Shown: one piece after another, positions 1-64,000 of the stretch
How the letters are laid out: each line of letters starts with the position of its first letter
How positions within the stretch are numbered: the stretch's first letter is position 1
DNA from: a virus
Length of the DNA stretch: 64,000 bases
IMG/VR virus record: IMGVR_UViG_3300044615_000494
Direction: 5' to 3' (one strand)
Notes under the pieces: generated by a model
Seen by the model: the letters and a program-made list of their open reading frames with translations, nothing else
What the model was told of the DNA's origin: nothing
The model's database searches: none
Translations under genes and position numbers: made by a program

Positions 1-2
1 AA

Positions 3-185
3 AGAGTTGGTAGTGCAACAAGCGGAACAGCATCAGCAAGCGGTACTATAGGTGGATATGCTAGCAGTCCAACCAGTTATCCTTTCCCGGGTAAACTGAG
101 TTATTTCACTGTACACAATCGTGAACTTACTGCTAATGAAGTATATCAAAATTTCATGGCACAAAGAGGCAAGTACGGGGTATAA
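3..185 (+). CDS. LamG/concanavalin A-like protein, C-terminal fragment (5' truncated by window)
   Basis: Open frame from window edge reading ...FTVHNRELTANEVYQNFMAQRGKYGV*, the same C-terminal motif as downstream paralogs. Confidence 0.8.
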   Translation, partial: RVGSATSGTASASGTIGGYASSPTSYPFPGKLSYFTVHNRELTANEVYQNFMAQRGKYGV

Positions 186-186
186 T

Positions 187-864
187 ATGGCACTAGGACA
201 TAATCCATCAATCATTACTAGTAATCTTTTATACTGCATTGATGCCGGTAATGCTAGGTCGTATCCCGGCACAGGCACAACTGTTTATGATGTGACGACT
301 AGTGGTTATAACGGAACTCTTACTAACGGTCCTACATATACTAGCGGAACGAACGGATATTTTACTTTTGATAATGTTGATGACTACATCTCATTGCCTT
401 TCGCACCACCTAGAACTAATCTACCTTTTAGTTTTTTTAGTTGGGTCTATTTAAATTCTACCCCAGGAGCAGGAATAACAAATGGTATATGGGGTCATTA
501 TGGTGTCAGTGGAGTCAACTGTCATTTTGAAATATATACAACTTACACAAGAATACGATTAGGTGATATAAACAATAGTTCTCTTGCTGTATTTCCCGCA
601 GGGGCTTGGACATATGCCGGCTTCACCACTACAGGAACAGAACATAAATATTATGTGAATGGTAGTTTGAGTGCTACTTGGAGTGGTGCGCAGGGCGCAG
701 TATTAGGTAATCCAGGGGGAGACCCTATACAGATGATAGGTCGCTCTGATGCAGGGAGAACATGGAATGGTAGGATCTCTTACGCTACACTCTATCTTGC
801 TACATTAACTGATAGTCAAATATTAACAAATTATAATGCGTTGCGTGGGAGATATGGCGTATGA
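187..864 (+). CDS. LamG/concanavalin A-like lectin-fold virion accessory protein
   Basis: DAGNARSYPGTGTTVYD...YFTFDNVDDYI...YNALRGRYGV; start placed at ATG 187 just after upstream stop. Confidence 0.85.
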   Translation: MALGHNPSIITSNLLYCIDAGNARSYPGTGTTVYDVTTSGYNGTLTNGPTYTSGTNGYFTFDNVDDYISLPFAPPRTNLPFSFFSWVYLNSTPGAGITNGIWGHYGVSGVNCHFEIYTTYTRIRLGDINNSSLAVFPAGAWTYAGFTTTGTEHKYYVNGSLSATWSGAQGAVLGNPGGDPIQMIGRSDAGRTWNGRISYATLYLATLTDSQILTNYNALRGRYGV

Positions 865-1055
865 CAGAATTAATAACTGATGTACTTGTTTGTCAAGAAG
901 ATCAGCGCACAGCAAGAATAGCAATTTGTACAACATGCGAGATGTATGTGTATGATGAAACTGCTATGTATGGGCGTTGCACTATGAGCGATAATAAACC
1001 TGTGCCGGTATTAGGTACACTATTAAATGAGGTATGTCCACTTAATAAGTGGTAA
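861..1055 (+). CDS. small Cys-rich protein (CxxC...C...CPLNKW)
   Basis: ATGA overlap with upstream gene; R-x-x-IC-x-x-C and CPxxKW motif. Confidence 0.65.
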   Translation: MTELITDVLVCQEDQRTARIAICTTCEMYVYDETAMYGRCTMSDNKPVPVLGTLLNEVCPLNKW

Positions 1056-1063
1056 ATAATTAT

Positions 1064-1774
1064 ATGAGCATAGGCTATAATCCATCAATCGCAACATCAG
1101 GTATAAGATTTTATTATGATGCTGCCAACCCACGCAGTTATCCTGGATCAGGAACTACGTTAACAGATATAAGCGGTAATGGTTTTAATGGCAGTCTTAC
1201 TAATGGCGTAGGATATAGTAGTAGCAATTTAGGTTCATTAGTTATGGATGGTGTAGACGATATTATATATGCACCATCAGTCAATACTATAGGTGCTATC
1301 CCAAATCAAACATACGAGATATGGGTTAAGAGCCCGGGTTTAGGTTCAGGAAAATACGTAGGTGGATTGATATGTCCTGATTACGGACAAATATCATATA
1401 TAGGGCCTGGTGGATCGATAACATATTATATATATAATACTGATGCATGGCCCTCAGCATCTTATATTGTTAGTTTACAAACTACAGGCGTTAACTGTTT
1501 TGACAATCAATGGCATCATATAGTATGCACTAGAAATAGCACTGATGCATTAATTTATGTAGACAATGTAGTGAGAGCATCTGGTTCCGGCGGCGGATCT
1601 TGGTCTGGGGCAACTATCTGGAGTAGTATGGCAATTTCTATAGGTAATAATCCAAATGATGTTTATTACAATCTGTTAGGAAATATTGCAGTAGCAAAAA
1701 TATACAACACTTATTTTACAGCAGCGAATGTAAGTCAAAACTTTAATGCACTGCGCGGGAGATTTGGTATATGA
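1064..1774 (+). CDS. LamG/concanavalin A-like protein
   Basis: YYDAANPRSYPGSGTTLTDISGNG...WHHIVCT...NFNALRGRFGI. Confidence 0.85.
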   Translation: MSIGYNPSIATSGIRFYYDAANPRSYPGSGTTLTDISGNGFNGSLTNGVGYSSSNLGSLVMDGVDDIIYAPSVNTIGAIPNQTYEIWVKSPGLGSGKYVGGLICPDYGQISYIGPGGSITYYIYNTDAWPSASYIVSLQTTGVNCFDNQWHHIVCTRNSTDALIYVDNVVRASGSGGGSWSGATIWSSMAISIGNNPNDVYYNLLGNIAVAKIYNTYFTAANVSQNFNALRGRFGI

Positions 1775-3096
1775 GTGTAACAACAGGTCCTAATTTTGCA
1801 AGTACTAGCGGATTAGCATTAATGCTAGATGCTACCAATCCACAATCGATTGTAGGTAATCGTTCAATTATTAATTGGAATAACTGGACTACAGGTTCAG
1901 GCGGTGTTACTGGATATAATCAAAACGGTCAAACAGCAGAAAATGAAAGAGTAGTTGCAAGCAATCCTTGGGGAAACAATGCTGTAGTTTGGGAAGCAAG
2001 ACCATTGGCACAAACAAATGATGACGGTGGCTGGAATACAGACTCATTTAATATTGATAACACACAAATGTATCGTTATTCTGTATGGGTTCGCAGAACA
2101 TCAAGTACATCAGGTGGCACATTTTATTTCGGAATGTATGCTAATGGTGATGGCTCGCGCCGCATGGATAACAGTACAGTAGAAGGAAACGCCTACTGGG
2201 AATGTAGTGGTACAGGTTTACTAACACAGAATCAATGGTATTTGTGGGTAGGACATGTATACCCAGCAAATACAACTTACACAGGAAGAAATCCCAACAC
2301 CGGTTATTATACTACTAACGGTAGAGTAGGAGATATTAACGGTTGTAATATTGGCACCGGCGACTTAAAGTGGAGTTATAATTCTACAACGGGTGTACAT
2401 AGAACCTATTTGTATTATTGCGCAGATAACACCACAAGATTGCAATTCTATCAACCAAGAGTAGACTTATGTGACGGCACTGAACCTAGTATCGAAGAAT
2501 TACTACAGAATGCAGGCAATATTTGGTATGACATAAGTGGTAATAAAAACAACTGTACATTTTTAGATTTACCTTCTGCTAACACAGGTTACTATACATT
2601 TAACGGTACTAGTAATTATGGTAGCATTACAAATAATAGTACATTAAACTTTGCATCAGCACAAACATTACAGATAGTTATGCGTCACACGTATACAGTA
2701 GGTAGACGTAATCCATGGAATCAAGCATATGCCGGTTATGGTACATGGACTCATGAACAAGGCGAAAATATAAGTCAGTATTTCGGTAATGGTGGAGGAG
2801 ATAACACTCCATATATAGGTGTAACTAGTCCTAATACTCCTAGAAGTGTTTGGAATGTAATGTGTGCTACAAGAAGTACGAGCGAATTCAAATGGTTTAT
2901 CAATGGTAGTTTAAGTAGCACTACTGCTAATCCATATGGTACATTAGCAAACACAAGTGCTAATATATTGATAGGCAATGGATACGCAGGTTATTGGCAA
3001 GGTGATATGTCTATGGTTACTGCATATACTAGAGCCTTAACAGACAGTGAAGTAGCACAGAATTTTAATGCTATTCGCGGGAGATTTGGTATATGA
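1771..3096 (+). CDS. LamG-like protein with a large internal inserted domain
   Basis: LamG N-terminus, ~220 aa insert, then WYDISGNKN...NFNAIRGRFGI. Confidence 0.8.
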   Translation: MSVTTGPNFASTSGLALMLDATNPQSIVGNRSIINWNNWTTGSGGVTGYNQNGQTAENERVVASNPWGNNAVVWEARPLAQTNDDGGWNTDSFNIDNTQMYRYSVWVRRTSSTSGGTFYFGMYANGDGSRRMDNSTVEGNAYWECSGTGLLTQNQWYLWVGHVYPANTTYTGRNPNTGYYTTNGRVGDINGCNIGTGDLKWSYNSTTGVHRTYLYYCADNTTRLQFYQPRVDLCDGTEPSIEELLQNAGNIWYDISGNKNNCTFLDLPSANTGYYTFNGTSNYGSITNNSTLNFASAQTLQIVMRHTYTVGRRNPWNQAYAGYGTWTHEQGENISQYFGNGGGDNTPYIGVTSPNTPRSVWNVMCATRSTSEFKWFINGSLSSTTANPYGTLANTSANILIGNGYAGYWQGDMSMVTAYTRALTDSEVAQNFNAIRGRFGI

Positions 3097-3836
3097 GTGT
3101 CAATCTAGGACCAGACATTATAGAGACAGGCTTGATACTGTCTTATGATGCTATGAACCCACGAAGTTATCCGGGCTCTGGTTCTACATGGTATGATGTT
3201 AGTGGATTCGATAATCACGGGTCTATAAGCAATGGTGAATATAGCAATGGTTGGTTACAAAATAGTGGCAACGTAAGTAGTTTCTTTTATATTTCTACAG
3301 GTAATAGCAGTTCTTTGAACTCAGCGTTTAGTACAACAACTGGCGGCTGGACTATTGAAGAATCAGTATTGACTTACTCAACTAATTATCCAGAAGCAGA
3401 TGCAGGTACAGTTAGCAGCGGTGACGCATACTCGCCAGGTAATACAGGTTTTGACTGGCAGCATGGATATGGGGTCACACAATTTCAGATGGGTATGAGT
3501 AGCAATTCCGGTGGAGCATATGAAGATACCTGCCTATATACTGTACCAAGTCCTTACAATGCTTTTAATGTTTGGCGACTAAGGACTATGGTGTGGAATA
3601 GAGGTGCGAACACATTCGCGTTTTATATCAATGGTGGATTGGTGGGTTCTTCTAGTACACCTAACACATCAGGCACAAGCGTATATGATGGTGGTGGGGT
3701 GAGTTGGGGAACATTGTATGGTTGGAAGTTTTTTGGTAGACGCAGTACAATCAAAGTTTATAACGTTGCGTTGACCGCTGCACAAGTCAGCACGAATTGG
3801 AGTGCATGGCAAGGTAGATATGGGGTAAATGTATGA
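3093..3836 (+). CDS. LamG/concanavalin A-like protein
   Basis: YDAMNPRSYPGSGSTWYDVSG...WQGRYGV; ATGA coupling. Confidence 0.85.
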   Translation: MSVNLGPDIIETGLILSYDAMNPRSYPGSGSTWYDVSGFDNHGSISNGEYSNGWLQNSGNVSSFFYISTGNSSSLNSAFSTTTGGWTIEESVLTYSTNYPEADAGTVSSGDAYSPGNTGFDWQHGYGVTQFQMGMSSNSGGAYEDTCLYTVPSPYNAFNVWRLRTMVWNRGANTFAFYINGGLVGSSSTPNTSGTSVYDGGGVSWGTLYGWKFFGRRSTIKVYNVALTAAQVSTNWSAWQGRYGVNV

Positions 3837-4585
3837 GTGTTTATGCAGGTCCAGATTATAGAAACTATAAAACGGCCAGTGAACTATTGTCCGCCTTTCC
3901 ACAACTAGCAGGTAGAGACAATTACTATATGTTGTATCCACAAGGCCCTAGCAGTAACGGCGTATTGACCTGGTGTGATATGACCACTGACGGCGGCGGC
4001 TGGATGATGATAGCACGTAGCCATCCTTCTACTATAAATTATGGCAGCACTAACTGGGGCTGGCGTGGTGGCGCGATAGGTGATGTTAAAGATTTTAGTC
4101 AAGCATATCAGTTAGGTTGGTTCACTTATTTTTATAATAATACTACATTCTCAAGTTTTATATTTGGCAACAGAGGAAACTATTACAACAATACTTGGGG
4201 ATATTTTATCTACAAAAGATTTGGATTTACATACAATGATTTGATGAATAGTGACACACAACAAGGGGCTTCAGCATCGACACTACAATCTAATACTAGT
4301 GTTTATGGTGACTCAGGTTTTCCGGGAATGCAAAGTGCTATAGGATTTGCCACTTCAGCCACTAGTAGTAACTTTTATTATATGCGTGATTGTTGCGGAT
4401 TCGCAGGTTACGGAGCCTATCCTACTTCAATGGTCACAACATATTGCGGAGCGAATTTCTATTATGCAGGCCCCTGGTGCGGTGGGTCATCTACAGATGG
4501 AAGCGGAAATTTCTTGGCAAATAGTTACGTGTCTAATGGATTGACATATGGCGGAACTAATCAATATATGATCATGGTGAAATAA
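3833..4585 (+). CDS. fibrinogen C-terminal-like domain protein
   Basis: TWCDMTTDGGGWMMIAR is the typical FReD N-terminal signature. Confidence 0.7.
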   Translation: MSVYAGPDYRNYKTASELLSAFPQLAGRDNYYMLYPQGPSSNGVLTWCDMTTDGGGWMMIARSHPSTINYGSTNWGWRGGAIGDVKDFSQAYQLGWFTYFYNNTTFSSFIFGNRGNYYNNTWGYFIYKRFGFTYNDLMNSDTQQGASASTLQSNTSVYGDSGFPGMQSAIGFATSATSSNFYYMRDCCGFAGYGAYPTSMVTTYCGANFYYAGPWCGGSSTDGSGNFLANSYVSNGLTYGGTNQYMIMVK

Positions 4586-4586
4586 T

Positions 4587-4847
4587 ATGCAATATAATCT
4601 TTATATAGAAACTACTCAAGGTATGAAGAACGCTATGGTTGATAGTCCCCATGTATTCGCTGGTGCGCCTTTTGGTTATGTTCCTTATCGTAAGTCAGGT
4701 TCATGCGAACTTGATCAGACAATAATCGATGATTTCTGGCGCTGTGTTGATATAGTGCTTGAACAAAATGAATTAACAGCAGATGATTTCATACGAGCAG
4801 TAAGAGCGTTTGGTAATAGCAATATGTACGGTGAGATAAACAATTGA
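4587..4847 (+). CDS. hypothetical protein
   Basis: 86 aa ORF packed 1 nt after upstream stop. Confidence 0.6.
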   Translation: MQYNLYIETTQGMKNAMVDSPHVFAGAPFGYVPYRKSGSCELDQTIIDDFWRCVDIVLEQNELTADDFIRAVRAFGNSNMYGEINN

Positions 4848-4857
4848 TAAGTACAAT

Positions 4858-5298
4858 GTGACTAACATTTTCTTGTTCGATTACGAACTTAGACTTAAGA
4901 CCTGGGCTGAATTAAGGGATACTATAAAAGACTTGGATGTTGCCCAGCAGTGCATAGAGATAGATAGATTCTGGCAAAGAGCCCCAATCAGTAATTATTA
5001 TTTACATACTGATTATATAAAAGACTGGCCTGACCCGTGGCAACTACTAGCAGATAACAACTTTTGTTATTACGCTAGAGCATTGGGTATGATTTATACC
5101 TTTTTACTCACGGGCACCAAAAATCTTGAACTTGTCCTAGCAAAAGACGATAATAGCAATGAAGTGGTATTAGTCCTTGTCGATGACGCAAAATATGTGT
5201 TGAATTACTGGCCCGAGACAGTAGTAAATAATCACATCAGCGATTTTACGATAATTAAGACATTCGATATATCACCACTGACTGCTAAGATAGGTTAA
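4858..5298 (+). CDS. hypothetical phage protein
   Basis: 146 aa ORF abutting nrdA; TAAGTA 4 nt before GTG start. Confidence 0.7.
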   Translation: MTNIFLFDYELRLKTWAELRDTIKDLDVAQQCIEIDRFWQRAPISNYYLHTDYIKDWPDPWQLLADNNFCYYARALGMIYTFLLTGTKNLELVLAKDDNSNEVVLVLVDDAKYVLNYWPETVVNNHISDFTIIKTFDISPLTAKIG

Positions 5299-5300
5299 CA

Positions 5301-7613
5301 ATGAAAATAAATGTAATAAAAAGGTCTGGAAAGACAGAACCACTCGCCGTTGAAAAATGGCAACAACAAGTAGCAAAAGTATGTAATGGAATAGCAGACA
5401 TCTCTCAGTCCATGATTGAGATCAAAGCACAGCCCCACTTTTATGACGGTATAACCACAAGAACTATTGATGAGATCACTCTACGCGCCATAGTAGACCT
5501 TATCGATATCGAACATAATCCAGATGTAGGACATACTAATTATCAATATGTTGCTGGTAAGCAACGTCTTAGCATGTTACGTAAAGATGTCTATGGGCAG
5601 TATAATCCTCCACACTTGTTTCAGATAGTAAAAAAGAACATAGAGTCCGGACTCTATACCAGCGAATTACTTGATTGGTATAGTGAAGATGATTGGAATA
5701 AGATGGAAGAATTCATCGATCATGAGAAAGATGAACAATACAGTTATGCCGCTATTGAACAATTGATTGAGAAATATCTTGTACGCAACCGTGCTACAAA
5801 AGAGATTTATGAGACTCCCCAAGTTCGCTATATGGTCGCTGCCGCGACTGTGATGCACAAAGAAGATAAGAGTCAAAGACTAAAATATGTAAAGGAATAC
5901 TATAATGCTTCTAGTGATGGTTTGTTCACTCTTGCTACTCCTGTACTCGCTGGCCTCGGAACACCGACCAAACAGTTTAGTTCTTGCGTTCTTATCCGTA
6001 GTGATGATGACCTTGACAGCATTTTTGCATCAGGTGAGATGATGGCTAAGTATGCTAGCAAACGCGCTGGCATTGGCCTTGAGATAGGTAGATTGCGCCC
6101 ATTAGGTAGTCCTATACGCGGTGGCGAAGTTATGCACACGGGAATGATACCTTTCTTGAAGAAGTGGTTCGGAGATTTACGCAGTTGTTCACAAGGAGGT
6201 ATTAGAAATGCAAGTGCTACAGTATTTTATCCCATTTGGCATTATCAGTTTGATGATCTTATTGTTCTTAAGAACAATCAAGGAACCGAAGAAACCCGAG
6301 TCCGTCATATGGATTATGGGGTTGTGCTTAGTAGTTTCTTCTGGAGACGATTCAAAAACAGAGAAAACATAACATTTTTTGACCCCAACGAAGTTCCAGA
6401 CTTATACGAAGCATTCTATTCAGATTGCGCGAAGTTTGAAGAACTTTACGTCAAATATGAGAAACGTAAAGATTTACGCAAGAAAACCATGAATGCTGAA
6501 GATGTGTTCAAGGGTGGCATATTAAAAGAAAGAACTGACACGGGACGTATCTATTTGGTATTCATAGATAATGTCATGAACCAAGGGCCGTTCGACCCGG
6601 AATACCATACAATTTATCAAAGTAACCTTTGCTGTGAAATTCTGCTTCCTACTAAATCTTTTAAGCGTCTTGACGATCATAACGGTCGAATTGCACTTTG
6701 CACTCTGGGGTCCATTAACTGGGGCGCATTCAGAAACCCTGAAGATATGCGTAGAGCTTGCCGCGTTCTACAGCGTAGCCTATGCAACATACTGGACTAC
6801 CAAGATTTCTTAAGCATACAAAGTAAACTAAGCAATGATGAGATTCAACCATTAGGCATTGGTGTAACTAATCTAGCATACTGGCATGCCAAACGCGGAA
6901 TGCGATATGGTGAGAAAGATAGTTTGCAAGAAGTTAAGACTTGGATGGAACATCAGGCATTTTATCTCACAGAAGCAACAGTTGAACTTGCTAAAGAGCG
7001 CGGCAAGTGTGTAGATAGTGACAAGACACGTTATGGTCAAGGTAAGTTTCCATGGGAGTTACGTGCTAAAGGCGTGAATGAACTTGCTAATTTCACCCCT
7101 GAACTCGACTGGGAATCGTTGAGAAAGGAAATGAAACAACATGGGGTACGAAACGCAACACTTATGGCCATTGCTCCTGTTGAGTCTAGTTCTGTGGTTA
7201 TTAATAGTACTAATGGTATTGAGATGCCTATGTCACTTATCTCAGTTAAGGAGAGCAAGGCTGGATCTTTTACACAAGTTGTACCCGAATATCAAAAGTT
7301 AAAAAATAAATATGAGTTGATGTGGGAACAGAAAGATTGTTTAGGTTATATCAAGACCTCAGCAGTATTGGCAGCATACGTAGATCAAAGTATATCAACA
7401 AACACATTCTACAATCCCGCACATTTTACAGATCGCAAAGTTCCTACTACGTTGATAGCAAAGAATTTAATGCTGGCTCATCAATATGGATTGAAGACTT
7501 TCTATTACAGCCTCATCAATAAGGCTGGGTCTAGAGTTGTAGAAGAAAGCCATGAAGTTGTTAAACAAGAAGTATTTGAAGAAGATGGCGATTGCGAGTC
7601 TTGCAAACTTTAA
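5301..7613 (+). CDS. nrdA: ribonucleotide reductase class Ia alpha subunit with N-terminal ATP cone
   Basis: VIKRSG ATP cone, TPVLAG, SSCVL, QSNLCCEI, LKTFYY, C-terminal CESCKL. Confidence 0.97.
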   Translation: MKINVIKRSGKTEPLAVEKWQQQVAKVCNGIADISQSMIEIKAQPHFYDGITTRTIDEITLRAIVDLIDIEHNPDVGHTNYQYVAGKQRLSMLRKDVYGQYNPPHLFQIVKKNIESGLYTSELLDWYSEDDWNKMEEFIDHEKDEQYSYAAIEQLIEKYLVRNRATKEIYETPQVRYMVAAATVMHKEDKSQRLKYVKEYYNASSDGLFTLATPVLAGLGTPTKQFSSCVLIRSDDDLDSIFASGEMMAKYASKRAGIGLEIGRLRPLGSPIRGGEVMHTGMIPFLKKWFGDLRSCSQGGIRNASATVFYPIWHYQFDDLIVLKNNQGTEETRVRHMDYGVVLSSFFWRRFKNRENITFFDPNEVPDLYEAFYSDCAKFEELYVKYEKRKDLRKKTMNAEDVFKGGILKERTDTGRIYLVFIDNVMNQGPFDPEYHTIYQSNLCCEILLPTKSFKRLDDHNGRIALCTLGSINWGAFRNPEDMRRACRVLQRSLCNILDYQDFLSIQSKLSNDEIQPLGIGVTNLAYWHAKRGMRYGEKDSLQEVKTWMEHQAFYLTEATVELAKERGKCVDSDKTRYGQGKFPWELRAKGVNELANFTPELDWESLRKEMKQHGVRNATLMAIAPVESSSVVINSTNGIEMPMSLISVKESKAGSFTQVVPEYQKLKNKYELMWEQKDCLGYIKTSAVLAAYVDQSISTNTFYNPAHFTDRKVPTTLIAKNLMLAHQYGLKTFYYSLINKAGSRVVEESHEVVKQEVFEEDGDCESCKL

Positions 7614-7627
7614 GAAAGGATGATATA

Positions 7628-8008
7628 ATGGCTTATAGTTCACAAGTAGTAGATCATTATGAAAACCCAAGAAATGTGGGTAGTTTTGATAAATCCGATA
7701 CTGGTGTTGGTACTGGTATGGTTGGCGCACCTGCTTGCGGTGACGTTATGAAATTACAGATAAAGGTTGACAATGATACAGGTATTATTACAGACGCTAA
7801 ATTTAAAACGTACGGCTGCGGCTCGGCAATCGCGAGTTCCAGTCTTGTTACAGAGTGGGTCAAAGGAAAAACCCTTGACGAAGCCGGAGAAATTAAAAAT
7901 AGCCAAATTGCTGAGGAGTTAGCATTGCCTCCAGTCAAGATACATTGTAGCATTTTAGCCGAAGATGCTATCAAGGCAGCGATAGAAGATTACAAAAAGA
8001 AACACTAA
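7628..8008 (+). CDS. iscU: Fe-S cluster scaffold protein
   Basis: MAYSSQVVDHYENPRNVG, GAPACGDVM, FKTYGCGSAIASSS, LPPVKIHCSILAEDAI. Confidence 0.97.
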   Translation: MAYSSQVVDHYENPRNVGSFDKSDTGVGTGMVGAPACGDVMKLQIKVDNDTGIITDAKFKTYGCGSAIASSSLVTEWVKGKTLDEAGEIKNSQIAEELALPPVKIHCSILAEDAIKAAIEDYKKKH

Positions 8009-8009
8009 T

Positions 8010-9110
8010 ATGAGCAAAGAACAATATAATTTAAAAACAAAAACAGATTATTCTAGTCGTAAAATGTTCTTGGACAAAGAGGGTCCAGTAACAATTCAAC
8101 GTTTTGAAGAAGTCAAGTATCCCAAATTACAAAAACTAGAACAGACGGCTCGTGGTTTCTTTTGGGTACCCGAAGAAGTTAGTTTGACAAAAGATGCCAA
8201 CGATTTCAAAGATGCAACAGATGCCGTCAAACATATCTTCACAAGCAATCTATTACGCCAGACAGCACTTGACAGTTTACAAGGACGTGGGCCCAGTCAG
8301 ATATTCACTCCGGTCGTCAGCCTACCTGAGTTAGAAGCATTGATGTTCAATTGGAGTTTCTTTGAGACAAACATCCATAGCCGCAGTTACAGTCACATCA
8401 TTCGTAACATCTATAATGTGCCCAAGGATGTGTTCAACACAATCCACGACACTAAAGAAATTGTAGACATGGCATCAAGTGTAGGCGACTACTATGAAAA
8501 ATTACACCAATTAAATTGCTTCAAAGAAACAGGCACAGAAGTTGCCGAGAGTCATCACATCAAGGCTATATGGCTAGCACTCAACGCAAGTTATGCATTA
8601 GAAGCATTTAGATTCATGGTTAGTTTTGCTACAAGTTTAGCAATGGTTGAGAATAAAATCTTTATCGGTAACGGGAATATCATCAGTCTCATCTTACAAG
8701 ATGAGATCATGCATAAAGATTGGACTGCATATATGATCAATCAAGTGGTTAAAGAAGATAATAGATTCGCAAGAGCAAAGCAAGAGTGCGAACAAGAAGT
8801 ATATACATTGTATATGGATGTCATTCGCGAAGAGAAAGAATGGGCAGACTACTTGTTCAAGAAAGGCAGCGTTATCGGTCTTAACGCTAACATATTGAAG
8901 GACTTTGTTGACTACACAGCCAACACAGCACTTAAAGAAGTCGGTATCAAATATCAAAGCCCTGCACCTAAAAACACGCCGATACCCTGGTTCAATAAAC
9001 ATAGCGAGACCAGTAAAAAGCAGACGGCATTACAGGAAAATGAGAGTACGAATTACGTGATTGGGGTCATGAGCGACCAATTAAATTACGACGACCTACC
9101 TTCCCTGTAA
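8010..9110 (+). CDS. nrdB: ribonucleotide reductase class Ia beta subunit
   Basis: FFWVPEEV, ETNIHSRSY, EAFRFMVSF, QDEIMH, QENESTNY. Confidence 0.97.
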   Translation: MSKEQYNLKTKTDYSSRKMFLDKEGPVTIQRFEEVKYPKLQKLEQTARGFFWVPEEVSLTKDANDFKDATDAVKHIFTSNLLRQTALDSLQGRGPSQIFTPVVSLPELEALMFNWSFFETNIHSRSYSHIIRNIYNVPKDVFNTIHDTKEIVDMASSVGDYYEKLHQLNCFKETGTEVAESHHIKAIWLALNASYALEAFRFMVSFATSLAMVENKIFIGNGNIISLILQDEIMHKDWTAYMINQVVKEDNRFARAKQECEQEVYTLYMDVIREEKEWADYLFKKGSVIGLNANILKDFVDYTANTALKEVGIKYQSPAPKNTPIPWFNKHSETSKKQTALQENESTNYVIGVMSDQLNYDDLPSL

Positions 9111-9134
9111 TATATAATACACAAGGAGAAAAAT

Positions 9135-9359
9135 ATGAAGGCTGTAATTTGGAGTAAGGATTACTGCGGTTTTTGTGACCGCGCAAAAAGATTGCTAGAA
9201 CAAAAGGGCATCACTTACGAAGAACGTAAGATTGGTAGCGGATATACTAAAGAACAGTTATTAGAAGCAGTTCCCTCAGCAAGAACAGTTCCGCAGATAT
9301 TCATAGACGATGAATATGTCGGTGGTTTCACTGAACTACAACAGAAATTTGGAGCATAA
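9135..9359 (+). CDS. grx: glutaredoxin
   Basis: CGFC active site, TVPQIFI, VGGF; directly after nrdB. Confidence 0.93.
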   Translation: MKAVIWSKDYCGFCDRAKRLLEQKGITYEERKIGSGYTKEQLLEAVPSARTVPQIFIDDEYVGGFTELQQKFGA

Positions 9360-9360
9360 T

Positions 9361-9660
9361 ATGGATATCAACAAAAACGAAACATACACATTTAAGTTAA
9401 ACAGCGGTGAAGAATTAGTCGCTAAAGTGATAGAGGTTAAAGATAATTACGTCATAGTGTCTAGCCCGGTTTCAGTAGCCCCGGGTCCTCAAGGAATGGG
9501 GTTGATGCCCAGTTTGTTCACTAACGACCAGCGTGGAAATGTCAGACTAAATACTAATAGCATTGCTCTAGTTGCGGATACAGAAGAGGCAGTCAAGATG
9601 AAGTACATCGAAGCGACTACCGGAATCAGTGTCCCTTCTAAGAAAATGATATTAGGATGA
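9361..9660 (+). CDS. hypothetical phage protein (small beta-rich fold)
   Basis: TFKLNSGEELVAKV motif; tight packing. Confidence 0.7.
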   Translation: MDINKNETYTFKLNSGEELVAKVIEVKDNYVIVSSPVSVAPGPQGMGLMPSLFTNDQRGNVRLNTNSIALVADTEEAVKMKYIEATTGISVPSKKMILG

Positions 9661-9663
9661 TAC

Positions 9664-9942
9664 ATGCCACAATTAAGTCGCAAGGGTGATAAAAATACTA
9701 CAGGAGGAAAGATTGTACGCGGAGCCGAGACGGTATTCTGTAACAATATTGCTGTAGGTCTACATAAGAGCGACATCACCCCGCACGATCCAAAAAAGAA
9801 TAAGAAGCCGCACCAAGCGGCTAAAACCACTGACGGTAGTCCTACAGTATTCGCAGAACACTCTCCTGTGCTTAGAGTTGGCAGCGGAAACGACTGCGGA
9901 CATAAGATAGTTCAGGGTAGCGATAACGTGTATGTCGAGTAA
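9664..9942 (+). CDS. PAAR-like tail spike tip protein
   Basis: SRKGD...H..PH...H...GSPTVFAE..PVLRVG...CGHKIVQGSDNVYV. Confidence 0.85.
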   Translation: MPQLSRKGDKNTTGGKIVRGAETVFCNNIAVGLHKSDITPHDPKKNKKPHQAAKTTDGSPTVFAEHSPVLRVGSGNDCGHKIVQGSDNVYVE

Positions 9943-9945
9943 GTC

Positions 9946-11880
9946 ATGGCAGATACCGGTAAACAAAGTCCCTTAGGCGTAAACGTAATAGGATCGATAT
10001 TAGATAATATCGGTTTCTGGATAAACCCTACGGCTGAAAGTTACATGGGCAGTAATAAACTGACATGGACTGAGGTTCCCGGTTCTAATGCTGACTATGC
10101 TAAAACTTCAAATAATTTAACATTCGGTAGGACAGTAGAAGAAACATCACTTAAGTGGATCACATGGTCTATCAATGATGCATTCTTTAGGGGCGCGGCA
10201 AGCAAACTTAATCCACTGTTATCGGTCGGCACTATCACAGCAACGACATATAATAATCTATTATCTATAGGTCAAGATGCGGCTACAGGTGGAAAATTTT
10301 TGCCTGCATTAGGTAATAGCCCACCATATGATAACTGGACTAGGCAGAATGTTAACACATGGGATCCTACGTATACGTGGAAGAATCCACATCCTGAACT
10401 ATACTCGCATGAATTAGCAGGTCCACCTGCATTCTCAGGATATGGATTGTTTAGTTGGACTAATCCTATATATGAAGGTTCATATTCTGTTAGTAGTCCT
10501 TTCGACCCTCCCACTAGAGTTAAGTACGCTTACATCAATGAAGGTCAATTAGCAAGTTGGTGGCCGTTCAAGGCTACAACGTCATCCGGTGTAGTACCTA
10601 ACAGGGGAATCACTCAGTGGGGTTGGTTGAGAGTGATTCCGTTACAAGCATGGAATGAATTTGATTTCAACAACGAGTTAAAAATAAAAGGGTATAATCC
10701 ACAAAGATATTGGATCCAAGAACCTTTGAATACTCCTGAGTACAGAATGTTTGTAGATAGTTTCATGAGTTTCTATGGATTCATGCAATCTACAAATGAA
10801 GCGATATATTCTATAACAAACAGCCGATCTTTCTTGAAGGGAACGTATTCAAATATGGACGATCTCATCACGGCTGACGTAGCAGGAGCATCATTAGCAT
10901 TTAAAGAATTCGGTCAAGATTTATTGAACTTAGGTAAGATAATTGATTGGCAGTATATAAAGTCATTTGGTCTACCATCTACATTACTAAAAACTCTAAA
11001 CAACAATAATGCGATAAATGGCAGTTTGAATTTAGCACTGTTGACTTCTGGTATACCGCAAGCACGAATCACTGATATTGCTACAGGTTCTGAGACTGCC
11101 ACAAAAGAAGAAGAACAAAAAATGTATGGTTCCTTCTTAGTTATTGTTGGACAAGATTTAAAAGAAATATTAACTACTTGCTTTTGTAGTACAGTAGGTA
11201 TAACTACGTTAGGTGATTGTCTCAACATCAAAAAACTATTTCCTAATAGTTATAGCACGTTGACAGTGCCTACATACAATGTATCACAAAGCGCCGTACA
11301 AAGTGCAAAAACTTATTATCCGTTGTTCCAGCCAAATACAGGTAACGTCAACCCGACATTAGATTCTCCGGCTATGCAAGATAAGATAGGCACGTTAGTA
11401 CCACCTGGGGCACCTCCTATCACTCTAGTTCCTCCTATGATAGAAACTAGCGTCAGCGAAAGTAATTTCGGTCTGACTAATAACAGTGTAGATGTATCGG
11501 TGACAGAAAACAAGATGGCTATAGCAGAAGGTGTATTAACATCAGAAACTTTAGCAGCGGTACAGGATGTACCTAACACTCCTAAGTTATTGCAAGAGAA
11601 TGTTGATACTAATCCTACTGTAAACTCTGCAATTATTTCAACGGGAGAGTTCTTAGCACAAGGTTTTGTTAAGGCAACGGCTAGAGAAATTCAAAACGCA
11701 CCTAATATACCTGCACCAACCCCGCAACCTACACCTAACGTGATTTCAGAAAACACACCTAATAAATCAGGTGTAGGAATATCAGGTTCAGGTATAGGAA
11801 CAATATCACCGACGGGTGGAAAAACTAGCCTCGGTGGCGGATTTTTCCAAGATGATATAGGTCAATTGGACGATAAATGA
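9946..11880 (+). CDS. large hypothetical virion/baseplate-associated protein (first of pair)
   Basis: 644 aa ORF directly after PAAR gene. Confidence 0.7.
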   Translation: MADTGKQSPLGVNVIGSILDNIGFWINPTAESYMGSNKLTWTEVPGSNADYAKTSNNLTFGRTVEETSLKWITWSINDAFFRGAASKLNPLLSVGTITATTYNNLLSIGQDAATGGKFLPALGNSPPYDNWTRQNVNTWDPTYTWKNPHPELYSHELAGPPAFSGYGLFSWTNPIYEGSYSVSSPFDPPTRVKYAYINEGQLASWWPFKATTSSGVVPNRGITQWGWLRVIPLQAWNEFDFNNELKIKGYNPQRYWIQEPLNTPEYRMFVDSFMSFYGFMQSTNEAIYSITNSRSFLKGTYSNMDDLITADVAGASLAFKEFGQDLLNLGKIIDWQYIKSFGLPSTLLKTLNNNNAINGSLNLALLTSGIPQARITDIATGSETATKEEEQKMYGSFLVIVGQDLKEILTTCFCSTVGITTLGDCLNIKKLFPNSYSTLTVPTYNVSQSAVQSAKTYYPLFQPNTGNVNPTLDSPAMQDKIGTLVPPGAPPITLVPPMIETSVSESNFGLTNNSVDVSVTENKMAIAEGVLTSETLAAVQDVPNTPKLLQENVDTNPTVNSAIISTGEFLAQGFVKATAREIQNAPNIPAPTPQPTPNVISENTPNKSGVGISGSGIGTISPTGGKTSLGGGFFQDDIGQLDDK

Positions 11881-11881
11881 T

Positions 11882-14152
11882 ATGGCTATGACACCACCAC
11901 CAGAAGGCTTTGATTCATATCTTGATGGCATATTGCCACCTGATCAGGCTATATTAGCCGGCGCCTTTGCGTACACTATGCAACAGGTTAGAAATATAGA
12001 TAAAGTTCCTGCAACTGACTTTGCTAAAGTAGTATACAGCATGGAGAACGCTTCAGTAGGACTACCGCAAATAAACGGTAGCGTTGTTGATAATTTTCAG
12101 ATACCTACAAATAAACCATTAGCCGACAACGGCACTAGAAAAGAAGCGTTGGGCGCGGGCCCGCAAGGCACTTATACCATGAGCAATTTCTTTGGTGCTA
12201 TGAGTGGTCTTCCTTATCCTTGGGTAAGAATGACACAGTTGATCAAAGATACAGAAACATTTAAGTTGAGAAATACATATCAAGAAATGTTTCTAGCAGT
12301 TACATGGCAAGAAGCATCGATGGACATCTTGCAACCAGATTATTATAAAATTGCAAAACCTTATGTGGCTCCTACAGTAACACCTAACAATACTAACCCT
12401 GATTATCAACCTGACGGTACTGTGAAGACCGCAGGATCATTTACAGTAGGTTGGGAGTTCACTATTACTACTGTAGGCACTACTGATTTTACTTTGATAG
12501 GCGCCGCAAGTAATACAGTTGGGGTGACTTTTGTTGCTACCGGCGCCGGCGCAGGTGACGGTACTGCGACCCCGGTCGTTAACTTAAATCAATATGTAAA
12601 TCCTACTACAGGCGCAGAAACAAAAAGCCCTTCATATTATAGTGACGGTGGTGAGCGCGAGTATTATGACTGGTATTATACAGTACAATGTATGCAAATT
12701 GAAGATGGCGGCGGATATGGAAGAGGATCTGCACCTCCGCCTAAAGTACAAGTCGCCATACGTTTTCCAAATGGATCATATGATACTGTTAGAAACATAA
12801 ATGTAGGCACTGTGCCAAATCCGATTTGGACTTCTCCTACTAGAGCCAATGTGACTACAGTACAAGGTACTAATCCACAGGACTGTGCATCGATAGAACG
12901 TAAGTCATATGGTAGAGTGACTGCAAGAATAAACAATGGCGGAGCATACTTGTGGCTACCACTAGACCCGCAACAGAAAGATATATATGGCAGACCTTGG
13001 GAAGATAAGACAGGTCAAGATACAGTGTTGTATGTTGATGGCAACCCGGTCGCTAATCCTCCACCTACACCAGTCTACCCGCCGAGACCAGAACAAGAGA
13101 TAAGAGGTACATCATTGTCGGATCCTGGCATGATGCCTATAGAAACTATAACGATTGAATATCCGCCTATACAGCCTTTACCTGTACAGGCAAACGGCAA
13201 TAAAGCAGTTGATGGTGTTAACACACAAGGAAGGGTCACTTGTAGATTTGGACTTATGCCTAACCCACCTGCTACAGTTTTCTGGACTAGCCCTGGTAAT
13301 AGTGTGACTCAAGGTTATATCAATCAAGCGAACATAGAGATTCAAACGGTTATCGCACCTACAACCCCCTATTATCAAGAATTGTACAACTTGTGGGAAA
13401 TTTTAGGCATTAATATAAAATTAGAGCAACGTTCACGTTATATCGCACTTGCCCCGGTACCCGTGCCTTGGGACACAAGATATGCAGATATACCTGTGTC
13501 ATTGAACGGTTTCGTTGATAGCATACCTGAATTTGCTCAACAAACTGAACCAAACATGGCAGCACAGACTTTAGAAAACATCAGCAATGTCACTACACCA
13601 GGCGGCCAAAGCGTAGTAGCGCAGATGAGACAAGAGAGAAATCAGACTAGACTAGCAGAGATAGGCATAGAGTTAGATAACGGTATGGGCAAAAAACTAC
13701 CACCTAGAGAGCAAACAAGGTGGATGGTCAACGGCACACTACCTACAGCAATAACAGGTATACCTGGCGCTACTGGAGCAGACATAGACACACCGATATA
13801 TGTCATACCATCCTATCCTACTATAACTGTACCTATAACTTATTGGGATTGTGTAGATAATACATTAAAGATCGTCACTAACTTAGCACCAGGAACTATA
13901 AGACCTATACTAGAAGGAGAGGGATGTCCTATAGTGGGCCCAGAAATACCAGTAGGTCCTGGACCCGAATTCCCGCCCCCGGGGAATCCGTTTGATCCAG
14001 GCGGAAATAATGGATCAAATCCGGGAGGTGAAAAACCGCCCGCTAATACTAATAGAAATACTACTAGTACAACACTGCGTCCAAGCACATATTCTGTGCA
14101 AGATGCTATAGATAGGGTAATATCGTGCAACTGCGACTGCTGGATAGAATGA
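11882..14152 (+). CDS. large hypothetical virion-associated protein (second of pair)
   Basis: 756 aa ORF, Pro/Thr rich, AGSFTVG..TITTVGTTDFTLIGAASNTVG repeat-type motif, C-terminal CNCDCW. Confidence 0.7.
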   Translation: MAMTPPPEGFDSYLDGILPPDQAILAGAFAYTMQQVRNIDKVPATDFAKVVYSMENASVGLPQINGSVVDNFQIPTNKPLADNGTRKEALGAGPQGTYTMSNFFGAMSGLPYPWVRMTQLIKDTETFKLRNTYQEMFLAVTWQEASMDILQPDYYKIAKPYVAPTVTPNNTNPDYQPDGTVKTAGSFTVGWEFTITTVGTTDFTLIGAASNTVGVTFVATGAGAGDGTATPVVNLNQYVNPTTGAETKSPSYYSDGGEREYYDWYYTVQCMQIEDGGGYGRGSAPPPKVQVAIRFPNGSYDTVRNINVGTVPNPIWTSPTRANVTTVQGTNPQDCASIERKSYGRVTARINNGGAYLWLPLDPQQKDIYGRPWEDKTGQDTVLYVDGNPVANPPPTPVYPPRPEQEIRGTSLSDPGMMPIETITIEYPPIQPLPVQANGNKAVDGVNTQGRVTCRFGLMPNPPATVFWTSPGNSVTQGYINQANIEIQTVIAPTTPYYQELYNLWEILGINIKLEQRSRYIALAPVPVPWDTRYADIPVSLNGFVDSIPEFAQQTEPNMAAQTLENISNVTTPGGQSVVAQMRQERNQTRLAEIGIELDNGMGKKLPPREQTRWMVNGTLPTAITGIPGATGADIDTPIYVIPSYPTITVPITYWDCVDNTLKIVTNLAPGTIRPILEGEGCPIVGPEIPVGPGPEFPPPGNPFDPGGNNGSNPGGEKPPANTNRNTTSTTLRPSTYSVQDAIDRVISCNCDCWIE

Positions 14153-14248
14153 TGTCCAAAATGTTTGCAGTAATTAAAACAATAAGTTAAGATAGATACT
14201 TATTGTGTCTTATCTAAAGGCAGAGGGCAACCAGCCGAGGAGAAAGAA

Positions 14249-14776
14249 ATGGAAAAATCATTACAGAGTATCAATCTGTTGATCGGACTTTTGTTTGTAG
14301 CATTGCTAACGTTCATGATAAGCAATAACAGGATCAAGATGATCAAAGCAAACACGGCCGCAAAAACAGAAAGCGTTGAGAGCATAGAGAAGAACCTTTC
14401 TTGTCTAGCACTTAACATTTATAGAGAAGCAGGCCATGAGCCTTTCGAGGGAAAGGTCGCTGTAGCACAGGTAACTATAAATCGTACACGCGACCCTAAT
14501 TTCCCTGATACTGTATGCGAAGTAGTGTATCAGAAAAATTCGTTTATGGGTAAAGTTGTATGCCAATTTAGTTGGTATTGTGACAATGCACACAGAATGC
14601 GCCCTATAAACAAACAGGCGTATGAAGAGAGTTACAAAGTAGCCAAGATGGTCTACTTAGAAGACTTCAAGTTGGAAGGACTTAAGGATGCGTTATATTA
14701 TCACGCAGACTATGTAAATCCAAACTGGAGAAAAAAGAAAATAACCAAGATAGGAGCACATATTTTCTATGAATAA
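14249..14776 (+). CDS. cell wall hydrolase, SleB/Hydrolase_2 family, with N-terminal membrane anchor
   Basis: CLALNIYREAGHEPFEGKVAVAQVTINR...QFSWYC...ALYYHADYVNPNW...IGAHIFY. Confidence 0.9.
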   Translation: MEKSLQSINLLIGLLFVALLTFMISNNRIKMIKANTAAKTESVESIEKNLSCLALNIYREAGHEPFEGKVAVAQVTINRTRDPNFPDTVCEVVYQKNSFMGKVVCQFSWYCDNAHRMRPINKQAYEESYKVAKMVYLEDFKLEGLKDALYYHADYVNPNWRKKKITKIGAHIFYE

Positions 14777-15131
14777 TGACCTTAAACTCAACACGGAAAA
14801 CAACTTCATGGATAAAACATATGATTATACCAAGCGTTTTTTCAAACGCATGTGGTTAGAGTTTAGAGCAAGCATTCGCAAAGTCACAATCGATGGTATC
14901 GGTTGGACGGCATTGTTGACATTACACGCAGTCACTATTCCTACATTGATTGGATTGATGACTGGATTGAGCGACAAGACACCACCAATCGATATGGTAT
15001 TGATTTTGTGGATCGGTATGGCATTGTTCTATCTAAAGAGTATTCTTGAAAAGAACGTTGTTAGCATCATCATTATTGGTCTTGGATTTATCGCACAAAG
15101 TGTACTGATGGCTCTTGTTTTCTTTAAATAA
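14769..15131 (+). CDS. hypothetical membrane protein
   Basis: about three hydrophobic segments; overlaps hydrolase stop. Confidence 0.7.
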   Translation: MNNDLKLNTENNFMDKTYDYTKRFFKRMWLEFRASIRKVTIDGIGWTALLTLHAVTIPTLIGLMTGLSDKTPPIDMVLILWIGMALFYLKSILEKNVVSIIIIGLGFIAQSVLMALVFFK

Positions 15132-15135
15132 GAGT

Positions 15136-15642
15136 GTGAGCGAAGATCCTAATAAAAACAATTCCGCAAAAGGACGAGAGAGTTTCGATGTAACAGTCGG
15201 AAACTCTCTTGTTTCTTTTTTTAATAGGAATGCGACCAACTATCCTACAGAAGTAGGTGCACCTAAATTTGACCTAGTCCCGGTCACTAAACAAAAAGAC
15301 ATCATGCTCAATGTGGCTAGACTTCATGCTAGCCAAGAATATGATCGTATCATGGAACTTGTTAATGTATTGCAGAAACAAGCACAACAGATACAGCATA
15401 GATTGAAACTCACCGATATGGTACACGGTGCAAAATACAATTTTCAATTGTACCATAATCAATGTTATTGGCTTGCGTTTGATCATAGAAAAAACTATAC
15501 TATACTTACTCCGTTAGGCCCTACAGATTGGTGTACTGGAGCCCCGCATGAGTATGAGTACATCACAAGAGTAAAATGGCTAGGTGACTATACTTGGATA
15601 GAAGTTAACCCTGACGGAACAGACGGACAACAAACATTATGA
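15136..15642 (+). CDS. DUF2452-like protein
   Basis: YPTEVGAPKF...YDRIMELVNVLQKQA...LGPTDW pattern recognised from memory; GTG start chosen. Confidence 0.55.
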   Translation: MSEDPNKNNSAKGRESFDVTVGNSLVSFFNRNATNYPTEVGAPKFDLVPVTKQKDIMLNVARLHASQEYDRIMELVNVLQKQAQQIQHRLKLTDMVHGAKYNFQLYHNQCYWLAFDHRKNYTILTPLGPTDWCTGAPHEYEYITRVKWLGDYTWIEVNPDGTDGQQTL

Positions 15643-16199
15643 CTAAGATTAGCAAGAGCCCACAAAGAAATACTTTTCAAAAAGAAAAGTACATTGAGCG
15701 TTGCCAAAAAGAAGGTATAGAACCTTCACAGGATTATTTAGACATGTGGCTAGAAGATGATAAGCGCCGCATGTCTAAATTCAATGATCCACAAAGCAGA
15801 GTCAATAATATGGAATATGATTTATTGACTACTGATTGGATATTAGAAAAAGTACGTAATGATGAAGCATACGCACAAAATCTATATGCCAGCATGTGTA
15901 ATACTGATTTTGTCAGAAACGATGTATGGCCATTATTGAAGGGTGAAAAGTGGAGTTGTAGTTGGCGCTATGCAGGGGGTATCATTGCTGATATGTGCCA
16001 AGAGGGAGACTACATAGATTGGTACTGTTCAGGTATACGAGGTGATATGTCTGAACCTTTTGATCCTACACCAGAGCAAATCGAACGTATGAAAATAACT
16101 GAGCGGTTTGTAGGTGAAGGTCATGTGACTGATGAGATTCGTAGTGACTTATTAAAGTTAGGATGGGTAGTTATCGATGACGACAGCCAGCCCATATAA
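15639..16199 (+). CDS. hypothetical phage protein
   Basis: AQNLYASMCN...WSCSWRYAGGIIAD...YIDWYCSG; ATGA overlap. Confidence 0.75.
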   Translation: MTKISKSPQRNTFQKEKYIERCQKEGIEPSQDYLDMWLEDDKRRMSKFNDPQSRVNNMEYDLLTTDWILEKVRNDEAYAQNLYASMCNTDFVRNDVWPLLKGEKWSCSWRYAGGIIADMCQEGDYIDWYCSGIRGDMSEPFDPTPEQIERMKITERFVGEGHVTDEIRSDLLKLGWVVIDDDSQPI

Positions 16200-16207
16200 A
16201 TACAGTT

Positions 16208-16354
16208 ATGATCAATTTAAATAACCTTCACGGCGGCATTAAACTCATCAAAGAGATAATGGACAAAAATAATAATAAGAGACAACCTTGGTCTAGAGAC
16301 AAGCAGAAAGAAAAGGTGTCTTCACTTAAAAATTATAAACCTAAATCAAAATGA
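16208..16354 (+). CDS. small basic hypothetical protein (48 aa; not in ORF track)
   Basis: MINLNNLHGG...KPKSK*; TAAATA 5 nt upstream, ATGA overlap with next gene. Confidence 0.5.
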   Translation: MINLNNLHGGIKLIKEIMDKNNNKRQPWSRDKQKEKVSSLKNYKPKSK

Positions 16355-16509
16355 ATGTTGAATCTCCTTGTATAGGACTATGCAGGCTTGAAAACAAAAT
16401 ATGTATAGGATGCCAGCGCACCGATAAAGAAATTCAACAATGGTACTATGCAGATAATCAGCAGAAGTTAAAAATACTTGAAGCAGTAGAAAAAAGACGC
16501 AAGCGATAG
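16351..16509 (+). CDS. DUF1289-family Cys-rich protein (52 aa; not in ORF track)
   Basis: Manual translation MNVESPCIGLCRLENKICIGCQRTDKEIQQW... matches the SPCxxxC...CxGCxRT..EI..W pattern. Confidence 0.75.
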   Translation: MNVESPCIGLCRLENKICIGCQRTDKEIQQWYYADNQQKLKILEAVEKRRKR

Positions 16510-16517
16510 GGGTAGAT

Positions 16518-16829
16518 ATGAGCGGCGACCAAATCAAAGCAAGAGTTAGTAAGCGCAGATTAAAAGATGACAACGCAGTTCGCAAACAAGTCAAGATAGC
16601 AAAAGCGCATGGTCTTACACCAAAAGATAAGCAACTAAAAGAACCGCATAGATATGCAAAACATCATGCTATGGATTGCGGTAATCCCGGCTGCATTTTA
16701 TGTAGCAATCCTAGACACAACAAATTATTTAAAAAAGATAAACTTACTATTCAGGAACGAAAGTTCTTTCAAGATGTGGATAACAAAAAGTATAAACACG
16801 GTAACGGAAGCATCGAAGAAGATAATTAA
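16518..16829 (+). CDS. basic hypothetical protein with CGNPGCxxC motif
   Basis: 103 aa ORF with upstream GGGT SD-like site. Confidence 0.7.
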   Translation: MSGDQIKARVSKRRLKDDNAVRKQVKIAKAHGLTPKDKQLKEPHRYAKHHAMDCGNPGCILCSNPRHNKLFKKDKLTIQERKFFQDVDNKKYKHGNGSIEEDN

Positions 16830-16968
16830 TCTATCTTTACTGCTACTATTACTTTTTGGGCTAAGTCTATTGATCATACCCGCTATAGGTATAATGTTCG
16901 GGGCATTACGAAATTTTATGGGCATCTCTTAGGCATATAAGTATTTCACTGACCTATAGGAGATATAT

Positions 16969-17541
16969 ATGAAAACAGTAGGAGATAAATTAAAGCCCTT
17001 CGCCGTAGTTGGCGTTAAGCCAGGCAAGTTGACCCCAGATGATGCTTTTGAAACTATCACAGAAAAGAGTTTTGAAGGCAAGTGGAAAGTAATTGTTTAC
17101 TATCCAAAAGATTTTACTTTTGTCTGCCCAACTGAGATCGTTGCTTATGACAAGTTGAACAAAGATTTCGCTGATCGTGATGCCGTATTACTAATCGGTA
17201 GCACAGACAACGAGTTCTGTAAACTAGCATGGCGCGCAAATCATGAAGATTTGAAGAAGACTAACAGTTGGATGTTTGCCGATGTTAAGCGCGAGACATA
17301 CAATGACGTTGATGGTTATAGTAATGAAGGTTTGATCGATCAACTAGGTGTATTCTACGCACCGGCTGGTGCAGCATTACGCGCCACGTTCATCGTTGAC
17401 CCACAGAATGTTATTCAGCACGTTACTGTAAACAACTTGAATGTTGGTCGTAGCCCAGAAGAAACATTGCGTGTACTAGACGCTTGCCAGACAGGTGAAC
17501 TATGCCCGTGCAATCGTACTATCGGCGGTGAAACACTGTAA
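16969..17541 (+). CDS. ahpC: peroxiredoxin (alkyl hydroperoxide reductase C)
   Basis: YYPKDFTFVCPTE, RATFIVDP, GRSPEETLRVLDA, LCPCN; AGGAGA SD. Confidence 0.95.
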   Translation: MKTVGDKLKPFAVVGVKPGKLTPDDAFETITEKSFEGKWKVIVYYPKDFTFVCPTEIVAYDKLNKDFADRDAVLLIGSTDNEFCKLAWRANHEDLKKTNSWMFADVKRETYNDVDGYSNEGLIDQLGVFYAPAGAALRATFIVDPQNVIQHVTVNNLNVGRSPEETLRVLDACQTGELCPCNRTIGGETL

Positions 17542-18185
17542 TGCTTGAAACTATCTGCGAAACGCTTGTAGAGGCTTATCGTAGAAATTGGATCACAAGT
17601 CGTGATGGCAATGTTAGTATTCGTCATCACGACCGTGATCACTTCTATATAACACCTAGCGGTGTACGTAAGCAAACACTACAGCCTGATCAATTCAAAA
17701 AGATAGGCATAATGCATCAACCTATTGATAGATGGAATTGGACTGATTTGCCTTACACAGATATAAGCAAAAATCTTAGACCAAGCGGCGAGTTACCATT
17801 ACATTTTGGTTTACAAAAGATGATGGGGCAACATAGTAACGATGTTCGTGTCGTGATGCACTTTCATCCTACATATTGTGTAGCAGCCATGCATGCGGGT
17901 ATAGATTTAAGCACAGTCGTAAATGATTTTCCCGAACTAAGCCGTTATACAAAAGTAGCAAAGAATGTACCAGACGTACCTCCTATCAGTCAAGAATTGG
18001 CTGATCGTTGTCTTGAGAATCTAGAATTGACTAACAATGGCACTATATCTTATGATATAGTTGGCATCAAAGGTCACGGAGTAGTAGCAATTGATACAAG
18101 CCCGTGGCGTGCGTTTGAACATATAGAAAGACTAGAACACATTTGTAAGATCGTGCTTTCTAGCAGAAAGGTTCATAGTGCATGA
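17541..18185 (+). CDS. class II aldolase/adducin family protein
   Basis: DGNVSIR, ITPSG, PSGELPLH, HFHPTY, GHGVVA. Confidence 0.85.
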   Translation: MLETICETLVEAYRRNWITSRDGNVSIRHHDRDHFYITPSGVRKQTLQPDQFKKIGIMHQPIDRWNWTDLPYTDISKNLRPSGELPLHFGLQKMMGQHSNDVRVVMHFHPTYCVAAMHAGIDLSTVVNDFPELSRYTKVAKNVPDVPPISQELADRCLENLELTNNGTISYDIVGIKGHGVVAIDTSPWRAFEHIERLEHICKIVLSSRKVHSA

Positions 18186-18387
18186 GTCTAATAAACGCAG
18201 TTTAGCAAAAGCAGTAAGTTGGCGAATCACCGGTACTGTAGATACATTCATAATAAGTTTTTTTGTGACGGGTGAAGTAGCATTAGCGGGTGCTATTGCA
18301 GTAACAGAAGTAGTGACGAAAATAGTTTTATATTGGTTGCATGAGAGAGTTTGGAATAAAGTGAAGTGGGGTAAGACAGATGCTTGA
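18178..18387 (+). CDS. DUF2061-family small membrane protein
   Basis: RSLAKAVSWR...YWLHERVWNKVKWG. Confidence 0.8.
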   Translation: MHESNKRSLAKAVSWRITGTVDTFIISFFVTGEVALAGAIAVTEVVTKIVLYWLHERVWNKVKWGKTDA

Positions 18388-18775
18388 GTGTTTGATATTA
18401 GGTGATAGCATAGCAGTAGGTACACATCAAGCAAGACCTGAGTGTGCTGTATATGCTAGAGGCGGAATCAACAGTAGAGATTTCGTTAACAGATATATAG
18501 GCAAAGACTTAGTTGCCGACACAGTAGTTATCAGTTTGGGTTCTAATGACCATAAAGGTATTAAGACTAAAAACGAATTGATGGATTTGCGAAGTCAAGT
18601 AGTAGCAAAAAAAGTATATTGGATACTGCCTGCAATCAAACCAGAGATACAGGAAATAGTAGAAGAAGTAGCACACAAGTATGGTGATTGGATGATTAGA
18701 ATTCCTCATCTTTCAAATGACGGTGTGCATCCTACTAGGCAAGGATATAAGAAAATAGGAGATATAACAAAATGA
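18380..18775 (+). CDS. SGNH/GDSL hydrolase-like protein
   Basis: ILGDSIA, ISLGSND, DGVHP..GY. Confidence 0.8.
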   Translation: MLECLILGDSIAVGTHQARPECAVYARGGINSRDFVNRYIGKDLVADTVVISLGSNDHKGIKTKNELMDLRSQVVAKKVYWILPAIKPEIQEIVEEVAHKYGDWMIRIPHLSNDGVHPTRQGYKKIGDITK

Positions 18776-19308
18776 ATGGATTAAGAAATTGGGTAGAAAT
18801 TATCAAAGATAGCATCCCTGACCATAGTAAAGATATAAGATTAAATCTTGACGCAGTAATTAATCGTAGCCTGTTGAGCAAAGAAGATACACATGCAGTC
18901 GCATTAACAAGCGCACTTGCGGCAGGCAATGGAGAACTAGCGTTTGCGATCATGACTTCAGGAGAGTTGGATGAATTTCCTAAAGAAATGGAAGCCGCAA
19001 AAACAGCAGCGAGCCTAATGGGAATGAATAACGTATGGTATCCATATGTCGAGATGACACAGGATCCCGAACTCAAAGGCTTACCTGCAGGATTGCGTAT
19101 GAATGCATACGCAACACACGGTGGTGTATCAAAGAAGCAGTTTGAGATGTATGCACTAGCCGCTAGCGCAATAGGTAAATGTCATTTTTGTGTTAAGAAC
19201 CACTATGATGTTCTTAAGAAGGAAGGAATGACTACACCAGAACTACATCACGTAGGTAAAATCGCTGCCGTGATTAATGCCATTAGCAAAGTAGCGCCAG
19301 ATTTATAA
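18772..19308 (+). CDS. ahpD: alkylhydroperoxidase AhpD (carboxymuconolactone decarboxylase family)
   Basis: DIRLNL, AASLMGMNNVWY, SAIGKCHFCVKNH. Confidence 0.9.
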   Translation: MNGLRNWVEIIKDSIPDHSKDIRLNLDAVINRSLLSKEDTHAVALTSALAAGNGELAFAIMTSGELDEFPKEMEAAKTAASLMGMNNVWYPYVEMTQDPELKGLPAGLRMNAYATHGGVSKKQFEMYALAASAIGKCHFCVKNHYDVLKKEGMTTPELHHVGKIAAVINAISKVAPDL

Positions 19309-19866
19309 TCTGCCTATAAGCATCATTCTATTATACTTTAGATGCCCATAGTCAAATACTTTTTCACCTTCGAAAAGTATTTGACCCATGGGAAACTTTG
19401 ATTTAAAGTCTTGCATATCAGGTATAGGATGAGTGATGTTCCATACAGGATCATCATTCACTACATTACTAGACTGTATACAAACTAATTGATATGGATT
19501 GACTTTATGATACCAAGTTGCGTCCATATGCTCACAACTAGTATTGATGATCACATTATTGTATCCTAACTCTTTATGAGATATGGTATCAATATGTTTA
19601 GTGACGTTACGTAGTTTGTGCCCTTCACCTATCATCCAAGCATTATTAATTTTGTCTGCTATCTGAGTAGCACGGTCATCTACATCTACTCCTTGTATCA
19701 TATTATACGTCTCTGATTTCCTAGTCAACATCATAAACCCTAGTAAATTATACCAGGATCCTATGATCATGACTTGTGCAGGATCGGGTAAATGCTGTTC
19801 TAATTCTTCACAAAGCCAAAGTTTGCTTTGTAATTGTCCGTGACTGAATGCGTTGAAGTCTATCAT
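19303..19866 (-). CDS. SAM-dependent methyltransferase-like protein
   Basis: FSHGQLQSKLWL, IIGSWY, GVDVD, INTSCEH; start re-assigned to ATG 19866 behind TAAATA. Confidence 0.6.
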   Translation of the reverse strand: MIDFNAFSHGQLQSKLWLCEELEQHLPDPAQVMIIGSWYNLLGFMMLTRKSETYNMIQGVDVDDRATQIADKINNAWMIGEGHKLRNVTKHIDTISHKELGYNNVIINTSCEHMDATWYHKVNPYQLVCIQSSNVVNDDPVWNITHPIPDMQDFKSKFPMGQILFEGEKVFDYGHLKYNRMMLIGRL

Positions 19867-19952
19867 GCTTATATTTACTAACGTTGGTTGATGTATAAAT
19901 AAAACGATGGACTTGTAGAGTCCTTTTTCTATTATATAATCAGGAGAAAAAT

Positions 19953-20135
19953 ATGAAGAATGTAATCGTTTTGGGTTTAGTAGCACTTGCTCTTGTAGCA
20001 TGCGGCAAGAAGGAAGAAGTTAAGGTCGAGCCAGTAGTTGAGGCTGCACCAGCAGTCGTTGCCCCTGCCCCAGCCGCTGAAGTGGGCAAGCCTGCTGATG
20101 AGAAGGTTGAAGCCACTGCACCAGCAGCCAAGTAA
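19953..20135 (+). CDS. small Ala/Pro-rich lipoprotein
   Basis: Signal peptide with lipobox LVAC; AGGAGA SD. Confidence 0.8.
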   Translation: MKNVIVLGLVALALVACGKKEEVKVEPVVEAAPAVVAPAPAAEVGKPADEKVEATAPAAK

Positions 20136-20192
20136 TTTAAAAAAATCGCCGTTAAATGCGATAAAAAATTACAAGGAATAAATAAATTCACT

Positions 20193-20312
20193 ATGAATAC
20201 TTTACTACTCATATCTAAACATTGGTGTTCCTTACAGATTAGTAAGATGAATGCCTATGCCTTTGGATACGAGACACCACGCAACCAAAGAGATCATGAG
20301 GTGCCCGGGTGA
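20193..20312 (+). CDS. putative 39-aa leader peptide
   Basis: MNTLLLISKHWC...HEVPG*; its stop abuts a CCCGGG segment complementary to the downstream terminator stem. Confidence 0.4.
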   Translation: MNTLLLISKHWCSLQISKMNAYAFGYETPRNQRDHEVPG

Positions 20313-20341
20313 TGTAAGTTGTTGATTTATAACGAATTTAT

Positions 20342-20376
20342 GTCCCGGGCCTAAAAAACCCGGGATTTTTGTTTTT
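20342..20376 (+). terminator. intrinsic terminator, possibly an attenuator
   Basis: GTCCCGGG-cctaaaaaa-CCCGGGAT stem followed by TTTTTGTTTTT. Confidence 0.75.
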
Positions 20377-20381
20377 GAGGC

Positions 20382-20410
20382 TTGACATTTGGTTTTAGAG
20401 GGTGCATAAT
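20382..20410 (+). promoter_or_regulatory. sigma70-type promoter heading the tRNA region
   Basis: TTGACA-17 nt-CATAAT. Confidence 0.75.
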
Positions 20411-20502
20411 ACATTCTGTGTTGATAATTTAAGGAGACACAGATTAGTAAAAGTTTTAAACAAGGCTTGACACGCACATGAATTTGTGCGATGATAGCAG
20501 AC

Positions 20503-20737
20503 TAGTGTGAAATTGAGGGAACGAGGTCCTCACAGCGCACTTTAAACATGCTGTAAACGGGCGGACAGTATACATGAAAGGGTTGGCGATAACTTCCCGA
20601 GTAAGACTACTGACTAGGGCATGACCCTAGTATAGCAAAGGAAACTTTGCTATTCTATAAGCACATTCGTTAATGCCATCAGGCTCTGCAACTCGCTTGG
20701 GTACTCCGTGTTAATTTTGAATGTGCTTATAGAATAG
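20503..20737 (+). ncRNA. structured ncRNA candidate A
   Basis: No ORF; ACTAGGG/CCCTAGT, ATAGCAAAG-GAAA-CTTTGCTAT, and a perfect 19-bp stem 20650-20668/20719-20737. Confidence 0.5.
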
Positions 20738-20750
20738 TAAATAGTTCGTT

Positions 20751-20826
20751 GCCCATCTAGCTCAGTTGGTAGAGCACCTGATTAGTAATCAGGATGTCGG
20801 CGGTTCGATCCCGTCGATGGGCACCA
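20751..20826 (+). tRNA. trnT: tRNA-Thr(AGT)
   Basis: Cloverleaf, CCTGA-TTAGTAA-TCAGG anticodon arm, TTCGA, CCA. Confidence 0.92.
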
Positions 20827-20839
20827 AAGTAAAGATTAT

Positions 20840-20915
20840 TGGCCTATAGCTCAGTCGGTAGAGCATTTGACTGTTAATCAAAGTGTCCCTGGTTCGAGCC
20901 CAGGTAGGCCAGCCA
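20840..20915 (+). tRNA. trnN: tRNA-Asn(GTT)
   Basis: TTTGA-CTGTTAA-TCAAA arm, CCA. Confidence 0.95.
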
Positions 20916-20996
20916 ATATTCTGTAGGTAAGATATGTTGAATAGGACATATCACGGTAGTTCGCGGTGTGTGGGGCGACTATCTCTTTTTAATTTT

Positions 20997-21072
20997 GCTC
21001 GGTTCGTCTAGAGGCCTAGGACGCCGCCCTTTCACGGCAGTAACACGGGTTCGAATCCCGTACCGAGTACCA
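20997..21072 (+). tRNA. trnE: tRNA-Glu(TTC)
   Basis: CTTTCAC loop, GGTTCGAATCC, CCA. Confidence 0.95.
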
Positions 21073-21076
21073 GTTT

Positions 21077-21153
21077 GGGTCTATCGTATAATGGCATATT
21101 ATATCTGGCTCTTAACCAGAAAGATGCAGGTTCAAGTCCTGCTAGGCCCACCA
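21077..21153 (+). tRNA. trnK: tRNA-Lys(CTT)
   Basis: TCTGG-CTCTTAA-CCAGA arm, CCA. Confidence 0.92.
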
Positions 21154-21162
21154 AACCTCGGT

Positions 21163-21236
21163 TGAGGGATCATCCAATGGTAGGATAGCGGACTTTGACT
21201 CCGTTCATCTTGGTTCGAATCCAAGTCCCTCAGCCA
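21163..21236 (+). tRNA. trnQ: tRNA-Gln(TTG)
   Basis: CTTTGAC loop, U1-A72 pair, GCCA end. Confidence 0.93.
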
Positions 21237-21436
21237 GATTATATCATCCTGTCCTTTGATGTAGTAGGGAATGATTATACGGTAAAACATCAGTACAGAG
21301 TGCGAGGTTGTCTGTTGGTAGCATGAATATACTATGAGGTGAACAGAATAGTCTATGTTGCGCGGGGGCATAGATGAGATCAAACTCTATTGTTGTTTAC
21401 GGTGGAGTTAGCCCGCGCCTTAACTAAATATTCTCT

Positions 21437-22036
21437 ATGAACAATTACTTTTTTAAAATAGCAAAATTTGATATCGATGAAACTCTGTTATACAACGAGT
21501 GGTTCCACGTAGCCAACAAATACGATGCGTTTAACAGGACTAAAAAGTTTATAGAAGATATCAATGGGGTAAAAGGTTACAAGACCTATCATAGGTTGCG
21601 AATCAACTATCCCGATAATATGAGTAGTGATATGGATCCAGTTATGATACAAGGGTATAACACTGAAGTAGAGGCTACTGGATATAGCATCGATAATATC
21701 ATTGATGATTTTAAAGGTTCGTATACTGAAAAGATTGCTAGACAAGTGCATGATTTCTTGCTTGAAAAATATCCGGCATATATCGTCACTAATATCAAGT
21801 ATCATTCGATATCACCCAAATCATCAATGACGTTGCATATTGATGATAGCACTAGACCTAGATTTTTTCTTTCTGCTAGCGTACCCGAAGGTTGTTTCAT
21901 GCAAATAAACAATGAGAAGATTCCTATGCATGAGACCGGCGCATTGTACAGAATGATATGCAAAGTGCTACATAATCCATTAAATGAAAGTGATGGTTAT
22001 CGTGTTTCTATGGTTTTTGATATAGCACATAAGTAA
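21437..22036 (+). CDS. aspartyl/asparaginyl beta-hydroxylase-like 2OG-Fe(II) protein
   Basis: HxD (LHIDD) and distal H..LN..R motif; TAAATA 6 nt upstream. Confidence 0.6.
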   Translation: MNNYFFKIAKFDIDETLLYNEWFHVANKYDAFNRTKKFIEDINGVKGYKTYHRLRINYPDNMSSDMDPVMIQGYNTEVEATGYSIDNIIDDFKGSYTEKIARQVHDFLLEKYPAYIVTNIKYHSISPKSSMTLHIDDSTRPRFFLSASVPEGCFMQINNEKIPMHETGALYRMICKVLHNPLNESDGYRVSMVFDIAHK

Positions 22037-22052
22037 GTGCTAAATAAGTTTT

Positions 22053-22212
22053 GTGAGAGTCCGAAAGCAAAGAGTTTAACCAACTACCTGGCTATCAAGG
22101 ATGTATCCGACCTTTTGTTATATTCGATCCCGGTTATTAGGGTGTGCTGTGGTGGCACTGGAAACAAAAGGGGGCATATCTAGCCCTTAAACGGACGATA
22201 GCACCCTCACCC
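22053..22212 (+). ncRNA. structured ncRNA candidate B
   Basis: Closing GTGAG/CTCAC, GTCCG/CGGAC, 9-bp CCTTTTGTT/AACAAAAGG; begins 6 nt after TAAATA. Confidence 0.45.
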
Positions 22213-22221
22213 CGAATTAAC

Positions 22222-22297
22222 GGGCCTGTAGCTCAGTTGGGAGAGCGCCAGCTTTGCAAGCTGGATGTCGCAAGTTCGATCCTTGTCAGGTCCACCA
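22222..22297 (+). tRNA. trnA: tRNA-Ala(TGC)
   Basis: CCAGC-TTTGCAA-GCTGG arm, G3:U70 pair, CCA. Confidence 0.95.
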
Positions 22298-22316
22298 GAT
22301 TTTAAGTGAGTTTAAA

Positions 22317-22751
22317 TTGTTGCATCTTATAAATGATTTCACAGATAAGTTTTTCAGTTTCTTGTTAGAAGATCCTGTGAGACCAAATATTCCTCAAGTT
22401 GACCGTATAGGCAACAACAAGGATATCTTTGTCATGCGTGATGAAGATGATAAGGCACAAGCGATAACCTGTGTGAGTTATCAAAAATCTGTTCCTACTA
22501 GTGAGGCTGATCTTTTTGAAATGTGTGAAGAACCCGAGATCGCGGTTTTTTATACGATTTGGAGTTATAAAGCCGGAGCCGGTAGACAATTGATATTTGA
22601 TGCCGCACAGTATATCAAAGAAAACAGACCTGAGATCAAACGTTTTGTCACATTAAGTCCTAAGACTGAAATGGCTAAAAGGTTTCATCTTAAGAACGGT
22701 GCTTTAGTATTCAGAGAAAATACAGACACCGTTAACTATGAATATCTATAA
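22317..22751 (+). CDS. hypothetical protein, GNAT-like fold possible
   Basis: EDPVRP...AVFYTIWSYKAGAGRQLI...TLSPKTEMAKRFHLKNGA; TTG start chosen because the tracked start lies inside tRNA-Ala. Confidence 0.65.
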   Translation: MLHLINDFTDKFFSFLLEDPVRPNIPQVDRIGNNKDIFVMRDEDDKAQAITCVSYQKSVPTSEADLFEMCEEPEIAVFYTIWSYKAGAGRQLIFDAAQYIKENRPEIKRFVTLSPKTEMAKRFHLKNGALVFRENTDTVNYEYL

Positions 22752-22755
22752 ATGT

Positions 22756-22830
22756 CGCAGAGTGGAGAAGGGGTATCTCGTCAGGCTCATAACCTGAAGG
22801 TCGGTGGTTCGATTCCATCCTCTGCAACCA
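22756..22830 (+). tRNA. trnfM: initiator-type tRNA-fMet(CAT)
   Basis: C1:A72 mismatch, A11-U24 pair, CTCATAA loop, CCA. Confidence 0.88.
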
Positions 22831-22856
22831 ATAACTGTTGTTAAAATACAACAGGC

Positions 22857-22885
22857 TTGACAACGGGACATTTCGGCACTATAAT
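22857..22885 (+). promoter_or_regulatory. sigma70 promoter with adjacent TGTTGT-N6-ACAACA palindrome (22836-22853)
   Basis: TTGACA-17-TATAAT, perfect consensus. Confidence 0.85.
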
Positions 22886-22940
22886 ACATGTATTGATGCT
22901 GAAAAAGCGTCCCGTTCTTTAAAATACACGATTTTTTTAT

Positions 22941-23016
22941 ATACCGGTAGCTCAACTGGCAGAGTAGCGGTCTCCAAAACCGCAGGTTGGGGGTTCGATT
23001 CCCTCCCGGTATGCCA
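22941..23016 (+). tRNA. trnW: tRNA-Trp(CCA)
   Basis: GCGGT-CTCCAAA-ACCGC arm, GCCA. Confidence 0.95.
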
Positions 23017-23022
23017 AATTAT

Positions 23023-23100
23023 GTGTCGGTGGCAGAGCGGCCCATTGCAACGGATTGCAAATCCGTAAAACCGTCAGTTCAAATCTGACCCGACACTCCA
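23023..23100 (+). tRNA. trnC: tRNA-Cys(GCA)
   Basis: ACGGA-TTGCAAA-TCCGT arm, U73 CCA. Confidence 0.93.
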
Positions 23101-23627
23101 AGTTTCATCGGAAAATGGCTGTGACCACCATAACCAGCCCAGTGCTTTTGTACGGCGCAATTCTAGACAAGCCAGAGAGAGCAAACGATAGCAGGGAGAT
23201 TGCTATCCATAACGATGAGCCCTACGTTCCGGGTGTCTCCGGATAGTGTGACCCACACGATGAGAAGTAGTGTGACAACTACGGGTGGTAGTCTTTAAAC
23301 CAAAAGGCCGCTGGCAGTGCGAGAACGGTCCCTGTCGGGAAGCGGGTGGAAGGAGTGTGTGATGGGTATGATAGCGTCATATCTTGATACTCTATAATTA
23401 CCGCCGGGGGACGCAGAGCATTTTAAAATATATTAAGGGTTACCTGATCCGTTAGGTACTTTAAGAGAGGAGCACAGGGGCCGCCCTACGCAATCTTAGA
23501 GTACAGGAAGCGTATGAGTACATTGTACCGAACGTGACGGGCAGTTAGGCAGTAATGACGAAACTGAAAATATGAGAGACGGTCTCATATAGCAAGTCTA
23601 GTTCCCTTAGTGTATTTTAAAATGCTA
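23101..23627 (+). ncRNA. large ornate structured ncRNA candidate C (GOLLD/ROOL-like setting)
   Basis: ~525 nt GC-rich non-coding gap with more than 10 helices and a 22-bp closing stem containing G.U pairs. Confidence 0.65.
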
Positions 23628-23639
23628 AATTAAATATGC

Positions 23640-23724
23640 GGAGATGAAGCATCAATGGTGATGCAGTGGACTGTAAATCCGCCGCCTTCGGGCACGACTG
23701 GTTCGATCCCAGTAATCTCCACCA
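23640..23724 (+). tRNA. trnY: tRNA-Tyr(GTA)
   Basis: CTGTAAA loop, long variable arm with TTCG loop, ACCA. Confidence 0.92.
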
Positions 23725-23731
23725 AATATTA

Positions 23732-23808
23732 GCCTCAATAGCTCAGTTGGTTAGAGCATCGTCTTGATAAGGCGGGGGTCCATAGTTCGAATCTATGTTG
23801 AGGCACCA
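23732..23808 (+). tRNA. trnI: tRNA-Ile(GAT)
   Basis: TTGATAA loop, CCA. Confidence 0.93.
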
Positions 23809-23811
23809 ATT

Positions 23812-23887
23812 GGCAGTGTAGCATAGCGGTTAATGCGCTTCCTTCATACGGAATAGATCGTGTGTTCGAATCACACCACTGCTACCA
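23812..23887 (+). tRNA. trnM: tRNA-Met(CAT), probably elongator
   Basis: TTCATAC loop, paired position 1-72, CCA. Confidence 0.8.
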
Positions 23888-23889
23888 AT

Positions 23890-23966
23890 GGTGGCTGTCG
23901 TCAAGCGGTTAAGACCATGGATTGTGATTCCATTATACGTGGGTTCGATTCCCACCAGTCACCCCA
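23890..23966 (+). tRNA. trnH: tRNA-His(GTG)
   Basis: Encoded G-1 opposite C73, TTGTGAT loop. Confidence 0.95.
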
Positions 23967-23970
23967 AATT

Positions 23971-24046
23971 GCCATAGTAGCTCAGTTGGTAGAGCAACGG
24001 ATTGAAAATCCGTGTGTCGTTGGTTCGATTCCAACCTTTGGCACCA
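23971..24046 (+). tRNA. trnF: tRNA-Phe(GAA)
   Basis: ACGGA-TTGAAAA-TCCGT arm, CCA. Confidence 0.95.
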
Positions 24047-24051
24047 AAAGG

Positions 24052-24080
24052 TTGACAAATAGATTCTTTGATAGTATAAT
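24052..24080 (+). promoter_or_regulatory. sigma70 promoter
   Basis: TTGACA-17-TATAAT. Confidence 0.85.
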
Positions 24081-24090
24081 TAAAGCATAA

Positions 24091-24182
24091 GGAGAGGTGC
24101 CCGAGAGGCCGAAGGGAGCGGTTTGCTAAACCGTCGAACGTAGAAATATGTTCCGTGGGTTCGAATCCCACTCTCTCCACCA
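24091..24182 (+). tRNA. trnS: tRNA-Ser(GCT)
   Basis: TTGCTAA loop, long variable arm, CCA. Confidence 0.93.
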
Positions 24183-24392
24183 GACCCCGGTTTACACTTT
24201 TACGTTATATAAAGTGGGTGATTGTCGCAACCATACAGACACGGTGAGATCATTATCGACCGCAAGGCCTGATTTTACGGGCGACTTGAGACACATGATC
24301 GGGCAGAAGTGAAACTGACCTAGATGCAAATATCAACGGACAGGGTAACAACTCAGTTTGGGGCAGAACAGGGAACTGTAGCCAAACACTTT
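24183..24392 (+). ncRNA. structured ncRNA candidate D
   Basis: 210 nt non-coding spacer with CACTTT/AAAGTG, CGGT/ACCG, GCCTG/CGGGC, GTTTGG/CCAAAC helices. Confidence 0.4.
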
Positions 24393-24400
24393 AGAATTTT

Positions 24401-24477
24401 GGCCCGTTAGATCAGTTGGTTAGATCGCATGCCTGTCACGCATGAGGCCAGGGGTTCAAGTCCCCTACGGGTCGCCA
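24401..24477 (+). tRNA. trnD: tRNA-Asp(GTC)
   Basis: CATGC-CTGTCAC-GCATG arm, GCCA. Confidence 0.95.
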
Positions 24478-24484
24478 TATTTTT

Positions 24485-24561
24485 GCGTCTTTAGTTCAGT
24501 GGATCAGAATGCAACGCTACGAACGTTGAGGTCGGAGGTTCGAGTCCTTCAAGGCGCGCCA
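24485..24561 (+). tRNA. trnR: tRNA-Arg(ACG)
   Basis: CAACG-CTACGAA-CGTTG arm, GCCA. Confidence 0.95.
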
Positions 24562-26035
24562 GCCAATCATCTATTTGATTTGCTATCTTATGAATCGTGT
24601 TCCTGCTGTATTTTCTCAATGCAGGTAAATCATTTATAGGAGTTCTATTGATAGGGTGTGTGCTATCATCATTATCTTCATCAGGCATGTACATTATAGT
24701 CAGGTTAGGATTATTGATATGTTTCTGCCAAGCATGATATAGATAATCATAACGCACATCCTTCTTGAATACATCTGAGTATTTTGGTAACAGTATCAAC
24801 GCCTTTCGCTGTGTATCTGATAAACGGTTCACGAAATGTGTGATGACGTTATCAAAATATTCTTTAGTGTGATTCTTTTCAAGAGACCAATACATGCTAT
24901 AATCGAAAATAAATTCGATGTACGAAGCGAACACAATGATCTTGGGTAATTTCTCAAAATTATACTGTGAGTGATATAATTTATCAGTGCGAAACAAATC
25001 TTCTAGTGGTATATTGTAATAGATTTGATCCATATATCTGCTATATGCGGCGTATGCAGGTCCTAAACAATGCATCAAGAACGCGATAGATGGTTCTTTA
25101 ACTGAAAGATTTTCTTGACCTCTGATGAAGTTTTCTAAAGAGGAATATTCATGTACGTTGATATAATCGATATCAGCATGATCTATACAATTGCTACCCA
25201 ATAACATTTTGTATTTGGATTTCAACAATTGCATACATCGTTGTTCAATATTCATGTTCATGACTCTGCAACTAAAAACAAAATTAGTTATAGTGGCTGC
25301 GTTTAATAATGAATCACCTTTAGTTTGTATTGAGATATAACCGATCAAACCATAATAACCATACTTGTCCCATGCGAATACAGCATAACTTTTTATGTCG
25401 TTTCTGAGGATATAATCTGATACTGTGTTTTTAGCAAAGCGACTATTGGTATAGTTAAGTTGATTGGATTTATTGACTAGTTCTTCTACTCTTTCTTGAT
25501 ATAACAAACAATCATGATTCTCTGCTATCGCTATATTGATATCAGAATCTTTTAAAAATTCAATATTAGAATCATAAGATTTTCTGATATCTTTCTTTGT
25601 TTCTAATATTCTATATTGTTTTGTTTTAGTATTATTTTGGGGTATGGCAAACTCATCTATGAATTTGTATGGGTCATTGTACGTAACTATGCCTGGACAA
25701 TAATATGTTGCTTCATTGAGGTTTATCATATTATCATCGATGAATACAACATCATCCGAACGTAACTGACAATCAGATATAATTTGATTTATCCTGTTAC
25801 CTTTCGGTAGTAGATTGATGCTTGGGAAAACAAAGAGTTCCCAAATATCTAGACTCTGTAGTTTTTTCTTGATACGATCATGATCGTTTTTAGAACAGAT
25901 AGAATGTATGATACCATTCTTTTCTGTGTTTTTTATAAATTCGATGATGTCTTGATTCGGCGAAGTATCGCCGCCTTCAGTGATACTACCACTCCATAGT
26001 ACACCATCAAGATCCCAGATAACAAGTTTAACCAT
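24491..26035 (-). CDS. FkbH-like protein (HAD-IIIC phosphatase plus GNAT-like domain)
   Basis: IWDLDGVLW, SICSKND, VFIDDN..NL, DKYGYYGLIG, FSCRVMN. Confidence 0.85.
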   Translation of the reverse strand: MVKLVIWDLDGVLWSGSITEGGDTSPNQDIIEFIKNTEKNGIIHSICSKNDHDRIKKKLQSLDIWELFVFPSINLLPKGNRINQIISDCQLRSDDVVFIDDNMINLNEATYYCPGIVTYNDPYKFIDEFAIPQNNTKTKQYRILETKKDIRKSYDSNIEFLKDSDINIAIAENHDCLLYQERVEELVNKSNQLNYTNSRFAKNTVSDYILRNDIKSYAVFAWDKYGYYGLIGYISIQTKGDSLLNAATITNFVFSCRVMNMNIEQRCMQLLKSKYKMLLGSNCIDHADIDYINVHEYSSLENFIRGQENLSVKEPSIAFLMHCLGPAYAAYSRYMDQIYYNIPLEDLFRTDKLYHSQYNFEKLPKIIVFASYIEFIFDYSMYWSLEKNHTKEYFDNVITHFVNRLSDTQRKALILLPKYSDVFKKDVRYDYLYHAWQKHINNPNLTIMYMPDEDNDDSTHPINRTPINDLPALRKYSRNTIHKIANQIDDWLARLEGLEPPTSTFVALHSDPLN

Positions 26036-26051
26036 ACAGATATTTAGTTAA

Positions 26052-26128
26052 GCCCAGGTGATGGAACAGGTATACGTGTCTGACTCAAAATCAGAATTTT
26101 GTGGGTTCGAATCCCACCTTGGGCACCA
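26052..26128 (+). tRNA. trnL: tRNA-Leu(CAA), short variable loop
   Basis: TCTGA-CTCAAAA-TCAGA arm; 77 nt; A73 CCA. Confidence 0.9.
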
Positions 26129-26132
26129 ATAT

Positions 26133-26207
26133 TGGGGATTCGCCAAGCGGTAAGGCATCGGATTTTGATTCCGACATTCCCAGGTTCGATCCCTGGATCC
26201 CCAGCCA
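26133..26207 (+). tRNA. trnQ: tRNA-Gln(TTG), second copy
   Basis: TCGGA-TTTTGAT-TCCGA arm, GCCA. Confidence 0.95.
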
Positions 26208-26213
26208 AATAGT

Positions 26214-26242
26214 TTGACAAGTTCCGATGAAACAGTTATAAT
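26214..26242 (+). promoter_or_regulatory. sigma70 promoter
   Basis: TTGACA-17-TATAAT. Confidence 0.85.
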
Positions 26243-26275
26243 TTTAATAGAATGATTGTACATTTGACAGATTAC

Positions 26276-26351
26276 GGGACGTTAGCTCAGTTGGTAGAGC
26301 AGTAGACTTTTAATCTATTGGTCACAGGTTCAAATCCTGTACGTCCTACCA
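26276..26351 (+). tRNA. trnK: tRNA-Lys(TTT)
   Basis: CTTTTAA loop, CCA. Confidence 0.95.
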
Positions 26352-26371
26352 TTTTCAGGATAAATAAAAAT

Positions 26372-27136
26372 ATGAGTAAGTTGTTGATCACAAGCGGATG
26401 TAGTTTTAGTGAATGTCTATCGTCAAGTATCGATACTTGGCCTCGACATCTCACACGTAAATTAGAATCGCATGGTTACGATAAGCATATCAGTTGTGCT
26501 ATGGGCAGTCAAGGTAATGGATTGATTAGTCGTGGACCAATGTATGAAGTGACCAAAGCACTGAAGACTCATAAGCCAGAAGACATTCTTGTCGGCATTA
26601 TGTGGAGCCACAGCAATCGATTTGATTATCGTTGTGAAGACCCTACCGTATTGAGTTGGGGTCATGAGAACAAGCATCATTGGATGGTGAATCCACGATC
26701 ATTTGTAGATGGAGCACCCAATAATTGGGTGATCGGTAATCTACATTGGGATAGTATAGAATTCTCAACTCATTTGAAGTATTATCATAGTCATATCGGT
26801 TCATCAATATTGAGCCTTGAGCATATATTGCGCACTCAATATTTTTTGAAGTTGAAGAAAGTTCCATATTTCTTTACAGATTTTATAGACTATAATATAG
26901 TTGAGAAAGCATTCTTACATGAACCAGAATTGACTTATCTCATGGATGAATTAGACAAAGATCAGTATTTACCCGTAACGAGCGAACACGGTTGGTTGAT
27001 AGAAAATAGCATGACTAAGGAAGAATATCTTAAAGAACATAATGGTTGGCAGTGGATTCATCCTAAGACCCATCATCATAAAGAATTCGTAGATAGAGTT
27101 ATCTATCCTTGGTTGCAGGATAAAAAGTATATATGA
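26372..27136 (+). CDS. SGNH-like hypothetical protein
   Basis: LITSGCSFSE...AMGSQGN...IHP..HH; start re-assigned out of the tRNA. Confidence 0.7.
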   Translation: MSKLLITSGCSFSECLSSSIDTWPRHLTRKLESHGYDKHISCAMGSQGNGLISRGPMYEVTKALKTHKPEDILVGIMWSHSNRFDYRCEDPTVLSWGHENKHHWMVNPRSFVDGAPNNWVIGNLHWDSIEFSTHLKYYHSHIGSSILSLEHILRTQYFLKLKKVPYFFTDFIDYNIVEKAFLHEPELTYLMDELDKDQYLPVTSEHGWLIENSMTKEEYLKEHNGWQWIHPKTHHHKEFVDRVIYPWLQDKKYI

Positions 27137-27141
27137 TTTTT

Positions 27142-27217
27142 CTGCCCGTAGTTCAGGGGATAGAACAACAGCCTTCTAAGCTGTGGGTCGCAGGTTCGAA
27201 TCCTGCCGGGCAGGCCA
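27142..27217 (+). tRNA. trnR: tRNA-Arg(TCT)
   Basis: ACAGC-CTTCTAA-GCTGT arm, GCCA. Confidence 0.95.
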
Positions 27218-27231
27218 TAAAGTGAGGACTA

Positions 27232-27855
27232 ATGAGAGTTAAAGTATACAATGACAGCATAATTCATTTGATGTTTCCTAATCAAAAGGAACTCACTATG
27301 ACTTTATCTAGACCTCAAGAATTCTATGAAAGCAATAATTCAAAGTTGCGTAATAGAATTTTCACGTATGAACAATTCATAGATCATCATACACAAAAAG
27401 ACGGGTGTTTTGACTACTTCAGTTTTTGGGGTGGTTTTAATATACCTGGGCATATCTTAGAAGACTTCTTTGACGTTTTTGAATTGACCCAACGTGAAGC
27501 AGCGGTTAGGAAAATTACTAAGAGATACAAGCGAAAGCCTTACTATCTGATCGGTACGTTAGCAAAAGATGATGAGACGATGGTTCACGAACTACTACAT
27601 GCTCATTATTATTTGGATCCTGTGTATAAACAACAGGTAGATGTGCTAGTGAGGTCTATGAGTAAGACTCTAAGAGTAGAACTGACCACTGCGTTAAAAA
27701 CAATGGGTTATGCTAACCATGTGATAACGGACGAAATAAATGCGTACATGGCTAGTAGTAAATATAAGTACTTAAAAGAGGAATTAGAATTAGATGTTAC
27801 GAGGGCTGATATGAAGCCATTCGTAGAGTTGATGAAGACAATAATGCGGCGGTAG
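27232..27855 (+). CDS. hypothetical protein with HELLH zincin-like motif; stop codon inside tRNA-Gly
   Basis: GAGGA SD; RPQEFYES, WGGFNIPG, HELLHA, DEINAY. Confidence 0.75.
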   Translation: MRVKVYNDSIIHLMFPNQKELTMTLSRPQEFYESNNSKLRNRIFTYEQFIDHHTQKDGCFDYFSFWGGFNIPGHILEDFFDVFELTQREAAVRKITKRYKRKPYYLIGTLAKDDETMVHELLHAHYYLDPVYKQQVDVLVRSMSKTLRVELTTALKTMGYANHVITDEINAYMASSKYKYLKEELELDVTRADMKPFVELMKTIMRR

Positions 27856-27919
27856 TTTAATGGTAGAATGAGAGCCTTCCAAGCTCACGACAAGGGTTCG
27901 ATTCCCTTTCGCCGCTCCA
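27846..27919 (+). tRNA. trnG: tRNA-Gly(TCC)
   Basis: CTTCCAA loop, U73 CCA. Confidence 0.93.
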
Positions 27920-27926
27920 AACAAAG

Positions 27927-28175
27927 GTGAATTTTATGATGGATAGCAAACAAATGGCACTACAATATCTCATGGATTCGTGTGATGATATGGCTAGTGC
28001 TTGCGAGAAGAATTTAAAGTCGCTCGACAAGAAAAAGACCTTAAGAGATTTAGAACGAAATTTTGGTAACTTGCTAGCAAGTATTAAAGAAGTAGTCGAA
28101 GCATATAAGTTAGATGAGAACAAAGTTTTTTCCGAAGTAGAGAACTCTATACAAAAACGCAAAGAATCAATCTGA
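27927..28175 (+). CDS. hypothetical coiled-coil protein
   Basis: 82 aa helical ORF. Confidence 0.6.
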   Translation: MNFMMDSKQMALQYLMDSCDDMASACEKNLKSLDKKKTLRDLERNFGNLLASIKEVVEAYKLDENKVFSEVENSIQKRKESI

Positions 28176-28181
28176 CTTGGT

Positions 28182-29315
28182 ATGAAGATTCTGCGTAAGA
28201 TAGTCAACATGGATAGTATGCTTTATGATGAGCATAGCCATGACATTTTTGAGAAACATGATCATTTCTTTCAACTAGATGATCGCTGGGAATATGTCGA
28301 TAATATAGAAGACGCAGACATAGTTCCTATATTACCAGCCGGAAAACCTAAACTTGATAAATGCTCACTTAGATTGAGAGACGATCAAGTACTATGTATG
28401 TTGATGTACTATTTGATAGATGATCACCATGATATATCATTTTTTGAAAATGTGCTAGAATACGCGGGGCATATAGCCAAAAATGTATTGATAGTGCATA
28501 AAAATAGTTTATTTAAAAATCATGTTCACGATAACATCGTGCATTATGATTCTATGTTTAGTATCACTAAGATGTGTTTTACCGAATATGAAAACTATGA
28601 TTTTACAGACCGTATTTGGAATCTATATTCACATAATGATACATATCGTTTACCGGATATAAAAAAGAATCTAACTAAAAAATTTATGTGTCCTACGTAT
28701 GTCTATCAACCATATACACATGCTAGGATGATCTATAGAGCAAAAGTTAGAGAAATCATAGAACCATATAAAGAATATGGTTATGTGAGTACAGATAAAG
28801 TCAAATTGATGCCTAATAGTCCGGTGACTGACCTCATGCTGAATAATATGATGAATAGTACTACTATACAATGGTATCCGGTCAGCGATGAATTATATAA
28901 CTCATCCTGTATCTCAGTTGTATGCGAGACTATAACGGGTTTATGCAATGAGGATAAAAAATATAATAAAGTTCAATGTGTCACAGAGAAAACACTAGAA
29001 CCATTGGCAAAAGGTAATTTCATATTACCATTTGGATATCCCGGATTGATACAAGATGTATTAGCATATGGGTTCAAATTACCAGAATGGATAGATTATT
29101 CATATGACGATTTACATGACATAGATAAACGATTTAACAAGTTCAAAACGATATTAGATAATTTATTAGGTAACATCTCTGTAGACAGATTACAAAAGTT
29201 TTGTGAAAGAGATATAGATATATTAGAACACAATAAACGGGTATTTTACTCTAGACCTTATGATAATTTATATGATATAATCTTGAGTAAATACAAAGAA
29301 TTATTGCCCAGGTGA
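28182..29315 (+). CDS. glycosyltransferase family 10-like protein; stop codon inside tRNA-Leu
   Basis: SVVCET...VTEKTLEPL..GNFILPFG.PG...L..YGF motif. Confidence 0.6.
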   Translation: MKILRKIVNMDSMLYDEHSHDIFEKHDHFFQLDDRWEYVDNIEDADIVPILPAGKPKLDKCSLRLRDDQVLCMLMYYLIDDHHDISFFENVLEYAGHIAKNVLIVHKNSLFKNHVHDNIVHYDSMFSITKMCFTEYENYDFTDRIWNLYSHNDTYRLPDIKKNLTKKFMCPTYVYQPYTHARMIYRAKVREIIEPYKEYGYVSTDKVKLMPNSPVTDLMLNNMMNSTTIQWYPVSDELYNSSCISVVCETITGLCNEDKKYNKVQCVTEKTLEPLAKGNFILPFGYPGLIQDVLAYGFKLPEWIDYSYDDLHDIDKRFNKFKTILDNLLGNISVDRLQKFCERDIDILEHNKRVFYSRPYDNLYDIILSKYKELLPR

Positions 29316-29382
29316 TGGAATTGGTATACGTGTTGGTCTTAGAAGCCAAATTTTGTGGGTTCGAGTCCCACCCTGGGCACCA
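29306..29382 (+). tRNA. trnL: tRNA-Leu(TAG), short variable loop
   Basis: TTGGT-CTTAGAA-GCCAA arm; 77 nt; body nearly identical to Leu(CAA). Confidence 0.9.
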
Positions 29383-29394
29383 TTATAAGAGAGC

Positions 29395-30792
29395 ATGATG
29401 ATAATCACTAGAGATATAATCAATCGTGATATAAAATATTTCGACCGCACACAATTAAATTTGCATAAGGATTTTGATTTTGCCGGCTTGTCTAGCATGG
29501 TCGATGCATATAAAAATCTATTCATGTCTAAGGGCGCTAGTAAAGGCAAAAGCGTAGTCATAGGCAATCCTGCTAATACGTCACAGATAGCATTAGTATT
29601 AGCATGTGCAGAATTAGGACTCACGATTATGATCGTAGGCAATCCGTTATTGCCGGGCACTAAACCAGAAGACTATATTCGCATGAGAGGTAATATAGAT
29701 TCTAAACTAAAAAAATTGTTACCGATAGATTACTTTATATTAGATAATCAGCAAAGCACAAATAAGTTTGAGGTGTTTAGTGATGTTTGCAGATACACTA
29801 TTCTTATAGAAAATGAGAAATTAGATTACACCCCTAACAACACGATATATGCAGACGATACTACTTTATTGATAAAATGTACTAGTAGCGGTACTACTGG
29901 CGAACCTAAAGTACTATCACATACTCATGCATTCATGTATGAATTAGTACATAGAAATAGCAAGCAATTTTATGGTAATATGGGAATGCTCAGTAATCTT
30001 GCGCACGGTAGCAGTATCGCTGTGTATTTTTTACCGGGACTAGTATCTAAAGATGTAAAAAGTTATTACAACTTACCTAATATTGATCTAGCGACTATAT
30101 CAAAGATACTACACAATCAAAATGCATCATTAGATCATTTGCTTATTCCTTATACAGTGTTCATCGATGATTTTTTTACAACAGATCATAAATTATCAGG
30201 TTGTGTGCTACATACTTTAGGTATGATACGCAAGTCTTGGGTGAAAGAATTGTATAGCGGCAGGATCAAAGACATAGTTAGTATATTTGGAACTAATGAA
30301 ACTTCAGGTCCCTTCTTATTGAATAAAGCGTCTGATCCTGAATTCGCTGAAGATACATATTTTGAGATAGATGATTTTTATAAATTAAATCTATCAGGTA
30401 ATTATGGATTAGAAGTCATAATGCCTATATATGAAACCAGTGTGAGGACACATGATACTTTCTACAAGCAAGGGAATAAATTTGTGCATGTGGGTAGAAG
30501 TAACTTATATCGGATAAATGATTTAGAAATCGATGTCAACAAGTATCAAATAGAAGTTGATAGATTGATAAAAGGTGAAATAATAGTAGACACAAAGAAA
30601 GATAACATCTATCTTGTGATTTGGGAAGATATAGTAGATTTATCTAAAATCGACTACATCAATGCCCGTATGAAGAGTGATAGTAATGGATTGCATTTCA
30701 TATCCAAATATGCAAAGTTAAATTATTCAGATTATCTCAATGGCGTCAAGATCGATAGAGAGACGTTGAGGGAATACTTCCGAAATCTTTAA
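29395..30792 (+). CDS. adenylate-forming (AMP-binding, ANL superfamily) enzyme
   Basis: TSSGTTGEPK P-loop, FGTNETSG, GRSN. Confidence 0.8.
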   Translation: MMIITRDIINRDIKYFDRTQLNLHKDFDFAGLSSMVDAYKNLFMSKGASKGKSVVIGNPANTSQIALVLACAELGLTIMIVGNPLLPGTKPEDYIRMRGNIDSKLKKLLPIDYFILDNQQSTNKFEVFSDVCRYTILIENEKLDYTPNNTIYADDTTLLIKCTSSGTTGEPKVLSHTHAFMYELVHRNSKQFYGNMGMLSNLAHGSSIAVYFLPGLVSKDVKSYYNLPNIDLATISKILHNQNASLDHLLIPYTVFIDDFFTTDHKLSGCVLHTLGMIRKSWVKELYSGRIKDIVSIFGTNETSGPFLLNKASDPEFAEDTYFEIDDFYKLNLSGNYGLEVIMPIYETSVRTHDTFYKQGNKFVHVGRSNLYRINDLEIDVNKYQIEVDRLIKGEIIVDTKKDNIYLVIWEDIVDLSKIDYINARMKSDSNGLHFISKYAKLNYSDYLNGVKIDRETLREYFRNL

Positions 30793-30854
30793 CCAATTCA
30801 CTATACATTCTTGTCCGGGCTAGTTATAATATACACAGTTAATCGGAGAATGTT

Positions 30855-31019
30855 ATGAAAACGGTTACATTTGAAAACATCTTCAATAAAGAGAGGTTCG
30901 AAGTTTTTGGTAAAAAAGATACCAAATTCATCGATGGTATTGAATACTGGAAAGTATTTAAGCAAGGTACCAAGCGTGAAGTATTAGTACGCAAGGATTA
31001 CTTGAAAAAGGTTAAATAA
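30855..31019 (+). CDS. small hypothetical protein (54 aa; not in ORF track)
   Basis: GGAG SD; MKTVTFENIFNKERF...LKKVK*. Confidence 0.65.
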   Translation: MKTVTFENIFNKERFEVFGKKDTKFIDGIEYWKVFKQGTKREVLVRKDYLKKVK

Positions 31020-31036
31020 GAAAGACAGAGGACGAT

Positions 31037-31594
31037 ATGGCAGTTTTAGCACTTGATATCTCAGGAACTCCGCGTCAATGGATCACCAATGATGACGCGA
31101 TCACTTACCATGCCAAGAGAGCAGTTGCCTGGACATTGGGCAACATCGTAGCAAAATATCGCGGTGGAGTTCAAAACGATGGTACAGAGTCATATTTGGA
31201 AACACCTAGTATTATCGCTATCAAGGGCCATGGATTCAACCCCGCAAGGCATGGGCGTGTCGCATTGACTAACCGCACACTGTTCGGTCGTGATCGTCAT
31301 GTTTGTGCATACTGCGGTGGTCATTTCCCTAACGGTAATCACCTTAGCCGGGATCATATCTTACCTAAGAGTCGCGGTGGTGTTGATGACTGGATGAACG
31401 TAGTAACAGCATGTAAGAAATGTAACACTCATAAAGGTAGCAAGACTCTAAAAGAAGCAAAACTTGAATTGATCTATGTGCCATATGCACCTAATCACTT
31501 TGAGAATCTAATCTTACAGAATAGGAACATCCTAGCAGACCAGATGGAATATCTACTGTCAGGGGTACCTAAACATAGTAGGATTATCAATTGA
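31037..31594 (+). CDS. HNH endonuclease (McrA-like)
   Basis: CAYCG, DHILPKSRGG, NVVTACKKCNTHKG. Confidence 0.92.
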   Translation: MAVLALDISGTPRQWITNDDAITYHAKRAVAWTLGNIVAKYRGGVQNDGTESYLETPSIIAIKGHGFNPARHGRVALTNRTLFGRDRHVCAYCGGHFPNGNHLSRDHILPKSRGGVDDWMNVVTACKKCNTHKGSKTLKEAKLELIYVPYAPNHFENLILQNRNILADQMEYLLSGVPKHSRIIN

Positions 31595-32145
31595 GTTTAT
31601 TGTACTCCATATATGGTTATTTTGGACATCTATGCGAAGTCCCGAAAGATGTCCTTGATAACCTGCATGAGAATTACGAATATGTGACGCAAAACGTTCA
31701 TACAAACATGAGGAACACTACTTACAAGCAGTGGTTCCTGCAAGATACAAAGACAGAAGATGTATTTACATATAATGATGCAGATTGGACTGTATGGAAT
31801 GATCAAGACAGGCTTAGACGTACTAAAGATTTTTTCAATCAGTACGTGTCAGAGATATTTCGATTTAGATTTTCGTTCTTAGAAAAAAATAACAGCGTTG
31901 ATTTTCATTCGAAGCACATGTTGCCCAGAATTCATATACCATTGAATGATAACGATTCCTATTTTGAAGTCATAGATGAGAAAGGAAATACGCATTCGTA
32001 TAAATTAGAATATGGACATGCACATTTCATCAATGTGACATATAAACATCGTGTAGTAGGTTCAAACTCTAACGCAAGAAAGAACAGTTTTTTCTGTTTT
32101 AAAGAGTTCTCAGATAGAAAAATCGCAGAGAAGTTTTTAAAATAA
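31591..32145 (+). CDS. Asp/Asn beta-hydroxylase-like cupin/2OG-Fe(II) protein
   Basis: FH..H...RIHIPL...FINVTYKHRVVG. Confidence 0.6.
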   Translation: MSLLYSIYGYFGHLCEVPKDVLDNLHENYEYVTQNVHTNMRNTTYKQWFLQDTKTEDVFTYNDADWTVWNDQDRLRRTKDFFNQYVSEIFRFRFSFLEKNNSVDFHSKHMLPRIHIPLNDNDSYFEVIDEKGNTHSYKLEYGHAHFINVTYKHRVVGSNSNARKNSFFCFKEFSDRKIAEKFLK

Positions 32146-32159
32146 TATATAGTATAGAA

Positions 32160-32235
32160 GCCCACTTAGCACAGCTGGTAGTGCAACTGATTTGTAATCA
32201 GTAGGTCGGCGGTTCGAATCCGTCAGTGGGCACCA
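32160..32235 (+). tRNA. trnT: tRNA-Thr(TGT)
   Basis: ACTGA-TTTGTAA-TCAGT arm, CCA. Confidence 0.95.
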
Positions 32236-32240
32236 TTTTT

Positions 32241-32870
32241 ATGATCATAAATACAGAAAATTTTCGCAGGATAGTAGGGGCAAAGATAGTAGGCTTTGAC
32301 CCCTATTGTCGTTATGCTAGGGAAAGACATATAGCATACGTGCATATTCCTAAAAACGCTAGCAAGATAATCATGGCTGCATTGAATGATTATACGGATA
32401 TAGTACTTGAAGATAGAAATCCAGTTGATGTACAATTAGAAGACCCTGATGCTAGGTTTATAGTAGTGTTGCGCAACCCATTAGAAAGATGGTATAGTGG
32501 TATACTACAGTACCTAGAAAATATCAATTATCGTGAAGGACTTAAGAATCCTAAAGTGTTGCGCATGATATGTGACGGCTTAGATTTTGATGTACATACA
32601 CAATTGCAGATAGACAAGTTAGATGGGTTAGATACAGACCGTTGTGTATTTTTCAATGCTGATGATTCATCCTTCAATCAAAAACTGATAGACTTTTTCA
32701 GCAAAGAGTTAGACTACGAGATAAAACTTCCGGAAAAAACGGTTAGTTATGATATAGATAATCTAAACTATATCAGAGATTTTATTAGAGAGAATCCTGA
32801 GACATTAGAAAAGATCAAAAAGTATTATAAACCCGATTTTATGCTGTTTGATAAAGTAGCATTTGTATAA
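32241..32870 (+). CDS. sulfotransferase family 2-like protein
   Basis: VHIPKNAS (5'-PSB), VLRNPLERWYSG (3'-PB), YYKPDF. Confidence 0.75.
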   Translation: MIINTENFRRIVGAKIVGFDPYCRYARERHIAYVHIPKNASKIIMAALNDYTDIVLEDRNPVDVQLEDPDARFIVVLRNPLERWYSGILQYLENINYREGLKNPKVLRMICDGLDFDVHTQLQIDKLDGLDTDRCVFFNADDSSFNQKLIDFFSKELDYEIKLPEKTVSYDIDNLNYIRDFIRENPETLEKIKKYYKPDFMLFDKVAFV

Positions 32871-32961
32871 GTTTTGTACTATACAAAAACTATACTTTTT
32901 GGCCTGGCTGTATAAATAGACTTGACACGGGGACGTGTCCATGCAGTACAGGAGTAGTACA

Positions 32962-33207
32962 ATGAAGAAGATAGCAGTAGCAACATTGGCTTTGTTTTCG
33001 ACTCTAGCATTCGCTCAGGATCGTGTAGCAAAGTTTGATAGAGATGAAGACGGCAAAGTAGATATAGTAGAGTTAAGAAAGTCGTGCGATGTATCACACA
33101 ATCTGTTCGAAAAAGCAGACAAGAACGGTGATGGTGCATTGAGCAATTCTGAGATGAGAACAGCCAAGGCTTATCTCTTCACCAAATGCGATGAGAAAGT
33201 TGCTTAA
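32962..33207 (+). CDS. secreted EF-hand protein
   Basis: Signal peptide; DRDEDGKVD and DKNGDGALS EF-hand loops; GGAG SD. Confidence 0.8.
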   Translation: MKKIAVATLALFSTLAFAQDRVAKFDRDEDGKVDIVELRKSCDVSHNLFEKADKNGDGALSNSEMRTAKAYLFTKCDEKVA

Positions 33208-33234
33208 TTTAACAACCATCCTCCAGAGGGTTGT

Positions 33235-33262
33235 AGGGCGGTAGCGATATCGCCCTTTTTTA
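33235..33262 (+). terminator. intrinsic terminator
   Basis: AGGGCG...CGCCCT followed by T tract. Confidence 0.65.
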
Positions 33263-33300
33263 TTGCATTAGTTTTAAATTAATATATAATGAATATAGTT

Positions 33301-33377
33301 CGGAGTGTAGCACAGCCTGGTAGTGCGTCTGCTTTGGGAGCAGAAGGTCCAAGGTTCGAATCCTTGTACTCCGACCA
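33301..33377 (+). tRNA. trnP: tRNA-Pro(TGG)
   Basis: C1-G72, TTTGGGA loop, ACCA. Confidence 0.95.
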
Positions 33378-33389
33378 GTTTTACAATTT

Positions 33390-33464
33390 GCGGGATTAAC
33401 TCAGTGGTAGAGTAGCGCCTTTACACGGCGAATGTCGGGAGTTCGACCCTCTCATCCCGCACCA
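33390..33464 (+). tRNA. trnV: tRNA-Val(TAC)
   Basis: TTTACAC loop, ACCA. Confidence 0.93.
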
Positions 33465-33465
33465 A

Positions 33466-34512
33466 TCAACTAAAGTCCTCATATGTGTCATCTCTCACAG
33501 TATCAAGGGTGGCGCAATGAGGACCACCGCTTAATGTGCGGCAATGACGCATACGAACCGGCATTATATCAAAACCGTTCGCTTCTAGTTGTTTTATGAG
33601 ATTAGTCTGACGCTCTTCTACAGCGATGAGTTTATCACTGAGGCTGAGGATGTTCATGCCTAACCAAGGACTTGCAGCCGCCCAATGCTCTTCATATGGA
33701 GTCTCAATCGGATCCGCCGCATAGATTTTCTTCCATGATTTAAAGAAAGAGGGAAGGTTATTCTCATTGACACGCTTAGGATTTAATAATACCGTTCCTG
33801 CCGCTAGCGGCATTATAGTAGTATCTAAATGCACATAAGCATAAACGTTAGTTAGCATATGAACACGATACTTATCGCCCAATGTAGACTGTAACCACTC
33901 AGCACCAAACTTGTTACCTGAGTTGCTTACTAGATAGAATAGATCCTTACCGCATTTAATGACGTTTGCCGCATCAAATGCAGGCTCAAACTCAGTTAGT
34001 GTATTGCGACTTAGATCCGTGCGATCATATAGTTGATCCAATAATTCTGGTTTAGGAGCACTGATCCAACGGCTGCCGTTCTTAAGATATTTTTTGAATA
34101 TGTCTCTATATGCTAACGTTTCAAAGTAACGTGCGCGTAAAGGCATAGGAGTCTCAATCAATGTGTCGCCCACTACTAACACGCTGTCTCTAGGACAGTA
34201 TAGATAATAGCCGTCACTTTTCCAATCTGGACTACCGAACTCTCTAGCACAATTCCTGATATCAGGACGTAATACATTGACACCTATATTTTCAAGTTGT
34301 TGCTTGAATACTTCTAGGTCTTCAATCGTTTCTTCACGAATTTTTTGTGAGTAGAATCCTCCCGGAAGATTATCTATAGCATCGTAGTTAGCATAATCTA
34401 CGCAATGTATATCATGGTTCTTGATAGTAGGTATCTGCGCAAACTCGGCTCTACCTAGTATGACTTCTTTTAGTCTGCCCCATTCTGTGTTGCTATTAAC
34501 TTTGTTTTCCAT
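33466..34512 (-). CDS. amidinotransferase (glycine / inosamine-phosphate amidinotransferase family)
   Basis: EWGRLKEVILG, YCPRD, FDAANV, HLDTT, SGGPHCATLD catalytic Cys. Confidence 0.9.
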   Translation of the reverse strand: MENKVNSNTEWGRLKEVILGRAEFAQIPTIKNHDIHCVDYANYDAIDNLPGGFYSQKIREETIEDLEVFKQQLENIGVNVLRPDIRNCAREFGSPDWKSDGYYLYCPRDSVLVVGDTLIETPMPLRARYFETLAYRDIFKKYLKNGSRWISAPKPELLDQLYDRTDLSRNTLTEFEPAFDAANVIKCGKDLFYLVSNSGNKFGAEWLQSTLGDKYRVHMLTNVYAYVHLDTTIMPLAAGTVLLNPKRVNENNLPSFFKSWKKIYAADPIETPYEEHWAAASPWLGMNILSLSDKLIAVEERQTNLIKQLEANGFDIMPVRMRHCRTLSGGPHCATLDTVRDDTYEDFS

Positions 34513-36305
34513 TTTTTTGTCCTTCTCCCTCGGTGGTATATGGCCTTGCAAAAATCTTGAAACCCTTCAATCTTTTCTGCTGACACAGTAAATTCATCAG
34601 TAGTATATGGATAGTCACGATCATGGCGTATCAGTGCATGATCATTTAGTTCGACATATTTTAAATACTCGCTACCGTATATATCTTCTATAAATTGTTT
34701 TAACGTTTTCAAATATTCATCACGATGTTTTTCAAATACTATAGCACTGGCACTCTCATATTCCCAATAAAAATCATTATCTCCAAATATCTGTCTGCCC
34801 CAGAATCCATTATTATCGAGCGTGTCTCGCAATGATTTTTTCGTGATATCATATTCTTTATTGACTATATTATCAGATCCTTTTATGTATTCATAGAATG
34901 CTTTGTATACCTTGCTTCTTCCTATATGTAAGTCTTTGCTTAACTTCTCTGCTACGATATTAGCCCATCCTAGGCTATGCATAGTGATCATGAAATACTT
35001 GAATAAGAATCCTTCTATATAATCATCATAACTCATAGTGCTATGAGAGATGACATATTTTCCTATCTCTAATGGTAAATCTTTATTTCTGTGCGCAAAG
35101 AAACTGACTTGTGGAGTGTATGCAAATTTCAAATCGTGTTTCTTGATATAAACAGGATCGCTGAATTCAGTATTCTCATATGCTTCTAACGGGTGTCCAA
35201 ATATCCATCCTTCTGGATTAATATCGATCACATAACTGATACCTTCTATCCAACTGTCTAATGTTTCACCCGGCAGCCCTAGTATGAAATCATGATATGT
35301 GGGTATGCCTAGATCGATATACTTTTTAGCGATCTCTTCTAGTCTGTCATTTGCTATATTGATGCGTTTGATATTACCCAATGCAGTTTTATTTTGTGAT
35401 TGTAGTGCTAACGTCACTCCGCCACGATTCATGCTATCTAATATCTTGCTCATCTCAAGCAAACGCTCAGGGCTATTCTTAGCCCATGTAGCATTGATCT
35501 TTTCGGGAAAACCGTTCTCGCCGTGTTTTTGTTTAATGTATTTTACTAAATCTAAGTCTCTAGGAAATATTCCAAAATTTGCATCTGCCACTTCAACATA
35601 TTCTATCTTACGCTCACTGAACCAGTCGATCTCTTTGATCAATCTTTCAGTCTCAAAGATATAGACTTTGTTGTAGTAATCAGCACCTAGATCACAGAAT
35701 GTACAGTGATATGGACAACCTCTATGCGTTTCCCATACAGGCATGAAATTATAATGTGGGTATCGCACAAAGAACTGATCGAATATACCTTCTAGATATG
35801 GGCTAGGAATCTGTGCTAGATCAGTTTTTCTTATGCGGGTTGCAGTCTTGTAATACTGATCATCTTTGATGTATGCTAGACCATTGACATTACTTAAATC
35901 TGTTTTATTTGCTATAGCAGATAACAGTTCATGTATCGTCTCTTCACCTTCGCCCCACATGCTGACATCAATGTAATCATGTTCTCTTAGATATGATTCA
36001 TGTTGTTGCGCGTTAGGTCCGCCTATACCTATGAATACGTTAGGATATAGTTTTTTCAGTTCTTTAGCAATAGATAGATGGTATGTCGTGTTCCAGCCAT
36101 AGTTACTAAACAATATTATATCGGGATCCTTGACCTTTTCAATGTAGTCTTTTACAGGAAGTTTTTCAAAAAAGATATCAGACAATATGTAATTGTCTTT
36201 TATCTCATTAAATTGACTAGCGTATGTCCATAGTATACCTGAACTATAAGGCAAGTATATACTATTGCCGTAACTTTCCTGGCATTGAAAAAAATATAAA
36301 TTCAT
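34470..36305 (-). CDS. cobalamin-binding radical SAM protein
   Basis: N-terminal B12-binding region (SNYGWN, GGPN, WGEGEET), ETHRGCPYHCTFC, DANFG, ILGLPGET. Confidence 0.9.
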   Translation of the reverse strand: MNLYFFQCQESYGNSIYLPYSSGILWTYASQFNEIKDNYILSDIFFEKLPVKDYIEKVKDPDIILFSNYGWNTTYHLSIAKELKKLYPNVFIGIGGPNAQQHESYLREHDYIDVSMWGEGEETIHELLSAIANKTDLSNVNGLAYIKDDQYYKTATRIRKTDLAQIPSPYLEGIFDQFFVRYPHYNFMPVWETHRGCPYHCTFCDLGADYYNKVYIFETERLIKEIDWFSERKIEYVEVADANFGIFPRDLDLVKYIKQKHGENGFPEKINATWAKNSPERLLEMSKILDSMNRGGVTLALQSQNKTALGNIKRINIANDRLEEIAKKYIDLGIPTYHDFILGLPGETLDSWIEGISYVIDINPEGWIFGHPLEAYENTEFSDPVYIKKHDLKFAYTPQVSFFAHRNKDLPLEIGKYVISHSTMSYDDYIEGFLFKYFMITMHSLGWANIVAEKLSKDLHIGRSKVYKAFYEYIKGSDNIVNKEYDITKKSLRDTLDNNGFWGRQIFGDNDFYWEYESASAIVFEKHRDEYLKTLKQFIEDIYGSEYLKYVELNDHALIRHDRDYPYTTDEFTVSAEKIEGFQDFCKAIYHRGRRTKKWKTKLIATQNGAD

Positions 36306-36949
36306 CCTAGATAACTGTTGAATATTGTTTGTTGGCTCAAGTCTGTATATGCTTCGTTAGACCCGGTGTCAGGATTATAATCTGGCAGTTCGTCTAATTT
36401 TAATATGCCTATCGCGGCATCTTCAGGAGTCATATACATATGATACCCTATACAGGCTAATTGATCATTTTTGTATAATACTTCTTTGTGTCTACCATCA
36501 TAGATCATGGGTCTGCACCAGTCTACGAATTGCTTATCATTAGTTAATATCACACCACCGCGACCTATCTTTAATGTTTTACGATGATGAAAACTCACGC
36601 AATAATATGAATCAGGTATGTACATATCCTTACAGAATCTTGTAGCACCATCTACTACGGGCGTGTTACCTAAGCAGTATTCGCCTGACCATTTCTTATC
36701 TATGAATCTGATCTTGTTGCCTGAATGTATGATCTGCATTGGTACAGATGCATAAGTATTTTTTGGTATCTCAATTACTGTATCTTTTATATCAAGATAC
36801 TTTAAACACAAGTATAATGCATTACTGCAACTATCAAGGCACACAGCATATTTTGACCCAGCATACTGCGCTAACTTGTCTTCAAATAAAGTAACGATGT
36901 CCCAAGGATCTTTGAATGTGTAACCTTTATTTGTGAGTTGGGATATCAT
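36302..36949 (-). CDS. short DegT/DnrJ/EryC1/StrS-family PLP aminotransferase
   Basis: FEDKLAQYAGSKYAV..DSCSNAL, SFHHRKTL.IGRGG. Confidence 0.85.
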   Translation of the reverse strand: MISQLTNKGYTFKDPWDIVTLFEDKLAQYAGSKYAVCLDSCSNALYLCLKYLDIKDTVIEIPKNTYASVPMQIIHSGNKIRFIDKKWSGEYCLGNTPVVDGATRFCKDMYIPDSYYCVSFHHRKTLKIGRGGVILTNDKQFVDWCRPMIYDGRHKEVLYKNDQLACIGYHMYMTPEDAAIGILKLDELPDYNPDTGSNEAYTDLSQQTIFNSYLG

Positions 36950-37667
36950 AAGGCTCTCCTAAATCATTATCAAACCAATATAGACTGCGGTGCGGTCTGT
37001 CATCTTCTCTGTACTTTGCATCACTCACATAGAAAAACAATCTAAATGTATTTCTTGTACGATCTTCTGGGCATGTTATTGGATCTGGATATCCATGAAA
37101 ACCCCTTTTATGATAACGCCAAATAACTACTCTGTTAAACAATGTAGGAACTTGTTGTATTACTCGTTCGTTGTTGAAGTCTTTGAATTGCAATGCCCCG
37201 CCCCACTCTTCTTTCCATTCAGGATCGAGGTAAACTATTAGGCTCAACATTCGATGCAGTTTCAAACTATCATTCCAATTAAAATCAGTGTGGATTTTTA
37301 AACTATATCCTTTATATGTCCTAGAATATCCCGCACCAGTCAGATAGGGATCAGGTATTAGATCAGTTATTCCTGTGACCTTAGTTAACCAGTTCATACC
37401 TAACGCGCTGTGCATTACATTAGTGAACTCATAAGCCGCAGGGCAGGCTTCTAGATTATTACACTCTTTCATTAAACTTCCGCGTCTAGTAAAGTCGCGC
37501 CAGTGCTTGTCCGGAACTGTGACACACTCTTCATACATCTTTTGGGCATGATTTTTGGGTAAAAAATCGTCAAGGACTATCATAGGATATGGGGGAGTTC
37601 CCACGAAAGTGTTGTTAAGTTCTTGATAATTATTAAATTTATTACGGATGTAGTTGATGATTTCCAT
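36927..37667 (-). CDS. 2OG-Fe(II) oxygenase (prolyl hydroxylase-like)
   Basis: LKIHTDFN, LIVYLD.EW..EWGG.L, FNRVVI, HGYP, RNTFRLFFY. Confidence 0.85.
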   Translation of the reverse strand: MEIINYIRNKFNNYQELNNTFVGTPPYPMIVLDDFLPKNHAQKMYEECVTVPDKHWRDFTRRGSLMKECNNLEACPAAYEFTNVMHSALGMNWLTKVTGITDLIPDPYLTGAGYSRTYKGYSLKIHTDFNWNDSLKLHRMLSLIVYLDPEWKEEWGGALQFKDFNNERVIQQVPTLFNRVVIWRYHKRGFHGYPDPITCPEDRTRNTFRLFFYVSDAKYREDDRPHRSLYWFDNDLGEPYDIPTHK

Positions 37668-37708
37668 TTATATGTTCTCCATAATATACTTATTCTTTAA
37701 GAAAAGGC

Positions 37709-37737
37709 TTGACAAGAAAGAGCAATGCATATATAAT
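37709..37737 (+). promoter_or_regulatory. sigma70 promoter
   Basis: TTGACA-17-TATAAT. Confidence 0.85.
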
Positions 37738-37756
37738 TGATCTCATGTTGAACAAA

Positions 37757-37841
37757 GCCTCGGTGGTGAAATTGGTAGACACAAGGGACTTAAAATCCCT
37801 CGCCGAAAGGTGTGCCGGTTCGAGTCCGGCCCGAGGCACCA
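37757..37841 (+). tRNA. trnL: tRNA-Leu(TAA), with normal long variable arm
   Basis: AGGGA-CTTAAAA-TCCCT arm, GAAA-capped variable arm. Confidence 0.95.
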
Positions 37842-37852
37842 ATCAGATTTCA

Positions 37853-37929
37853 GGGCCCTTAGCTCAATTGGTTAGAGCATCCGACTCATAATCGGCAGGT
37901 TCTGGGTTCAAGTCCCGGAGGGCCCACCA
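37853..37929 (+). tRNA. trnI2: tRNA-Ile2(CAT, lysidine type)
   Basis: GGGCCCTTAGCTCA...GACTCATAATC body resembles enterobacterial ileX. Confidence 0.8.
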
Positions 37930-37945
37930 AATTTTTTAGGTTTTT

Positions 37946-38120
37946 GGCAGTTAAGCATGGCATGAGAACTTGTAAACTGCCCGGAGTTGAGAAGGAGATT
38001 AGGACTGACAAAACTTATTATAGGACTTTTTATCCTGTAATGACGCCTATAGCAATACGACTGGAAATCGTACCGTGCTTATGTGAACTAGTCCAAACGG
38101 TTTTTATCTAACCTTCTTGT
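37946..38120 (+). ncRNA. structured ncRNA/leader candidate E
   Basis: Nested helices AGAAGG/CCTTCT, GGACT/AGTCC, TTATAGGA/TCCTGTAA, TACGA/TCGTA; GGCAGTT/AACTGCC. Confidence 0.45.
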
Positions 38121-38258
38121 ATTTTGCTGACTAGGAATATATAGGCCTCTGTGCATTGTCAGTTGTCTTTTGCAAATTGCAACTTGTCTAGTTGGTTACT
38201 TACTTTCTTGACTCTGTTTTTATTTTGTTGTATAATATAATTTTTAAAGGAACATAAT

Positions 38259-38435
38259 ATGTCATGTACAGGCTACGATAGTAGAACAGTTAAAATACCT
38301 AAATCAGTTAAGCGCAGTGCTTCAACTATCATGAATGTACATAAGCGAGGGTCATTCATCCGCAGTTATGTACAGATTTTAATCTCTGATATTAATCAGA
38401 GCAAATATCGAAACTTTAAGGAGAGATACAAATGA
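38259..38435 (+). CDS. small basic protein (58 aa; not in ORF track)
   Basis: AAGGAA SD; MSCTGYDSRTVKIPKSVKRSA...; ATGA overlap with next gene. Confidence 0.7.
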   Translation: MSCTGYDSRTVKIPKSVKRSASTIMNVHKRGSFIRSYVQILISDINQSKYRNFKERYK

Positions 38436-39004
38436 ATATCAGTCTACGCAAAGCAAACGCAATCCAAAACATTATCAACGAATTGTTGAAGTCAATCAAT
38501 GTCGTTGAGAATGTTAGCCTAAACGAGTTCGAAGTAGCCGAACAGGTCATCGCAATCAAAGCCGACGAATCTTTCAAAGCATTCCAGCGCCAATTGGCAT
38601 TGGTAGATGCATTATATGATATTCGTAGCAATGTGGCTAGCGCCAACAACGCTACTGGCATCACAGAGATGTTGACTAAGATCGCACGATTGGACAAGTT
38701 GATCGCAATCAATCAAAAGATGGCTGATCGCCCTGTGCGACAGAGCGCAGAAGTCATCGAAGGTAAGTTGAATAAACTGCGCAATTCCAAGGACGAAGGT
38801 CGTAGTTTGATCTATGATCGTTACAACGAGATCAGTACCGGTGTAGCGACTGAAGCAAGCAATCAGAGTTATAAGGAAGCATTGGCAGCGCACAAGCGTG
38901 AGAAGCAACGCTTGCAGGATGCAGTCCTCGAGGCCAATGTGCGCAATGAGATCATCATCGATGCTATGACCGTTGCCACCCTTCGTACAGAGGGTTTGAT
39001 CTAA
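38432..39004 (+). CDS. hypothetical coiled-coil protein
   Basis: 190 aa helical ORF with host-like codon usage. Confidence 0.8.
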   Translation: MNISLRKANAIQNIINELLKSINVVENVSLNEFEVAEQVIAIKADESFKAFQRQLALVDALYDIRSNVASANNATGITEMLTKIARLDKLIAINQKMADRPVRQSAEVIEGKLNKLRNSKDEGRSLIYDRYNEISTGVATEASNQSYKEALAAHKREKQRLQDAVLEANVRNEIIIDAMTVATLRTEGLI

Positions 39005-39106
39005 AAACGGTGTTTTGGTAGGTGCATTAATATGCATCTACTAAGCACTACTCACAACCTGTAAATACTAGTGAGGAAGTTTTCCAATCCTCTGGAGGTA
39101 TTTATA

Positions 39107-39346
39107 ATGGATAAACTAAAAAAAGCATTTGACATGGCTGGCGACTTTTTGCACATGATCATGGATCTAGGTATTAAGTTGTTAGCAGTAGGTGTCATAC
39201 TACAGATATTGTTTGGACCAGCAGTTCCGTTCATGCATTTAGATGTAGTAGGTAATATAACTGCGTTCGCAGGTGCTTTGGGTGAGAAAGGTCTTGTAGG
39301 CCTAGTCGCACTAGCAGTACTATTTTGGGCTTGGAATAAGAAGTAA
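39107..39346 (+). CDS. small membrane protein
   Basis: GGAGG SD; two to three hydrophobic helices. Confidence 0.75.
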   Translation: MDKLKKAFDMAGDFLHMIMDLGIKLLAVGVILQILFGPAVPFMHLDVVGNITAFAGALGEKGLVGLVALAVLFWAWNKK

Positions 39347-39370
39347 TCTATACCCAACTTAAGTAGCATA

Positions 39371-39400
39371 GCCCGCTTGAGAGATCAAGCGGGTTTTTTG
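39371..39400 (+). terminator. intrinsic terminator
   Basis: CCCGCTTGA-GAGA-TCAAGCGGG plus T7. Confidence 0.9.
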
Positions 39401-39467
39401 TAATAGAAATGCAATAAAAAAATTTGTTGATTTCCGTAAATAGTGTCGTAATCAAGGAGATTATGAC

Positions 39468-40454
39468 ATGAAAAAATTAGTAGCATTTAGTTTAGTAATA
39501 TTAGCAAGCGCGGGTGCGCAAGCAAGAGATCAAATCAATATTGTAGGTAGTTCAACAGTATATCCTTTCACTACAACTGTTGCAGAACAGTTCGGTAGAA
39601 TTGGTAAATTTAAAACCCCGAAAGTTGAAAGCACTGGTACCGGTGGTGGTATCAAGTTGTTCTGTAATGGTGTTGGTCCACAACACGCAGATGCGGTCAA
39701 CGCATCCAGACAGATGAAAAAGTCTGAGTTCGACACATGTGCGAAAAATGGTGTAAGTGAAATACTTGAGATCAAGATTGGTTATGACGGTCTTACTATC
39801 GCTGAAAACAAAGCAGGTAAACTATCAGGTCTAAGTCGTAAAGATGTTTATCTAGCATTAGCAAAGACTGTACCAGGACCAAATGGTGCTATGATACCTA
39901 ATCCATATAAGACATGGCGTGATGTAAATCCAACTCTTCCTGCTGTGAAGATTGAAGTTTACGGACCACCTCCAACAAGTGGTACTAGAGATAGTTTCCA
40001 TGAGTTGTATATGGAAGCAGGTTGTGAGTTAGAGAACAAGAAAGCCTGTCATGCTATTCGTGAAGATGGCGCATATGTTGAAGCAGGCGAGAATGATAAT
40101 CTAATCGCACAGAAGTTGATAAGCAACGTGAATGCTTTGGGTGTTTTTGGTTATAGTTTCCTTGAGGAAAATCTAAACAAACTAAAAGGTCTAAAGATTG
40201 AGGGCGTAGAACCAAAATTTGAGACTATTAGCGATAGTAGTTTCCCGGCAAGTCGTCCATTATTCGTTTACGTAAAGAAAGCACATATCGGTGCAATTCC
40301 AGGATTGCGTGAATTTGCTGACGAATATGTAAGTGTCAGGGCTTTAGGCGAAGATGGGTATCTAGCAGAGCGCGGCCTAGTGTCATTAGACAAGGCTGAA
40401 CTTGCTAAAAGCCGTCAAGAAGTTAAGGTTTTAAAGAACTTTAGCCCAAAATAA
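39468..40454 (+). CDS. pstS: phosphate ABC transporter substrate-binding protein
   Basis: IVGSSTVYPF, ESTGTGGGIKLFC, GPPPTSGTRD, YVEAGENDN, SRPLFVY. Confidence 0.95.
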   Translation: MKKLVAFSLVILASAGAQARDQINIVGSSTVYPFTTTVAEQFGRIGKFKTPKVESTGTGGGIKLFCNGVGPQHADAVNASRQMKKSEFDTCAKNGVSEILEIKIGYDGLTIAENKAGKLSGLSRKDVYLALAKTVPGPNGAMIPNPYKTWRDVNPTLPAVKIEVYGPPPTSGTRDSFHELYMEAGCELENKKACHAIREDGAYVEAGENDNLIAQKLISNVNALGVFGYSFLEENLNKLKGLKIEGVEPKFETISDSSFPASRPLFVYVKKAHIGAIPGLREFADEYVSVRALGEDGYLAERGLVSLDKAELAKSRQEVKVLKNFSPK

Positions 40455-40556
40455 AGTAGTATATTTTAATGACCCCTCAGGCCTGTTAAATACTATATGT
40501 CTTTGAAATAGGACATGATGCCACTCACGTGGCATAACAACAAGGAGATATAAAAT

Positions 40557-41531
40557 ATGCGTAAAGCACTTATAACATTAGTTATGTTGGGATCACTATC
40601 TACTGCGGCTCTCGCACAAGATGTGAAAATTAATGGTAACTTCGGTTATCGTTTTGATTCAGTCGAAGCAGGAACTGCACCTAAGTCTGAAAAAGATCGT
40701 ATCAGAGCAGAGTTACTATTGAATGCTAAAGTTAACGATAAGACAACTTTGGTATTTGGTACTAGAACTGGTACATTCAATTCATCTTGGGATGACATGG
40801 GCGGTAACGCCAATTCTAAAGATATGGGTCTACACTTAGCATATGTTGAGTACGCCGCTATGGATCAAGTCAAGGTTCGCCTTGGTAAGATGCATCAACC
40901 TTGGGCAAGTTCACCAAGTCTATTTTTTGACCGTGATATCAAGCCAGAAGGTCTAGCAGTAGCGTTTGCTCATAAATCAGGATTGTTCGCTAATGCGTCT
41001 TCATTGAAGATCGTAGAAGGCGGTGCAGCCGATGATTCTAGAGTACAGAGCCTACAAGTTGGCTTAAAGAAGGATGTTGGAGCATTGTCATTGACAGGTG
41101 CTGCCGCATTACACAATCACAGCATCAAGCATGTTGCTGCCGGTGGTGTAGGCTCAGATGTGACTCTTCAGCAAGCATTCGGTGAAGTTGGTGTTAAGGT
41201 TGCTGGTCTTCCAGTAGCCGGTTTCGTAGACTTCATGCGCAACGACAAGGCAAATGCTGATAACCAAGCACTAGCATACGGTGTGAAGGTTGCCAAAGGC
41301 AAGTGGGATGCTTCAGTATTCCATCAAAAAGTCGAGGCAAATGCACAGTATGGTTTGTGGCATGATTCTGACTTTGCAGGCGCACAAGGTAATCACAAGG
41401 GCTATGGCCTAACTGCTGGTTACAGAGTCGCTAAGGGTTGGAAGGTCAACGCTAAGTATTTCGATGTTGAGCGAGGAGCCAACAAAGAAGATTACAAGCG
41501 TCTACAATTAGACTTGAACTACATGTTCTAA
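40557..41531 (+). CDS. outer-membrane beta-barrel porin (phosphate-porin-like)
   Basis: Signal peptide, amphipathic beta strands, basic residues, C-terminal LDLNYMF; follows pstS. Confidence 0.75.
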   Translation: MRKALITLVMLGSLSTAALAQDVKINGNFGYRFDSVEAGTAPKSEKDRIRAELLLNAKVNDKTTLVFGTRTGTFNSSWDDMGGNANSKDMGLHLAYVEYAAMDQVKVRLGKMHQPWASSPSLFFDRDIKPEGLAVAFAHKSGLFANASSLKIVEGGAADDSRVQSLQVGLKKDVGALSLTGAAALHNHSIKHVAAGGVGSDVTLQQAFGEVGVKVAGLPVAGFVDFMRNDKANADNQALAYGVKVAKGKWDASVFHQKVEANAQYGLWHDSDFAGAQGNHKGYGLTAGYRVAKGWKVNAKYFDVERGANKEDYKRLQLDLNYMF

Positions 41532-41558
41532 TCGAACATCTAAATTCAGTCAAGATCA

Positions 41559-41590
41559 GGGGAGATAGAAATATCTCCTCTTTTCTTTTA
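41559..41590 (+). terminator. intrinsic terminator
   Basis: GGGGAGATA-GAAA-TATCTCCTC plus T tract. Confidence 0.85.
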
Positions 41591-41622
41591 TATGATAAGT
41601 AAATCTGTTAAAATAATGAAAT

Positions 41623-41712
41623 GGAAGTGTGGCAGAGTGGTTGAATGCTCTAGTCTTGAAAACTAGCGATTCCGCAAGGGGTCCGTGAGTTCGAATCTCA
41701 CCGCTTCCACCA
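41623..41712 (+). tRNA. trnS: tRNA-Ser(TGA)
   Basis: CTAGT-CTTGAAA-ACTAG arm, long variable arm, CCA. Confidence 0.95.
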
Positions 41713-41721
41713 ATCAAACTT

Positions 41722-42018
41722 ATGACAATCAAATACGAAGATTTACAACCACATGTTGATATGCTCATAGACGCCCTTGAGAACAGAGGGGCAAGTAGTA
41801 GCGGATTACCTAATGAACAAGTATATCCATTTGCTACGAAGTATAGGAGTTTCTTGCAAGAAGTGAGAGATAGACAAGTATCTAGATATAATCTAGAACA
41901 TTTTTTGGCTGAAAATCACGAAGCGATAATGAAAGTCACTAATCAGCCTTTTAGGTCTGAACAAATCCTAGGAGCATTGAGAACATATTTTTTCAAAGAA
42001 TTCATGAGACCTAAATGA
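41722..42018 (+). CDS. hypothetical protein
   Basis: 98 aa ORF coupled to fpr. Confidence 0.65.
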   Translation: MTIKYEDLQPHVDMLIDALENRGASSSGLPNEQVYPFATKYRSFLQEVRDRQVSRYNLEHFLAENHEAIMKVTNQPFRSEQILGALRTYFFKEFMRPK

Positions 42019-42752
42019 TCACAGAAACAGTTACATGGGTGCATCACTGGAGCGATAGAACTTTTAGTTTTAAAACGACTAGAGATCAAGGATTTAGATT
42101 TTATGCAGGTGAATTTGCCATGATAGGTCTGCGTGTAGATAACAGAAATATACTACGTGCGTACAGCGTAGTCAGTCCACCATGGAAAGATGAATTGGAA
42201 TTTCTCAGTATCAAGATACAAGACGGTGACCTTACTAGCAGACTACAACATATCAAAGTAGGCGATGAAGTCATACTAGCAGAAAAGACTACAGGAACAT
42301 TACGCAACGATGCATTGATTAAAGGCGGCGAACTATATATGCTAGCCACCGGAACTGGACTAGCGCCCTTCATGAGCCTAATACGTGATATCGAAACTCT
42401 TGAGACTTGGGATAAAATAAATATAATACATAGTGTGAGAGATAAAAAGGATCTAGCATATTATGATGATTTGATCAGTAGTTTCAAAGACGGAGAGCCC
42501 GAATTATTTGAGTTGATAGAACCCAAATTGACATATAAGCCTATCATAACGGGCGCCGGCGAGAAAAGAATCACGGCTCAACTATATGATAATGACTTGA
42601 CGATTGATTACAGCCGTGATAAAATCATGCTATGCGGTAATCTAGAATTCAATCAGGAAGTTACTGATTGGTGTATATCAAAGGGCATGACTGAAGGTAG
42701 TTTACGAGAGCCCGGAACTTTTGTCATCGAAAAGGCATTTGTAGAGAAATGA
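42015..42752 (+). CDS. fpr: ferredoxin/flavodoxin-NADP+ reductase
   Basis: HHWSDRTFSFKTTR, RAYSVVS, GDLTSRLQH, LATGTGLAPFMS, MLCGN, IEKAFVEK. Confidence 0.93.
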   Translation: MITETVTWVHHWSDRTFSFKTTRDQGFRFYAGEFAMIGLRVDNRNILRAYSVVSPPWKDELEFLSIKIQDGDLTSRLQHIKVGDEVILAEKTTGTLRNDALIKGGELYMLATGTGLAPFMSLIRDIETLETWDKINIIHSVRDKKDLAYYDDLISSFKDGEPELFELIEPKLTYKPIITGAGEKRITAQLYDNDLTIDYSRDKIMLCGNLEFNQEVTDWCISKGMTEGSLREPGTFVIEKAFVEK

Positions 42753-43114
42753 ACAATTTTGAGATTGATGAACAATATATTACTGATGTAACAGTTAGGA
42801 CTGAACACGATTTCATCGTAGATCGTAATAATCCTACACCCGAAGAAATCTTTAAAGTACTCAAAGGTTGGGACAAAGTTGTCAGCATCGGTAGCAAAGA
42901 CCACGATGAGTTTACTAAGTTGCGTAATCAACTTGAAGAACAAGGTTACATCAAAACCGAACGCGGTTGGTGGAATGGCGATACTGTATTGAAGCCATTC
43001 TATTTGAACGGTTGGCGATTCAAAAAAAATCATAGATTTCCTTGTGCGGCGGCACTTAGCAATAGTATTAAGTGTGCTAAGAAATATAAATGGAAGAGCA
43101 TCAGCAGTCTATGA
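42749..43114 (+). CDS. hypothetical phage protein
   Basis: 121 aa ORF, ATGA overlap. Confidence 0.7.
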   Translation: MNNFEIDEQYITDVTVRTEHDFIVDRNNPTPEEIFKVLKGWDKVVSIGSKDHDEFTKLRNQLEEQGYIKTERGWWNGDTVLKPFYLNGWRFKKNHRFPCAAALSNSIKCAKKYKWKSISSL

Positions 43115-43926
43115 AACAGATACTAATAATGGGAGACAGTTGGGGAGTACCTGAATATTCACTAACACCGGGCGAACTATTATCTGATCCTACTAATGTC
43201 GTTCGTCCAAAATTTTGGTTAGATGCTGAACCAAATTATACAGACGGTATATATCATACTGACCAATATTTACGTGGGCTAGGGTATGATGTTTATAATT
43301 CTGCGCAGGGCGGTATTTCAAATGTACAAGCGATTAGAAGAGCGATAAGTTGCATCAAAAACGAAAAATTAAATCCTGATTTAATCATTTGGTTTCATAC
43401 AGCATTGTTTAGAGACTATCAGCATTTTCAAACGAAAATTAGTTTATTAAAACCTTATGAACAGGCAGTAGATGATTTAGCAGAAGCGGTGTATGGTAAA
43501 ATGGCAAATTTCTTAAAAGAAAATAATGACATACCATTTATTGCTGTAGGCGGGCAAGCACCATTAGTTAAACACGTATTTGATAAGTATTTAAATCCTT
43601 TTTTCCGTGTAGATGATTGGAGAAGTGAAATACTGCAGGAAAAATTGCCCGAGTTTCAAGCATTCGGATCAGAACCTATGTTACATTCTTGGACTTGGCA
43701 TCCTGAGACTATCAAAAAACTGTTGTCAATATCAGACCTCTATCGCGATAAGATGACTGCTTTATCTAACTCTGCTCAAATAGAAGATCCTCTATTTCCT
43801 GATGGTTGTCATCCTGGAAGAACACCTCATTATGAACTCACTAAAAAAATTCATGATGCGATCAGTTGGTTTTATAAGAATAATCAAAAGCATGATTACA
43901 TAAAAACTCCGGGTAACGCACTATGA
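43111..43926 (+). CDS. SGNH-like protein
   Basis: ILIMGDSWG, SAQGGISN, IIWFHT, FPDGCHP. Confidence 0.75.
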   Translation: MKQILIMGDSWGVPEYSLTPGELLSDPTNVVRPKFWLDAEPNYTDGIYHTDQYLRGLGYDVYNSAQGGISNVQAIRRAISCIKNEKLNPDLIIWFHTALFRDYQHFQTKISLLKPYEQAVDDLAEAVYGKMANFLKENNDIPFIAVGGQAPLVKHVFDKYLNPFFRVDDWRSEILQEKLPEFQAFGSEPMLHSWTWHPETIKKLLSISDLYRDKMTALSNSAQIEDPLFPDGCHPGRTPHYELTKKIHDAISWFYKNNQKHDYIKTPGNAL

Positions 43927-44672
43927 AAAATATATTAATCGTAGGAGACAGTTGGGGAGTACCTAACTACGTTAAAGGCTATAATACAGTACCTGAAGAT
44001 CACACAGAATTTCGACTAAGGGCTATGGGATATAATGTCTTCAATTACTCATTGAATGGCGGAAGCAATGTCGATACAATAAGTTATGCTATATCTGCTA
44101 TAGAAAACAAAGAACTAAGAGTGGATGAAGATGTAAGTTATAAAAAGAAAACATATGCTGATTCTGGTCCCGAATTCTTACCTGACCCAAATTATCGCGG
44201 TGAAAAGATAGACTGGATAATTTGGTTTCACACTGAGTCTATTCGCGCCTCAGTACAGCCTATAATGTTTCGTTGGATAAAGATTGAAGATATACATGAA
44301 TTAGGGTGCAAGACTGCATATAGAGCATTCAAGCATTTAGTAGAAATTTGCGGAAATCCAAAAACAGTAGTGATAGGTGGGCAGGCACCGGTAGAACCCA
44401 TGCTATATGATTATCATAATCCAACATATATCATAGAAGATTGGCGTAGTGAGATTGTGGGTAGAAAGTTACCAAGATGCATATCGCTTTCTAGATTGGA
44501 TATGATAGAACGATCATATCATTCAATAGATGAAAAACTTGAAATAATGAATCTACATGCTGAGATATATGATGCTATGAACAATAAAGAGCAATTTTTT
44601 GATGCTTGCCACCCTGCCGCGATACCACATAAACATTTAACGAATAGATTACATACTTGGTTTTCAGAGTGA
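43923..44672 (+). CDS. SGNH-like protein (tandem paralog)
   Basis: ILIVGDSWG, SLNGGSN, IIWFHT, FDACHP. Confidence 0.75.
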   Translation: MKNILIVGDSWGVPNYVKGYNTVPEDHTEFRLRAMGYNVFNYSLNGGSNVDTISYAISAIENKELRVDEDVSYKKKTYADSGPEFLPDPNYRGEKIDWIIWFHTESIRASVQPIMFRWIKIEDIHELGCKTAYRAFKHLVEICGNPKTVVIGGQAPVEPMLYDYHNPTYIIEDWRSEIVGRKLPRCISLSRLDMIERSYHSIDEKLEIMNLHAEIYDAMNNKEQFFDACHPAAIPHKHLTNRLHTWFSE

Positions 44673-44726
44673 TTTCTTGATAAATACTTTAGTATGCCAA
44701 TGATGCATATATAAAGGAGAAATCTA

Positions 44727-44888
44727 ATGGATCTTGAAACAATTGTAACAGTATTAGTAGTAGCAGGTTTTGCAGCCTTCTTGTTTTTCAAGATGAAGAA
44801 AAAGTCTTCAGATGATGCAGGTCCAAGCACTGACGGATCAGGCGGACACCCTGGCAAAGAGAATGGCGGAAGACAGCAACTAAAATAA
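44727..44888 (+). CDS. small single-pass membrane protein (not in ORF track)
   Basis: AAGGAG SD; N-terminal hydrophobic helix then KMKKK. Confidence 0.65.
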   Translation: MDLETIVTVLVVAGFAAFLFFKMKKKSSDDAGPSTDGSGGHPGKENGGRQQLK

Positions 44889-44907
44889 GTCTCTGTCATG
44901 TTGGTTT

Positions 44908-44936
44908 TAGGGGGAATTAATTCCCCCTATTTTTTT
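44908..44936 (+). terminator. intrinsic terminator
   Basis: TAGGGGGAATTAATTCCCCCTA palindrome plus T tract. Confidence 0.8.
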
Positions 44937-44974
44937 GGCTATAAATAATTGCACGACAAGGAGAACATAAATTT

Positions 44975-45112
44975 ATGGCTGGATCATCATCGCTAAACAA
45001 GAAGAATACAATATTCAAACGTACTAGCCAGGGTGGAAGCAGACCGAAAACTAGTGCTATGAATAAACAGCAAAAGAAAGCATTCAAACACTACAGAGGG
45101 CAGGGTAAATGA
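44975..45112 (+). CDS. small basic peptide ending YRGQGK (not in ORF track)
   Basis: AAGGAG SD; ATGA overlap with next ORF. Confidence 0.7.
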   Translation: MAGSSSLNKKNTIFKRTSQGGSRPKTSAMNKQQKKAFKHYRGQGK

Positions 45113-45321
45113 GTGGTAAGGGGTCAAGTCCTAGACCATATAGTGTAGATAAAAAAACATTTGATAATAATTGGGATCGCATTTTTAAAAAGAATTATTA
45201 TCAAGATATACTGTCTACCGAAGATGCGGTTATCAGCGCACTAGATAAATCAGACTATGATAACAGAAATAAAACCAACAAGCCCGACAATACTAAGTCT
45301 ACTAAAGACGATAGAAAATAA
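45109..45321 (+). CDS. small hypothetical protein
   Basis: MSGKGSSPRP...FDNNWDRIF. Confidence 0.6.
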   Translation: MSGKGSSPRPYSVDKKTFDNNWDRIFKKNYYQDILSTEDAVISALDKSDYDNRNKTNKPDNTKSTKDDRK

Positions 45322-45840
45322 AGATTTTGTCAACGGGGAACATAGTTTTGCAAAGAACTATGATGGCTTGAGTTACTATGACGCTCTAATGGCAGCCATA
45401 AGTGACGATACACTTTTCAATCACCTTGACTACGACATCCCTATACTTAAGTACAAGCATAATAAAATACTAGGGGACACAGAGGGCGGGAAGTTTTTTT
45501 TAGAATCCTTTCAACAACTGGTTGAATTCGACGGCTTTTACACTAGCGGATACATACCCAAAGGATTTGATCGTTGGCATAGTGATAGTGATGTGACCGG
45601 ATATGCTATCCTATTTTCTTATTCTAAAGATGGAAACGGGTATTTCAAATATAAAATTCCTGGATCAAGAGAAATCGTGACATTGGTAGACGAACCCGGA
45701 TGGATGATTCGTGGTATGTATTATGGTAATGTCGAAGACAGTAAGTTGTGGCATTGTGTCGCTAGTGAAGGATTTAGGGTAACATTTATCTTGACTTTTG
45801 CGGCTGAAGATAAGTATAATACAGCAGTTGAGATATTAAC

Positions 45841-45850
<10 letters not shown>
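45257..45850 (+). CDS. cupin/2OG-Fe(II)-like protein; stop codon inside tRNA-Gly
   Basis: GFDRWHSD, LWHCVAS, RVTF. Confidence 0.65.
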
Positions 45851-45916
<66 letters not shown>

Positions 45917-45934
45917 TTCTTTGCTAAATACTAC

Positions 45935-46423
45935 ATGCTATACATTTCTTATCGTGGTATTTACGACGGCCAAAACTTTGAAGACGCTAACACACCTAAT
46001 CAATTAGGAAAGGCTCTAGGTATGGGCTTTTCATGTATGATAGACGTATGGAAGGTCGGAGATCAGTTTTATCTAGGAAATGATCAACCTATCACAGAGG
46101 TAACTACAAAGTACTTGCAGGGAAATCGTTGGTGGATTAATGCTAGAAATACTGCGATGCAAGCATGGTTGCCCACACAGAACGTAAAATTATATCCTAA
46201 TTGGTTTTATTTCCCTACGATGCCCCCTCCACAATATGTTACTGCTAGTAACGGTAAGTTGATAACACCGGGTACAGTACCTATTAATAATTCAAGTGTT
46301 ATATTTTTACCTGAGATAGATGACCGAGGTATGTTTAGTACTGTTAAGTTACGCTGTTATGGAATATGCAGTACATACCTAACGTTCATAAGAAGAATGC
46401 GTCAAGAAGGCGCATATTATTAA
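45935..46423 (+). CDS. glycerophosphodiester phosphodiesterase-like (degenerate) protein
   Basis: MLYISYRG...ANTP...IDVW...YLGND...GICS; TAAATA 4 nt upstream. Confidence 0.6.
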   Translation: MLYISYRGIYDGQNFEDANTPNQLGKALGMGFSCMIDVWKVGDQFYLGNDQPITEVTTKYLQGNRWWINARNTAMQAWLPTQNVKLYPNWFYFPTMPPPQYVTASNGKLITPGTVPINNSSVIFLPEIDDRGMFSTVKLRCYGICSTYLTFIRRMRQEGAYY

Positions 46424-46860
46424 AATACTAACTTACAGTAAGCGTTAGTACCTGTCTCGCCCTCACGCCACTCTGAAATCAATTCAAAACCAGCAGACTT
46501 ATAAGTTGACCAACTCTCATATCTAGGATAACTCCATACTGCATCAGAGTTTTCTTTTCTGCCCTGATTGATAGTGGCTAATAGTAATTCTTTACCATAG
46601 CCCTTCTTTCTATAATCAGGAAACACATATAAACCCCTCGATCTATATGTATTATCACAACATTTGTGACCGCTATTACAACCTACTATTGTGCCGTTGT
46701 CTTTGACGATAAAGAATGTAGGTTCGTATTCATAATTTTTAAGATCATATTGATCGCCCATCAACATAGCACTATGTTTTTCTATAGGGCTTTTTCTATC
46801 AGGCCATAAATGATTGATCCAAATATTATACACTACATCATACTCAACTTGTTCTATCAT
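46420..46860 (-). CDS. GNAT acetyltransferase
   Basis: RGLYVFPDYRKKGYGKELL, YKSAGF. Confidence 0.85.
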   Translation of the reverse strand: MIEQVEYDVVYNIWINHLWPDRKSPIEKHSAMLMGDQYDLKNYEYEPTFFIVKDNGTIVGCNSGHKCCDNTYRSRGLYVFPDYRKKGYGKELLLATINQGRKENSDAVWSYPRYESWSTYKSAGFELISEWREGETGTNAYCKLVF

Positions 46861-47651
46861 ATTAGATTTTCTTCTACGTTATATAAAAATTTAGATGCAT
46901 GACCGGGTAAAAGCAAATCATCTTTGTGGGCTACTCTTATAGTGAAAGCCATGCGGGGTGATGAGTCCATGTTCTGAGTTACGCCGTGTACTGCTTGATG
47001 CCCGTTAATGATTATCAAACTATTAGATTTAGGTTTGAATGTAAAACCATATGGACTCCATATCTCGCCCCCTAATCCTTCTTTATGATCATAAAGATAA
47101 AAAGTGATACTGTACATTCTAGCATCTCTATGATCTGTAGTATACGGTGATGATTTTACGTTTGTTAAATGAGGTGCAGAATCTAAATGATATGCTAAGT
47201 ATTTACCCTGTTCAAGGTAATTTAAGTGCAATCTATAGAATATCCAATCATCTTTGTTGTCTGCGAAAGGTTTTAGATTTTTGACAACTGATGTTGCTTT
47301 GTAAAAAATAGAACTTATGTTATTTCTAATAGTGTCATCTGCCCATTTAGAAATAGTGTCGTTGGTTTGATTGTAATAATCTCTTAAGAATGTGATATCA
47401 TAGACGACTATCTGTTCCCGAGCATTTTGAGCATGACTTAATATTCTTTTACTTTCTGTACCTATTTTAAAAGTTGTTGAATGGGTTAAGTAAGTTTTTG
47501 TATCACCATTCAATAGTATAGAAGATATGCAATTTTTTAGTGTGTTAAAAAAATGTGGTTCAAAAACATCATGGTAGATGTAGCCTTCTAACGCCACTCT
47601 ACCATAATGTTCTGTTTTAATATCTTCTTTGAATTCAGTACAAAGAGTCAC
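46857..47651 (-). CDS. 2OG-Fe(II) oxygenase
   Basis: YHLD, FYLY...GGE, NSLIII, HGVT, RMAFTIR. Confidence 0.8.
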   Translation of the reverse strand: MTLCTEFKEDIKTEHYGRVALEGYIYHDVFEPHFFNTLKNCISSILLNGDTKTYLTHSTTFKIGTESKRILSHAQNAREQIVVYDITFLRDYYNQTNDTISKWADDTIRNNISSIFYKATSVVKNLKPFADNKDDWIFYRLHLNYLEQGKYLAYHLDSAPHLTNVKSSPYTTDHRDARMYSITFYLYDHKEGLGGEIWSPYGFTFKPKSNSLIIINGHQAVHGVTQNMDSSPRMAFTIRVAHKDDLLLPGHASKFLYNVEENLI

Positions 47652-47653
47652 GA

Positions 47654-49423
47654 TTACTTAATTGACGCGCTCCAAGCAGCATAGAAACTTATGCTATTAG
47701 TTTCAGTCAATGCCAATGTGATATCGCTTTCTTTAGTCTCAGCGTACAATGGATTAGTCTGGAAGTAGAACATAGTTGTTCCGGTCATTCTTGCTCTTGA
47801 TGTTGTTGCTACTGCAACGAACTCAATCATTTTGAGTTTAGTCTCTTCAGGAAGAGTTACAGTAGGATTAGCGATAGTGAGAGTACCTGTTTCTGGCTCT
47901 AGATTCATGAACTGCGCATAATCGGCTTCCATTGCAGAATCTAACCATTCGATAGACCATACTACAGGATCATCCGGGAATACTACATTCAAGTCAGATA
48001 CATTGATGGCACTGTTTAAGTTAGCAACAATAGGCTCACCTGACTCAGGATGCACACCTAAATACATAGTCATGTTATTATTTTTATAACTAGCGTTTGG
48101 ATCTGAAGTGATTAAGTAGACGATCTTATTTTGATTTTCGCTGAAAGTGCTATCTTCAAACAACAATGCGTTTTCAGTAGCAGTAGTGATGATAGTGTTT
48201 TTCATCTGTGCAAACGGAACCATGTCCGCAAACAATGCTCCTATCTCCGCTGCAACACCTGCTACTAAAGGTGCGCTGAAAGATGTACCGGAGATCATTA
48301 GATATCCGCCTGTATAGTTTGCTACAACAACTGCCTCACCGGGTGCAAACAAGTCTAGTTCTTGACCATGACCAGTAGTTACCCCTGCGTCACTTGGACT
48401 GATGTTGTTGAATCCGCAAGGGATATCATATTTGTCCATCGCCGCAACTGTCAATACATCTACCATACCTGCAGGGCTTATGTCTGCAATATCGATACCA
48501 TCGTTACCTGCTGCGCAGATAACAGTAATACCTAAGTCTAGTAGGCCCTGTACTTTAGCATCCAAGTATGCTGAACGTGCAGTACCCCAAGACATGTTAC
48601 AAATTCTTGTCTTTAATGGGTCTGCGCTAGCAACAGCAACAAGTGCGTCTATCGCTTGACCTATTTGAAGTATACTTGCTGTGCCAGTAGCATCACCGAT
48701 CTTAACATTGAATACTTTGCAATTATTAGCGATACCTAAATTCTTACCTACAGCCATGCTAGTTACGGCTGTACCGTGACCGATGTTATCATCATAGTAG
48801 TCATAAGGACCGCCCGGAGGACCAAAGCATGTCCAAAAATTTACACCTTCAAAGCCTGGGTAATCAAATTCAGGATGTGAGAAGTTGATACCTGTATCAA
48901 ATACGTAAAGTTCTGGCTTTGATAGATAAGTCATATCATGTGTACTGAATGATTCAGCCAATGGACGATAACGACTTACAATTCTGATTCTAGGCCATTG
49001 TGCATCTGAACCTGTAGGATCTAACGATGTTGATTCACCGTTCATAGATTCGATGCTACCGACGTTAGCCATCAATTTCATTGGAGCACTGGTATGTTCG
49101 ATAGAGTCTACGTTATCTGCAAGGTTAGTAGCATCAACAGATGATACATGATAGAATCCGTTCCCTAAATCAGCGATGATTGTAGCCCATTGTCCGAAAT
49201 GAATCGGGTCACCCTTAATAACGAATTCTTGAATAGTTGCCGCGCCCATGCCTGCTTCAAGTACTGCTACCTGATGGTAATCGGTCGCGGTGGGATCCAG
49301 TTTAGCAAACTGAAGTAAATGCCAACCGATATCCAAATCAAGTGCATCTACTTTTGTAGTTAATTTAAAACGGTCTGCAAATGCGTCTCTTGACGCTGTA
49401 TCTGCGAATGTAACTCTAATCAT
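47654..49423 (-). CDS. subtilisin-like serine protease (peptidase S8) with prodomain and C-terminal extension
   Basis: VFDTG, GHGTAV, AAGN, DLFAPG, SGTSFSAPLVAG catalytic motifs. Confidence 0.92.
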   Translation of the reverse strand: MIRVTFADTASRDAFADRFKLTTKVDALDLDIGWHLLQFAKLDPTATDYHQVAVLEAGMGAATIQEFVIKGDPIHFGQWATIIADLGNGFYHVSSVDATNLADNVDSIEHTSAPMKLMANVGSIESMNGESTSLDPTGSDAQWPRIRIVSRYRPLAESFSTHDMTYLSKPELYVFDTGINFSHPEFDYPGFEGVNFWTCFGPPGGPYDYYDDNIGHGTAVTSMAVGKNLGIANNCKVFNVKIGDATGTASILQIGQAIDALVAVASADPLKTRICNMSWGTARSAYLDAKVQGLLDLGITVICAAGNDGIDIADISPAGMVDVLTVAAMDKYDIPCGFNNISPSDAGVTTGHGQELDLFAPGEAVVVANYTGGYLMISGTSFSAPLVAGVAAEIGALFADMVPFAQMKNTIITTATENALLFEDSTFSENQNKIVYLITSDPNASYKNNNMTMYLGVHPESGEPIVANLNSAINVSDLNVVFPDDPVVWSIEWLDSAMEADYAQFMNLEPETGTLTIANPTVTLPEETKLKMIEFVAVATTSRARMTGTTMFYFQTNPLYAETKESDITLALTETNSISFYAAWSASIK

Positions 49424-49486
49424 CGTTATAGGCTCCTGCTATATATGTATTATTTATCATTCTTCCTCAAACATTCTAAATAGTTA

Positions 49487-50281
49487 ATGATAAAAATACA
49501 TGTTATCAGCGATCTTTACTTGGGTTTTAACGAATTTAGCACCGAAGAAGAACAATTACCGGACGTAGACCTTGTAATTTTGAACGGTAATATAGGGCAG
49601 TTAAAACGATGCATGTTATATGCTGAAACCCTGTGTAAGAAGTATCCCGACATTCAATTCGTAGTCAATTTAGGAGAAGTAGAATATCATAGTTCTTGTC
49701 CTAAACACATGGGCGAACTTGAAGAATCTTTGAATATTCGAAGGTCTGCAAATTTAGATTGGCCTAAAAATCTTCACTGGAGCACGGATTCCCAAATGGT
49801 CACACTGCGTAACGGAATTAAAGTAGACATCTTGTGTCTCTATGGATACCCACAGATATATAGTCATTCTATACCATGGGAAGAAACCATATGGCACAAA
49901 ACTTATACTATGGATATTTTGTATGAATTTCCTGAGTCAGGGCCATGGCACAAACCTAATGAAACATCTAATGTCAGACATGGATATTGTCCGGTGTTTG
50001 CTACTAAAGACTGGATAAACAAGCAACATGCGAAAGAATGGATTATTGCCAGAAACTGGGAAGTAAAAGTTACGTGTCTAAAGATATTAGTGACGCATAT
50101 CAATCCCTATAAAGATACACGCTGTGCCGGGCAAAAAGTAGCACCCTATCTTATACATCTACATAACGGTATATGGATAGGTTCAAATACTGAATGCAAT
50201 GATGTAAGTTTCTTAGGAGGAAGATTGTATTCAAATCCCGGAAGAGGATCCCAGGCCAGGCATAAAGTTATCACGGTATAA
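49487..50281 (+). CDS. calcineurin-like metallophosphoesterase (divergent)
   Basis: HVISDLY, VILNGNIG, NLGEVE, LVTH; several metal ligands look substituted. Confidence 0.6.
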   Translation: MIKIHVISDLYLGFNEFSTEEEQLPDVDLVILNGNIGQLKRCMLYAETLCKKYPDIQFVVNLGEVEYHSSCPKHMGELEESLNIRRSANLDWPKNLHWSTDSQMVTLRNGIKVDILCLYGYPQIYSHSIPWEETIWHKTYTMDILYEFPESGPWHKPNETSNVRHGYCPVFATKDWINKQHAKEWIIARNWEVKVTCLKILVTHINPYKDTRCAGQKVAPYLIHLHNGIWIGSNTECNDVSFLGGRLYSNPGRGSQARHKVITV

Positions 50282-51259
50282 AGAACCTACTTTGTCTTCA
50301 ATTAGTTGATCTTTAAATTTAAGTCTTGGATCTCCCAAAGGCATTACACTTAACATTTTTTCTATAGGGAATCTATATAATTTTTCAAACGTCCAACCGT
50401 CTCCGGTTTTCTTTTCTAAGTGATTCTTTACTAATTCAAAACCTGTGAACTTTTGTTTTTGAGGAATTATATTAAATCCTGCTCTTCTATATCCCCTGTT
50501 TTTCTGTAAATATCTTAAATCTTCCCAATACTTTCGTTCTGTATAAGACACTACACTGCTCGGTACATAGCCAGTCACTGGTGGTGTAAGCAGAGAAATA
50601 GCCCAAGTGAGTTTAGGATTACAACTAAGAAAATTACCCTGACACTTAAATCCAGAAATGTTGCTGTAATTTATATAGTTTTGAGAATTTCTAGTATAGT
50701 TCATACCCCAACTGTTCAAGTATGTTGTATATAAAGGAGTGTTGCCTCCGGCTACTACTCCGTCGTATCCTTTCTGTCTTATCAAATCAAATAATTTATA
50801 ATGTACATTAAAATGCGGGCTCGGGCTTTTGTATTTTTTAGCATATTCATAGTTAGATATAGAAAGGAAATTTAATACATCTATCTCAATTATGTTATAT
50901 GGTATATTATTTTTACTGCAATACATCACTGCATGATCTACGTCTTGACTATTCAAATTATTTTTAAATTTTAGAATGAAAAGATCAAACTTGATATCAG
51001 CCTCGACAAAACATTGAACCATGCACTGACTATCGACTCCCCCGCTGAAACTTAAAGCAATTTTTGAGCCTATAGAATTAGCAGTATGTTCGGCTGCTTT
51101 TATCCTATAGCGTCTTATGTCTTCTTCTAAAAAAGACAACGTATTAAAAAAATCAATATCTAAATTAACCGGTAGGTGATTTACTTCTCTACTGACAATA
51201 TCAGAAAATATGCTAGAACAATCTAGCCAGTCATCATGAAAAAATTTAAATTGCGACAA
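50231..51259 (-). CDS. PP-loop (adenine nucleotide alpha-hydrolase-like) protein
   Basis: ALSFSGGVDSQ. Confidence 0.6.
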   Translation of the reverse strand: MSQFKFFHDDWLDCSSIFSDIVSREVNHLPVNLDIDFFNTLSFLEEDIRRYRIKAAEHTANSIGSKIALSFSGGVDSQCMVQCFVEADIKFDLFILKFKNNLNSQDVDHAVMYCSKNNIPYNIIEIDVLNFLSISNYEYAKKYKSPSPHFNVHYKLFDLIRQKGYDGVVAGGNTPLYTTYLNSWGMNYTRNSQNYINYSNISGFKCQGNFLSCNPKLTWAISLLTPPVTGYVPSSVVSYTERKYWEDLRYLQKNRGYRRAGFNIIPQKQKFTGFELVKNHLEKKTGDGWTFEKLYRFPIEKMLSVMPLGDPRLKFKDQLIEDKVGSLYRDNFMPGLGSSSGI

Positions 51260-51881
51260 CTCTACGTACCATTTTTGCTAATAACTCAGGAGTCCACATA
51301 ACATTAACGACTAACATAGTGCAACTGTCAATAAAACTGAATAGGCTATGTATTTTAGTAGTGTTGATGAAGTATACTTGTCCGGGTTTCAAATTTAATA
51401 CTCGCTCTTCTTGTATCCATTTCATATCATTAATACCGAAGTTGTTGATAGGAACAAGTATTCTAAAACTAGGAACACCTACTATGGCACCGTTGTCTCT
51501 GTGGGGAGGAAAGAAACCACCTTTGTCTAGGCGTAAGAAATGTGTTCTTCCCAGACAGGGTTCGAAGAAATCTAAGAGTTCTTTTAACTCAGGCATGAAT
51601 TCTACTATGCTAGTTCTTTTATTGAAGTCTTGCTCACCAAATTTAGTATTGTGTATTTTGTTATATTCACGTAAACTAGCAAGATCAGGCTCGCCGCTAA
51701 ATCCTCCATCTAGACTAGTAACGCTAAGACCAAATCTATTATAACCCGGCTTATGAGGTTGATAGACTTTCCATCCGGGGTGTCTCATGATGATATCATG
51801 AATTTTTCCAGCATGCCATACTGGAAAATCTAGTTCTACTACATCTCCGTAGTTAACAATGAAATCGGTTAGTGTGTGCAT
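51246..51881 (-). CDS. Asp/Asn beta-hydroxylase-like 2OG-Fe(II) protein
   Basis: GGFFPPHRD, FRILVP, YFINTTKIHSLFS; start re-assigned. Confidence 0.7.
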   Translation of the reverse strand: MHTLTDFIVNYGDVVELDFPVWHAGKIHDIIMRHPGWKVYQPHKPGYNRFGLSVTSLDGGFSGEPDLASLREYNKIHNTKFGEQDFNKRTSIVEFMPELKELLDFFEPCLGRTHFLRLDKGGFFPPHRDNGAIVGVPSFRILVPINNFGINDMKWIQEERVLNLKPGQVYFINTTKIHSLFSFIDSCTMLVVNVMWTPELLAKMVRRVVAI

Positions 51882-51909
51882 AGACATATTTATTTGGCTA
51901 AATATCACT

Positions 51910-52362
51910 ATGAAAGTAACCTTCATCTACAAAGGCTCAGTAAAGCCGCCTTCTATCTATGAAAAGTTTTCAGAAAAAGTAATCAATATAATGAAGGCTC
52001 TTTATGTATTACCTGATACGATAGAGATACAATTCGAACAGATGGGACCTAGCATGTATGGTATGACTATGCTTGACCCTAGATTTCCAAATCGTATACG
52101 TATAAACCAAGATTTGTCATTAGAAGAATATCTATTACCATTGACGCATGAATTAATTCACTTGCATCAAATGTTTACAAGTAGGTTGCAATCTAGACAG
52201 GGAGGGCGTATACTATGGGACAAGACTGTATATAAAGTCAACATGTTGGAGATGTCCTACGATGACTATCAGCAACTACCCTGGGAACTAGATGTTGCGG
52301 AAAAGCAACAAAAACTACTGAAGTTGTTGCAAGAAAACAACAGGAAACTGAAGGTTATGTAA
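51910..52362 (+). CDS. putative metallopeptidase (HExxH)
   Basis: LTHELIHLHQ, PWELDV. Confidence 0.7.
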   Translation: MKVTFIYKGSVKPPSIYEKFSEKVINIMKALYVLPDTIEIQFEQMGPSMYGMTMLDPRFPNRIRINQDLSLEEYLLPLTHELIHLHQMFTSRLQSRQGGRILWDKTVYKVNMLEMSYDDYQQLPWELDVAEKQQKLLKLLQENNRKLKVM

Positions 52363-52411
52363 GTGATTGATTCATATAGATTTCCTGTAGCAAAAAAACA
52401 ACAAAAAAGGC

Positions 52412-52440
52412 TTGACATTTGGGTCAATAGGGCGCATAAT
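52412..52440 (+). promoter_or_regulatory. sigma70 promoter; start codon 6 nt after -10
   Basis: TTGACA-17-CATAAT; upstream TGTAGC-N6-ACAACA. Confidence 0.8.
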
Positions 52441-52446
52441 ACATAT

Positions 52447-52782
52447 ATGCTGACAAAACAACGTAAACGCCGTAGTGATCGTAATCAAGCAATCTATATG
52501 CTTGAGAACACTATCACCGGTGAGCAATACATAGGATTGACTGTAGTATCATATCGCGGTAACGCCGAGCGTACTATACAACGCCGATTCTTGAAGCACG
52601 TACAACGTGCAATGACTGAAAACAAGAGTTGGGGTCTGAGTCGCAACATTCGCAAGTATGGTGCTGAGGCTTTTATCGTTATGTTGGTAGATGTAGTACG
52701 CGGTAAGGCTGAGGCTCACAAAGTTGAGACTGGTCTTATCAATGAATTGCAACCCGCACTTAACACTTTTGGAGTAAAGTAA
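52447..52782 (+). CDS. GIY-YIG nuclease-like protein
   Basis: AIYMLENTITGEQYIG...RF.KH...AH..E..LI...P.LN. Confidence 0.8.
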   Translation: MLTKQRKRRSDRNQAIYMLENTITGEQYIGLTVVSYRGNAERTIQRRFLKHVQRAMTENKSWGLSRNIRKYGAEAFIVMLVDVVRGKAEAHKVETGLINELQPALNTFGVK

Positions 52783-53012
52783 TGAATGAAAACATCGATA
52801 TCCTGATACAATCTACTGCAACAATTTTAGATCGTGATCCACTAGATCAAACGGAAGATACGTATAGTATCCTACTTAAGTTCACGCAAGCCCTCGCTAC
52901 AGAGTTAGGTGAGATCCTAGTGAAAAGTCCCTACAACGAAGGGGTTCTTATGTACTTTGACGAGAAAATTGCTCGCTACGAAGTTAAGAAGGCAGTTGGA
53001 TTAAATGGATAA
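52782..53012 (+). CDS. hypothetical protein
   Basis: TAATG coupling. Confidence 0.65.
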   Translation: MNENIDILIQSTATILDRDPLDQTEDTYSILLKFTQALATELGEILVKSPYNEGVLMYFDEKIARYEVKKAVGLNG

Positions 53013-53277
53013 CGTAATGAAAAATCGGTACGGAGATGAATATAGTTTTGTCAAGGTCGATGACAATACCTACACTATTGCCGGTGACTTGATGAATTGG
53101 CGATTTGGAGGATGTCAAGGCCAAGAACAAATGGACTTCAGTAACTTAGGTTTTGTTGACCCTAGCGGTGGTCCGTTTATTCAACTAGGTGCAAGTATCG
53201 ATGGTCGCAAGATCAAGCGCATCTCCGCATCCGGGGACTTCAACAAGATGCCCACTATAATGTTTGAAGTTGAATGA
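53005..53277 (+). CDS. hypothetical protein
   Basis: KNRYGDEYSF...DPSGGPFI. Confidence 0.7.
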   Translation: MDNVMKNRYGDEYSFVKVDDNTYTIAGDLMNWRFGGCQGQEQMDFSNLGFVDPSGGPFIQLGASIDGRKIKRISASGDFNKMPTIMFEVE

Positions 53278-53328
53278 CGAAACCTATATAGGACATTAAA
53301 CCCAACTAAATATTTAGTTGGGTTTTCC

Positions 53329-54291
53329 ATGATATACCATAATACCAAGCACAATATTTTTTATTATCCTATATTCAGATGCGGTAGCAGTATCCTTCGC
53401 GATATCTCATCACAATATGATGAACTAGTAGAGTATCACGATGACGAAGGATTCAAACTTATAGACCTTAATCGTGAATGTCCTATCTATGTAATTTATA
53501 GAGATCCCGAGACACGTTTTAAAAGTGGATTACAGATAACTATCACGAGGTTTTTACCCTGCGATATACCACCGCAGTCAAGATACGTTGATCAATTCTT
53601 GGATGAGGGACATGATGTTTCCTTTGAAAATGCTATGGGGTTTTTAGATAATGTTATCACTACAGATATCCCTAAAGTTTCTGGATCCTGGCAAGGTAAG
53701 ATTATGCGACCGTTCCATTTATATGACTCACACATCGATCATATGTTATGGAAGATACTGATACTCAAGGCATATGACTATAACGTTGTGCCCTTACCTA
53801 TCAACAAATATGACAGTCATCTGGCTCCGTTATATCCTAAAGCATATAACGATATATTAAAGTCGCATGACAGGCCTGAAACTTTCAAACACAACAATAA
53901 GAGAGCATTAAGACTCTGGGATATCTATAAAAAAGTTTTTATAGAAAATAAATATTTTCAGAACAAAACACAGAGACCGCATATCTCTTTTAAAGAGTGG
54001 ATGGATGAAGAAAGAAAAGTCTTTGCTACGATAGAAAAATTTAAGTCTGCTGCTACTTTTAAATTCGCCTGTGACAAGATGATAACGAAATTATTTGCGA
54101 ACAAAATTTATTTTGAAGATATGTACTCGCCGTCATTAGAAAGAATTCATGAATTGTTAGATATATTACATCGTCATAAAAAACCTTTAAAACAATTTGA
54201 ATTATTTCATAAAACATATAGGTCTATCTCTGTACAAACGGATGAATTTCAAAGTGGTCAATACATAGAAAACGATAAGAGGAGAAAATAA
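53329..54291 (+). CDS. sulfotransferase-like protein
   Basis: YPIFRCGSSI, YRDPETRFKSG. Confidence 0.55.
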   Translation: MIYHNTKHNIFYYPIFRCGSSILRDISSQYDELVEYHDDEGFKLIDLNRECPIYVIYRDPETRFKSGLQITITRFLPCDIPPQSRYVDQFLDEGHDVSFENAMGFLDNVITTDIPKVSGSWQGKIMRPFHLYDSHIDHMLWKILILKAYDYNVVPLPINKYDSHLAPLYPKAYNDILKSHDRPETFKHNNKRALRLWDIYKKVFIENKYFQNKTQRPHISFKEWMDEERKVFATIEKFKSAATFKFACDKMITKLFANKIYFEDMYSPSLERIHELLDILHRHKKPLKQFELFHKTYRSISVQTDEFQSGQYIENDKRRK

Positions 54292-54293
54292 AT

Positions 54294-55097
54294 ATGCCGG
54301 TGTTAGGTGTATGTGGTGATAGTTGGTATGCAGCCACGCAAAATATTGAAAATAATCCAGCATGCCATGATAGTGAAGGAAAGCATTTTAGTGAGATCCT
54401 TGCTAATAAATTAGACTATATGTTATTCACGCTGGCGCGCGGTGCCGCAAGCAATAGTTGTATACGATTGCAAATAACTGAAATGGTAAAGAGAAAAGTA
54501 GACTTCATATTGATAGGTACTACCTCTGTTAACAGGATAGAATATCCATTGTATCATGATAGAGAATATGATCCTAATTTAGGATTGTTCAACATCAATT
54601 ACACATTTCATCCTGATCAAAGTTCTCAATATTTTTCAAAAAATAAAGAAGTTTTAGCAAGCGATACGTTGACTAACATTTTTGGTAACAAGAATAATCA
54701 TGCCCCTGTGCGTAGCGAAGAACAACGTGAAGCAATAAAGAATTATTATCTAGAAGCATACGATGACAAATTCAGAGAACAACAAGATTCGTGGATCATA
54801 GCAAGCGGTATACAAATGATACGTGATGCGAAAATTCCCTATCTTTTGTTAGGACATCCTTGGCTAGAGCATGCGGGATACTTCAAGGATTCTATCAGAG
54901 ATGTATTATATGATGCTGAAAAGGGTATAATTCCCTGGACTTATGGAGTCACTAGCGCACCCCATGCGACACGTAGATGGCATACGGTCGATGAGACACA
55001 AGTGATTGTAGCAGAAAAATTGTATAAGTACATAACCAAAAATAAGTTATTGACACTTGCCCAAAATACTTTACCTCAGACCAGTTCCAGTTTATGA
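54294..55097 (+). CDS. SGNH-like protein
   Basis: GVCGDSW, LARGAASNSCIRLQI, WHT...Q. Confidence 0.7.
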   Translation: MPVLGVCGDSWYAATQNIENNPACHDSEGKHFSEILANKLDYMLFTLARGAASNSCIRLQITEMVKRKVDFILIGTTSVNRIEYPLYHDREYDPNLGLFNINYTFHPDQSSQYFSKNKEVLASDTLTNIFGNKNNHAPVRSEEQREAIKNYYLEAYDDKFREQQDSWIIASGIQMIRDAKIPYLLLGHPWLEHAGYFKDSIRDVLYDAEKGIIPWTYGVTSAPHATRRWHTVDETQVIVAEKLYKYITKNKLLTLAQNTLPQTSSSL

Positions 55098-55124
55098 TAC
55101 AAAGATTGATTAACTTTAAAGGAG

Positions 55125-55337
55125 ATGTCCTTGTCTACTCTAGAATCTACACAACGCCCGGTCGTTAAGTTTGATCCTAGCAACCCAGACCATCGTAAGT
55201 GGTTGGGCCAATTCACTACTAATCTGAGTTGGGGTAACTGCCCTGTCAGGTTCAGTAATGAGGGATATGGTAACACTGTTGCGCAAATGCAACAGCGATT
55301 GATACAGTATTACGTTAGCCAAGAATTTAATAAATAA
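55125..55337 (+). CDS. small hypothetical protein
   Basis: AAGGAG SD; VKFDPSNPDHR. Confidence 0.7.
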   Translation: MSLSTLESTQRPVVKFDPSNPDHRKWLGQFTTNLSWGNCPVRFSNEGYGNTVAQMQQRLIQYYVSQEFNK

Positions 55338-55340
55338 CTC

Positions 55341-55369
55341 TTGACAACAGGAACCAAATCCTGTAATAT
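55341..55369 (+). promoter_or_regulatory. sigma70-type promoter
   Basis: TTGACA-17-TAATAT. Confidence 0.6.
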
Positions 55370-55376
55370 AATGGGT

Positions 55377-55541
55377 ATGAAAACTGAACGCATTTCTTTC
55401 GTTATCAAGGCCCCTAAGAAGCGTGTCCACAAGGCACTTTTCGACAGGGAGTGTAACTTTCGCGGCAAGCGCCAGGACGACAAGCACGCCTACAAGCGCA
55501 AGCCCAAAAACAACCGCTGGGACATTGAATATGAGTACTGA
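55377..55541 (+). CDS. small basic protein
   Basis: MKTERISF...KHAYKRKPK. Confidence 0.65.
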   Translation: MKTERISFVIKAPKKRVHKALFDRECNFRGKRQDDKHAYKRKPKNNRWDIEYEY

Positions 55542-55701
55542 CCGTACACAGGAAATTCGTGACCTACGGGCTCTAGGATATGATACTTATACCATAGCCC
55601 GTAAACTTGAGTTGACGGTTCCCGAGGTCGAGAAAGTGATCTATGGGACTGATGAAGCGACCGATGATTCCTTGGTATTTTGGGCTAGTCAGCACTACTA
55701 A
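55531..55701 (+). CDS. small HTH-like protein
   Basis: IRDLRALGYDTYTIARKLELTVPEVEKV. Confidence 0.55.
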   Translation: MSTDRTQEIRDLRALGYDTYTIARKLELTVPEVEKVIYGTDEATDDSLVFWASQHY

Positions 55702-55760
55702 GTTGTTGTTTTTAAACAACATTTTTCCGTAAAAAATCCGTAAATTTCCGTAAAAAAGGC

Positions 55761-55789
55761 TTGACTTTGGGTCAGCCCGGTACTATAAT
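55761..55789 (+). promoter_or_regulatory. sigma70 promoter with upstream TGTTGT-N6-ACAACA (55704-55721) and TCCGTAAA repeats
   Basis: TTGACT-17-TATAAT. Confidence 0.85.
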
Positions 55790-55818
55790 ATACATATAGT
55801 CGAGATTAAGGAACAGAT

Positions 55819-56286
55819 ATGAAAATCGTTATCACTACTCAAGTCCGCGAAAATTACGGTGACGCTAACAAGCCCTACTGGAAGTTCAAGGGCGGCGACA
55901 CTTATGTTGTACCCGATCTCTCGGTCGAGCAGACCCTCAAGGTCAAGGAGTATGGAATCCCTACTCTCAGGGCATTGATTGAAACCCGCACTCAGGGTTT
56001 CGAGGAGTATGTCGTTGATTGGAGTATCCTCGATGATGACGCTACTGTGTCCGAACCCTGGGAAACGCCCTATAATCTGTATTGGGAGCAGGGTCGTTGG
56101 GTCGCCCGTCGCATCGTTGAAAACGGTGAGTACGGATACATGCGAGCCGAGGTCGCTAGCAAGGCTGAAGAGTATGTTATGCTAATGGCTGGTGGTCGTG
56201 AGAATTATGTTGCTGTCTATACTATGCGCAACGGTGATGTTGTGAATAGTAAGGATGTGGAAGTTTATTTAACTAAGGCTGCTTAA
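55819..56286 (+). CDS. hypothetical early protein
   Basis: TQVRENYG...YWKFKGG.TY; AAGGAA SD. Confidence 0.8.
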   Translation: MKIVITTQVRENYGDANKPYWKFKGGDTYVVPDLSVEQTLKVKEYGIPTLRALIETRTQGFEEYVVDWSILDDDATVSEPWETPYNLYWEQGRWVARRIVENGEYGYMRAEVASKAEEYVMLMAGGRENYVAVYTMRNGDVVNSKDVEVYLTKAA

Positions 56287-56296
56287 GGAGAAAATC

Positions 56297-56569
56297 ATGG
56301 ATATCAAAGAAATCAATAGTGCTATCATGTTCGGTAATCTTACCAATGACGAATTGAATTCGATTGGTGATGCTATTCGCTATCGCCGTAGTCAATTGAC
56401 TACCCAATCGCGCCGTAGTCTTAGTCTCGGTTGTACTGTGAAGTTTACGAATAGCCGAACTGGACAGTTGGTTACTGGTAAGGTTGACAAGATCAACCGC
56501 AAGTTTATTATTGTTAATGCAGGATTTACTCGCTGGCGAGTGCCCGCAAATATGTTGGAGGCGGTATGA
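56297..56569 (+). CDS. hypothetical early protein (KOW/SH3-like)
   Basis: AAGGAG SD; VKF...GKVDKINRKFIIV...WRVPANML. Confidence 0.8.
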   Translation: MDIKEINSAIMFGNLTNDELNSIGDAIRYRRSQLTTQSRRSLSLGCTVKFTNSRTGQLVTGKVDKINRKFIIVNAGFTRWRVPANMLEAV

Positions 56570-56643
56570 TCGCTAATTTGATTATCATAGCCAGCCCGAT
56601 CATATTGATGGGCTTGGCGATTATTGTAGCAGGTGAGTTTTAA
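56566..56643 (+). CDS. 25-aa hydrophobic peptide (not in ORF track)
   Basis: GGAGG SD; MIANLIIIASPIILMGLAIIVAGEF*; overlaps both neighbours (ATGA, TAATG). Confidence 0.5.
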   Translation: MIANLIIIASPIILMGLAIIVAGEF

Positions 56644-56987
56644 TGGAAGCACATTCATTAGATGTTTTAGCAGAACGGGTTGTACGTGACGGAAAGGTCG
56701 CGGTACTGTATAGCCCTGGCTTCGGCGCAGGCTGGAGCACTTGGGGCGATTCGGAATTCCGTGATCGTCTGCTGTTCGACCCGGAAGTTGTAGCCTGGGT
56801 TGAAGGTGGCAAGGTTGGTTCGTTGCCGGATTTGGAAGCCAAGTACGGTGTGGATCATTTTTACGACGGTGGAGCCAGCGATCTAATGATCCGTTGGGTA
56901 CCGATTGGTTCTCGGTTCCGTGTGCATGAGTACGACGGATCGGAGAGTGTGGTTTTGTTTGAAGAGGAAGATTGGGTGTTAGCATGA
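56643..56987 (+). CDS. hypothetical early protein
   Basis: VAVLYSPGFGAGWSTW...FRVHEYDGSE. Confidence 0.8.
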   Translation: MEAHSLDVLAERVVRDGKVAVLYSPGFGAGWSTWGDSEFRDRLLFDPEVVAWVEGGKVGSLPDLEAKYGVDHFYDGGASDLMIRWVPIGSRFRVHEYDGSESVVLFEEEDWVLA

Positions 56988-57154
56988 GCAAGATGAGTGA
57001 TTTGAATATTGAAATTCAGGACCAATTGGTCTCGGGTACGGACCCTGTACAGGTGGCGGAACGTCTCAAGATTCCCCTAGAATGGGTCACGGCCACATTG
57101 GAATACATGAATGAGTCGGACGAACCGGACCTGTCCTACTCTGAGGAACTGTAA
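56984..57154 (+). CDS. small acidic hypothetical protein
   Basis: MSKMSDLNIEIQ; ATGA overlap. Confidence 0.65.
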   Translation: MSKMSDLNIEIQDQLVSGTDPVQVAERLKIPLEWVTATLEYMNESDEPDLSYSEEL

Positions 57155-57204
57155 GTTGTTGTTTTTAAACAACAAAATATCCTAAAAATAGTGGATAAAA
57201 AGGC

Positions 57205-57233
57205 TTGACTTTGGGCGCCCAAGGTACTATAAT
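57205..57233 (+). promoter_or_regulatory. sigma70 promoter with upstream TGTTGT-N6-ACAACA (57157-57174)
   Basis: TTGACT-17-TATAAT. Confidence 0.85.
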
Positions 57234-57266
57234 AGTTACATAGAGTTGAGAAACGGAGATTACGAA

Positions 57267-57698
57267 ATGGCTTACATGAATCAAGAACGCAAGGCAAAGA
57301 TCGCAACGGTGCTCAAGCCCATACTCGCAAAGTACGGTGTCAAGGGTTCGCTGAGTGTCCGAAATCATTCTAGCATTGTACTGACCCTCAAGTCAGGTAA
57401 GATTGATTTCATCGAAAACTACATTAAGACCGATGCCGAAAAGCCCTACGCTAAACACTTTTCGGAAGATCAGGTTGCGTACATTCGCAAGAATCAATCG
57501 ATTGACGTTAACCCCTACTGGTTTCAGGAGCACTTCAATGGTGTTGCTAAGGACTTCTTGACTGAGGCTTTCAAGGCACTTAAGGCGGCTGACTGGTATG
57601 ATGAGTCTGACGCTATGACCGATTATTTCAATACGGCTTACTACGTTGACCTCAATGTCGGCAAGTGGAACAAGCCCTACGTGGTTACTGCTAAGTAA
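57267..57698 (+). CDS. hypothetical early protein
   Basis: GGAG SD; MAYMNQERK...SDAMTDYFNTAYY. Confidence 0.85.
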   Translation: MAYMNQERKAKIATVLKPILAKYGVKGSLSVRNHSSIVLTLKSGKIDFIENYIKTDAEKPYAKHFSEDQVAYIRKNQSIDVNPYWFQEHFNGVAKDFLTEAFKALKAADWYDESDAMTDYFNTAYYVDLNVGKWNKPYVVTAK

Positions 57699-57722
57699 TA
57701 TAGTAGGAACAGGAGAATTAAA

Positions 57723-57878
57723 ATGAAACAATATTGGATGCTTTGCAGACTTAAAGATGAACCGGGCGCAGGTACGACCCGTGTCTACATCATGGCTGAT
57801 AATCCTTACGCGGCGACTCAAATGTTGAAAGCCCAGTATGGCAAGTTGCTGATTAGCGACTATGCGATGCCGGTATAA
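57723..57878 (+). CDS. small hypothetical protein (not in ORF track)
   Basis: AGGAG SD; MKQYWML...ADNPYAATQMLKAQYG. Confidence 0.7.
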   Translation: MKQYWMLCRLKDEPGAGTTRVYIMADNPYAATQMLKAQYGKLLISDYAMPV

Positions 57879-57898
57879 AGAATTGGGTAACAAAGTGG

Positions 57899-57927
57899 TT
57901 GACATTGGCTCCCCACTTTGTTATACT
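57899..57927 (+). promoter_or_regulatory. sigma70 promoter
   Basis: TTGACA-17-TATACT. Confidence 0.8.
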
Positions 57928-57985
57928 AATCTTGTAGTATATAACTACATGTGTGTTTAACTTTAAACTTGATGAGGTAATTTAT

Positions 57986-58366
57986 ATGACGACTACTCTG
58001 TATACTGTTGTTGGTATCACTGTTCACAATGGCAACGCTAAGGTGCGTTTCACTGATGACATGGCTCGCCGTGTCAAGCAGTTCACGAAGGGTGGCGCGA
58101 CTCGCGTTGACTTCGTTACGCTCCCCAATGCTATGGGAAAGATCGAGGCTCTTAAGTACATGCTGACTCTTAATGAGTTCGCAAGTGCTGAGGATCAGGC
58201 TACGATCAATGATACCCTCAGTGATCGTGAGAAGGAGGCCCGCAAGGGTGAAGTGAAGGTCAAGGCATCTACGGCTAAGCCTTCTCTTGACGCTATTAAG
58301 GCCCGCGGCAACAAGTCTAAGACTACTGTTGCTGACGTTCTTGATGCGGTGAAGTCTGCTGAGTAA
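57986..58366 (+). CDS. hypothetical early protein
   Basis: GAGGT SD; strongly host-like codon usage. Confidence 0.8.
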   Translation: MTTTLYTVVGITVHNGNAKVRFTDDMARRVKQFTKGGATRVDFVTLPNAMGKIEALKYMLTLNEFASAEDQATINDTLSDREKEARKGEVKVKASTAKPSLDAIKARGNKSKTTVADVLDAVKSAE

Positions 58367-58392
58367 TCAGTAATAACAAACTGATTTAGGTT

Positions 58393-58413
58393 AGGCCCCG
58401 CAAGGGGCCTTTC
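58393..58413. terminator. intrinsic terminator between convergent genes
   Basis: AGGCCCC-GCAA-GGGGCCT. Confidence 0.8.
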
Positions 58414-58416
58414 CTA

Positions 58417-59541
58417 TTACAGACGAGGAAATTGTCTATGTAAGTAATTTAAATTTTGACGATCTGGCATACGTTCATACCAGCCCTTTCCTTCATACAC
58501 ATTGAGTATATTCTGGAAATATTCTTCATACATAGGGGCGACATGTTCTAGTGTAAAGTTCTCGGCCCATGTACGACAGTTTTGTGGTTTGATGTTAGTG
58601 ATGTTCTCTGTAGCCCAAACGAAATGATCGAATGTGCGACAACGATATCCGGTCACACCGTGTAGGTTGTTTTCAACAAACGAACCCCAATCTGTGGTAA
58701 TAGTCGGAGTGCCCGACATTAGCATCTCAATCTGTACGCCACCAAATGGTTCTATATACATGCTAGGCACATATGCACCTTTAGCATTAGCCATTAGTTT
58801 CTTTCTAGTAGGTACATCGGCATAGCCTACGAACTCAACGTGTTTTGGAAAATGCATGTCATCAGGCTTCTGTCCTGCGATAACTAATCGTTGACCTGCG
58901 GCTTCACTTGCTTGTATCGCTACATGAACACCTTTACCTGAGTACACACGGCCAAGATATAGCATGTAATCTTCTTTTTGATCATTGAATGTAAAATCAT
59001 CTGTATCGAAATAGTTCGGAATCACTACATCATACCAGTCAGATTTGCAAGTGCCCACTCCCTGCATTCCATAGTAGGCATGCATGATAGCATAACTTTC
59101 AAATACTTTCCAACGTGCCCAATGTCCGCCGGCATATCCTATGCCAGGTTCAACTACTATCATATCATGTTGATGTGCATCACAGATAGCACGAACGCCA
59201 CTACCCCAGAAGGGTAATATGAAATCGTTCTTTTGCTTGCGCTTACCTATCTCACGTATAGCGTTAGCATAGAAAGTTTGATAAGCATGGTCTGAAGTAT
59301 TGTAGGTAAAGAAGTTTTTACGCCAATCATAATTGCCGTATGCTTTTTCTAAATCTTTATTAGTTAGTACTGTGACATGTTCATCACAGACGAGGTCTGA
59401 TTCCTCATGACCATAATGGATGATCTCATGGCCACGGGCCTTCATCATCTTACCGAACTTAAGAACTTTTTGAGTATATGCACAAGCATTATATTCTTTG
59501 CTTGTGACCGTATGTGGTAAACCTAGTATATGAAATCTCAT
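58417..59541 (-). CDS. GT-B fold (GT4-like) glycosyltransferase
   Basis: [36 protein letters not shown]. Confidence 0.9.
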
Positions 59542-59577
59542 ACGATTACTTATACTAGGTTACCTGTCAGTCAAAAA

Positions 59578-62157
<2,580 letters not shown>

Positions 62158-62175
62158 TCATCTGACGATATAAAA

Positions 62176-62847
62176 TTATGCACTAATAGCATTGCCACCA
62201 TTTAGTGACGCTAGTAGTAAAACTGAACTCGTTGCGTTTCCGCCATCACCGCTTACGCTAGGATCAATCTGAACCCAAGTTAAGTTGCCTGAACCATTCG
62301 TAGCAAGAACATATCCGTTTGAACCACCACTGATATAAACATTAGATACGGGTCCTAGATTTGCTGTGACTGTATTTAATGCCGTTGCATTCAACGTATT
62401 AATATTGGCTGTGGTATCAACTGATAATACTTGTGCTGCCTGATCATATCTAAAATTCGCACTAGCACCGAATAAATTATTATTATTGAACTGTACGTAT
62501 GTATTAGATCCGGCAGGATTGGCGATCTCGCTTTGTATGTTAGCCCATGTAAGATTTCCACTACCATTAGTACGCAACACGTAATTGTTGCTACCACCTG
62601 TGATCGTGATATTTCCTACTGCGCCTAGATTACTCTTACCTTCTACTGTAAGATTTTCAACAACGACATTGCCGAGGTTAGCATTGATGCTACCTGTTAC
62701 TGTGACATTTCCGCCTACTGTAAGATTACCTGAGATACTACCTTCACCTGTGACGGCAAGGTTGTCTACCAACAGGGTATCCCCTGCGGGCAGTTCTTGA
62801 ATTGTCTTCGTAGCAGAATTAGAAACTAGTGGATACTTATTTGCCAT
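62176..62847 (-). CDS. tail fibre-like protein
   Basis: ITGGSNNYVLRTNGSGNLTW repeated twice; GSNTYVQFNN. Confidence 0.75.
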   Translation of the reverse strand: MANKYPLVSNSATKTIQELPAGDTLLVDNLAVTGEGSISGNLTVGGNVTVTGSINANLGNVVVENLTVEGKSNLGAVGNITITGGSNNYVLRTNGSGNLTWANIQSEIANPAGSNTYVQFNNNNLFGASANFRYDQAAQVLSVDTTANINTLNATALNTVTANLGPVSNVYISGGSNGYVLATNGSGNLTWVQIDPSVSGDGGNATSSVLLLASLNGGNAISA

Positions 62848-62872
62848 TGCTTAATCCTAATACTTGTATTTA

Positions 62873-63856
62873 TCATATTTGCGTAACATTGAGGTCTAGG
62901 TAACTTCCATCACGTTGGCCTACTGGATAAACGCGCAAAACAGGATCTGGACTGCTTAGATAATTGCTTCCGTCACGCATATCTACTGTGATATAATACA
63001 CAGGAACTGTTTTCCAGCCCATTTCTTGTGTATTTTGATTGATGATTCCTAGAACTTGTTGACTTGTTCCAGCACTGCTTGGAGGTATGAATGATGCATT
63101 GCCGCCTACTTTTGCGAACTTCGTTATACCTACAACGTTAGTATCTTTATTAAATGTGAATGCTGACGAACCGCCAAAAGTACCATTATCATTGAACTGT
63201 ATCGCTGTATTAGGACCGTCTGCTACTGCTGCTTTTTCCCAAGAAAGATTCCCTGTACCGTCTGTAACTATGACAAAATGATTGCTACCGCCGTATATTT
63301 TGACGTTACTAATGTTGCCTAGATTACTGATACCATTGATAGTCATTCCCGTACCTGAGAATGTGGCTACGTTTGCGTTGCCCGCTACACTTATGTTAAC
63401 ATTACCGTTAGCGACTGGAATTCTTACATTACTAGTACCGTTAGCGAGAGAAGCAGTTACTATGTTTGCGGTTATGACATTAGCATTTATTAGATCCGCA
63501 GTTATATCATCAACGGTGATGTCATTTGCAGTTATATTATTGACGGATAAATTACCAGTGACTGATAGATTTGATCCTATAGATACATTTCCCGAAACAG
63601 TTAATGAAGTCAATGTACCAACACTAGTGATGTTAGGTTGTGCATTATTTCTAATAGTGTTTGCTACATTAGCAGTATGAAGAGAATTACCTGCTTCATC
63701 AAGTATGAAGTTGCCTAACTGGAAAAGATTCGCTTGTAATGTCTGCCCGTCAGGTGTGGCTAATGTGACTGTAGGATCTACTACCGGAATTATTAGATTA
63801 CCGGAAACGACCTCTACATCATTCAAACCTGTTATTTTAGTACCGCGAGTAGCCAT
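62873..63856 (-). CDS. tail fibre-like protein
   Basis: [12 protein letters not shown] motif shared with the collagen fibre; GGSNHFVIVTDGTGNLSW. Confidence 0.75.
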   Translation of the reverse strand: MATRGTKITGLNDVEVVSGNLIIPVVDPTVTLATPDGQTLQANLFQLGNFILDEAGNSLHTANVANTIRNNAQPNITSVGTLTSLTVSGNVSIGSNLSVTGNLSVNNITANDITVDDITADLINANVITANIVTASLANGTSNVRIPVANGNVNISVAGNANVATFSGTGMTINGISNLGNISNVKIYGGSNHFVIVTDGTGNLSWEKAAVADGPNTAIQFNDNGTFGGSSAFTFNKDTNVVGITKFAKVGGNASFIPPSSAGTSQQVLGIINQNTQEMGWKTVPVYYITVDMRDGSNYLSSPDPVLRVYPVGQRDGSYLDLNVTQI

Positions 63857-63918
63857 ATTTTTATCCTATATAATCTATTTATCCTTATACTAATCTCTCT
63901 ATACTGATGTTCCACATA

Positions 63919-64000
63919 TTACCAGCTAGTAGTGCCTGTAAACTTAGCCCAAGTGTTTGCTGATACACAAACATATAAGTTACCACCACTGTCATAAGCA
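63919..64000 (-). CDS. tail fibre-like protein, C-terminal fragment (truncated by window)
   Basis: AYDSGGNLYVCVSANTWAKFTGTTSW*. Confidence 0.55.
   Translation of the reverse strand, partial: AYDSGGNLYVCVSANTWAKFTGTTSW

Follow-up and report, generated by a model that had tools for sequence, protein, structure and literature searches.

Phage tRNA arrays are usually read as devices for codon supply or anti-defence. The array in the window studied here, a 64,000-nt stretch of the IMG/VR record IMGVR_UViG_3300044615_000494, raises a further question, namely what is encoded by the long spacer that separates two of its tRNA genes. The initial annotation had proposed a single ornate RNA of about 730 nt, reminiscent of GOLLD and ROOL RNAs, which might enclose a tRNA-Trp and a tRNA-Cys. 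We find that the locus does hold structured RNA, but that it is neither one RNA, nor GOLLD or ROOL, nor a structure that wraps the tRNAs. The spacer is probably better described as three abutting structured modules, here called A, B and C, which would be separate evolutionary units joined by fusion in this lineage. B and C represent two widespread RNA families of lake phages, neither of which is in Rfam 15. Phage tRNA arrays therefore contain, besides tRNAs, genes for conserved RNAs of intricate fold that are missing from the catalogues, in some genomes beside GOLLD.

A tRNA unit with a 539-nt spacer

The window phage is uncultured and large, and its genes include those for ribonucleotide reductase, a PstS-like protein, a porin, and radical-SAM, FkbH-like and tail-fibre proteins. 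No close relative was found among 50,697 GenBank phage records, where the DNA-level matches were tRNA genes only. A tblastn search of the GenBank phages with the 756-aa ORF of the window and an IMG/VR search with its cupin-like ORF both gave no match. Homologues of the FkbH-like protein were found in non-syntenic contexts or on contigs that were too short, and no syntenic relative emerged through the neighbouring proteins. When the tRNA-Cys sequence was used as bait, two other tRNA arrays were recovered, both without the RNA modules.

The window contains 30 tRNA genes, 29 of which were called by ARAGORN and one, tRNA-Tyr, by the Rfam tRNA model only. Across the window, 10 promoter-like sites with at most one mismatch were detected, all on the + strand, compared with 1.27 expected. 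Four sites are perfect (22857, 24052, 26214 and 37709) and each lies ahead of a tRNA cluster, which suggests that the tRNA array is divided into short sigma70-type units. The unit that starts from the 22857 promoter contains tRNA-Trp, tRNA-Cys, the 539-nt spacer, tRNA-Tyr and then tRNA-Ile, Met, His and Phe; it ends at about 24046 and is followed by the next promoter at 24052. Both the consensus promoter of the initial annotation and the two tRNA genes behind it were confirmed, the latter by ARAGORN as well as by Rfam. That annotation did not include the tRNA-Tyr at 23640, which forms the 3' boundary of the region. In L006 and in the sister phages described below, the tRNA-Tyr slot holds a canonical tRNA-Tyr allele. 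The features of the unit up to this gene are as follows.

22835-22854, + strand: hairpin upstream of the promoter; a homologous hairpin-plus-promoter cassette occupies another slot in sister phages
22857-22885, + strand: sigma70-type promoter, TTGACA-17-TATAAT, matching the consensus at 12/12 positions
22892-22940, + strand: 5' leader with a small hairpin (22895-22911) and 12 nt of complementarity to the 3' arm of module C
22941-23016, + strand: tRNA-Trp (CCA anticodon); ARAGORN, and Rfam at 64.5 bits
23023-23100, + strand: tRNA-Cys (GCA anticodon) with encoded CCA end; ARAGORN, and Rfam at 57.5 bits
23104-23219, + strand: module A, a cloverleaf-like four-way junction with a 7-bp closing stem and three arms
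23224-23420, + strand: module B, a pseudoknotted RNA of ~197 nt; phage family in at least 120 IMG/VR contigs
23417-23626, + strand: module C, ~210 nt, with a closing stem of 21-22 bp, 23417-39/23604-26 (inverted repeat I2)
23627-23639, + strand: 13-nt spacer before tRNA-Tyr, read from the sequence
23640-23721, + strand: tRNA-Tyr (GTA anticodon), divergent class II; Rfam tRNA model at 36 bits, no ARAGORN call

The 539-nt spacer (23101-23639) contains no ORF above 63 aa, and its GC content is 47.1%, compared with 39.6% for the window. Its MFE is -177 kcal/mol (z -3.78), and none of 100 shuffled sequences folded as well. The GC, ORF and folding counts therefore agree with the earlier description of GC-rich, ORF-poor and helix-dense sequence behind the tRNAs. 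A blastn search with the spacer against the 50,697 GenBank phage records gave no match. Furthermore, many conserved G.U pairs in modules B and C would be A.C mismatches on the opposite strand, and their abundance assigns the modules to the + strand. Homologues were collected, and covariation was seen both in B (82 sequences) and in C (15 sequences), in line with the RNA-level selection that the initial annotation had suspected. Combined, these results support the view that the spacer is a genuine structured non-coding RNA of the + strand under selection at the RNA level.

Modules A, B and C

The 17-mer at 23327-43 served as the search seed for B homologues and was matched in at least 120 IMG/VR contigs, many of which are 200-520 kb long. 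When 23000-23760 was compared by BLAST with the 120 matched loci, coverage peaked at 23224-23436 (more than 110 loci, 90-97% identity), with only 3-7 loci covering 23101-23223 and only about 3-6 covering 23437-23639. Five contigs are alike beyond B (L062, L042, L115, L135 and L130), and the first three of these are syntenic sister phages with identical tRNA order. Exact matches to the 17-mer in bacterial genomes numbered 54, of which 53 were due to chance. The only bacterial-genome contig that carries B according to the covariance model R1, described below, is phage-like, encodes a tmRNA as well as tRNAs, and had been placed in the bin of a Haliscomenobacter MAG. No paper describing module B or C was found in the literature.

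Module B consists of five hairpins (P1-P5), three tertiary contacts and, around P7, a 3' rod (23328-23412) that is long and irregular. The first contact is a kissing interaction between the loops of P1 and P3 (G-C 60, A-U 13), the second a pseudoknot in which the P4-loop ACC pairs with an upstream GGU (U-A 76, C-G 3), and the third joins the last base of the P5 loop to 23325 (U-A 75, C-G 7). Across 82 distinct aligned sequences, pairing holds in 97.1% of cells, and 28 of the 51 pairs show double-sided changes. The covariation score of 0.373 compares with 0.143 in shuffles, none of 500 of which reached 0.373, and with at most 0.079 when the partners were slid. Pairs of the 3' rod (23328-33/23407-12, 23336-37/23405-06 and 23342-45/23401-04) are invariant or changed on one side only (G.U/G-C and U.G/U-A), an invariance that comes partly from the collection method, since the rod overlaps the search 17-mer in part. 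The core of B is near-invariant and knotted, and contains conserved unpaired nucleotides.

The covariance model R1 (198 positions) matched 23224-23420 of the window, whose sequence is in the seed, over positions 1-198 with 225.2 bits (E 7.8e-70), and it detected a single B copy within the window. Members outside the seed (L142, L144, L139, L155 and L037) scored 173-212 bits. Several helices that had been listed from the window sequence find their place in this fold: GTGTG/CACAC, GTAGT/ACTAC, TCCGG/CCGGA and GAGTGT/ATACTC correspond to the covarying P2, P3, P1 and P7 of module B, respectively. The GCGG/CCGC helix of the same list is a plausible candidate, but one whose pairs are invariant. The listed pairing of CAGTG-CTTTTG (23140-50) with CAAAAG..CGCTG (23301-13) was not confirmed, as it conflicts with the covarying helices P4 and P5 of B and is mismatched in the sister phages.

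Conservation of this kind might also act at the DNA level, as a promoter, a recombination site or a packaging site, or might be left over from a decayed gene. B does contain a conserved TATAAT at 23393-98, but an internal promoter at this site was rejected because no -35 element lies at workable spacing, the nearby TTGATA being only 2 nt upstream. The compensatory changes and the strand-specific G.U pairs indicate RNA, and a decayed gene is at odds with the absence of an ORF and with indels that do not come in threes. We consider this explanation extremely improbable.

In its placement, module B resembles a gene of the tRNA operon. A tRNA CCA end precedes the start of B by 1-6 nt (mostly 2-3) at 46 of 115 loci, and the gene concerned is tRNA-Tyr at 23 of the 46; at 34 of the 115 a tRNA follows the end of B after 2-18 nt (mostly within 10), namely tRNA-Cys in 15 of the 34. 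In L105, a TTGACT-17-TAGAAT promoter lies directly upstream. The sequence of B is kept whatever its neighbours are, be it tRNA-Tyr, tRNA-Ser, tRNA-Asn, a promoter or module A.

Module C is built from a near-invariant core, GACGGGCAGTTAGGCAGTAATGA, and variable hairpins, enclosed by the closing stem that the initial annotation had described as a 22-bp stem whose two G.U pairs signal RNA selection. This stem is real and covaries: among 15 distinct homologues, 7 of its 21 pairs are changed on both sides and 5 on one side, and both G.U positions alternate with A-U or G-C/C-G. The ATATGAGA/TCTCATAT helix, which had also been listed, is a module C hairpin with five covarying pairs (15 sequences), and the CTTTAAGA/TCTTAGAG helix lies in a variable C hairpin that looked kept by differing sequences in an alignment judged by eye. 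Another segment of C, CCUGAUCCGUUAGG, may form either a local hairpin or a pairing with the invariant core. The 17-mer of the C core was found in 20 IMG/VR contigs. An nhmmer profile search of the retrieved loci detected 39 distinct copies of C, including the window copy at 23413-23631 (E 1e-55), which shows the ~21-bp closing stem around the core by which the family is recognised. A tRNA lies within 40 nt after C in 26 of the 39 copies.

Module A was found in sister phages only (L042, L062, L115 and L144). Its MFE topology is identical in the window and in L062 (z -2.2 and -1.9) despite ~11 substitutions, among which are a single compensatory exchange, from GGC/GCC to GAC/GUC, and three one-sided changes that preserve pairing. 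These substitutions lend modest support to the predicted fold. The arms include the GATAGCA/TGCTATC hairpin, correctly spotted in the window sequence, which is kept in the sister phages. L146 and L147 were rejected as further carriers of module A, as the 18-mer matches there are due to chance.

One RNA or three modules

The initial idea of a single ornate RNA of ~730 nt did not hold, since each of the three modules has its own evolutionary distribution. In 29 of the 39 distinct C copies, C and B share a strand and C lies upstream at a distance of 250-1900 nt; in other phages the two are found separately and in differing order. B runs straight into C in 5 of the 39 copies (this lineage and L130), the two having the bases AGCA in common; these 5' bases of C overlap the conserved 3' end of B by 3-4 nt.

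The alternative is a single GOLLD/ROOL-like molecule of 525-730 nt, possibly oligomeric, in which the tRNAs would be enclosed by pairing between the leader and the 3' part. The contiguity of the modules, with no spacer between them and with bases common to B and C, is consistent with such a molecule, as are the good folding of the spacer as a whole and the complements between the leader and the 3' part. These two complements had been proposed initially and both exist in the window sequence, namely 7 bp between 22907-13 and 23408-14, and a perfect 12 bp between 22918-29 and 23610-21. The separation of B and C and their reversed order in most phages argue against a single molecule. Moreover, the leader was not found in the sister phages L062, L042 and L115 and is not conserved; there, tRNA-Trp has no such leader ahead of it, and the hairpin-plus-promoter cassette sits between that gene and tRNA-Cys. 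The partner of the 7-bp pairing is also occupied, as 23407-12 belongs to the conserved 3' rod of module B. Therefore, the complements stand as features of the window sequence, but the wrapping of the tRNAs is specific to this window, and their enclosure by the leader is, judging from these comparisons, probably fortuitous.

GOLLD is a phage-borne, lake-derived and highly structured RNA found near tRNA islands. It is often longer than 800 nt; the 3' domain is conserved in all GOLLDs, the 5' domain varies, and the linker of some contains tRNAs (PMC12286853). ROOL is a pseudoknot-rich RNA of phages and prophages, likewise near tRNA islands and with no known protein partner, and both RNAs assemble into RNA-only homo-oligomeric nanocages (PMC12286853). 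The location of the modules between tRNA-Cys and tRNA-Tyr resembles that of both families and speaks for the single-molecule reading, although other families have such a location too and it is not diagnostic.

At gathering thresholds, Rfam 15 matched tRNAs only in the window, and at E<=10 the segments 22800-23760 and 23095-23425, a divergent B (L123) and a divergent C (L038) returned tRNAs or noise only. GOLLD, ROOL, RNase P, tmRNA, introns, riboswitches and ribozymes were all rejected as identities of the flagged region, for which Rfam 15 gave nothing beyond tRNAs and noise. No part of the spacer matches any Rfam 15 family; the initial annotation had considered either a GOLLD variant or a new class. 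The GOLLD model (RF02032, gathering 150 bits) gave no match at gathering in the window and none at E<=10 on the region, yet it scored 213.5 bits (cut-off 150) at a separate locus of the related contig G006, which also carries B and C. This shows that the model works on these phages and that B-C is distinct from GOLLD and coexists with it. The ROOL model (RF03087, gathering 99.1 bits) had no match in the window, nor in five related contigs in a search without a positive control. With no match at E<=10 to either Rfam model on the region, the proposed GOLLD/ROOL-like identity has to be given up. In contrast to GOLLD, the spacer holds three modules of ~115-210 nt with independent distributions and not a single RNA. 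The ROOL model, for its part, spans ~574 positions. Overall, we judge the single-molecule reading to be very unlikely. What looks like one giant ornate RNA in a phage tRNA region can be several independent modules in a row, which bears on the annotation of such regions.

A resemblance to RNase P was also noticed. Module A and E. coli rnpB have in common CCAGTGC ... AGAGAGCAAAC followed by a hairpin (J11/12-P12 of the S-domain), and module B holds a GGGTGGAAGG motif that recalls RNase P. The AGAGAGCAAAC motif in module A is base-paired and lies outside the conserved B family, and a scan of IMG/VR with the two-motif pattern returned 5 contigs, all unrelated. A link to the RNase P S-domain (RF00010 and relatives) was rejected, given that no model matched at E<=10, the motifs lie in different modules and the scan matches are unrelated. 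We treat the resemblance as a coincidence.

Proposed processing and possible roles

The explanation that we consider likely for the whole stretch is that of modular, processed RNAs. A single sigma70-driven segment would comprise the leader, tRNA-Trp, tRNA-Cys, modules A, B and C, tRNA-Tyr and the further tRNAs. From this precursor, the host tRNA-processing machinery would free a block of ~540 nt, by 3' processing after the CCA of tRNA-Cys at 23100 and by an RNase P cut at 23640, which would fix where the composite RNA ends. C may then be separated from A-B through its 22-bp stem, a putative RNase III-type site, and the products would be small stable RNAs analogous to rnaC and rnaD of T4.

Stems processed by RNase III occur as the stalks of rRNA operons and as the early intergenic hairpins of T7. 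The closing stem of C is comparable in that it is about two turns long (21-22 bp) and brackets structured RNA in a polycistronic precursor; it is AT-rich, with two conserved G.U pairs, and is a candidate only. In T4, rnaC and rnaD are stable RNA genes directly beside tRNA-Arg in the tRNA cluster (T4 annotation). Like the modules, these genes (species 1 and species 2, respectively) are non-tRNA RNA genes that adjoin tRNA genes in a phage tRNA operon, and the same processing enzymes presumably release them. At ~200 nt, B and C exceed the 139 and 119 nt of the T4 RNAs, and homology of B to rnaC or rnaD was rejected, as R1 finds no match in T4 69500-74500.

The modules could be purely cis-acting, serving as folding insulators, nuclease entry sites or stability elements that have no function once released. 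Their constant position inside tRNA arrays, flush against tRNAs, would suit such a role, as would the long stem of C, which has the size of an RNase III substrate. On the other hand, an element of ~200 nt that makes three tertiary contacts, has long invariant stretches and is kept in at least 120 contigs goes far beyond what punctuation needs, and the sequence of B stays constant across its different neighbours. We regard a purely cis-acting role as unlikely. The knotted fold of B and its conserved unpaired nucleotides favour specific binding or catalysis over punctuation. The role that we tentatively favour for B is one in trans, in which it would bind a particular protein or RNA connected with tRNA or translation in the infected cell. 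Given its 197 nt, its three tertiary contacts and its presence in over 100 uncultured large phages, B may well represent a new class of functional RNA and offers a concrete target for biochemistry.

Catalysis would have a precedent in the theta ribozymes, HDV-like RNAs beside gut-phage tRNAs that are thought to act in tRNA 3' maturation; 4.5% of those tRNAs have an encoded CCA (PMC10879173). Module B might accordingly be a ribozyme, for example one that cleaves itself at its own 5' edge to make a tRNA 3' end. Both B and the theta ribozymes abut phage tRNA genes directly, the distance of B from the upstream CCA end being mostly 2-3 nt at the 46 loci mentioned above, and the near-invariant, knotted core with its conserved unpaired nucleotides would be compatible with catalysis. 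However, B is ~197 nt long and its covariation-supported topology is not the HDV nested double pseudoknot, and neither HDV-like nor other ribozyme models of Rfam matched it. Furthermore, B is preceded by module A in the window and by a promoter in L105, not by a tRNA, and the tRNAs that it follows encode CCA, whereas those adjacent to theta ribozymes mostly do not. That B is a ribozyme is rather improbable.

Similarly improbable is the broader proposal that B is a new catalytic or tRNA-recognising RNA which, in this lineage, is perhaps part of a chimeric A-B-C RNA of ~525 nt. B might then be a ribozyme in tRNA end maturation, or might dock tRNAs or a host defence factor that targets tRNAs. A point against the modular explanation is that A-B-C could persist as one ~525-nt RNA in this phage, since no spacer separates the modules and B and C overlap.

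Promoters and the leader of the tRNA array

The window contains ten near-consensus promoters of the form TTGACA-N17-TATAAT, all on the + strand, compared with 1.27 expected.

20382, 22857, 24052, 26214, 37709, 38208, 52412, 55761, 57205 and 57899, + strand: near-consensus promoters
22835-22885 in the window, and 4553-4634 in the syntenic sister phage L062: hairpin-plus-promoter cassette (TGTTGT..ACAACA, then TTGACA)

Four of these sites match the consensus perfectly, each at the head of a tRNA cluster. Several of the non-perfect promoters share a TTTGGG directly 3' of the -35 element. In the window, the hairpin-plus-promoter cassette precedes tRNA-Trp; in the sister phages, it separates tRNA-Trp from tRNA-Cys. 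The cassette appears to be mobile as a single unit. In the 5' leader, positions 22918-22929 are perfectly complementary over 12 nt to positions 23610-23621, in the 3' arm of module C's stem. Put differently, part of the 5' arm of this stem is duplicated in the leader. The sister phages lack this complement, and the leader is unconserved.

The tRNA-Tyr slot and a gene within the tRNA array

23640-23721: divergent tRNA-Tyr (Rfam, 36 bits)
24491-26035, minus strand: FkbH-like / HAD-IIIC gene

The tRNA-Tyr of the window has a mismatch in its acceptor stem, and ARAGORN made no call for it. In the same slot, the near-identical strain contig L006 (2700-2790) and the sister phages possess a canonical tRNA-Tyr that is very unlike that of the window, even though the sequences flanking the slot share ~100% identity, a pattern that looks as if recombination had replaced one allele with another. 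The FkbH-like gene lies within the tRNA array on the strand opposite to it, and its homologues (48-51% identity) occur in unrelated phage contexts, adjoining radical-SAM and carbamoyltransferase genes.

Variation and distribution of the RNA modules

At 23176-23186 in module A, AGAGAGCAAAC followed by a hairpin exactly matches the J11/12-P12 junction in the RNase P RNA of E. coli; we judged this identity to be a coincidence. Module C carries three or four GACGG/GACGA motifs (23534-23582, and homologues in its alignment A4), several of them in hairpin loops, as exemplified by an invariant AGACGGU loop; these might represent repeated binding sites.

Some module B members contain a ~57-nt insertion of two additional hairpins after GGGTGGT (columns 177-233 of the module B alignment A3; listed for the IMG/VR loci L108, L109, L061, L073 and L096). 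Another insertion occurs in the 5' half of the module in L037, L040 and L095, and members differ in the length of the P7 tip, which ranges between 0 and ~70 nt. The insertion points mark solvent-exposed tips of the fold.

A full module B was also observed directly 3' of tRNA-Asp in L155, a 23-kb contig binned with a Haliscomenobacter MAG. This contig, probably a fragment of a phage or prophage, may hint at a host.

L155, 2244-2649 and 5702-5940: tRNAs, permuted tmRNA and module B

On the related IMG/VR contig G006, a bona fide GOLLD RNA (213.5 bits; locus L203, 16677-17143, minus strand) is located ~8 kb from fused B-C modules.

Follow-up and report, generated by a model that had tools for sequence, protein, structure and literature searches.

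Three phage genes end on stop codons inside the adjacent tRNA, probably as an ordinary outcome of tight gene packing

Three protein genes in the tRNA island of an uncultured virus have no stop codon of their own and end at positions 8–10 of the tRNA that follows them. We put a probability of roughly 0.75 on the reading that these overlaps are the ordinary outcome of genes packed flush against tRNAs and do not constitute a special switch. The window, by which we mean the whole 64,000-nucleotide stretch of IMG/VR record IMGVR_UViG_3300044615_000494 that was analysed, belongs to a large uncultured phage, probably from freshwater. Its tRNA island holds 29–30 tRNAs that alternate, on a single strand, with protein genes and are separated from them by hardly any spacer. 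At all three junctions a protein gene lies upstream on the same strand and stops in the 5′ region of a tRNA that is itself intact and canonical; the first 10 nt of tRNA-Gly(UCC), for example, double as the final three codons of ORF1 and its stop. The ORF list, the sequence and the tRNA starts called by ARAGORN and Rfam confirm the original prediction that the three genes use tRNA positions 8–10 as their stop, in the form of TAG, TGA and TAA, respectively (Table 1). Across the whole window, these are the only plus-strand ORFs of at least 80 amino acids that cross a tRNA start.

Table 1. Coordinates of the junction features and of neighbouring genes and predicted promoters in the window
Feature	Coordinates	Strand	Remarks
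tRNA-Gly(UCC)	27846..27919	+	ARAGORN; Rfam RF00005, 64 bits, full model 1-71
tRNA-Leu(UAG)	29306..29382	+	ARAGORN; Rfam RF00005, 60.6 bits, full model 1-71
tRNA-Gly(GCC)	45841..45916	+	ARAGORN; Rfam RF00005, 66.1 bits, full model 1-71
ORF1, 207 aa	27232..27855	+	Stop TAG at 27853-55, positions 8-10 of tRNA-Gly(UCC)
ORF2, 377 aa	28182..29315	+	Stop TGA at 29313-15, positions 8-10 of tRNA-Leu(UAG)
ORF3, 197 aa	45257..45850	+	Stop TAA at 45848-50, positions 8-10 of tRNA-Gly(GCC)
Neighbouring gene	26372..27136	+	Stops 5 nt short of tRNA-Arg(UCU) at 27142; flush, non-overlapping class
Minus-strand gene, 514 aa	24491..26035	-	No stop of its own; runs antisense through 71 nt of tRNA-Arg(ACG), 24485-24561
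Predicted sigma-70 consensus promoter	26214..26242	+	Perfect 12/12; 34 nt before tRNA-Lys(UUU)
Promoter-like site TAGACC-18-TATAAT	29252..29281	+	With TG (extended -10); in the 3′ end of ORF2, 25 nt before tRNA-Leu; weakly kept in L011
Predicted near-consensus sigma-70 promoter TTGACT-18-TATAAT	45791..45820	+	Lies in the final 60 nt of ORF3; 21 nt before tRNA-Gly(GCC)

Pfam and PHROGs offer no family for any of the three ORFs, as might be expected if the ORFs were spurious or the 5′ ends of the tRNAs had been misplaced, but such an artefact is refuted on several grounds. ORF1, ORF2 and ORF3 have 18, 64 and 8 homologues, respectively, with conserved motifs and with many synonymous changes at 50–100% identity; the structure models are confident; ARAGORN and Rfam, which are independent of each other, place +1 identically and match the tRNA model over its full length; and the junctions recur in independent assemblies. 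All three are real, conserved protein genes. An atlas search with the ORFs returned viral hypothetical clusters and weak leads, nothing more, and scans of viral contigs with ORF2 or ORF3 singly gave no match. By megablast, the window has no close relative among isolated phages, and its RNR, at about 60% identity to those of Xanthomonas, Ralstonia and Stenotrophomonas phages, is too distant to place this phage. One freshwater metatranscriptome yielded two 151-nt exact pieces (27100–27206 and 27272–27400), which are contigs and so silent on transcript ends and expression; the same data set also gave tRNA look-alikes of other organisms.

Two of the three products resemble ordinary enzymes, as judged from models and motifs. 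In ORF1, H119, E120 and H123 form an HExxH motif that is invariant among the homologues, and synonymous changes are abundant where the residue is kept. Its model (pLDDT 92.6) is weakly similar to PPEP-2 (Z 5.3) and to lethal factor (Z 4.8), and Foldseek gave no match; we describe ORF1 tentatively as a conserved HExxH protein whose predicted fold faintly recalls PPEP- or lethal-factor-like metallopeptidases. ORF3, which lacks a Pfam match and has one distant tblastn match, carries an HxD...H triad (H108, D110 and H166) that is invariant among its homologues. Foldseek aligned its model with ALKBH7, PHD2 and P4H (E 4e-5, probability 1.00, TM 0.4–0.48), and the combination of a predicted double-stranded beta-helix fold with the triad indicates a 2OG-Fe(II) oxygenase-like protein.

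To account for the overlaps, we propose that each of the three genes is packed too tightly against its downstream tRNA to have a stop of its own, and that the ribosome would terminate at the first in-frame stop within that tRNA. Where a codon ends on tRNA +1, this first stop should almost always be U8-R9-R10, since the structure of a tRNA requires U8 and biases positions 9 and 10 towards purines; a shared register with three different stop codons would then follow from tRNA architecture combined with genome compaction. The other two frames reach much deeper into the tRNA and may in addition be filtered against: their median overlaps are 45 and 38 nt, compared with 10 nt in the frame whose codon ends on +1. 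In line with this proposal, positions 8–10 form a stop triplet in 19 of the 29 window tRNAs and read TAG, TAA or TGA in 321 of 543 tRNAs (~60%) from 117 unrelated viral contigs, and 83% of the U-R-R triplets in the window are stops. Under a random-frame model, an overlap of exactly 10 nt has a probability of 0.19 and is the commonest outcome for an ORF that enters a tRNA.

The main alternative is that the stop is held inside the tRNA by selection, so that RNase P, in maturing the tRNA, deprives the mRNA ahead of it of its stop and either confines expression to a short early burst or makes protein and tRNA output mutually exclusive. We consider such a coupling or timer unlikely, although some of the counts lean towards it. 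That all three overlaps measure exactly 10 nt has P ~0.007 under a naive random-frame model, with n = 3 and the pattern picked after the fact, so the triple coincidence is suggestive only; the probability that all three share one frame, whichever it is, is ~0.11. Among flush junctions, the 10-nt overlap is also enriched in the window, at three of six compared with 6 of 56 in the survey of viral contigs (P 0.035). However, the broader survey shows no frame bias. ORF ends there cluster at −7 to 0 relative to tRNA +1, and the commonest overlap is +10 (six cases); an ORF of at least 80 amino acids finishes exactly at positions 8–10 in 6 of the 543 tRNAs (~1%). Eleven ORFs of at least 140 amino acids cross +1, of which three stop at 10 nt, and their frames divide 5:4:2. 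The original prediction had called for such a count against the frame expectation, and the count does not favour a selected register.

Comparison among relatives gives a similarly mixed picture. In favour of selection, the flush junction persists down to ~43–56% protein identity in all three clades. The six sequenced lineages of the ORF3 clade all stop at positions 8–10 even though the codon varies among TAA, TAG and TGA. In the ORF2 clade the stop likewise stays at 8–10, with an overlap of 10 nt in L011, and all nine homologues of at least 43% identity end in PR, encoded by tRNA positions 2–7; both patterns could reflect selection for the stop. Nonetheless, such retention in ORF2 and ORF3 is also predicted by the tRNA's own constraints, because 83% of the U-R-R triplets in the window are stops. 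The ORF1 clade argues against selection. Its overlap is 10 nt in the window, L134 and L135, 0 in L007 and L136, 13 in L006, 15 in L005 following a 1-nt insertion, 85 in L011 and 91 in L001-3; the triplet at positions 8–10 of its tRNA-Gly is TAG, TCG or TGG, and the stop falls anywhere from before +1 to 17 nt past the tRNA end. Such free drift implies that nothing holds the stop at 8–10 in this clade. Close homologues thus mostly keep the overlap, L007 and L136 alone stopping before the tRNA, while distant relatives of ORF1, like 37 of ORF3, have their own stop and mostly no adjacent tRNA. On the reading we prefer, that of tight packing, the junctions would be inherited within clades and would drift through small indels and tRNA substitutions. 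The null model that accompanied the original prediction, in which genes flush with a tRNA simply run into a U8-R9-R10 that commonly spells a stop, is therefore borne out by the 60–66% of tRNAs with a stop there, the drift in the ORF1 clade and the 5:4:2 frames; the prediction's own inference of an either/or coupling or built-in mRNA expiry is not.

A control case is provided by the 514-aa minus-strand gene, whose sole Pfam match is a weak HAD motif. It runs into tRNA-Arg(ACG) much as the three ORFs run into theirs but in antisense, where processing by RNase P is impossible, and so RNase P logic is ruled out as the cause of that overlap.

Promoter placement provides another argument against strict coupling. 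The predicted promoter within the coding end of ORF3 has the same spacing in six lineages, and synonymous sites in that stretch are conserved at 9 of 13 positions, compared with 22 of 68 elsewhere (P 0.015); from its sequence, this is a conserved promoter of tRNA-Gly(GCC) and a detail that is new here. It fits a pattern seen across the window, in which 13 promoter sites match at least 11 of 12 consensus positions and 5 of these are found no more than 60 nt ahead of a tRNA (P 1.6e-5). The perfect site ahead of tRNA-Lys(UUU) likely starts a transcript that would run through tRNA-Lys, a gene, tRNA-Arg, ORF1, tRNA-Gly, an 82-aa gene, ORF2 and tRNA-Leu. The last 60 nt of ORF1 contain no promoter-like site. 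If the predicted promoter in the 3′ end of ORF3, and possibly that in ORF2, are active, the bulk of the tRNA could be made independently of the mRNA; this would largely uncouple tRNA supply from the message and weaken any strict either/or relation. For tRNA-Gly(GCC), no terminator fits ahead of the tRNA, so a cotranscript with ORF3 is possible, and the conserved internal promoter allows a separate tRNA transcript as well. That the coding sequence also houses this promoter and the tRNA leader, in its final 60 nt, may be an added cause of the tight fit at ORF3.

Terminator scans found none at the ORF–tRNA junctions, where the space ahead of the tRNA is too short to hold one, and any mRNA of these ORFs would be expected to include the tRNA. 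Tight packing would then have a physical consequence whether or not it is selected. The mRNA would run on into the tRNA, and an RNase P cut at +1 would leave a stop-less 5′ fragment, which may decay quickly, with stalled ribosomes being rescued and protein made mainly before processing. By this logic the loss of the stop is plausible, with nothing indicating selection for it, and we read the non-stop fragment as a tolerated side effect rather than a selected switch. A stronger version, reminiscent of mitochondria, would have RNase P deliberately produce three non-stop mRNAs for self-limiting bursts, with yield dependent on tmRNA/ArfA rescue and with selection keeping the genes without stops of their own; we find this version improbable. 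In mitochondria, mRNAs directly abut tRNAs, tRNA excision sets the mRNA ends, and polyadenylation completes TAA where the cut leaves a terminal T or TA. We rejected an equivalent completion here: the in-frame bases before +1 are AT, TT and AC, which an added A would turn into the sense codons ATA, TTA and ACA.

Related ideas have been published for other systems and lend some support to coupling. [quoted passage not shown] As may be the case at our junctions, an mRNA precedes a tRNA on a single transcript, but the secG stop lies upstream of the RNase P site, so its fragment is not a non-stop mRNA, whereas the window's stops lie at tRNA 8–10. For T4 segB, cleavage between the last codon and the stop during maturation of tRNA-Arg was proposed to lower expression, and a lowering through processing of the primary transcript was likewise proposed for the T5 endonucleases (Brok-Volchanskaya et al. 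2008, PMC2330249); it is a proposal there too. The segB gene is also flush against its tRNA, although in the T4 record its stop ends 5 nt before tRNA-Arg +1 and hence outside the tRNA. Our literature search on phage tRNA punctuation or on RNase P as a source of non-stop mRNAs turned up no report apart from the segB paper.

A close parallel is phage T5, in whose tRNA island same-strand genes likewise stop in the 5′ region of the tRNA that follows. According to its annotation, hegC (F-TflI), hegD (F-TflII) and T5.069 run into tRNA-Ser, tRNA-Gln and tRNA-Asn by 14, 23 and 24 nt, respectively, and not by 10 as in the window; other island genes are flush, at 0 to −20 nt, and annotated promoters such as P15b extend across the ends of genes and the starts of tRNAs. 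Homing endonucleases account for two of the three T5 genes, whereas those of the window are enzyme-like (an HExxH protein and a putative 2OG-oxygenase fold) plus one of no known type. That the window's genes look like ordinary enzymes and not toxic endonucleases, as far as the models go, is another point against a selected timer.

How the junctions arose is a separate matter. Cassette exchange, in which conserved tRNA sequences anchor recombination between co-infecting phages so that genes come and go exactly at tRNA +1, would leave neither stop nor spacer. As a full explanation of the overlaps we think it has little likelihood; as the origin of the junctions it complements tight packing. ORF2 is present in the window and L011 and missing from L001-3 and L005, with the breakpoint between the ATATTT leader and tRNA-Leu +1; L005 also lacks the 514-aa minus-strand gene and tRNA-Leu(CAA), both of which the window has; an HNH endonuclease gene lies within the island; and T4 SegB drives co-conversion of its tRNA region (PMC2330249). 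However, the indel events number only a handful, and simple deletion would give the same breakpoints.

The main value of these observations is practical and descriptive. This phage group appears to set consensus host-type promoters, as predicted from sequence, right before tRNAs and once inside a coding sequence, where the DNA beside the tRNA would carry three layers of information. The non-stop consequence, if true, would be a simple natural case of RNA processing limiting translation, although the idea itself is not new. Where gene callers or annotation rules disallow overlap of a coding sequence with a tRNA, genes of this kind would be shortened or lost. In some relatives, the called protein ends in a tail of 27–33 residues that is translated tRNA.

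Genes packed flush against tRNAs run into a stop that the tRNA itself supplies, and this is the best explanation for the three junctions listed in the table. The original prediction that three genes have their stop codons at tRNA positions 8–10 was confirmed by ARAGORN, Rfam, the list of ORFs and inspection of the sequence itself. ARAGORN places 29 tRNA genes in the window, all of them plus-strand and lying at 20.7–45.9 kb, each backed by a full-length match to the Rfam tRNA model. ORF1, ORF2 and ORF3 are the only plus-strand ORFs of at least 80 aa that cross a tRNA start; tRNA +1 is the third base of an ATG, TTG and ACG codon, respectively, and the stop occupies positions 8–10 in all three. 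Rfam also gives a weak 30th match (36 bits) just 5' of tRNA-Ile, where ARAGORN makes no call; related loci L001–L004 carry a tRNA-Tyr at this position, and the match could represent a tRNA-Tyr that has diverged or is decaying. An HNH endonuclease gene within the island (Pfam HNH_5, E = 5e-15), kept in L005 and L006, is reminiscent of homing endonucleases in the tRNA regions of T4 and T5.

Features of the tRNA island and ORF1 junctions in relatives (L numbers, related loci from other assemblies; overlap, nt of tRNA read by the ORF)
Feature	Location	Strand	Detail
Sigma-70 site	22857-22885	+	TTGACA-17-TATAAT, 12/12, consensus scan
Sigma-70 site	24052-24080	+	TTGACA-17-TATAAT, 12/12, consensus scan
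Sigma-70 site	26214-26242	+	TTGACA-17-TATAAT, 12/12, consensus scan
Sigma-70 site	37709-37737	+	TTGACA-17-TATAAT, 12/12, consensus scan
Predicted promoter	45791-45820	+	TTGACT-18-TATAAT; in the final 60 nt of ORF3 and 21 nt 5' of tRNA-Gly(GCC)
ORF1	27232-27855	+	ends ATG CGG CGG TAG
tRNA-Gly(UCC), ORF1 end	start 27846	+	Rfam 64 bits
ORF2	28182-29315	+	ends TTG CCC AGG TGA
tRNA-Leu(UAG), ORF2 end	start 29306	+	Rfam 60.6 bits
ORF3	45257-45850	+	ends ACG CGG GCG TAA
tRNA-Gly(GCC), ORF3 end	start 45841	+	Rfam 66.1 bits
Weak tRNA match	23640-23721		
514-aa gene	24491-26035	-	HAD-like motif, region 24485-26035
HNH gene	31037-31594		
Terminator-like hairpin	44908-44936		9-bp GC-rich stem, then T run
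ORF1 overlap 0	L007, L136		own stop; in L007 made by 4-nt insertion
ORF1 overlap 10	window, L134, L135		
ORF1 overlap 13	L006		
ORF1 overlap 15	L005		frame changed by 1-nt insertion
ORF1 overlap 85	L011 143-559		whole tRNA-Gly(UCC) read through
ORF1 overlap 91	L001 2141-2845, L002 3001-3705, L003 2671-3375		whole tRNA-Gly(UCC) read through

All three ORFs are real genes. Homologue clusters from independent metagenome assemblies number 18 for ORF1, 64 for ORF2 and 8 for ORF3, and all codons are identical in 13%, 58% and 38% of conserved degenerate columns, respectively; codons thus often differ at conserved residues, indicating purifying selection on the proteins. ORF1 has an HExxH motif that is invariant among homologues, and its model (pLDDT 92.6) shows weak fold similarity to Pro-Pro endopeptidases (Z 5.3) and lethal-factor-type metallopeptidases (Z 4.8). 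The predicted fold of ORF3 is that of a 2OG-Fe(II) oxygenase (Foldseek E = 4e-5 to ALKBH7, PHD2 and P4H), with H108, D110 and H166 invariant among homologues, and ORF2 has no family match in Pfam or PHROGs. The source phage is large and uncultured, encodes RNR and a collagen-like fibre, and has no close relative among isolates by megablast or RNR comparison.

The shared register originates in tRNA structure. Positions 8–10 read TAG, TAA or TGA in 19 of the 29 tRNAs and in 321 of 543 from 117 unrelated IMG/VR loci, fetched by a generic D-arm pattern and then re-scanned for tRNAs, which favors the null model that U8-R9-R10 is often a stop. For the expected overlap, each tRNA was read into in all three frames. 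Exactly 10 nt came up far more often than any other single value (P = 0.19); the median was 10 nt in the frame holding positions 8–10 and 45 and 38 nt in the other two, where 37–42% of reads ran at least 70 nt. When a gene runs into a tRNA before meeting a stop, it therefore either terminates at positions 8–10 or picks up an extended tail derived from the tRNA. Three of three overlaps at exactly 10 has P ~0.007 under a naive model and three of three in any one frame P ~0.11, an excess that is weak evidence given three cases and a pattern noticed post hoc. On the minus strand, the 514-aa gene lacks its own stop and reads 71 nt of tRNA-Arg(ACG) antisense, beginning at the complement of the CCA end; RNase P has no part there, so running into tRNAs is simply what flush genes do in the window. 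This gene has its HAD-like motif at the N-terminus, and L005 lacks both it and tRNA-Leu(CAA).

The junctions are clade-specific and inherited, and they drift wherever the tRNA sequence permits. When homologues were checked for the overlap, it was 10 nt in all six sequenced ORF3 lineages (the window and five homologues; TAA in four, TAG and TGA in one each) and in the ORF2 homologue in L011 (TGA), but varied for ORF1. In the ORF1 clade (at least 50% identity), the gene is always flush with tRNA-Gly(UCC) and its stop moves, giving overlaps of 0 to 91 nt. In L001–L003 and L011, the stop falls in the next gene's ribosome-binding region, leaving a 27–33-residue tail of translated tRNA-Gly(UCC); such read-through forms (234–240 aa) are common among public gene calls. 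Positions 8–10 of this tRNA are TAG, TCG or TGG across the clade, so no stop is preserved there. Distant ORF1 relatives (27–41% identity) terminate at a stop of their own, for the most part with no tRNA close by, and one in another phage (L142 1501-2139; 37% identity) has an independent 16-nt overlap with tRNA-Lys(CUU). All nine ORF2 homologues of at least 43% identity end in PR, encoded by tRNA-Leu positions 2–7, and more distant ones have other endings. The ORF2 gene is missing from L001–L003 and L005, and the indel ends exactly between an ATATTT leader and tRNA-Leu +1 (window 28176-28182 and 29300-29306; L001 3084-3093; L011 805-817), which points to an exchange of genes in which tRNA ends serve as anchors. 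All eight ORF3 homologues (at least 56% identity) end in RA or RV, and 37 distant relatives lack a tRNA within 400 nt.

Running genes into tRNAs is general across phages and already known. Among same-strand ORFs of at least 80 aa in the 117 loci, ends cluster between positions −7 and 0 counted from tRNA +1, with 50 ending no more than 10 nt upstream, and +10 is the commonest overlap (six cases). A frame bias was not borne out: of 11 ORFs of at least 140 aa reading past +1, three have a 10-nt overlap, and the frames divide 5:4:2, close to random. In the curated T5 record, the genes hegC, hegD and T5.069 extend into the following tRNA by 14, 23 and 24 nt; further genes of the tRNA region lie flush, and promoters are annotated across gene ends and tRNA starts. 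The T4 sequence record has segB ending 5 nt before tRNA-Arg. Brok-Volchanskaya et al. (2008) proposed that cleavage in the course of tRNA-Arg maturation cuts the stop codon off segB and so reduces its expression, and cited a similar proposal of primary transcript processing for the T5 endonucleases (PMC2330249). In E. coli, secG mRNA decays within 30 s once split from leuU by RNase P (PMC2241853).

Because the junctions leave no room for a terminator, each ORF mRNA would continue into the adjoining tRNA, and the site at 26214 probably drives an alternating tRNA/gene transcript that includes ORF1 and ORF2. Cutting by RNase P at +1 would then release an unstable, stop-less upstream fragment whose ribosomes need rescue, and protein would be made mainly before tRNA processing. 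Such a fragment is a likely real side effect of cleavage, probably not a selected one. A regulatory role of the kind earlier proposed for T4 and T5 is possible but unsupported here. Mitochondria-like stop completion by A-addition is excluded, as the in-frame bases remaining ahead of +1 are AT, TT and AC.

Consensus promoters ahead of tRNAs are a new detail read from the sequence. The four perfect sites on the window's plus strand (~0.05 expected) each lie 11–56 nt 5' of a tRNA, and 5 of 13 sites scoring at least 11/12 fall no more than 60 nt 5' of a tRNA versus 2.7% of positions (P = 1.6e-5); the pattern recurs in L005 and L006. The predicted promoter within ORF3, which counts among these sites of at least 11/12, is kept at equal spacing in six of six lineages (12/12 in L010), and synonymous-site conservation is higher in the last 25 codons (9/13 versus 22/68 elsewhere; P = 0.015). 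Coding sequence, promoter, leader and tRNA would thus overlap, and tRNA-Gly(GCC) could be made without ORF3 mRNA, weakening a strict either/or coupling. The ORF1 3' end has no promoter-like site; in ORF2, a weaker site with an extended −10 stands 25 nt 5' of tRNA-Leu. A strong terminator-like hairpin lies 5' of ORF3, so ORF3, tRNA-Gly(GCC) and the gene after them may be transcribed as a short unit of their own.
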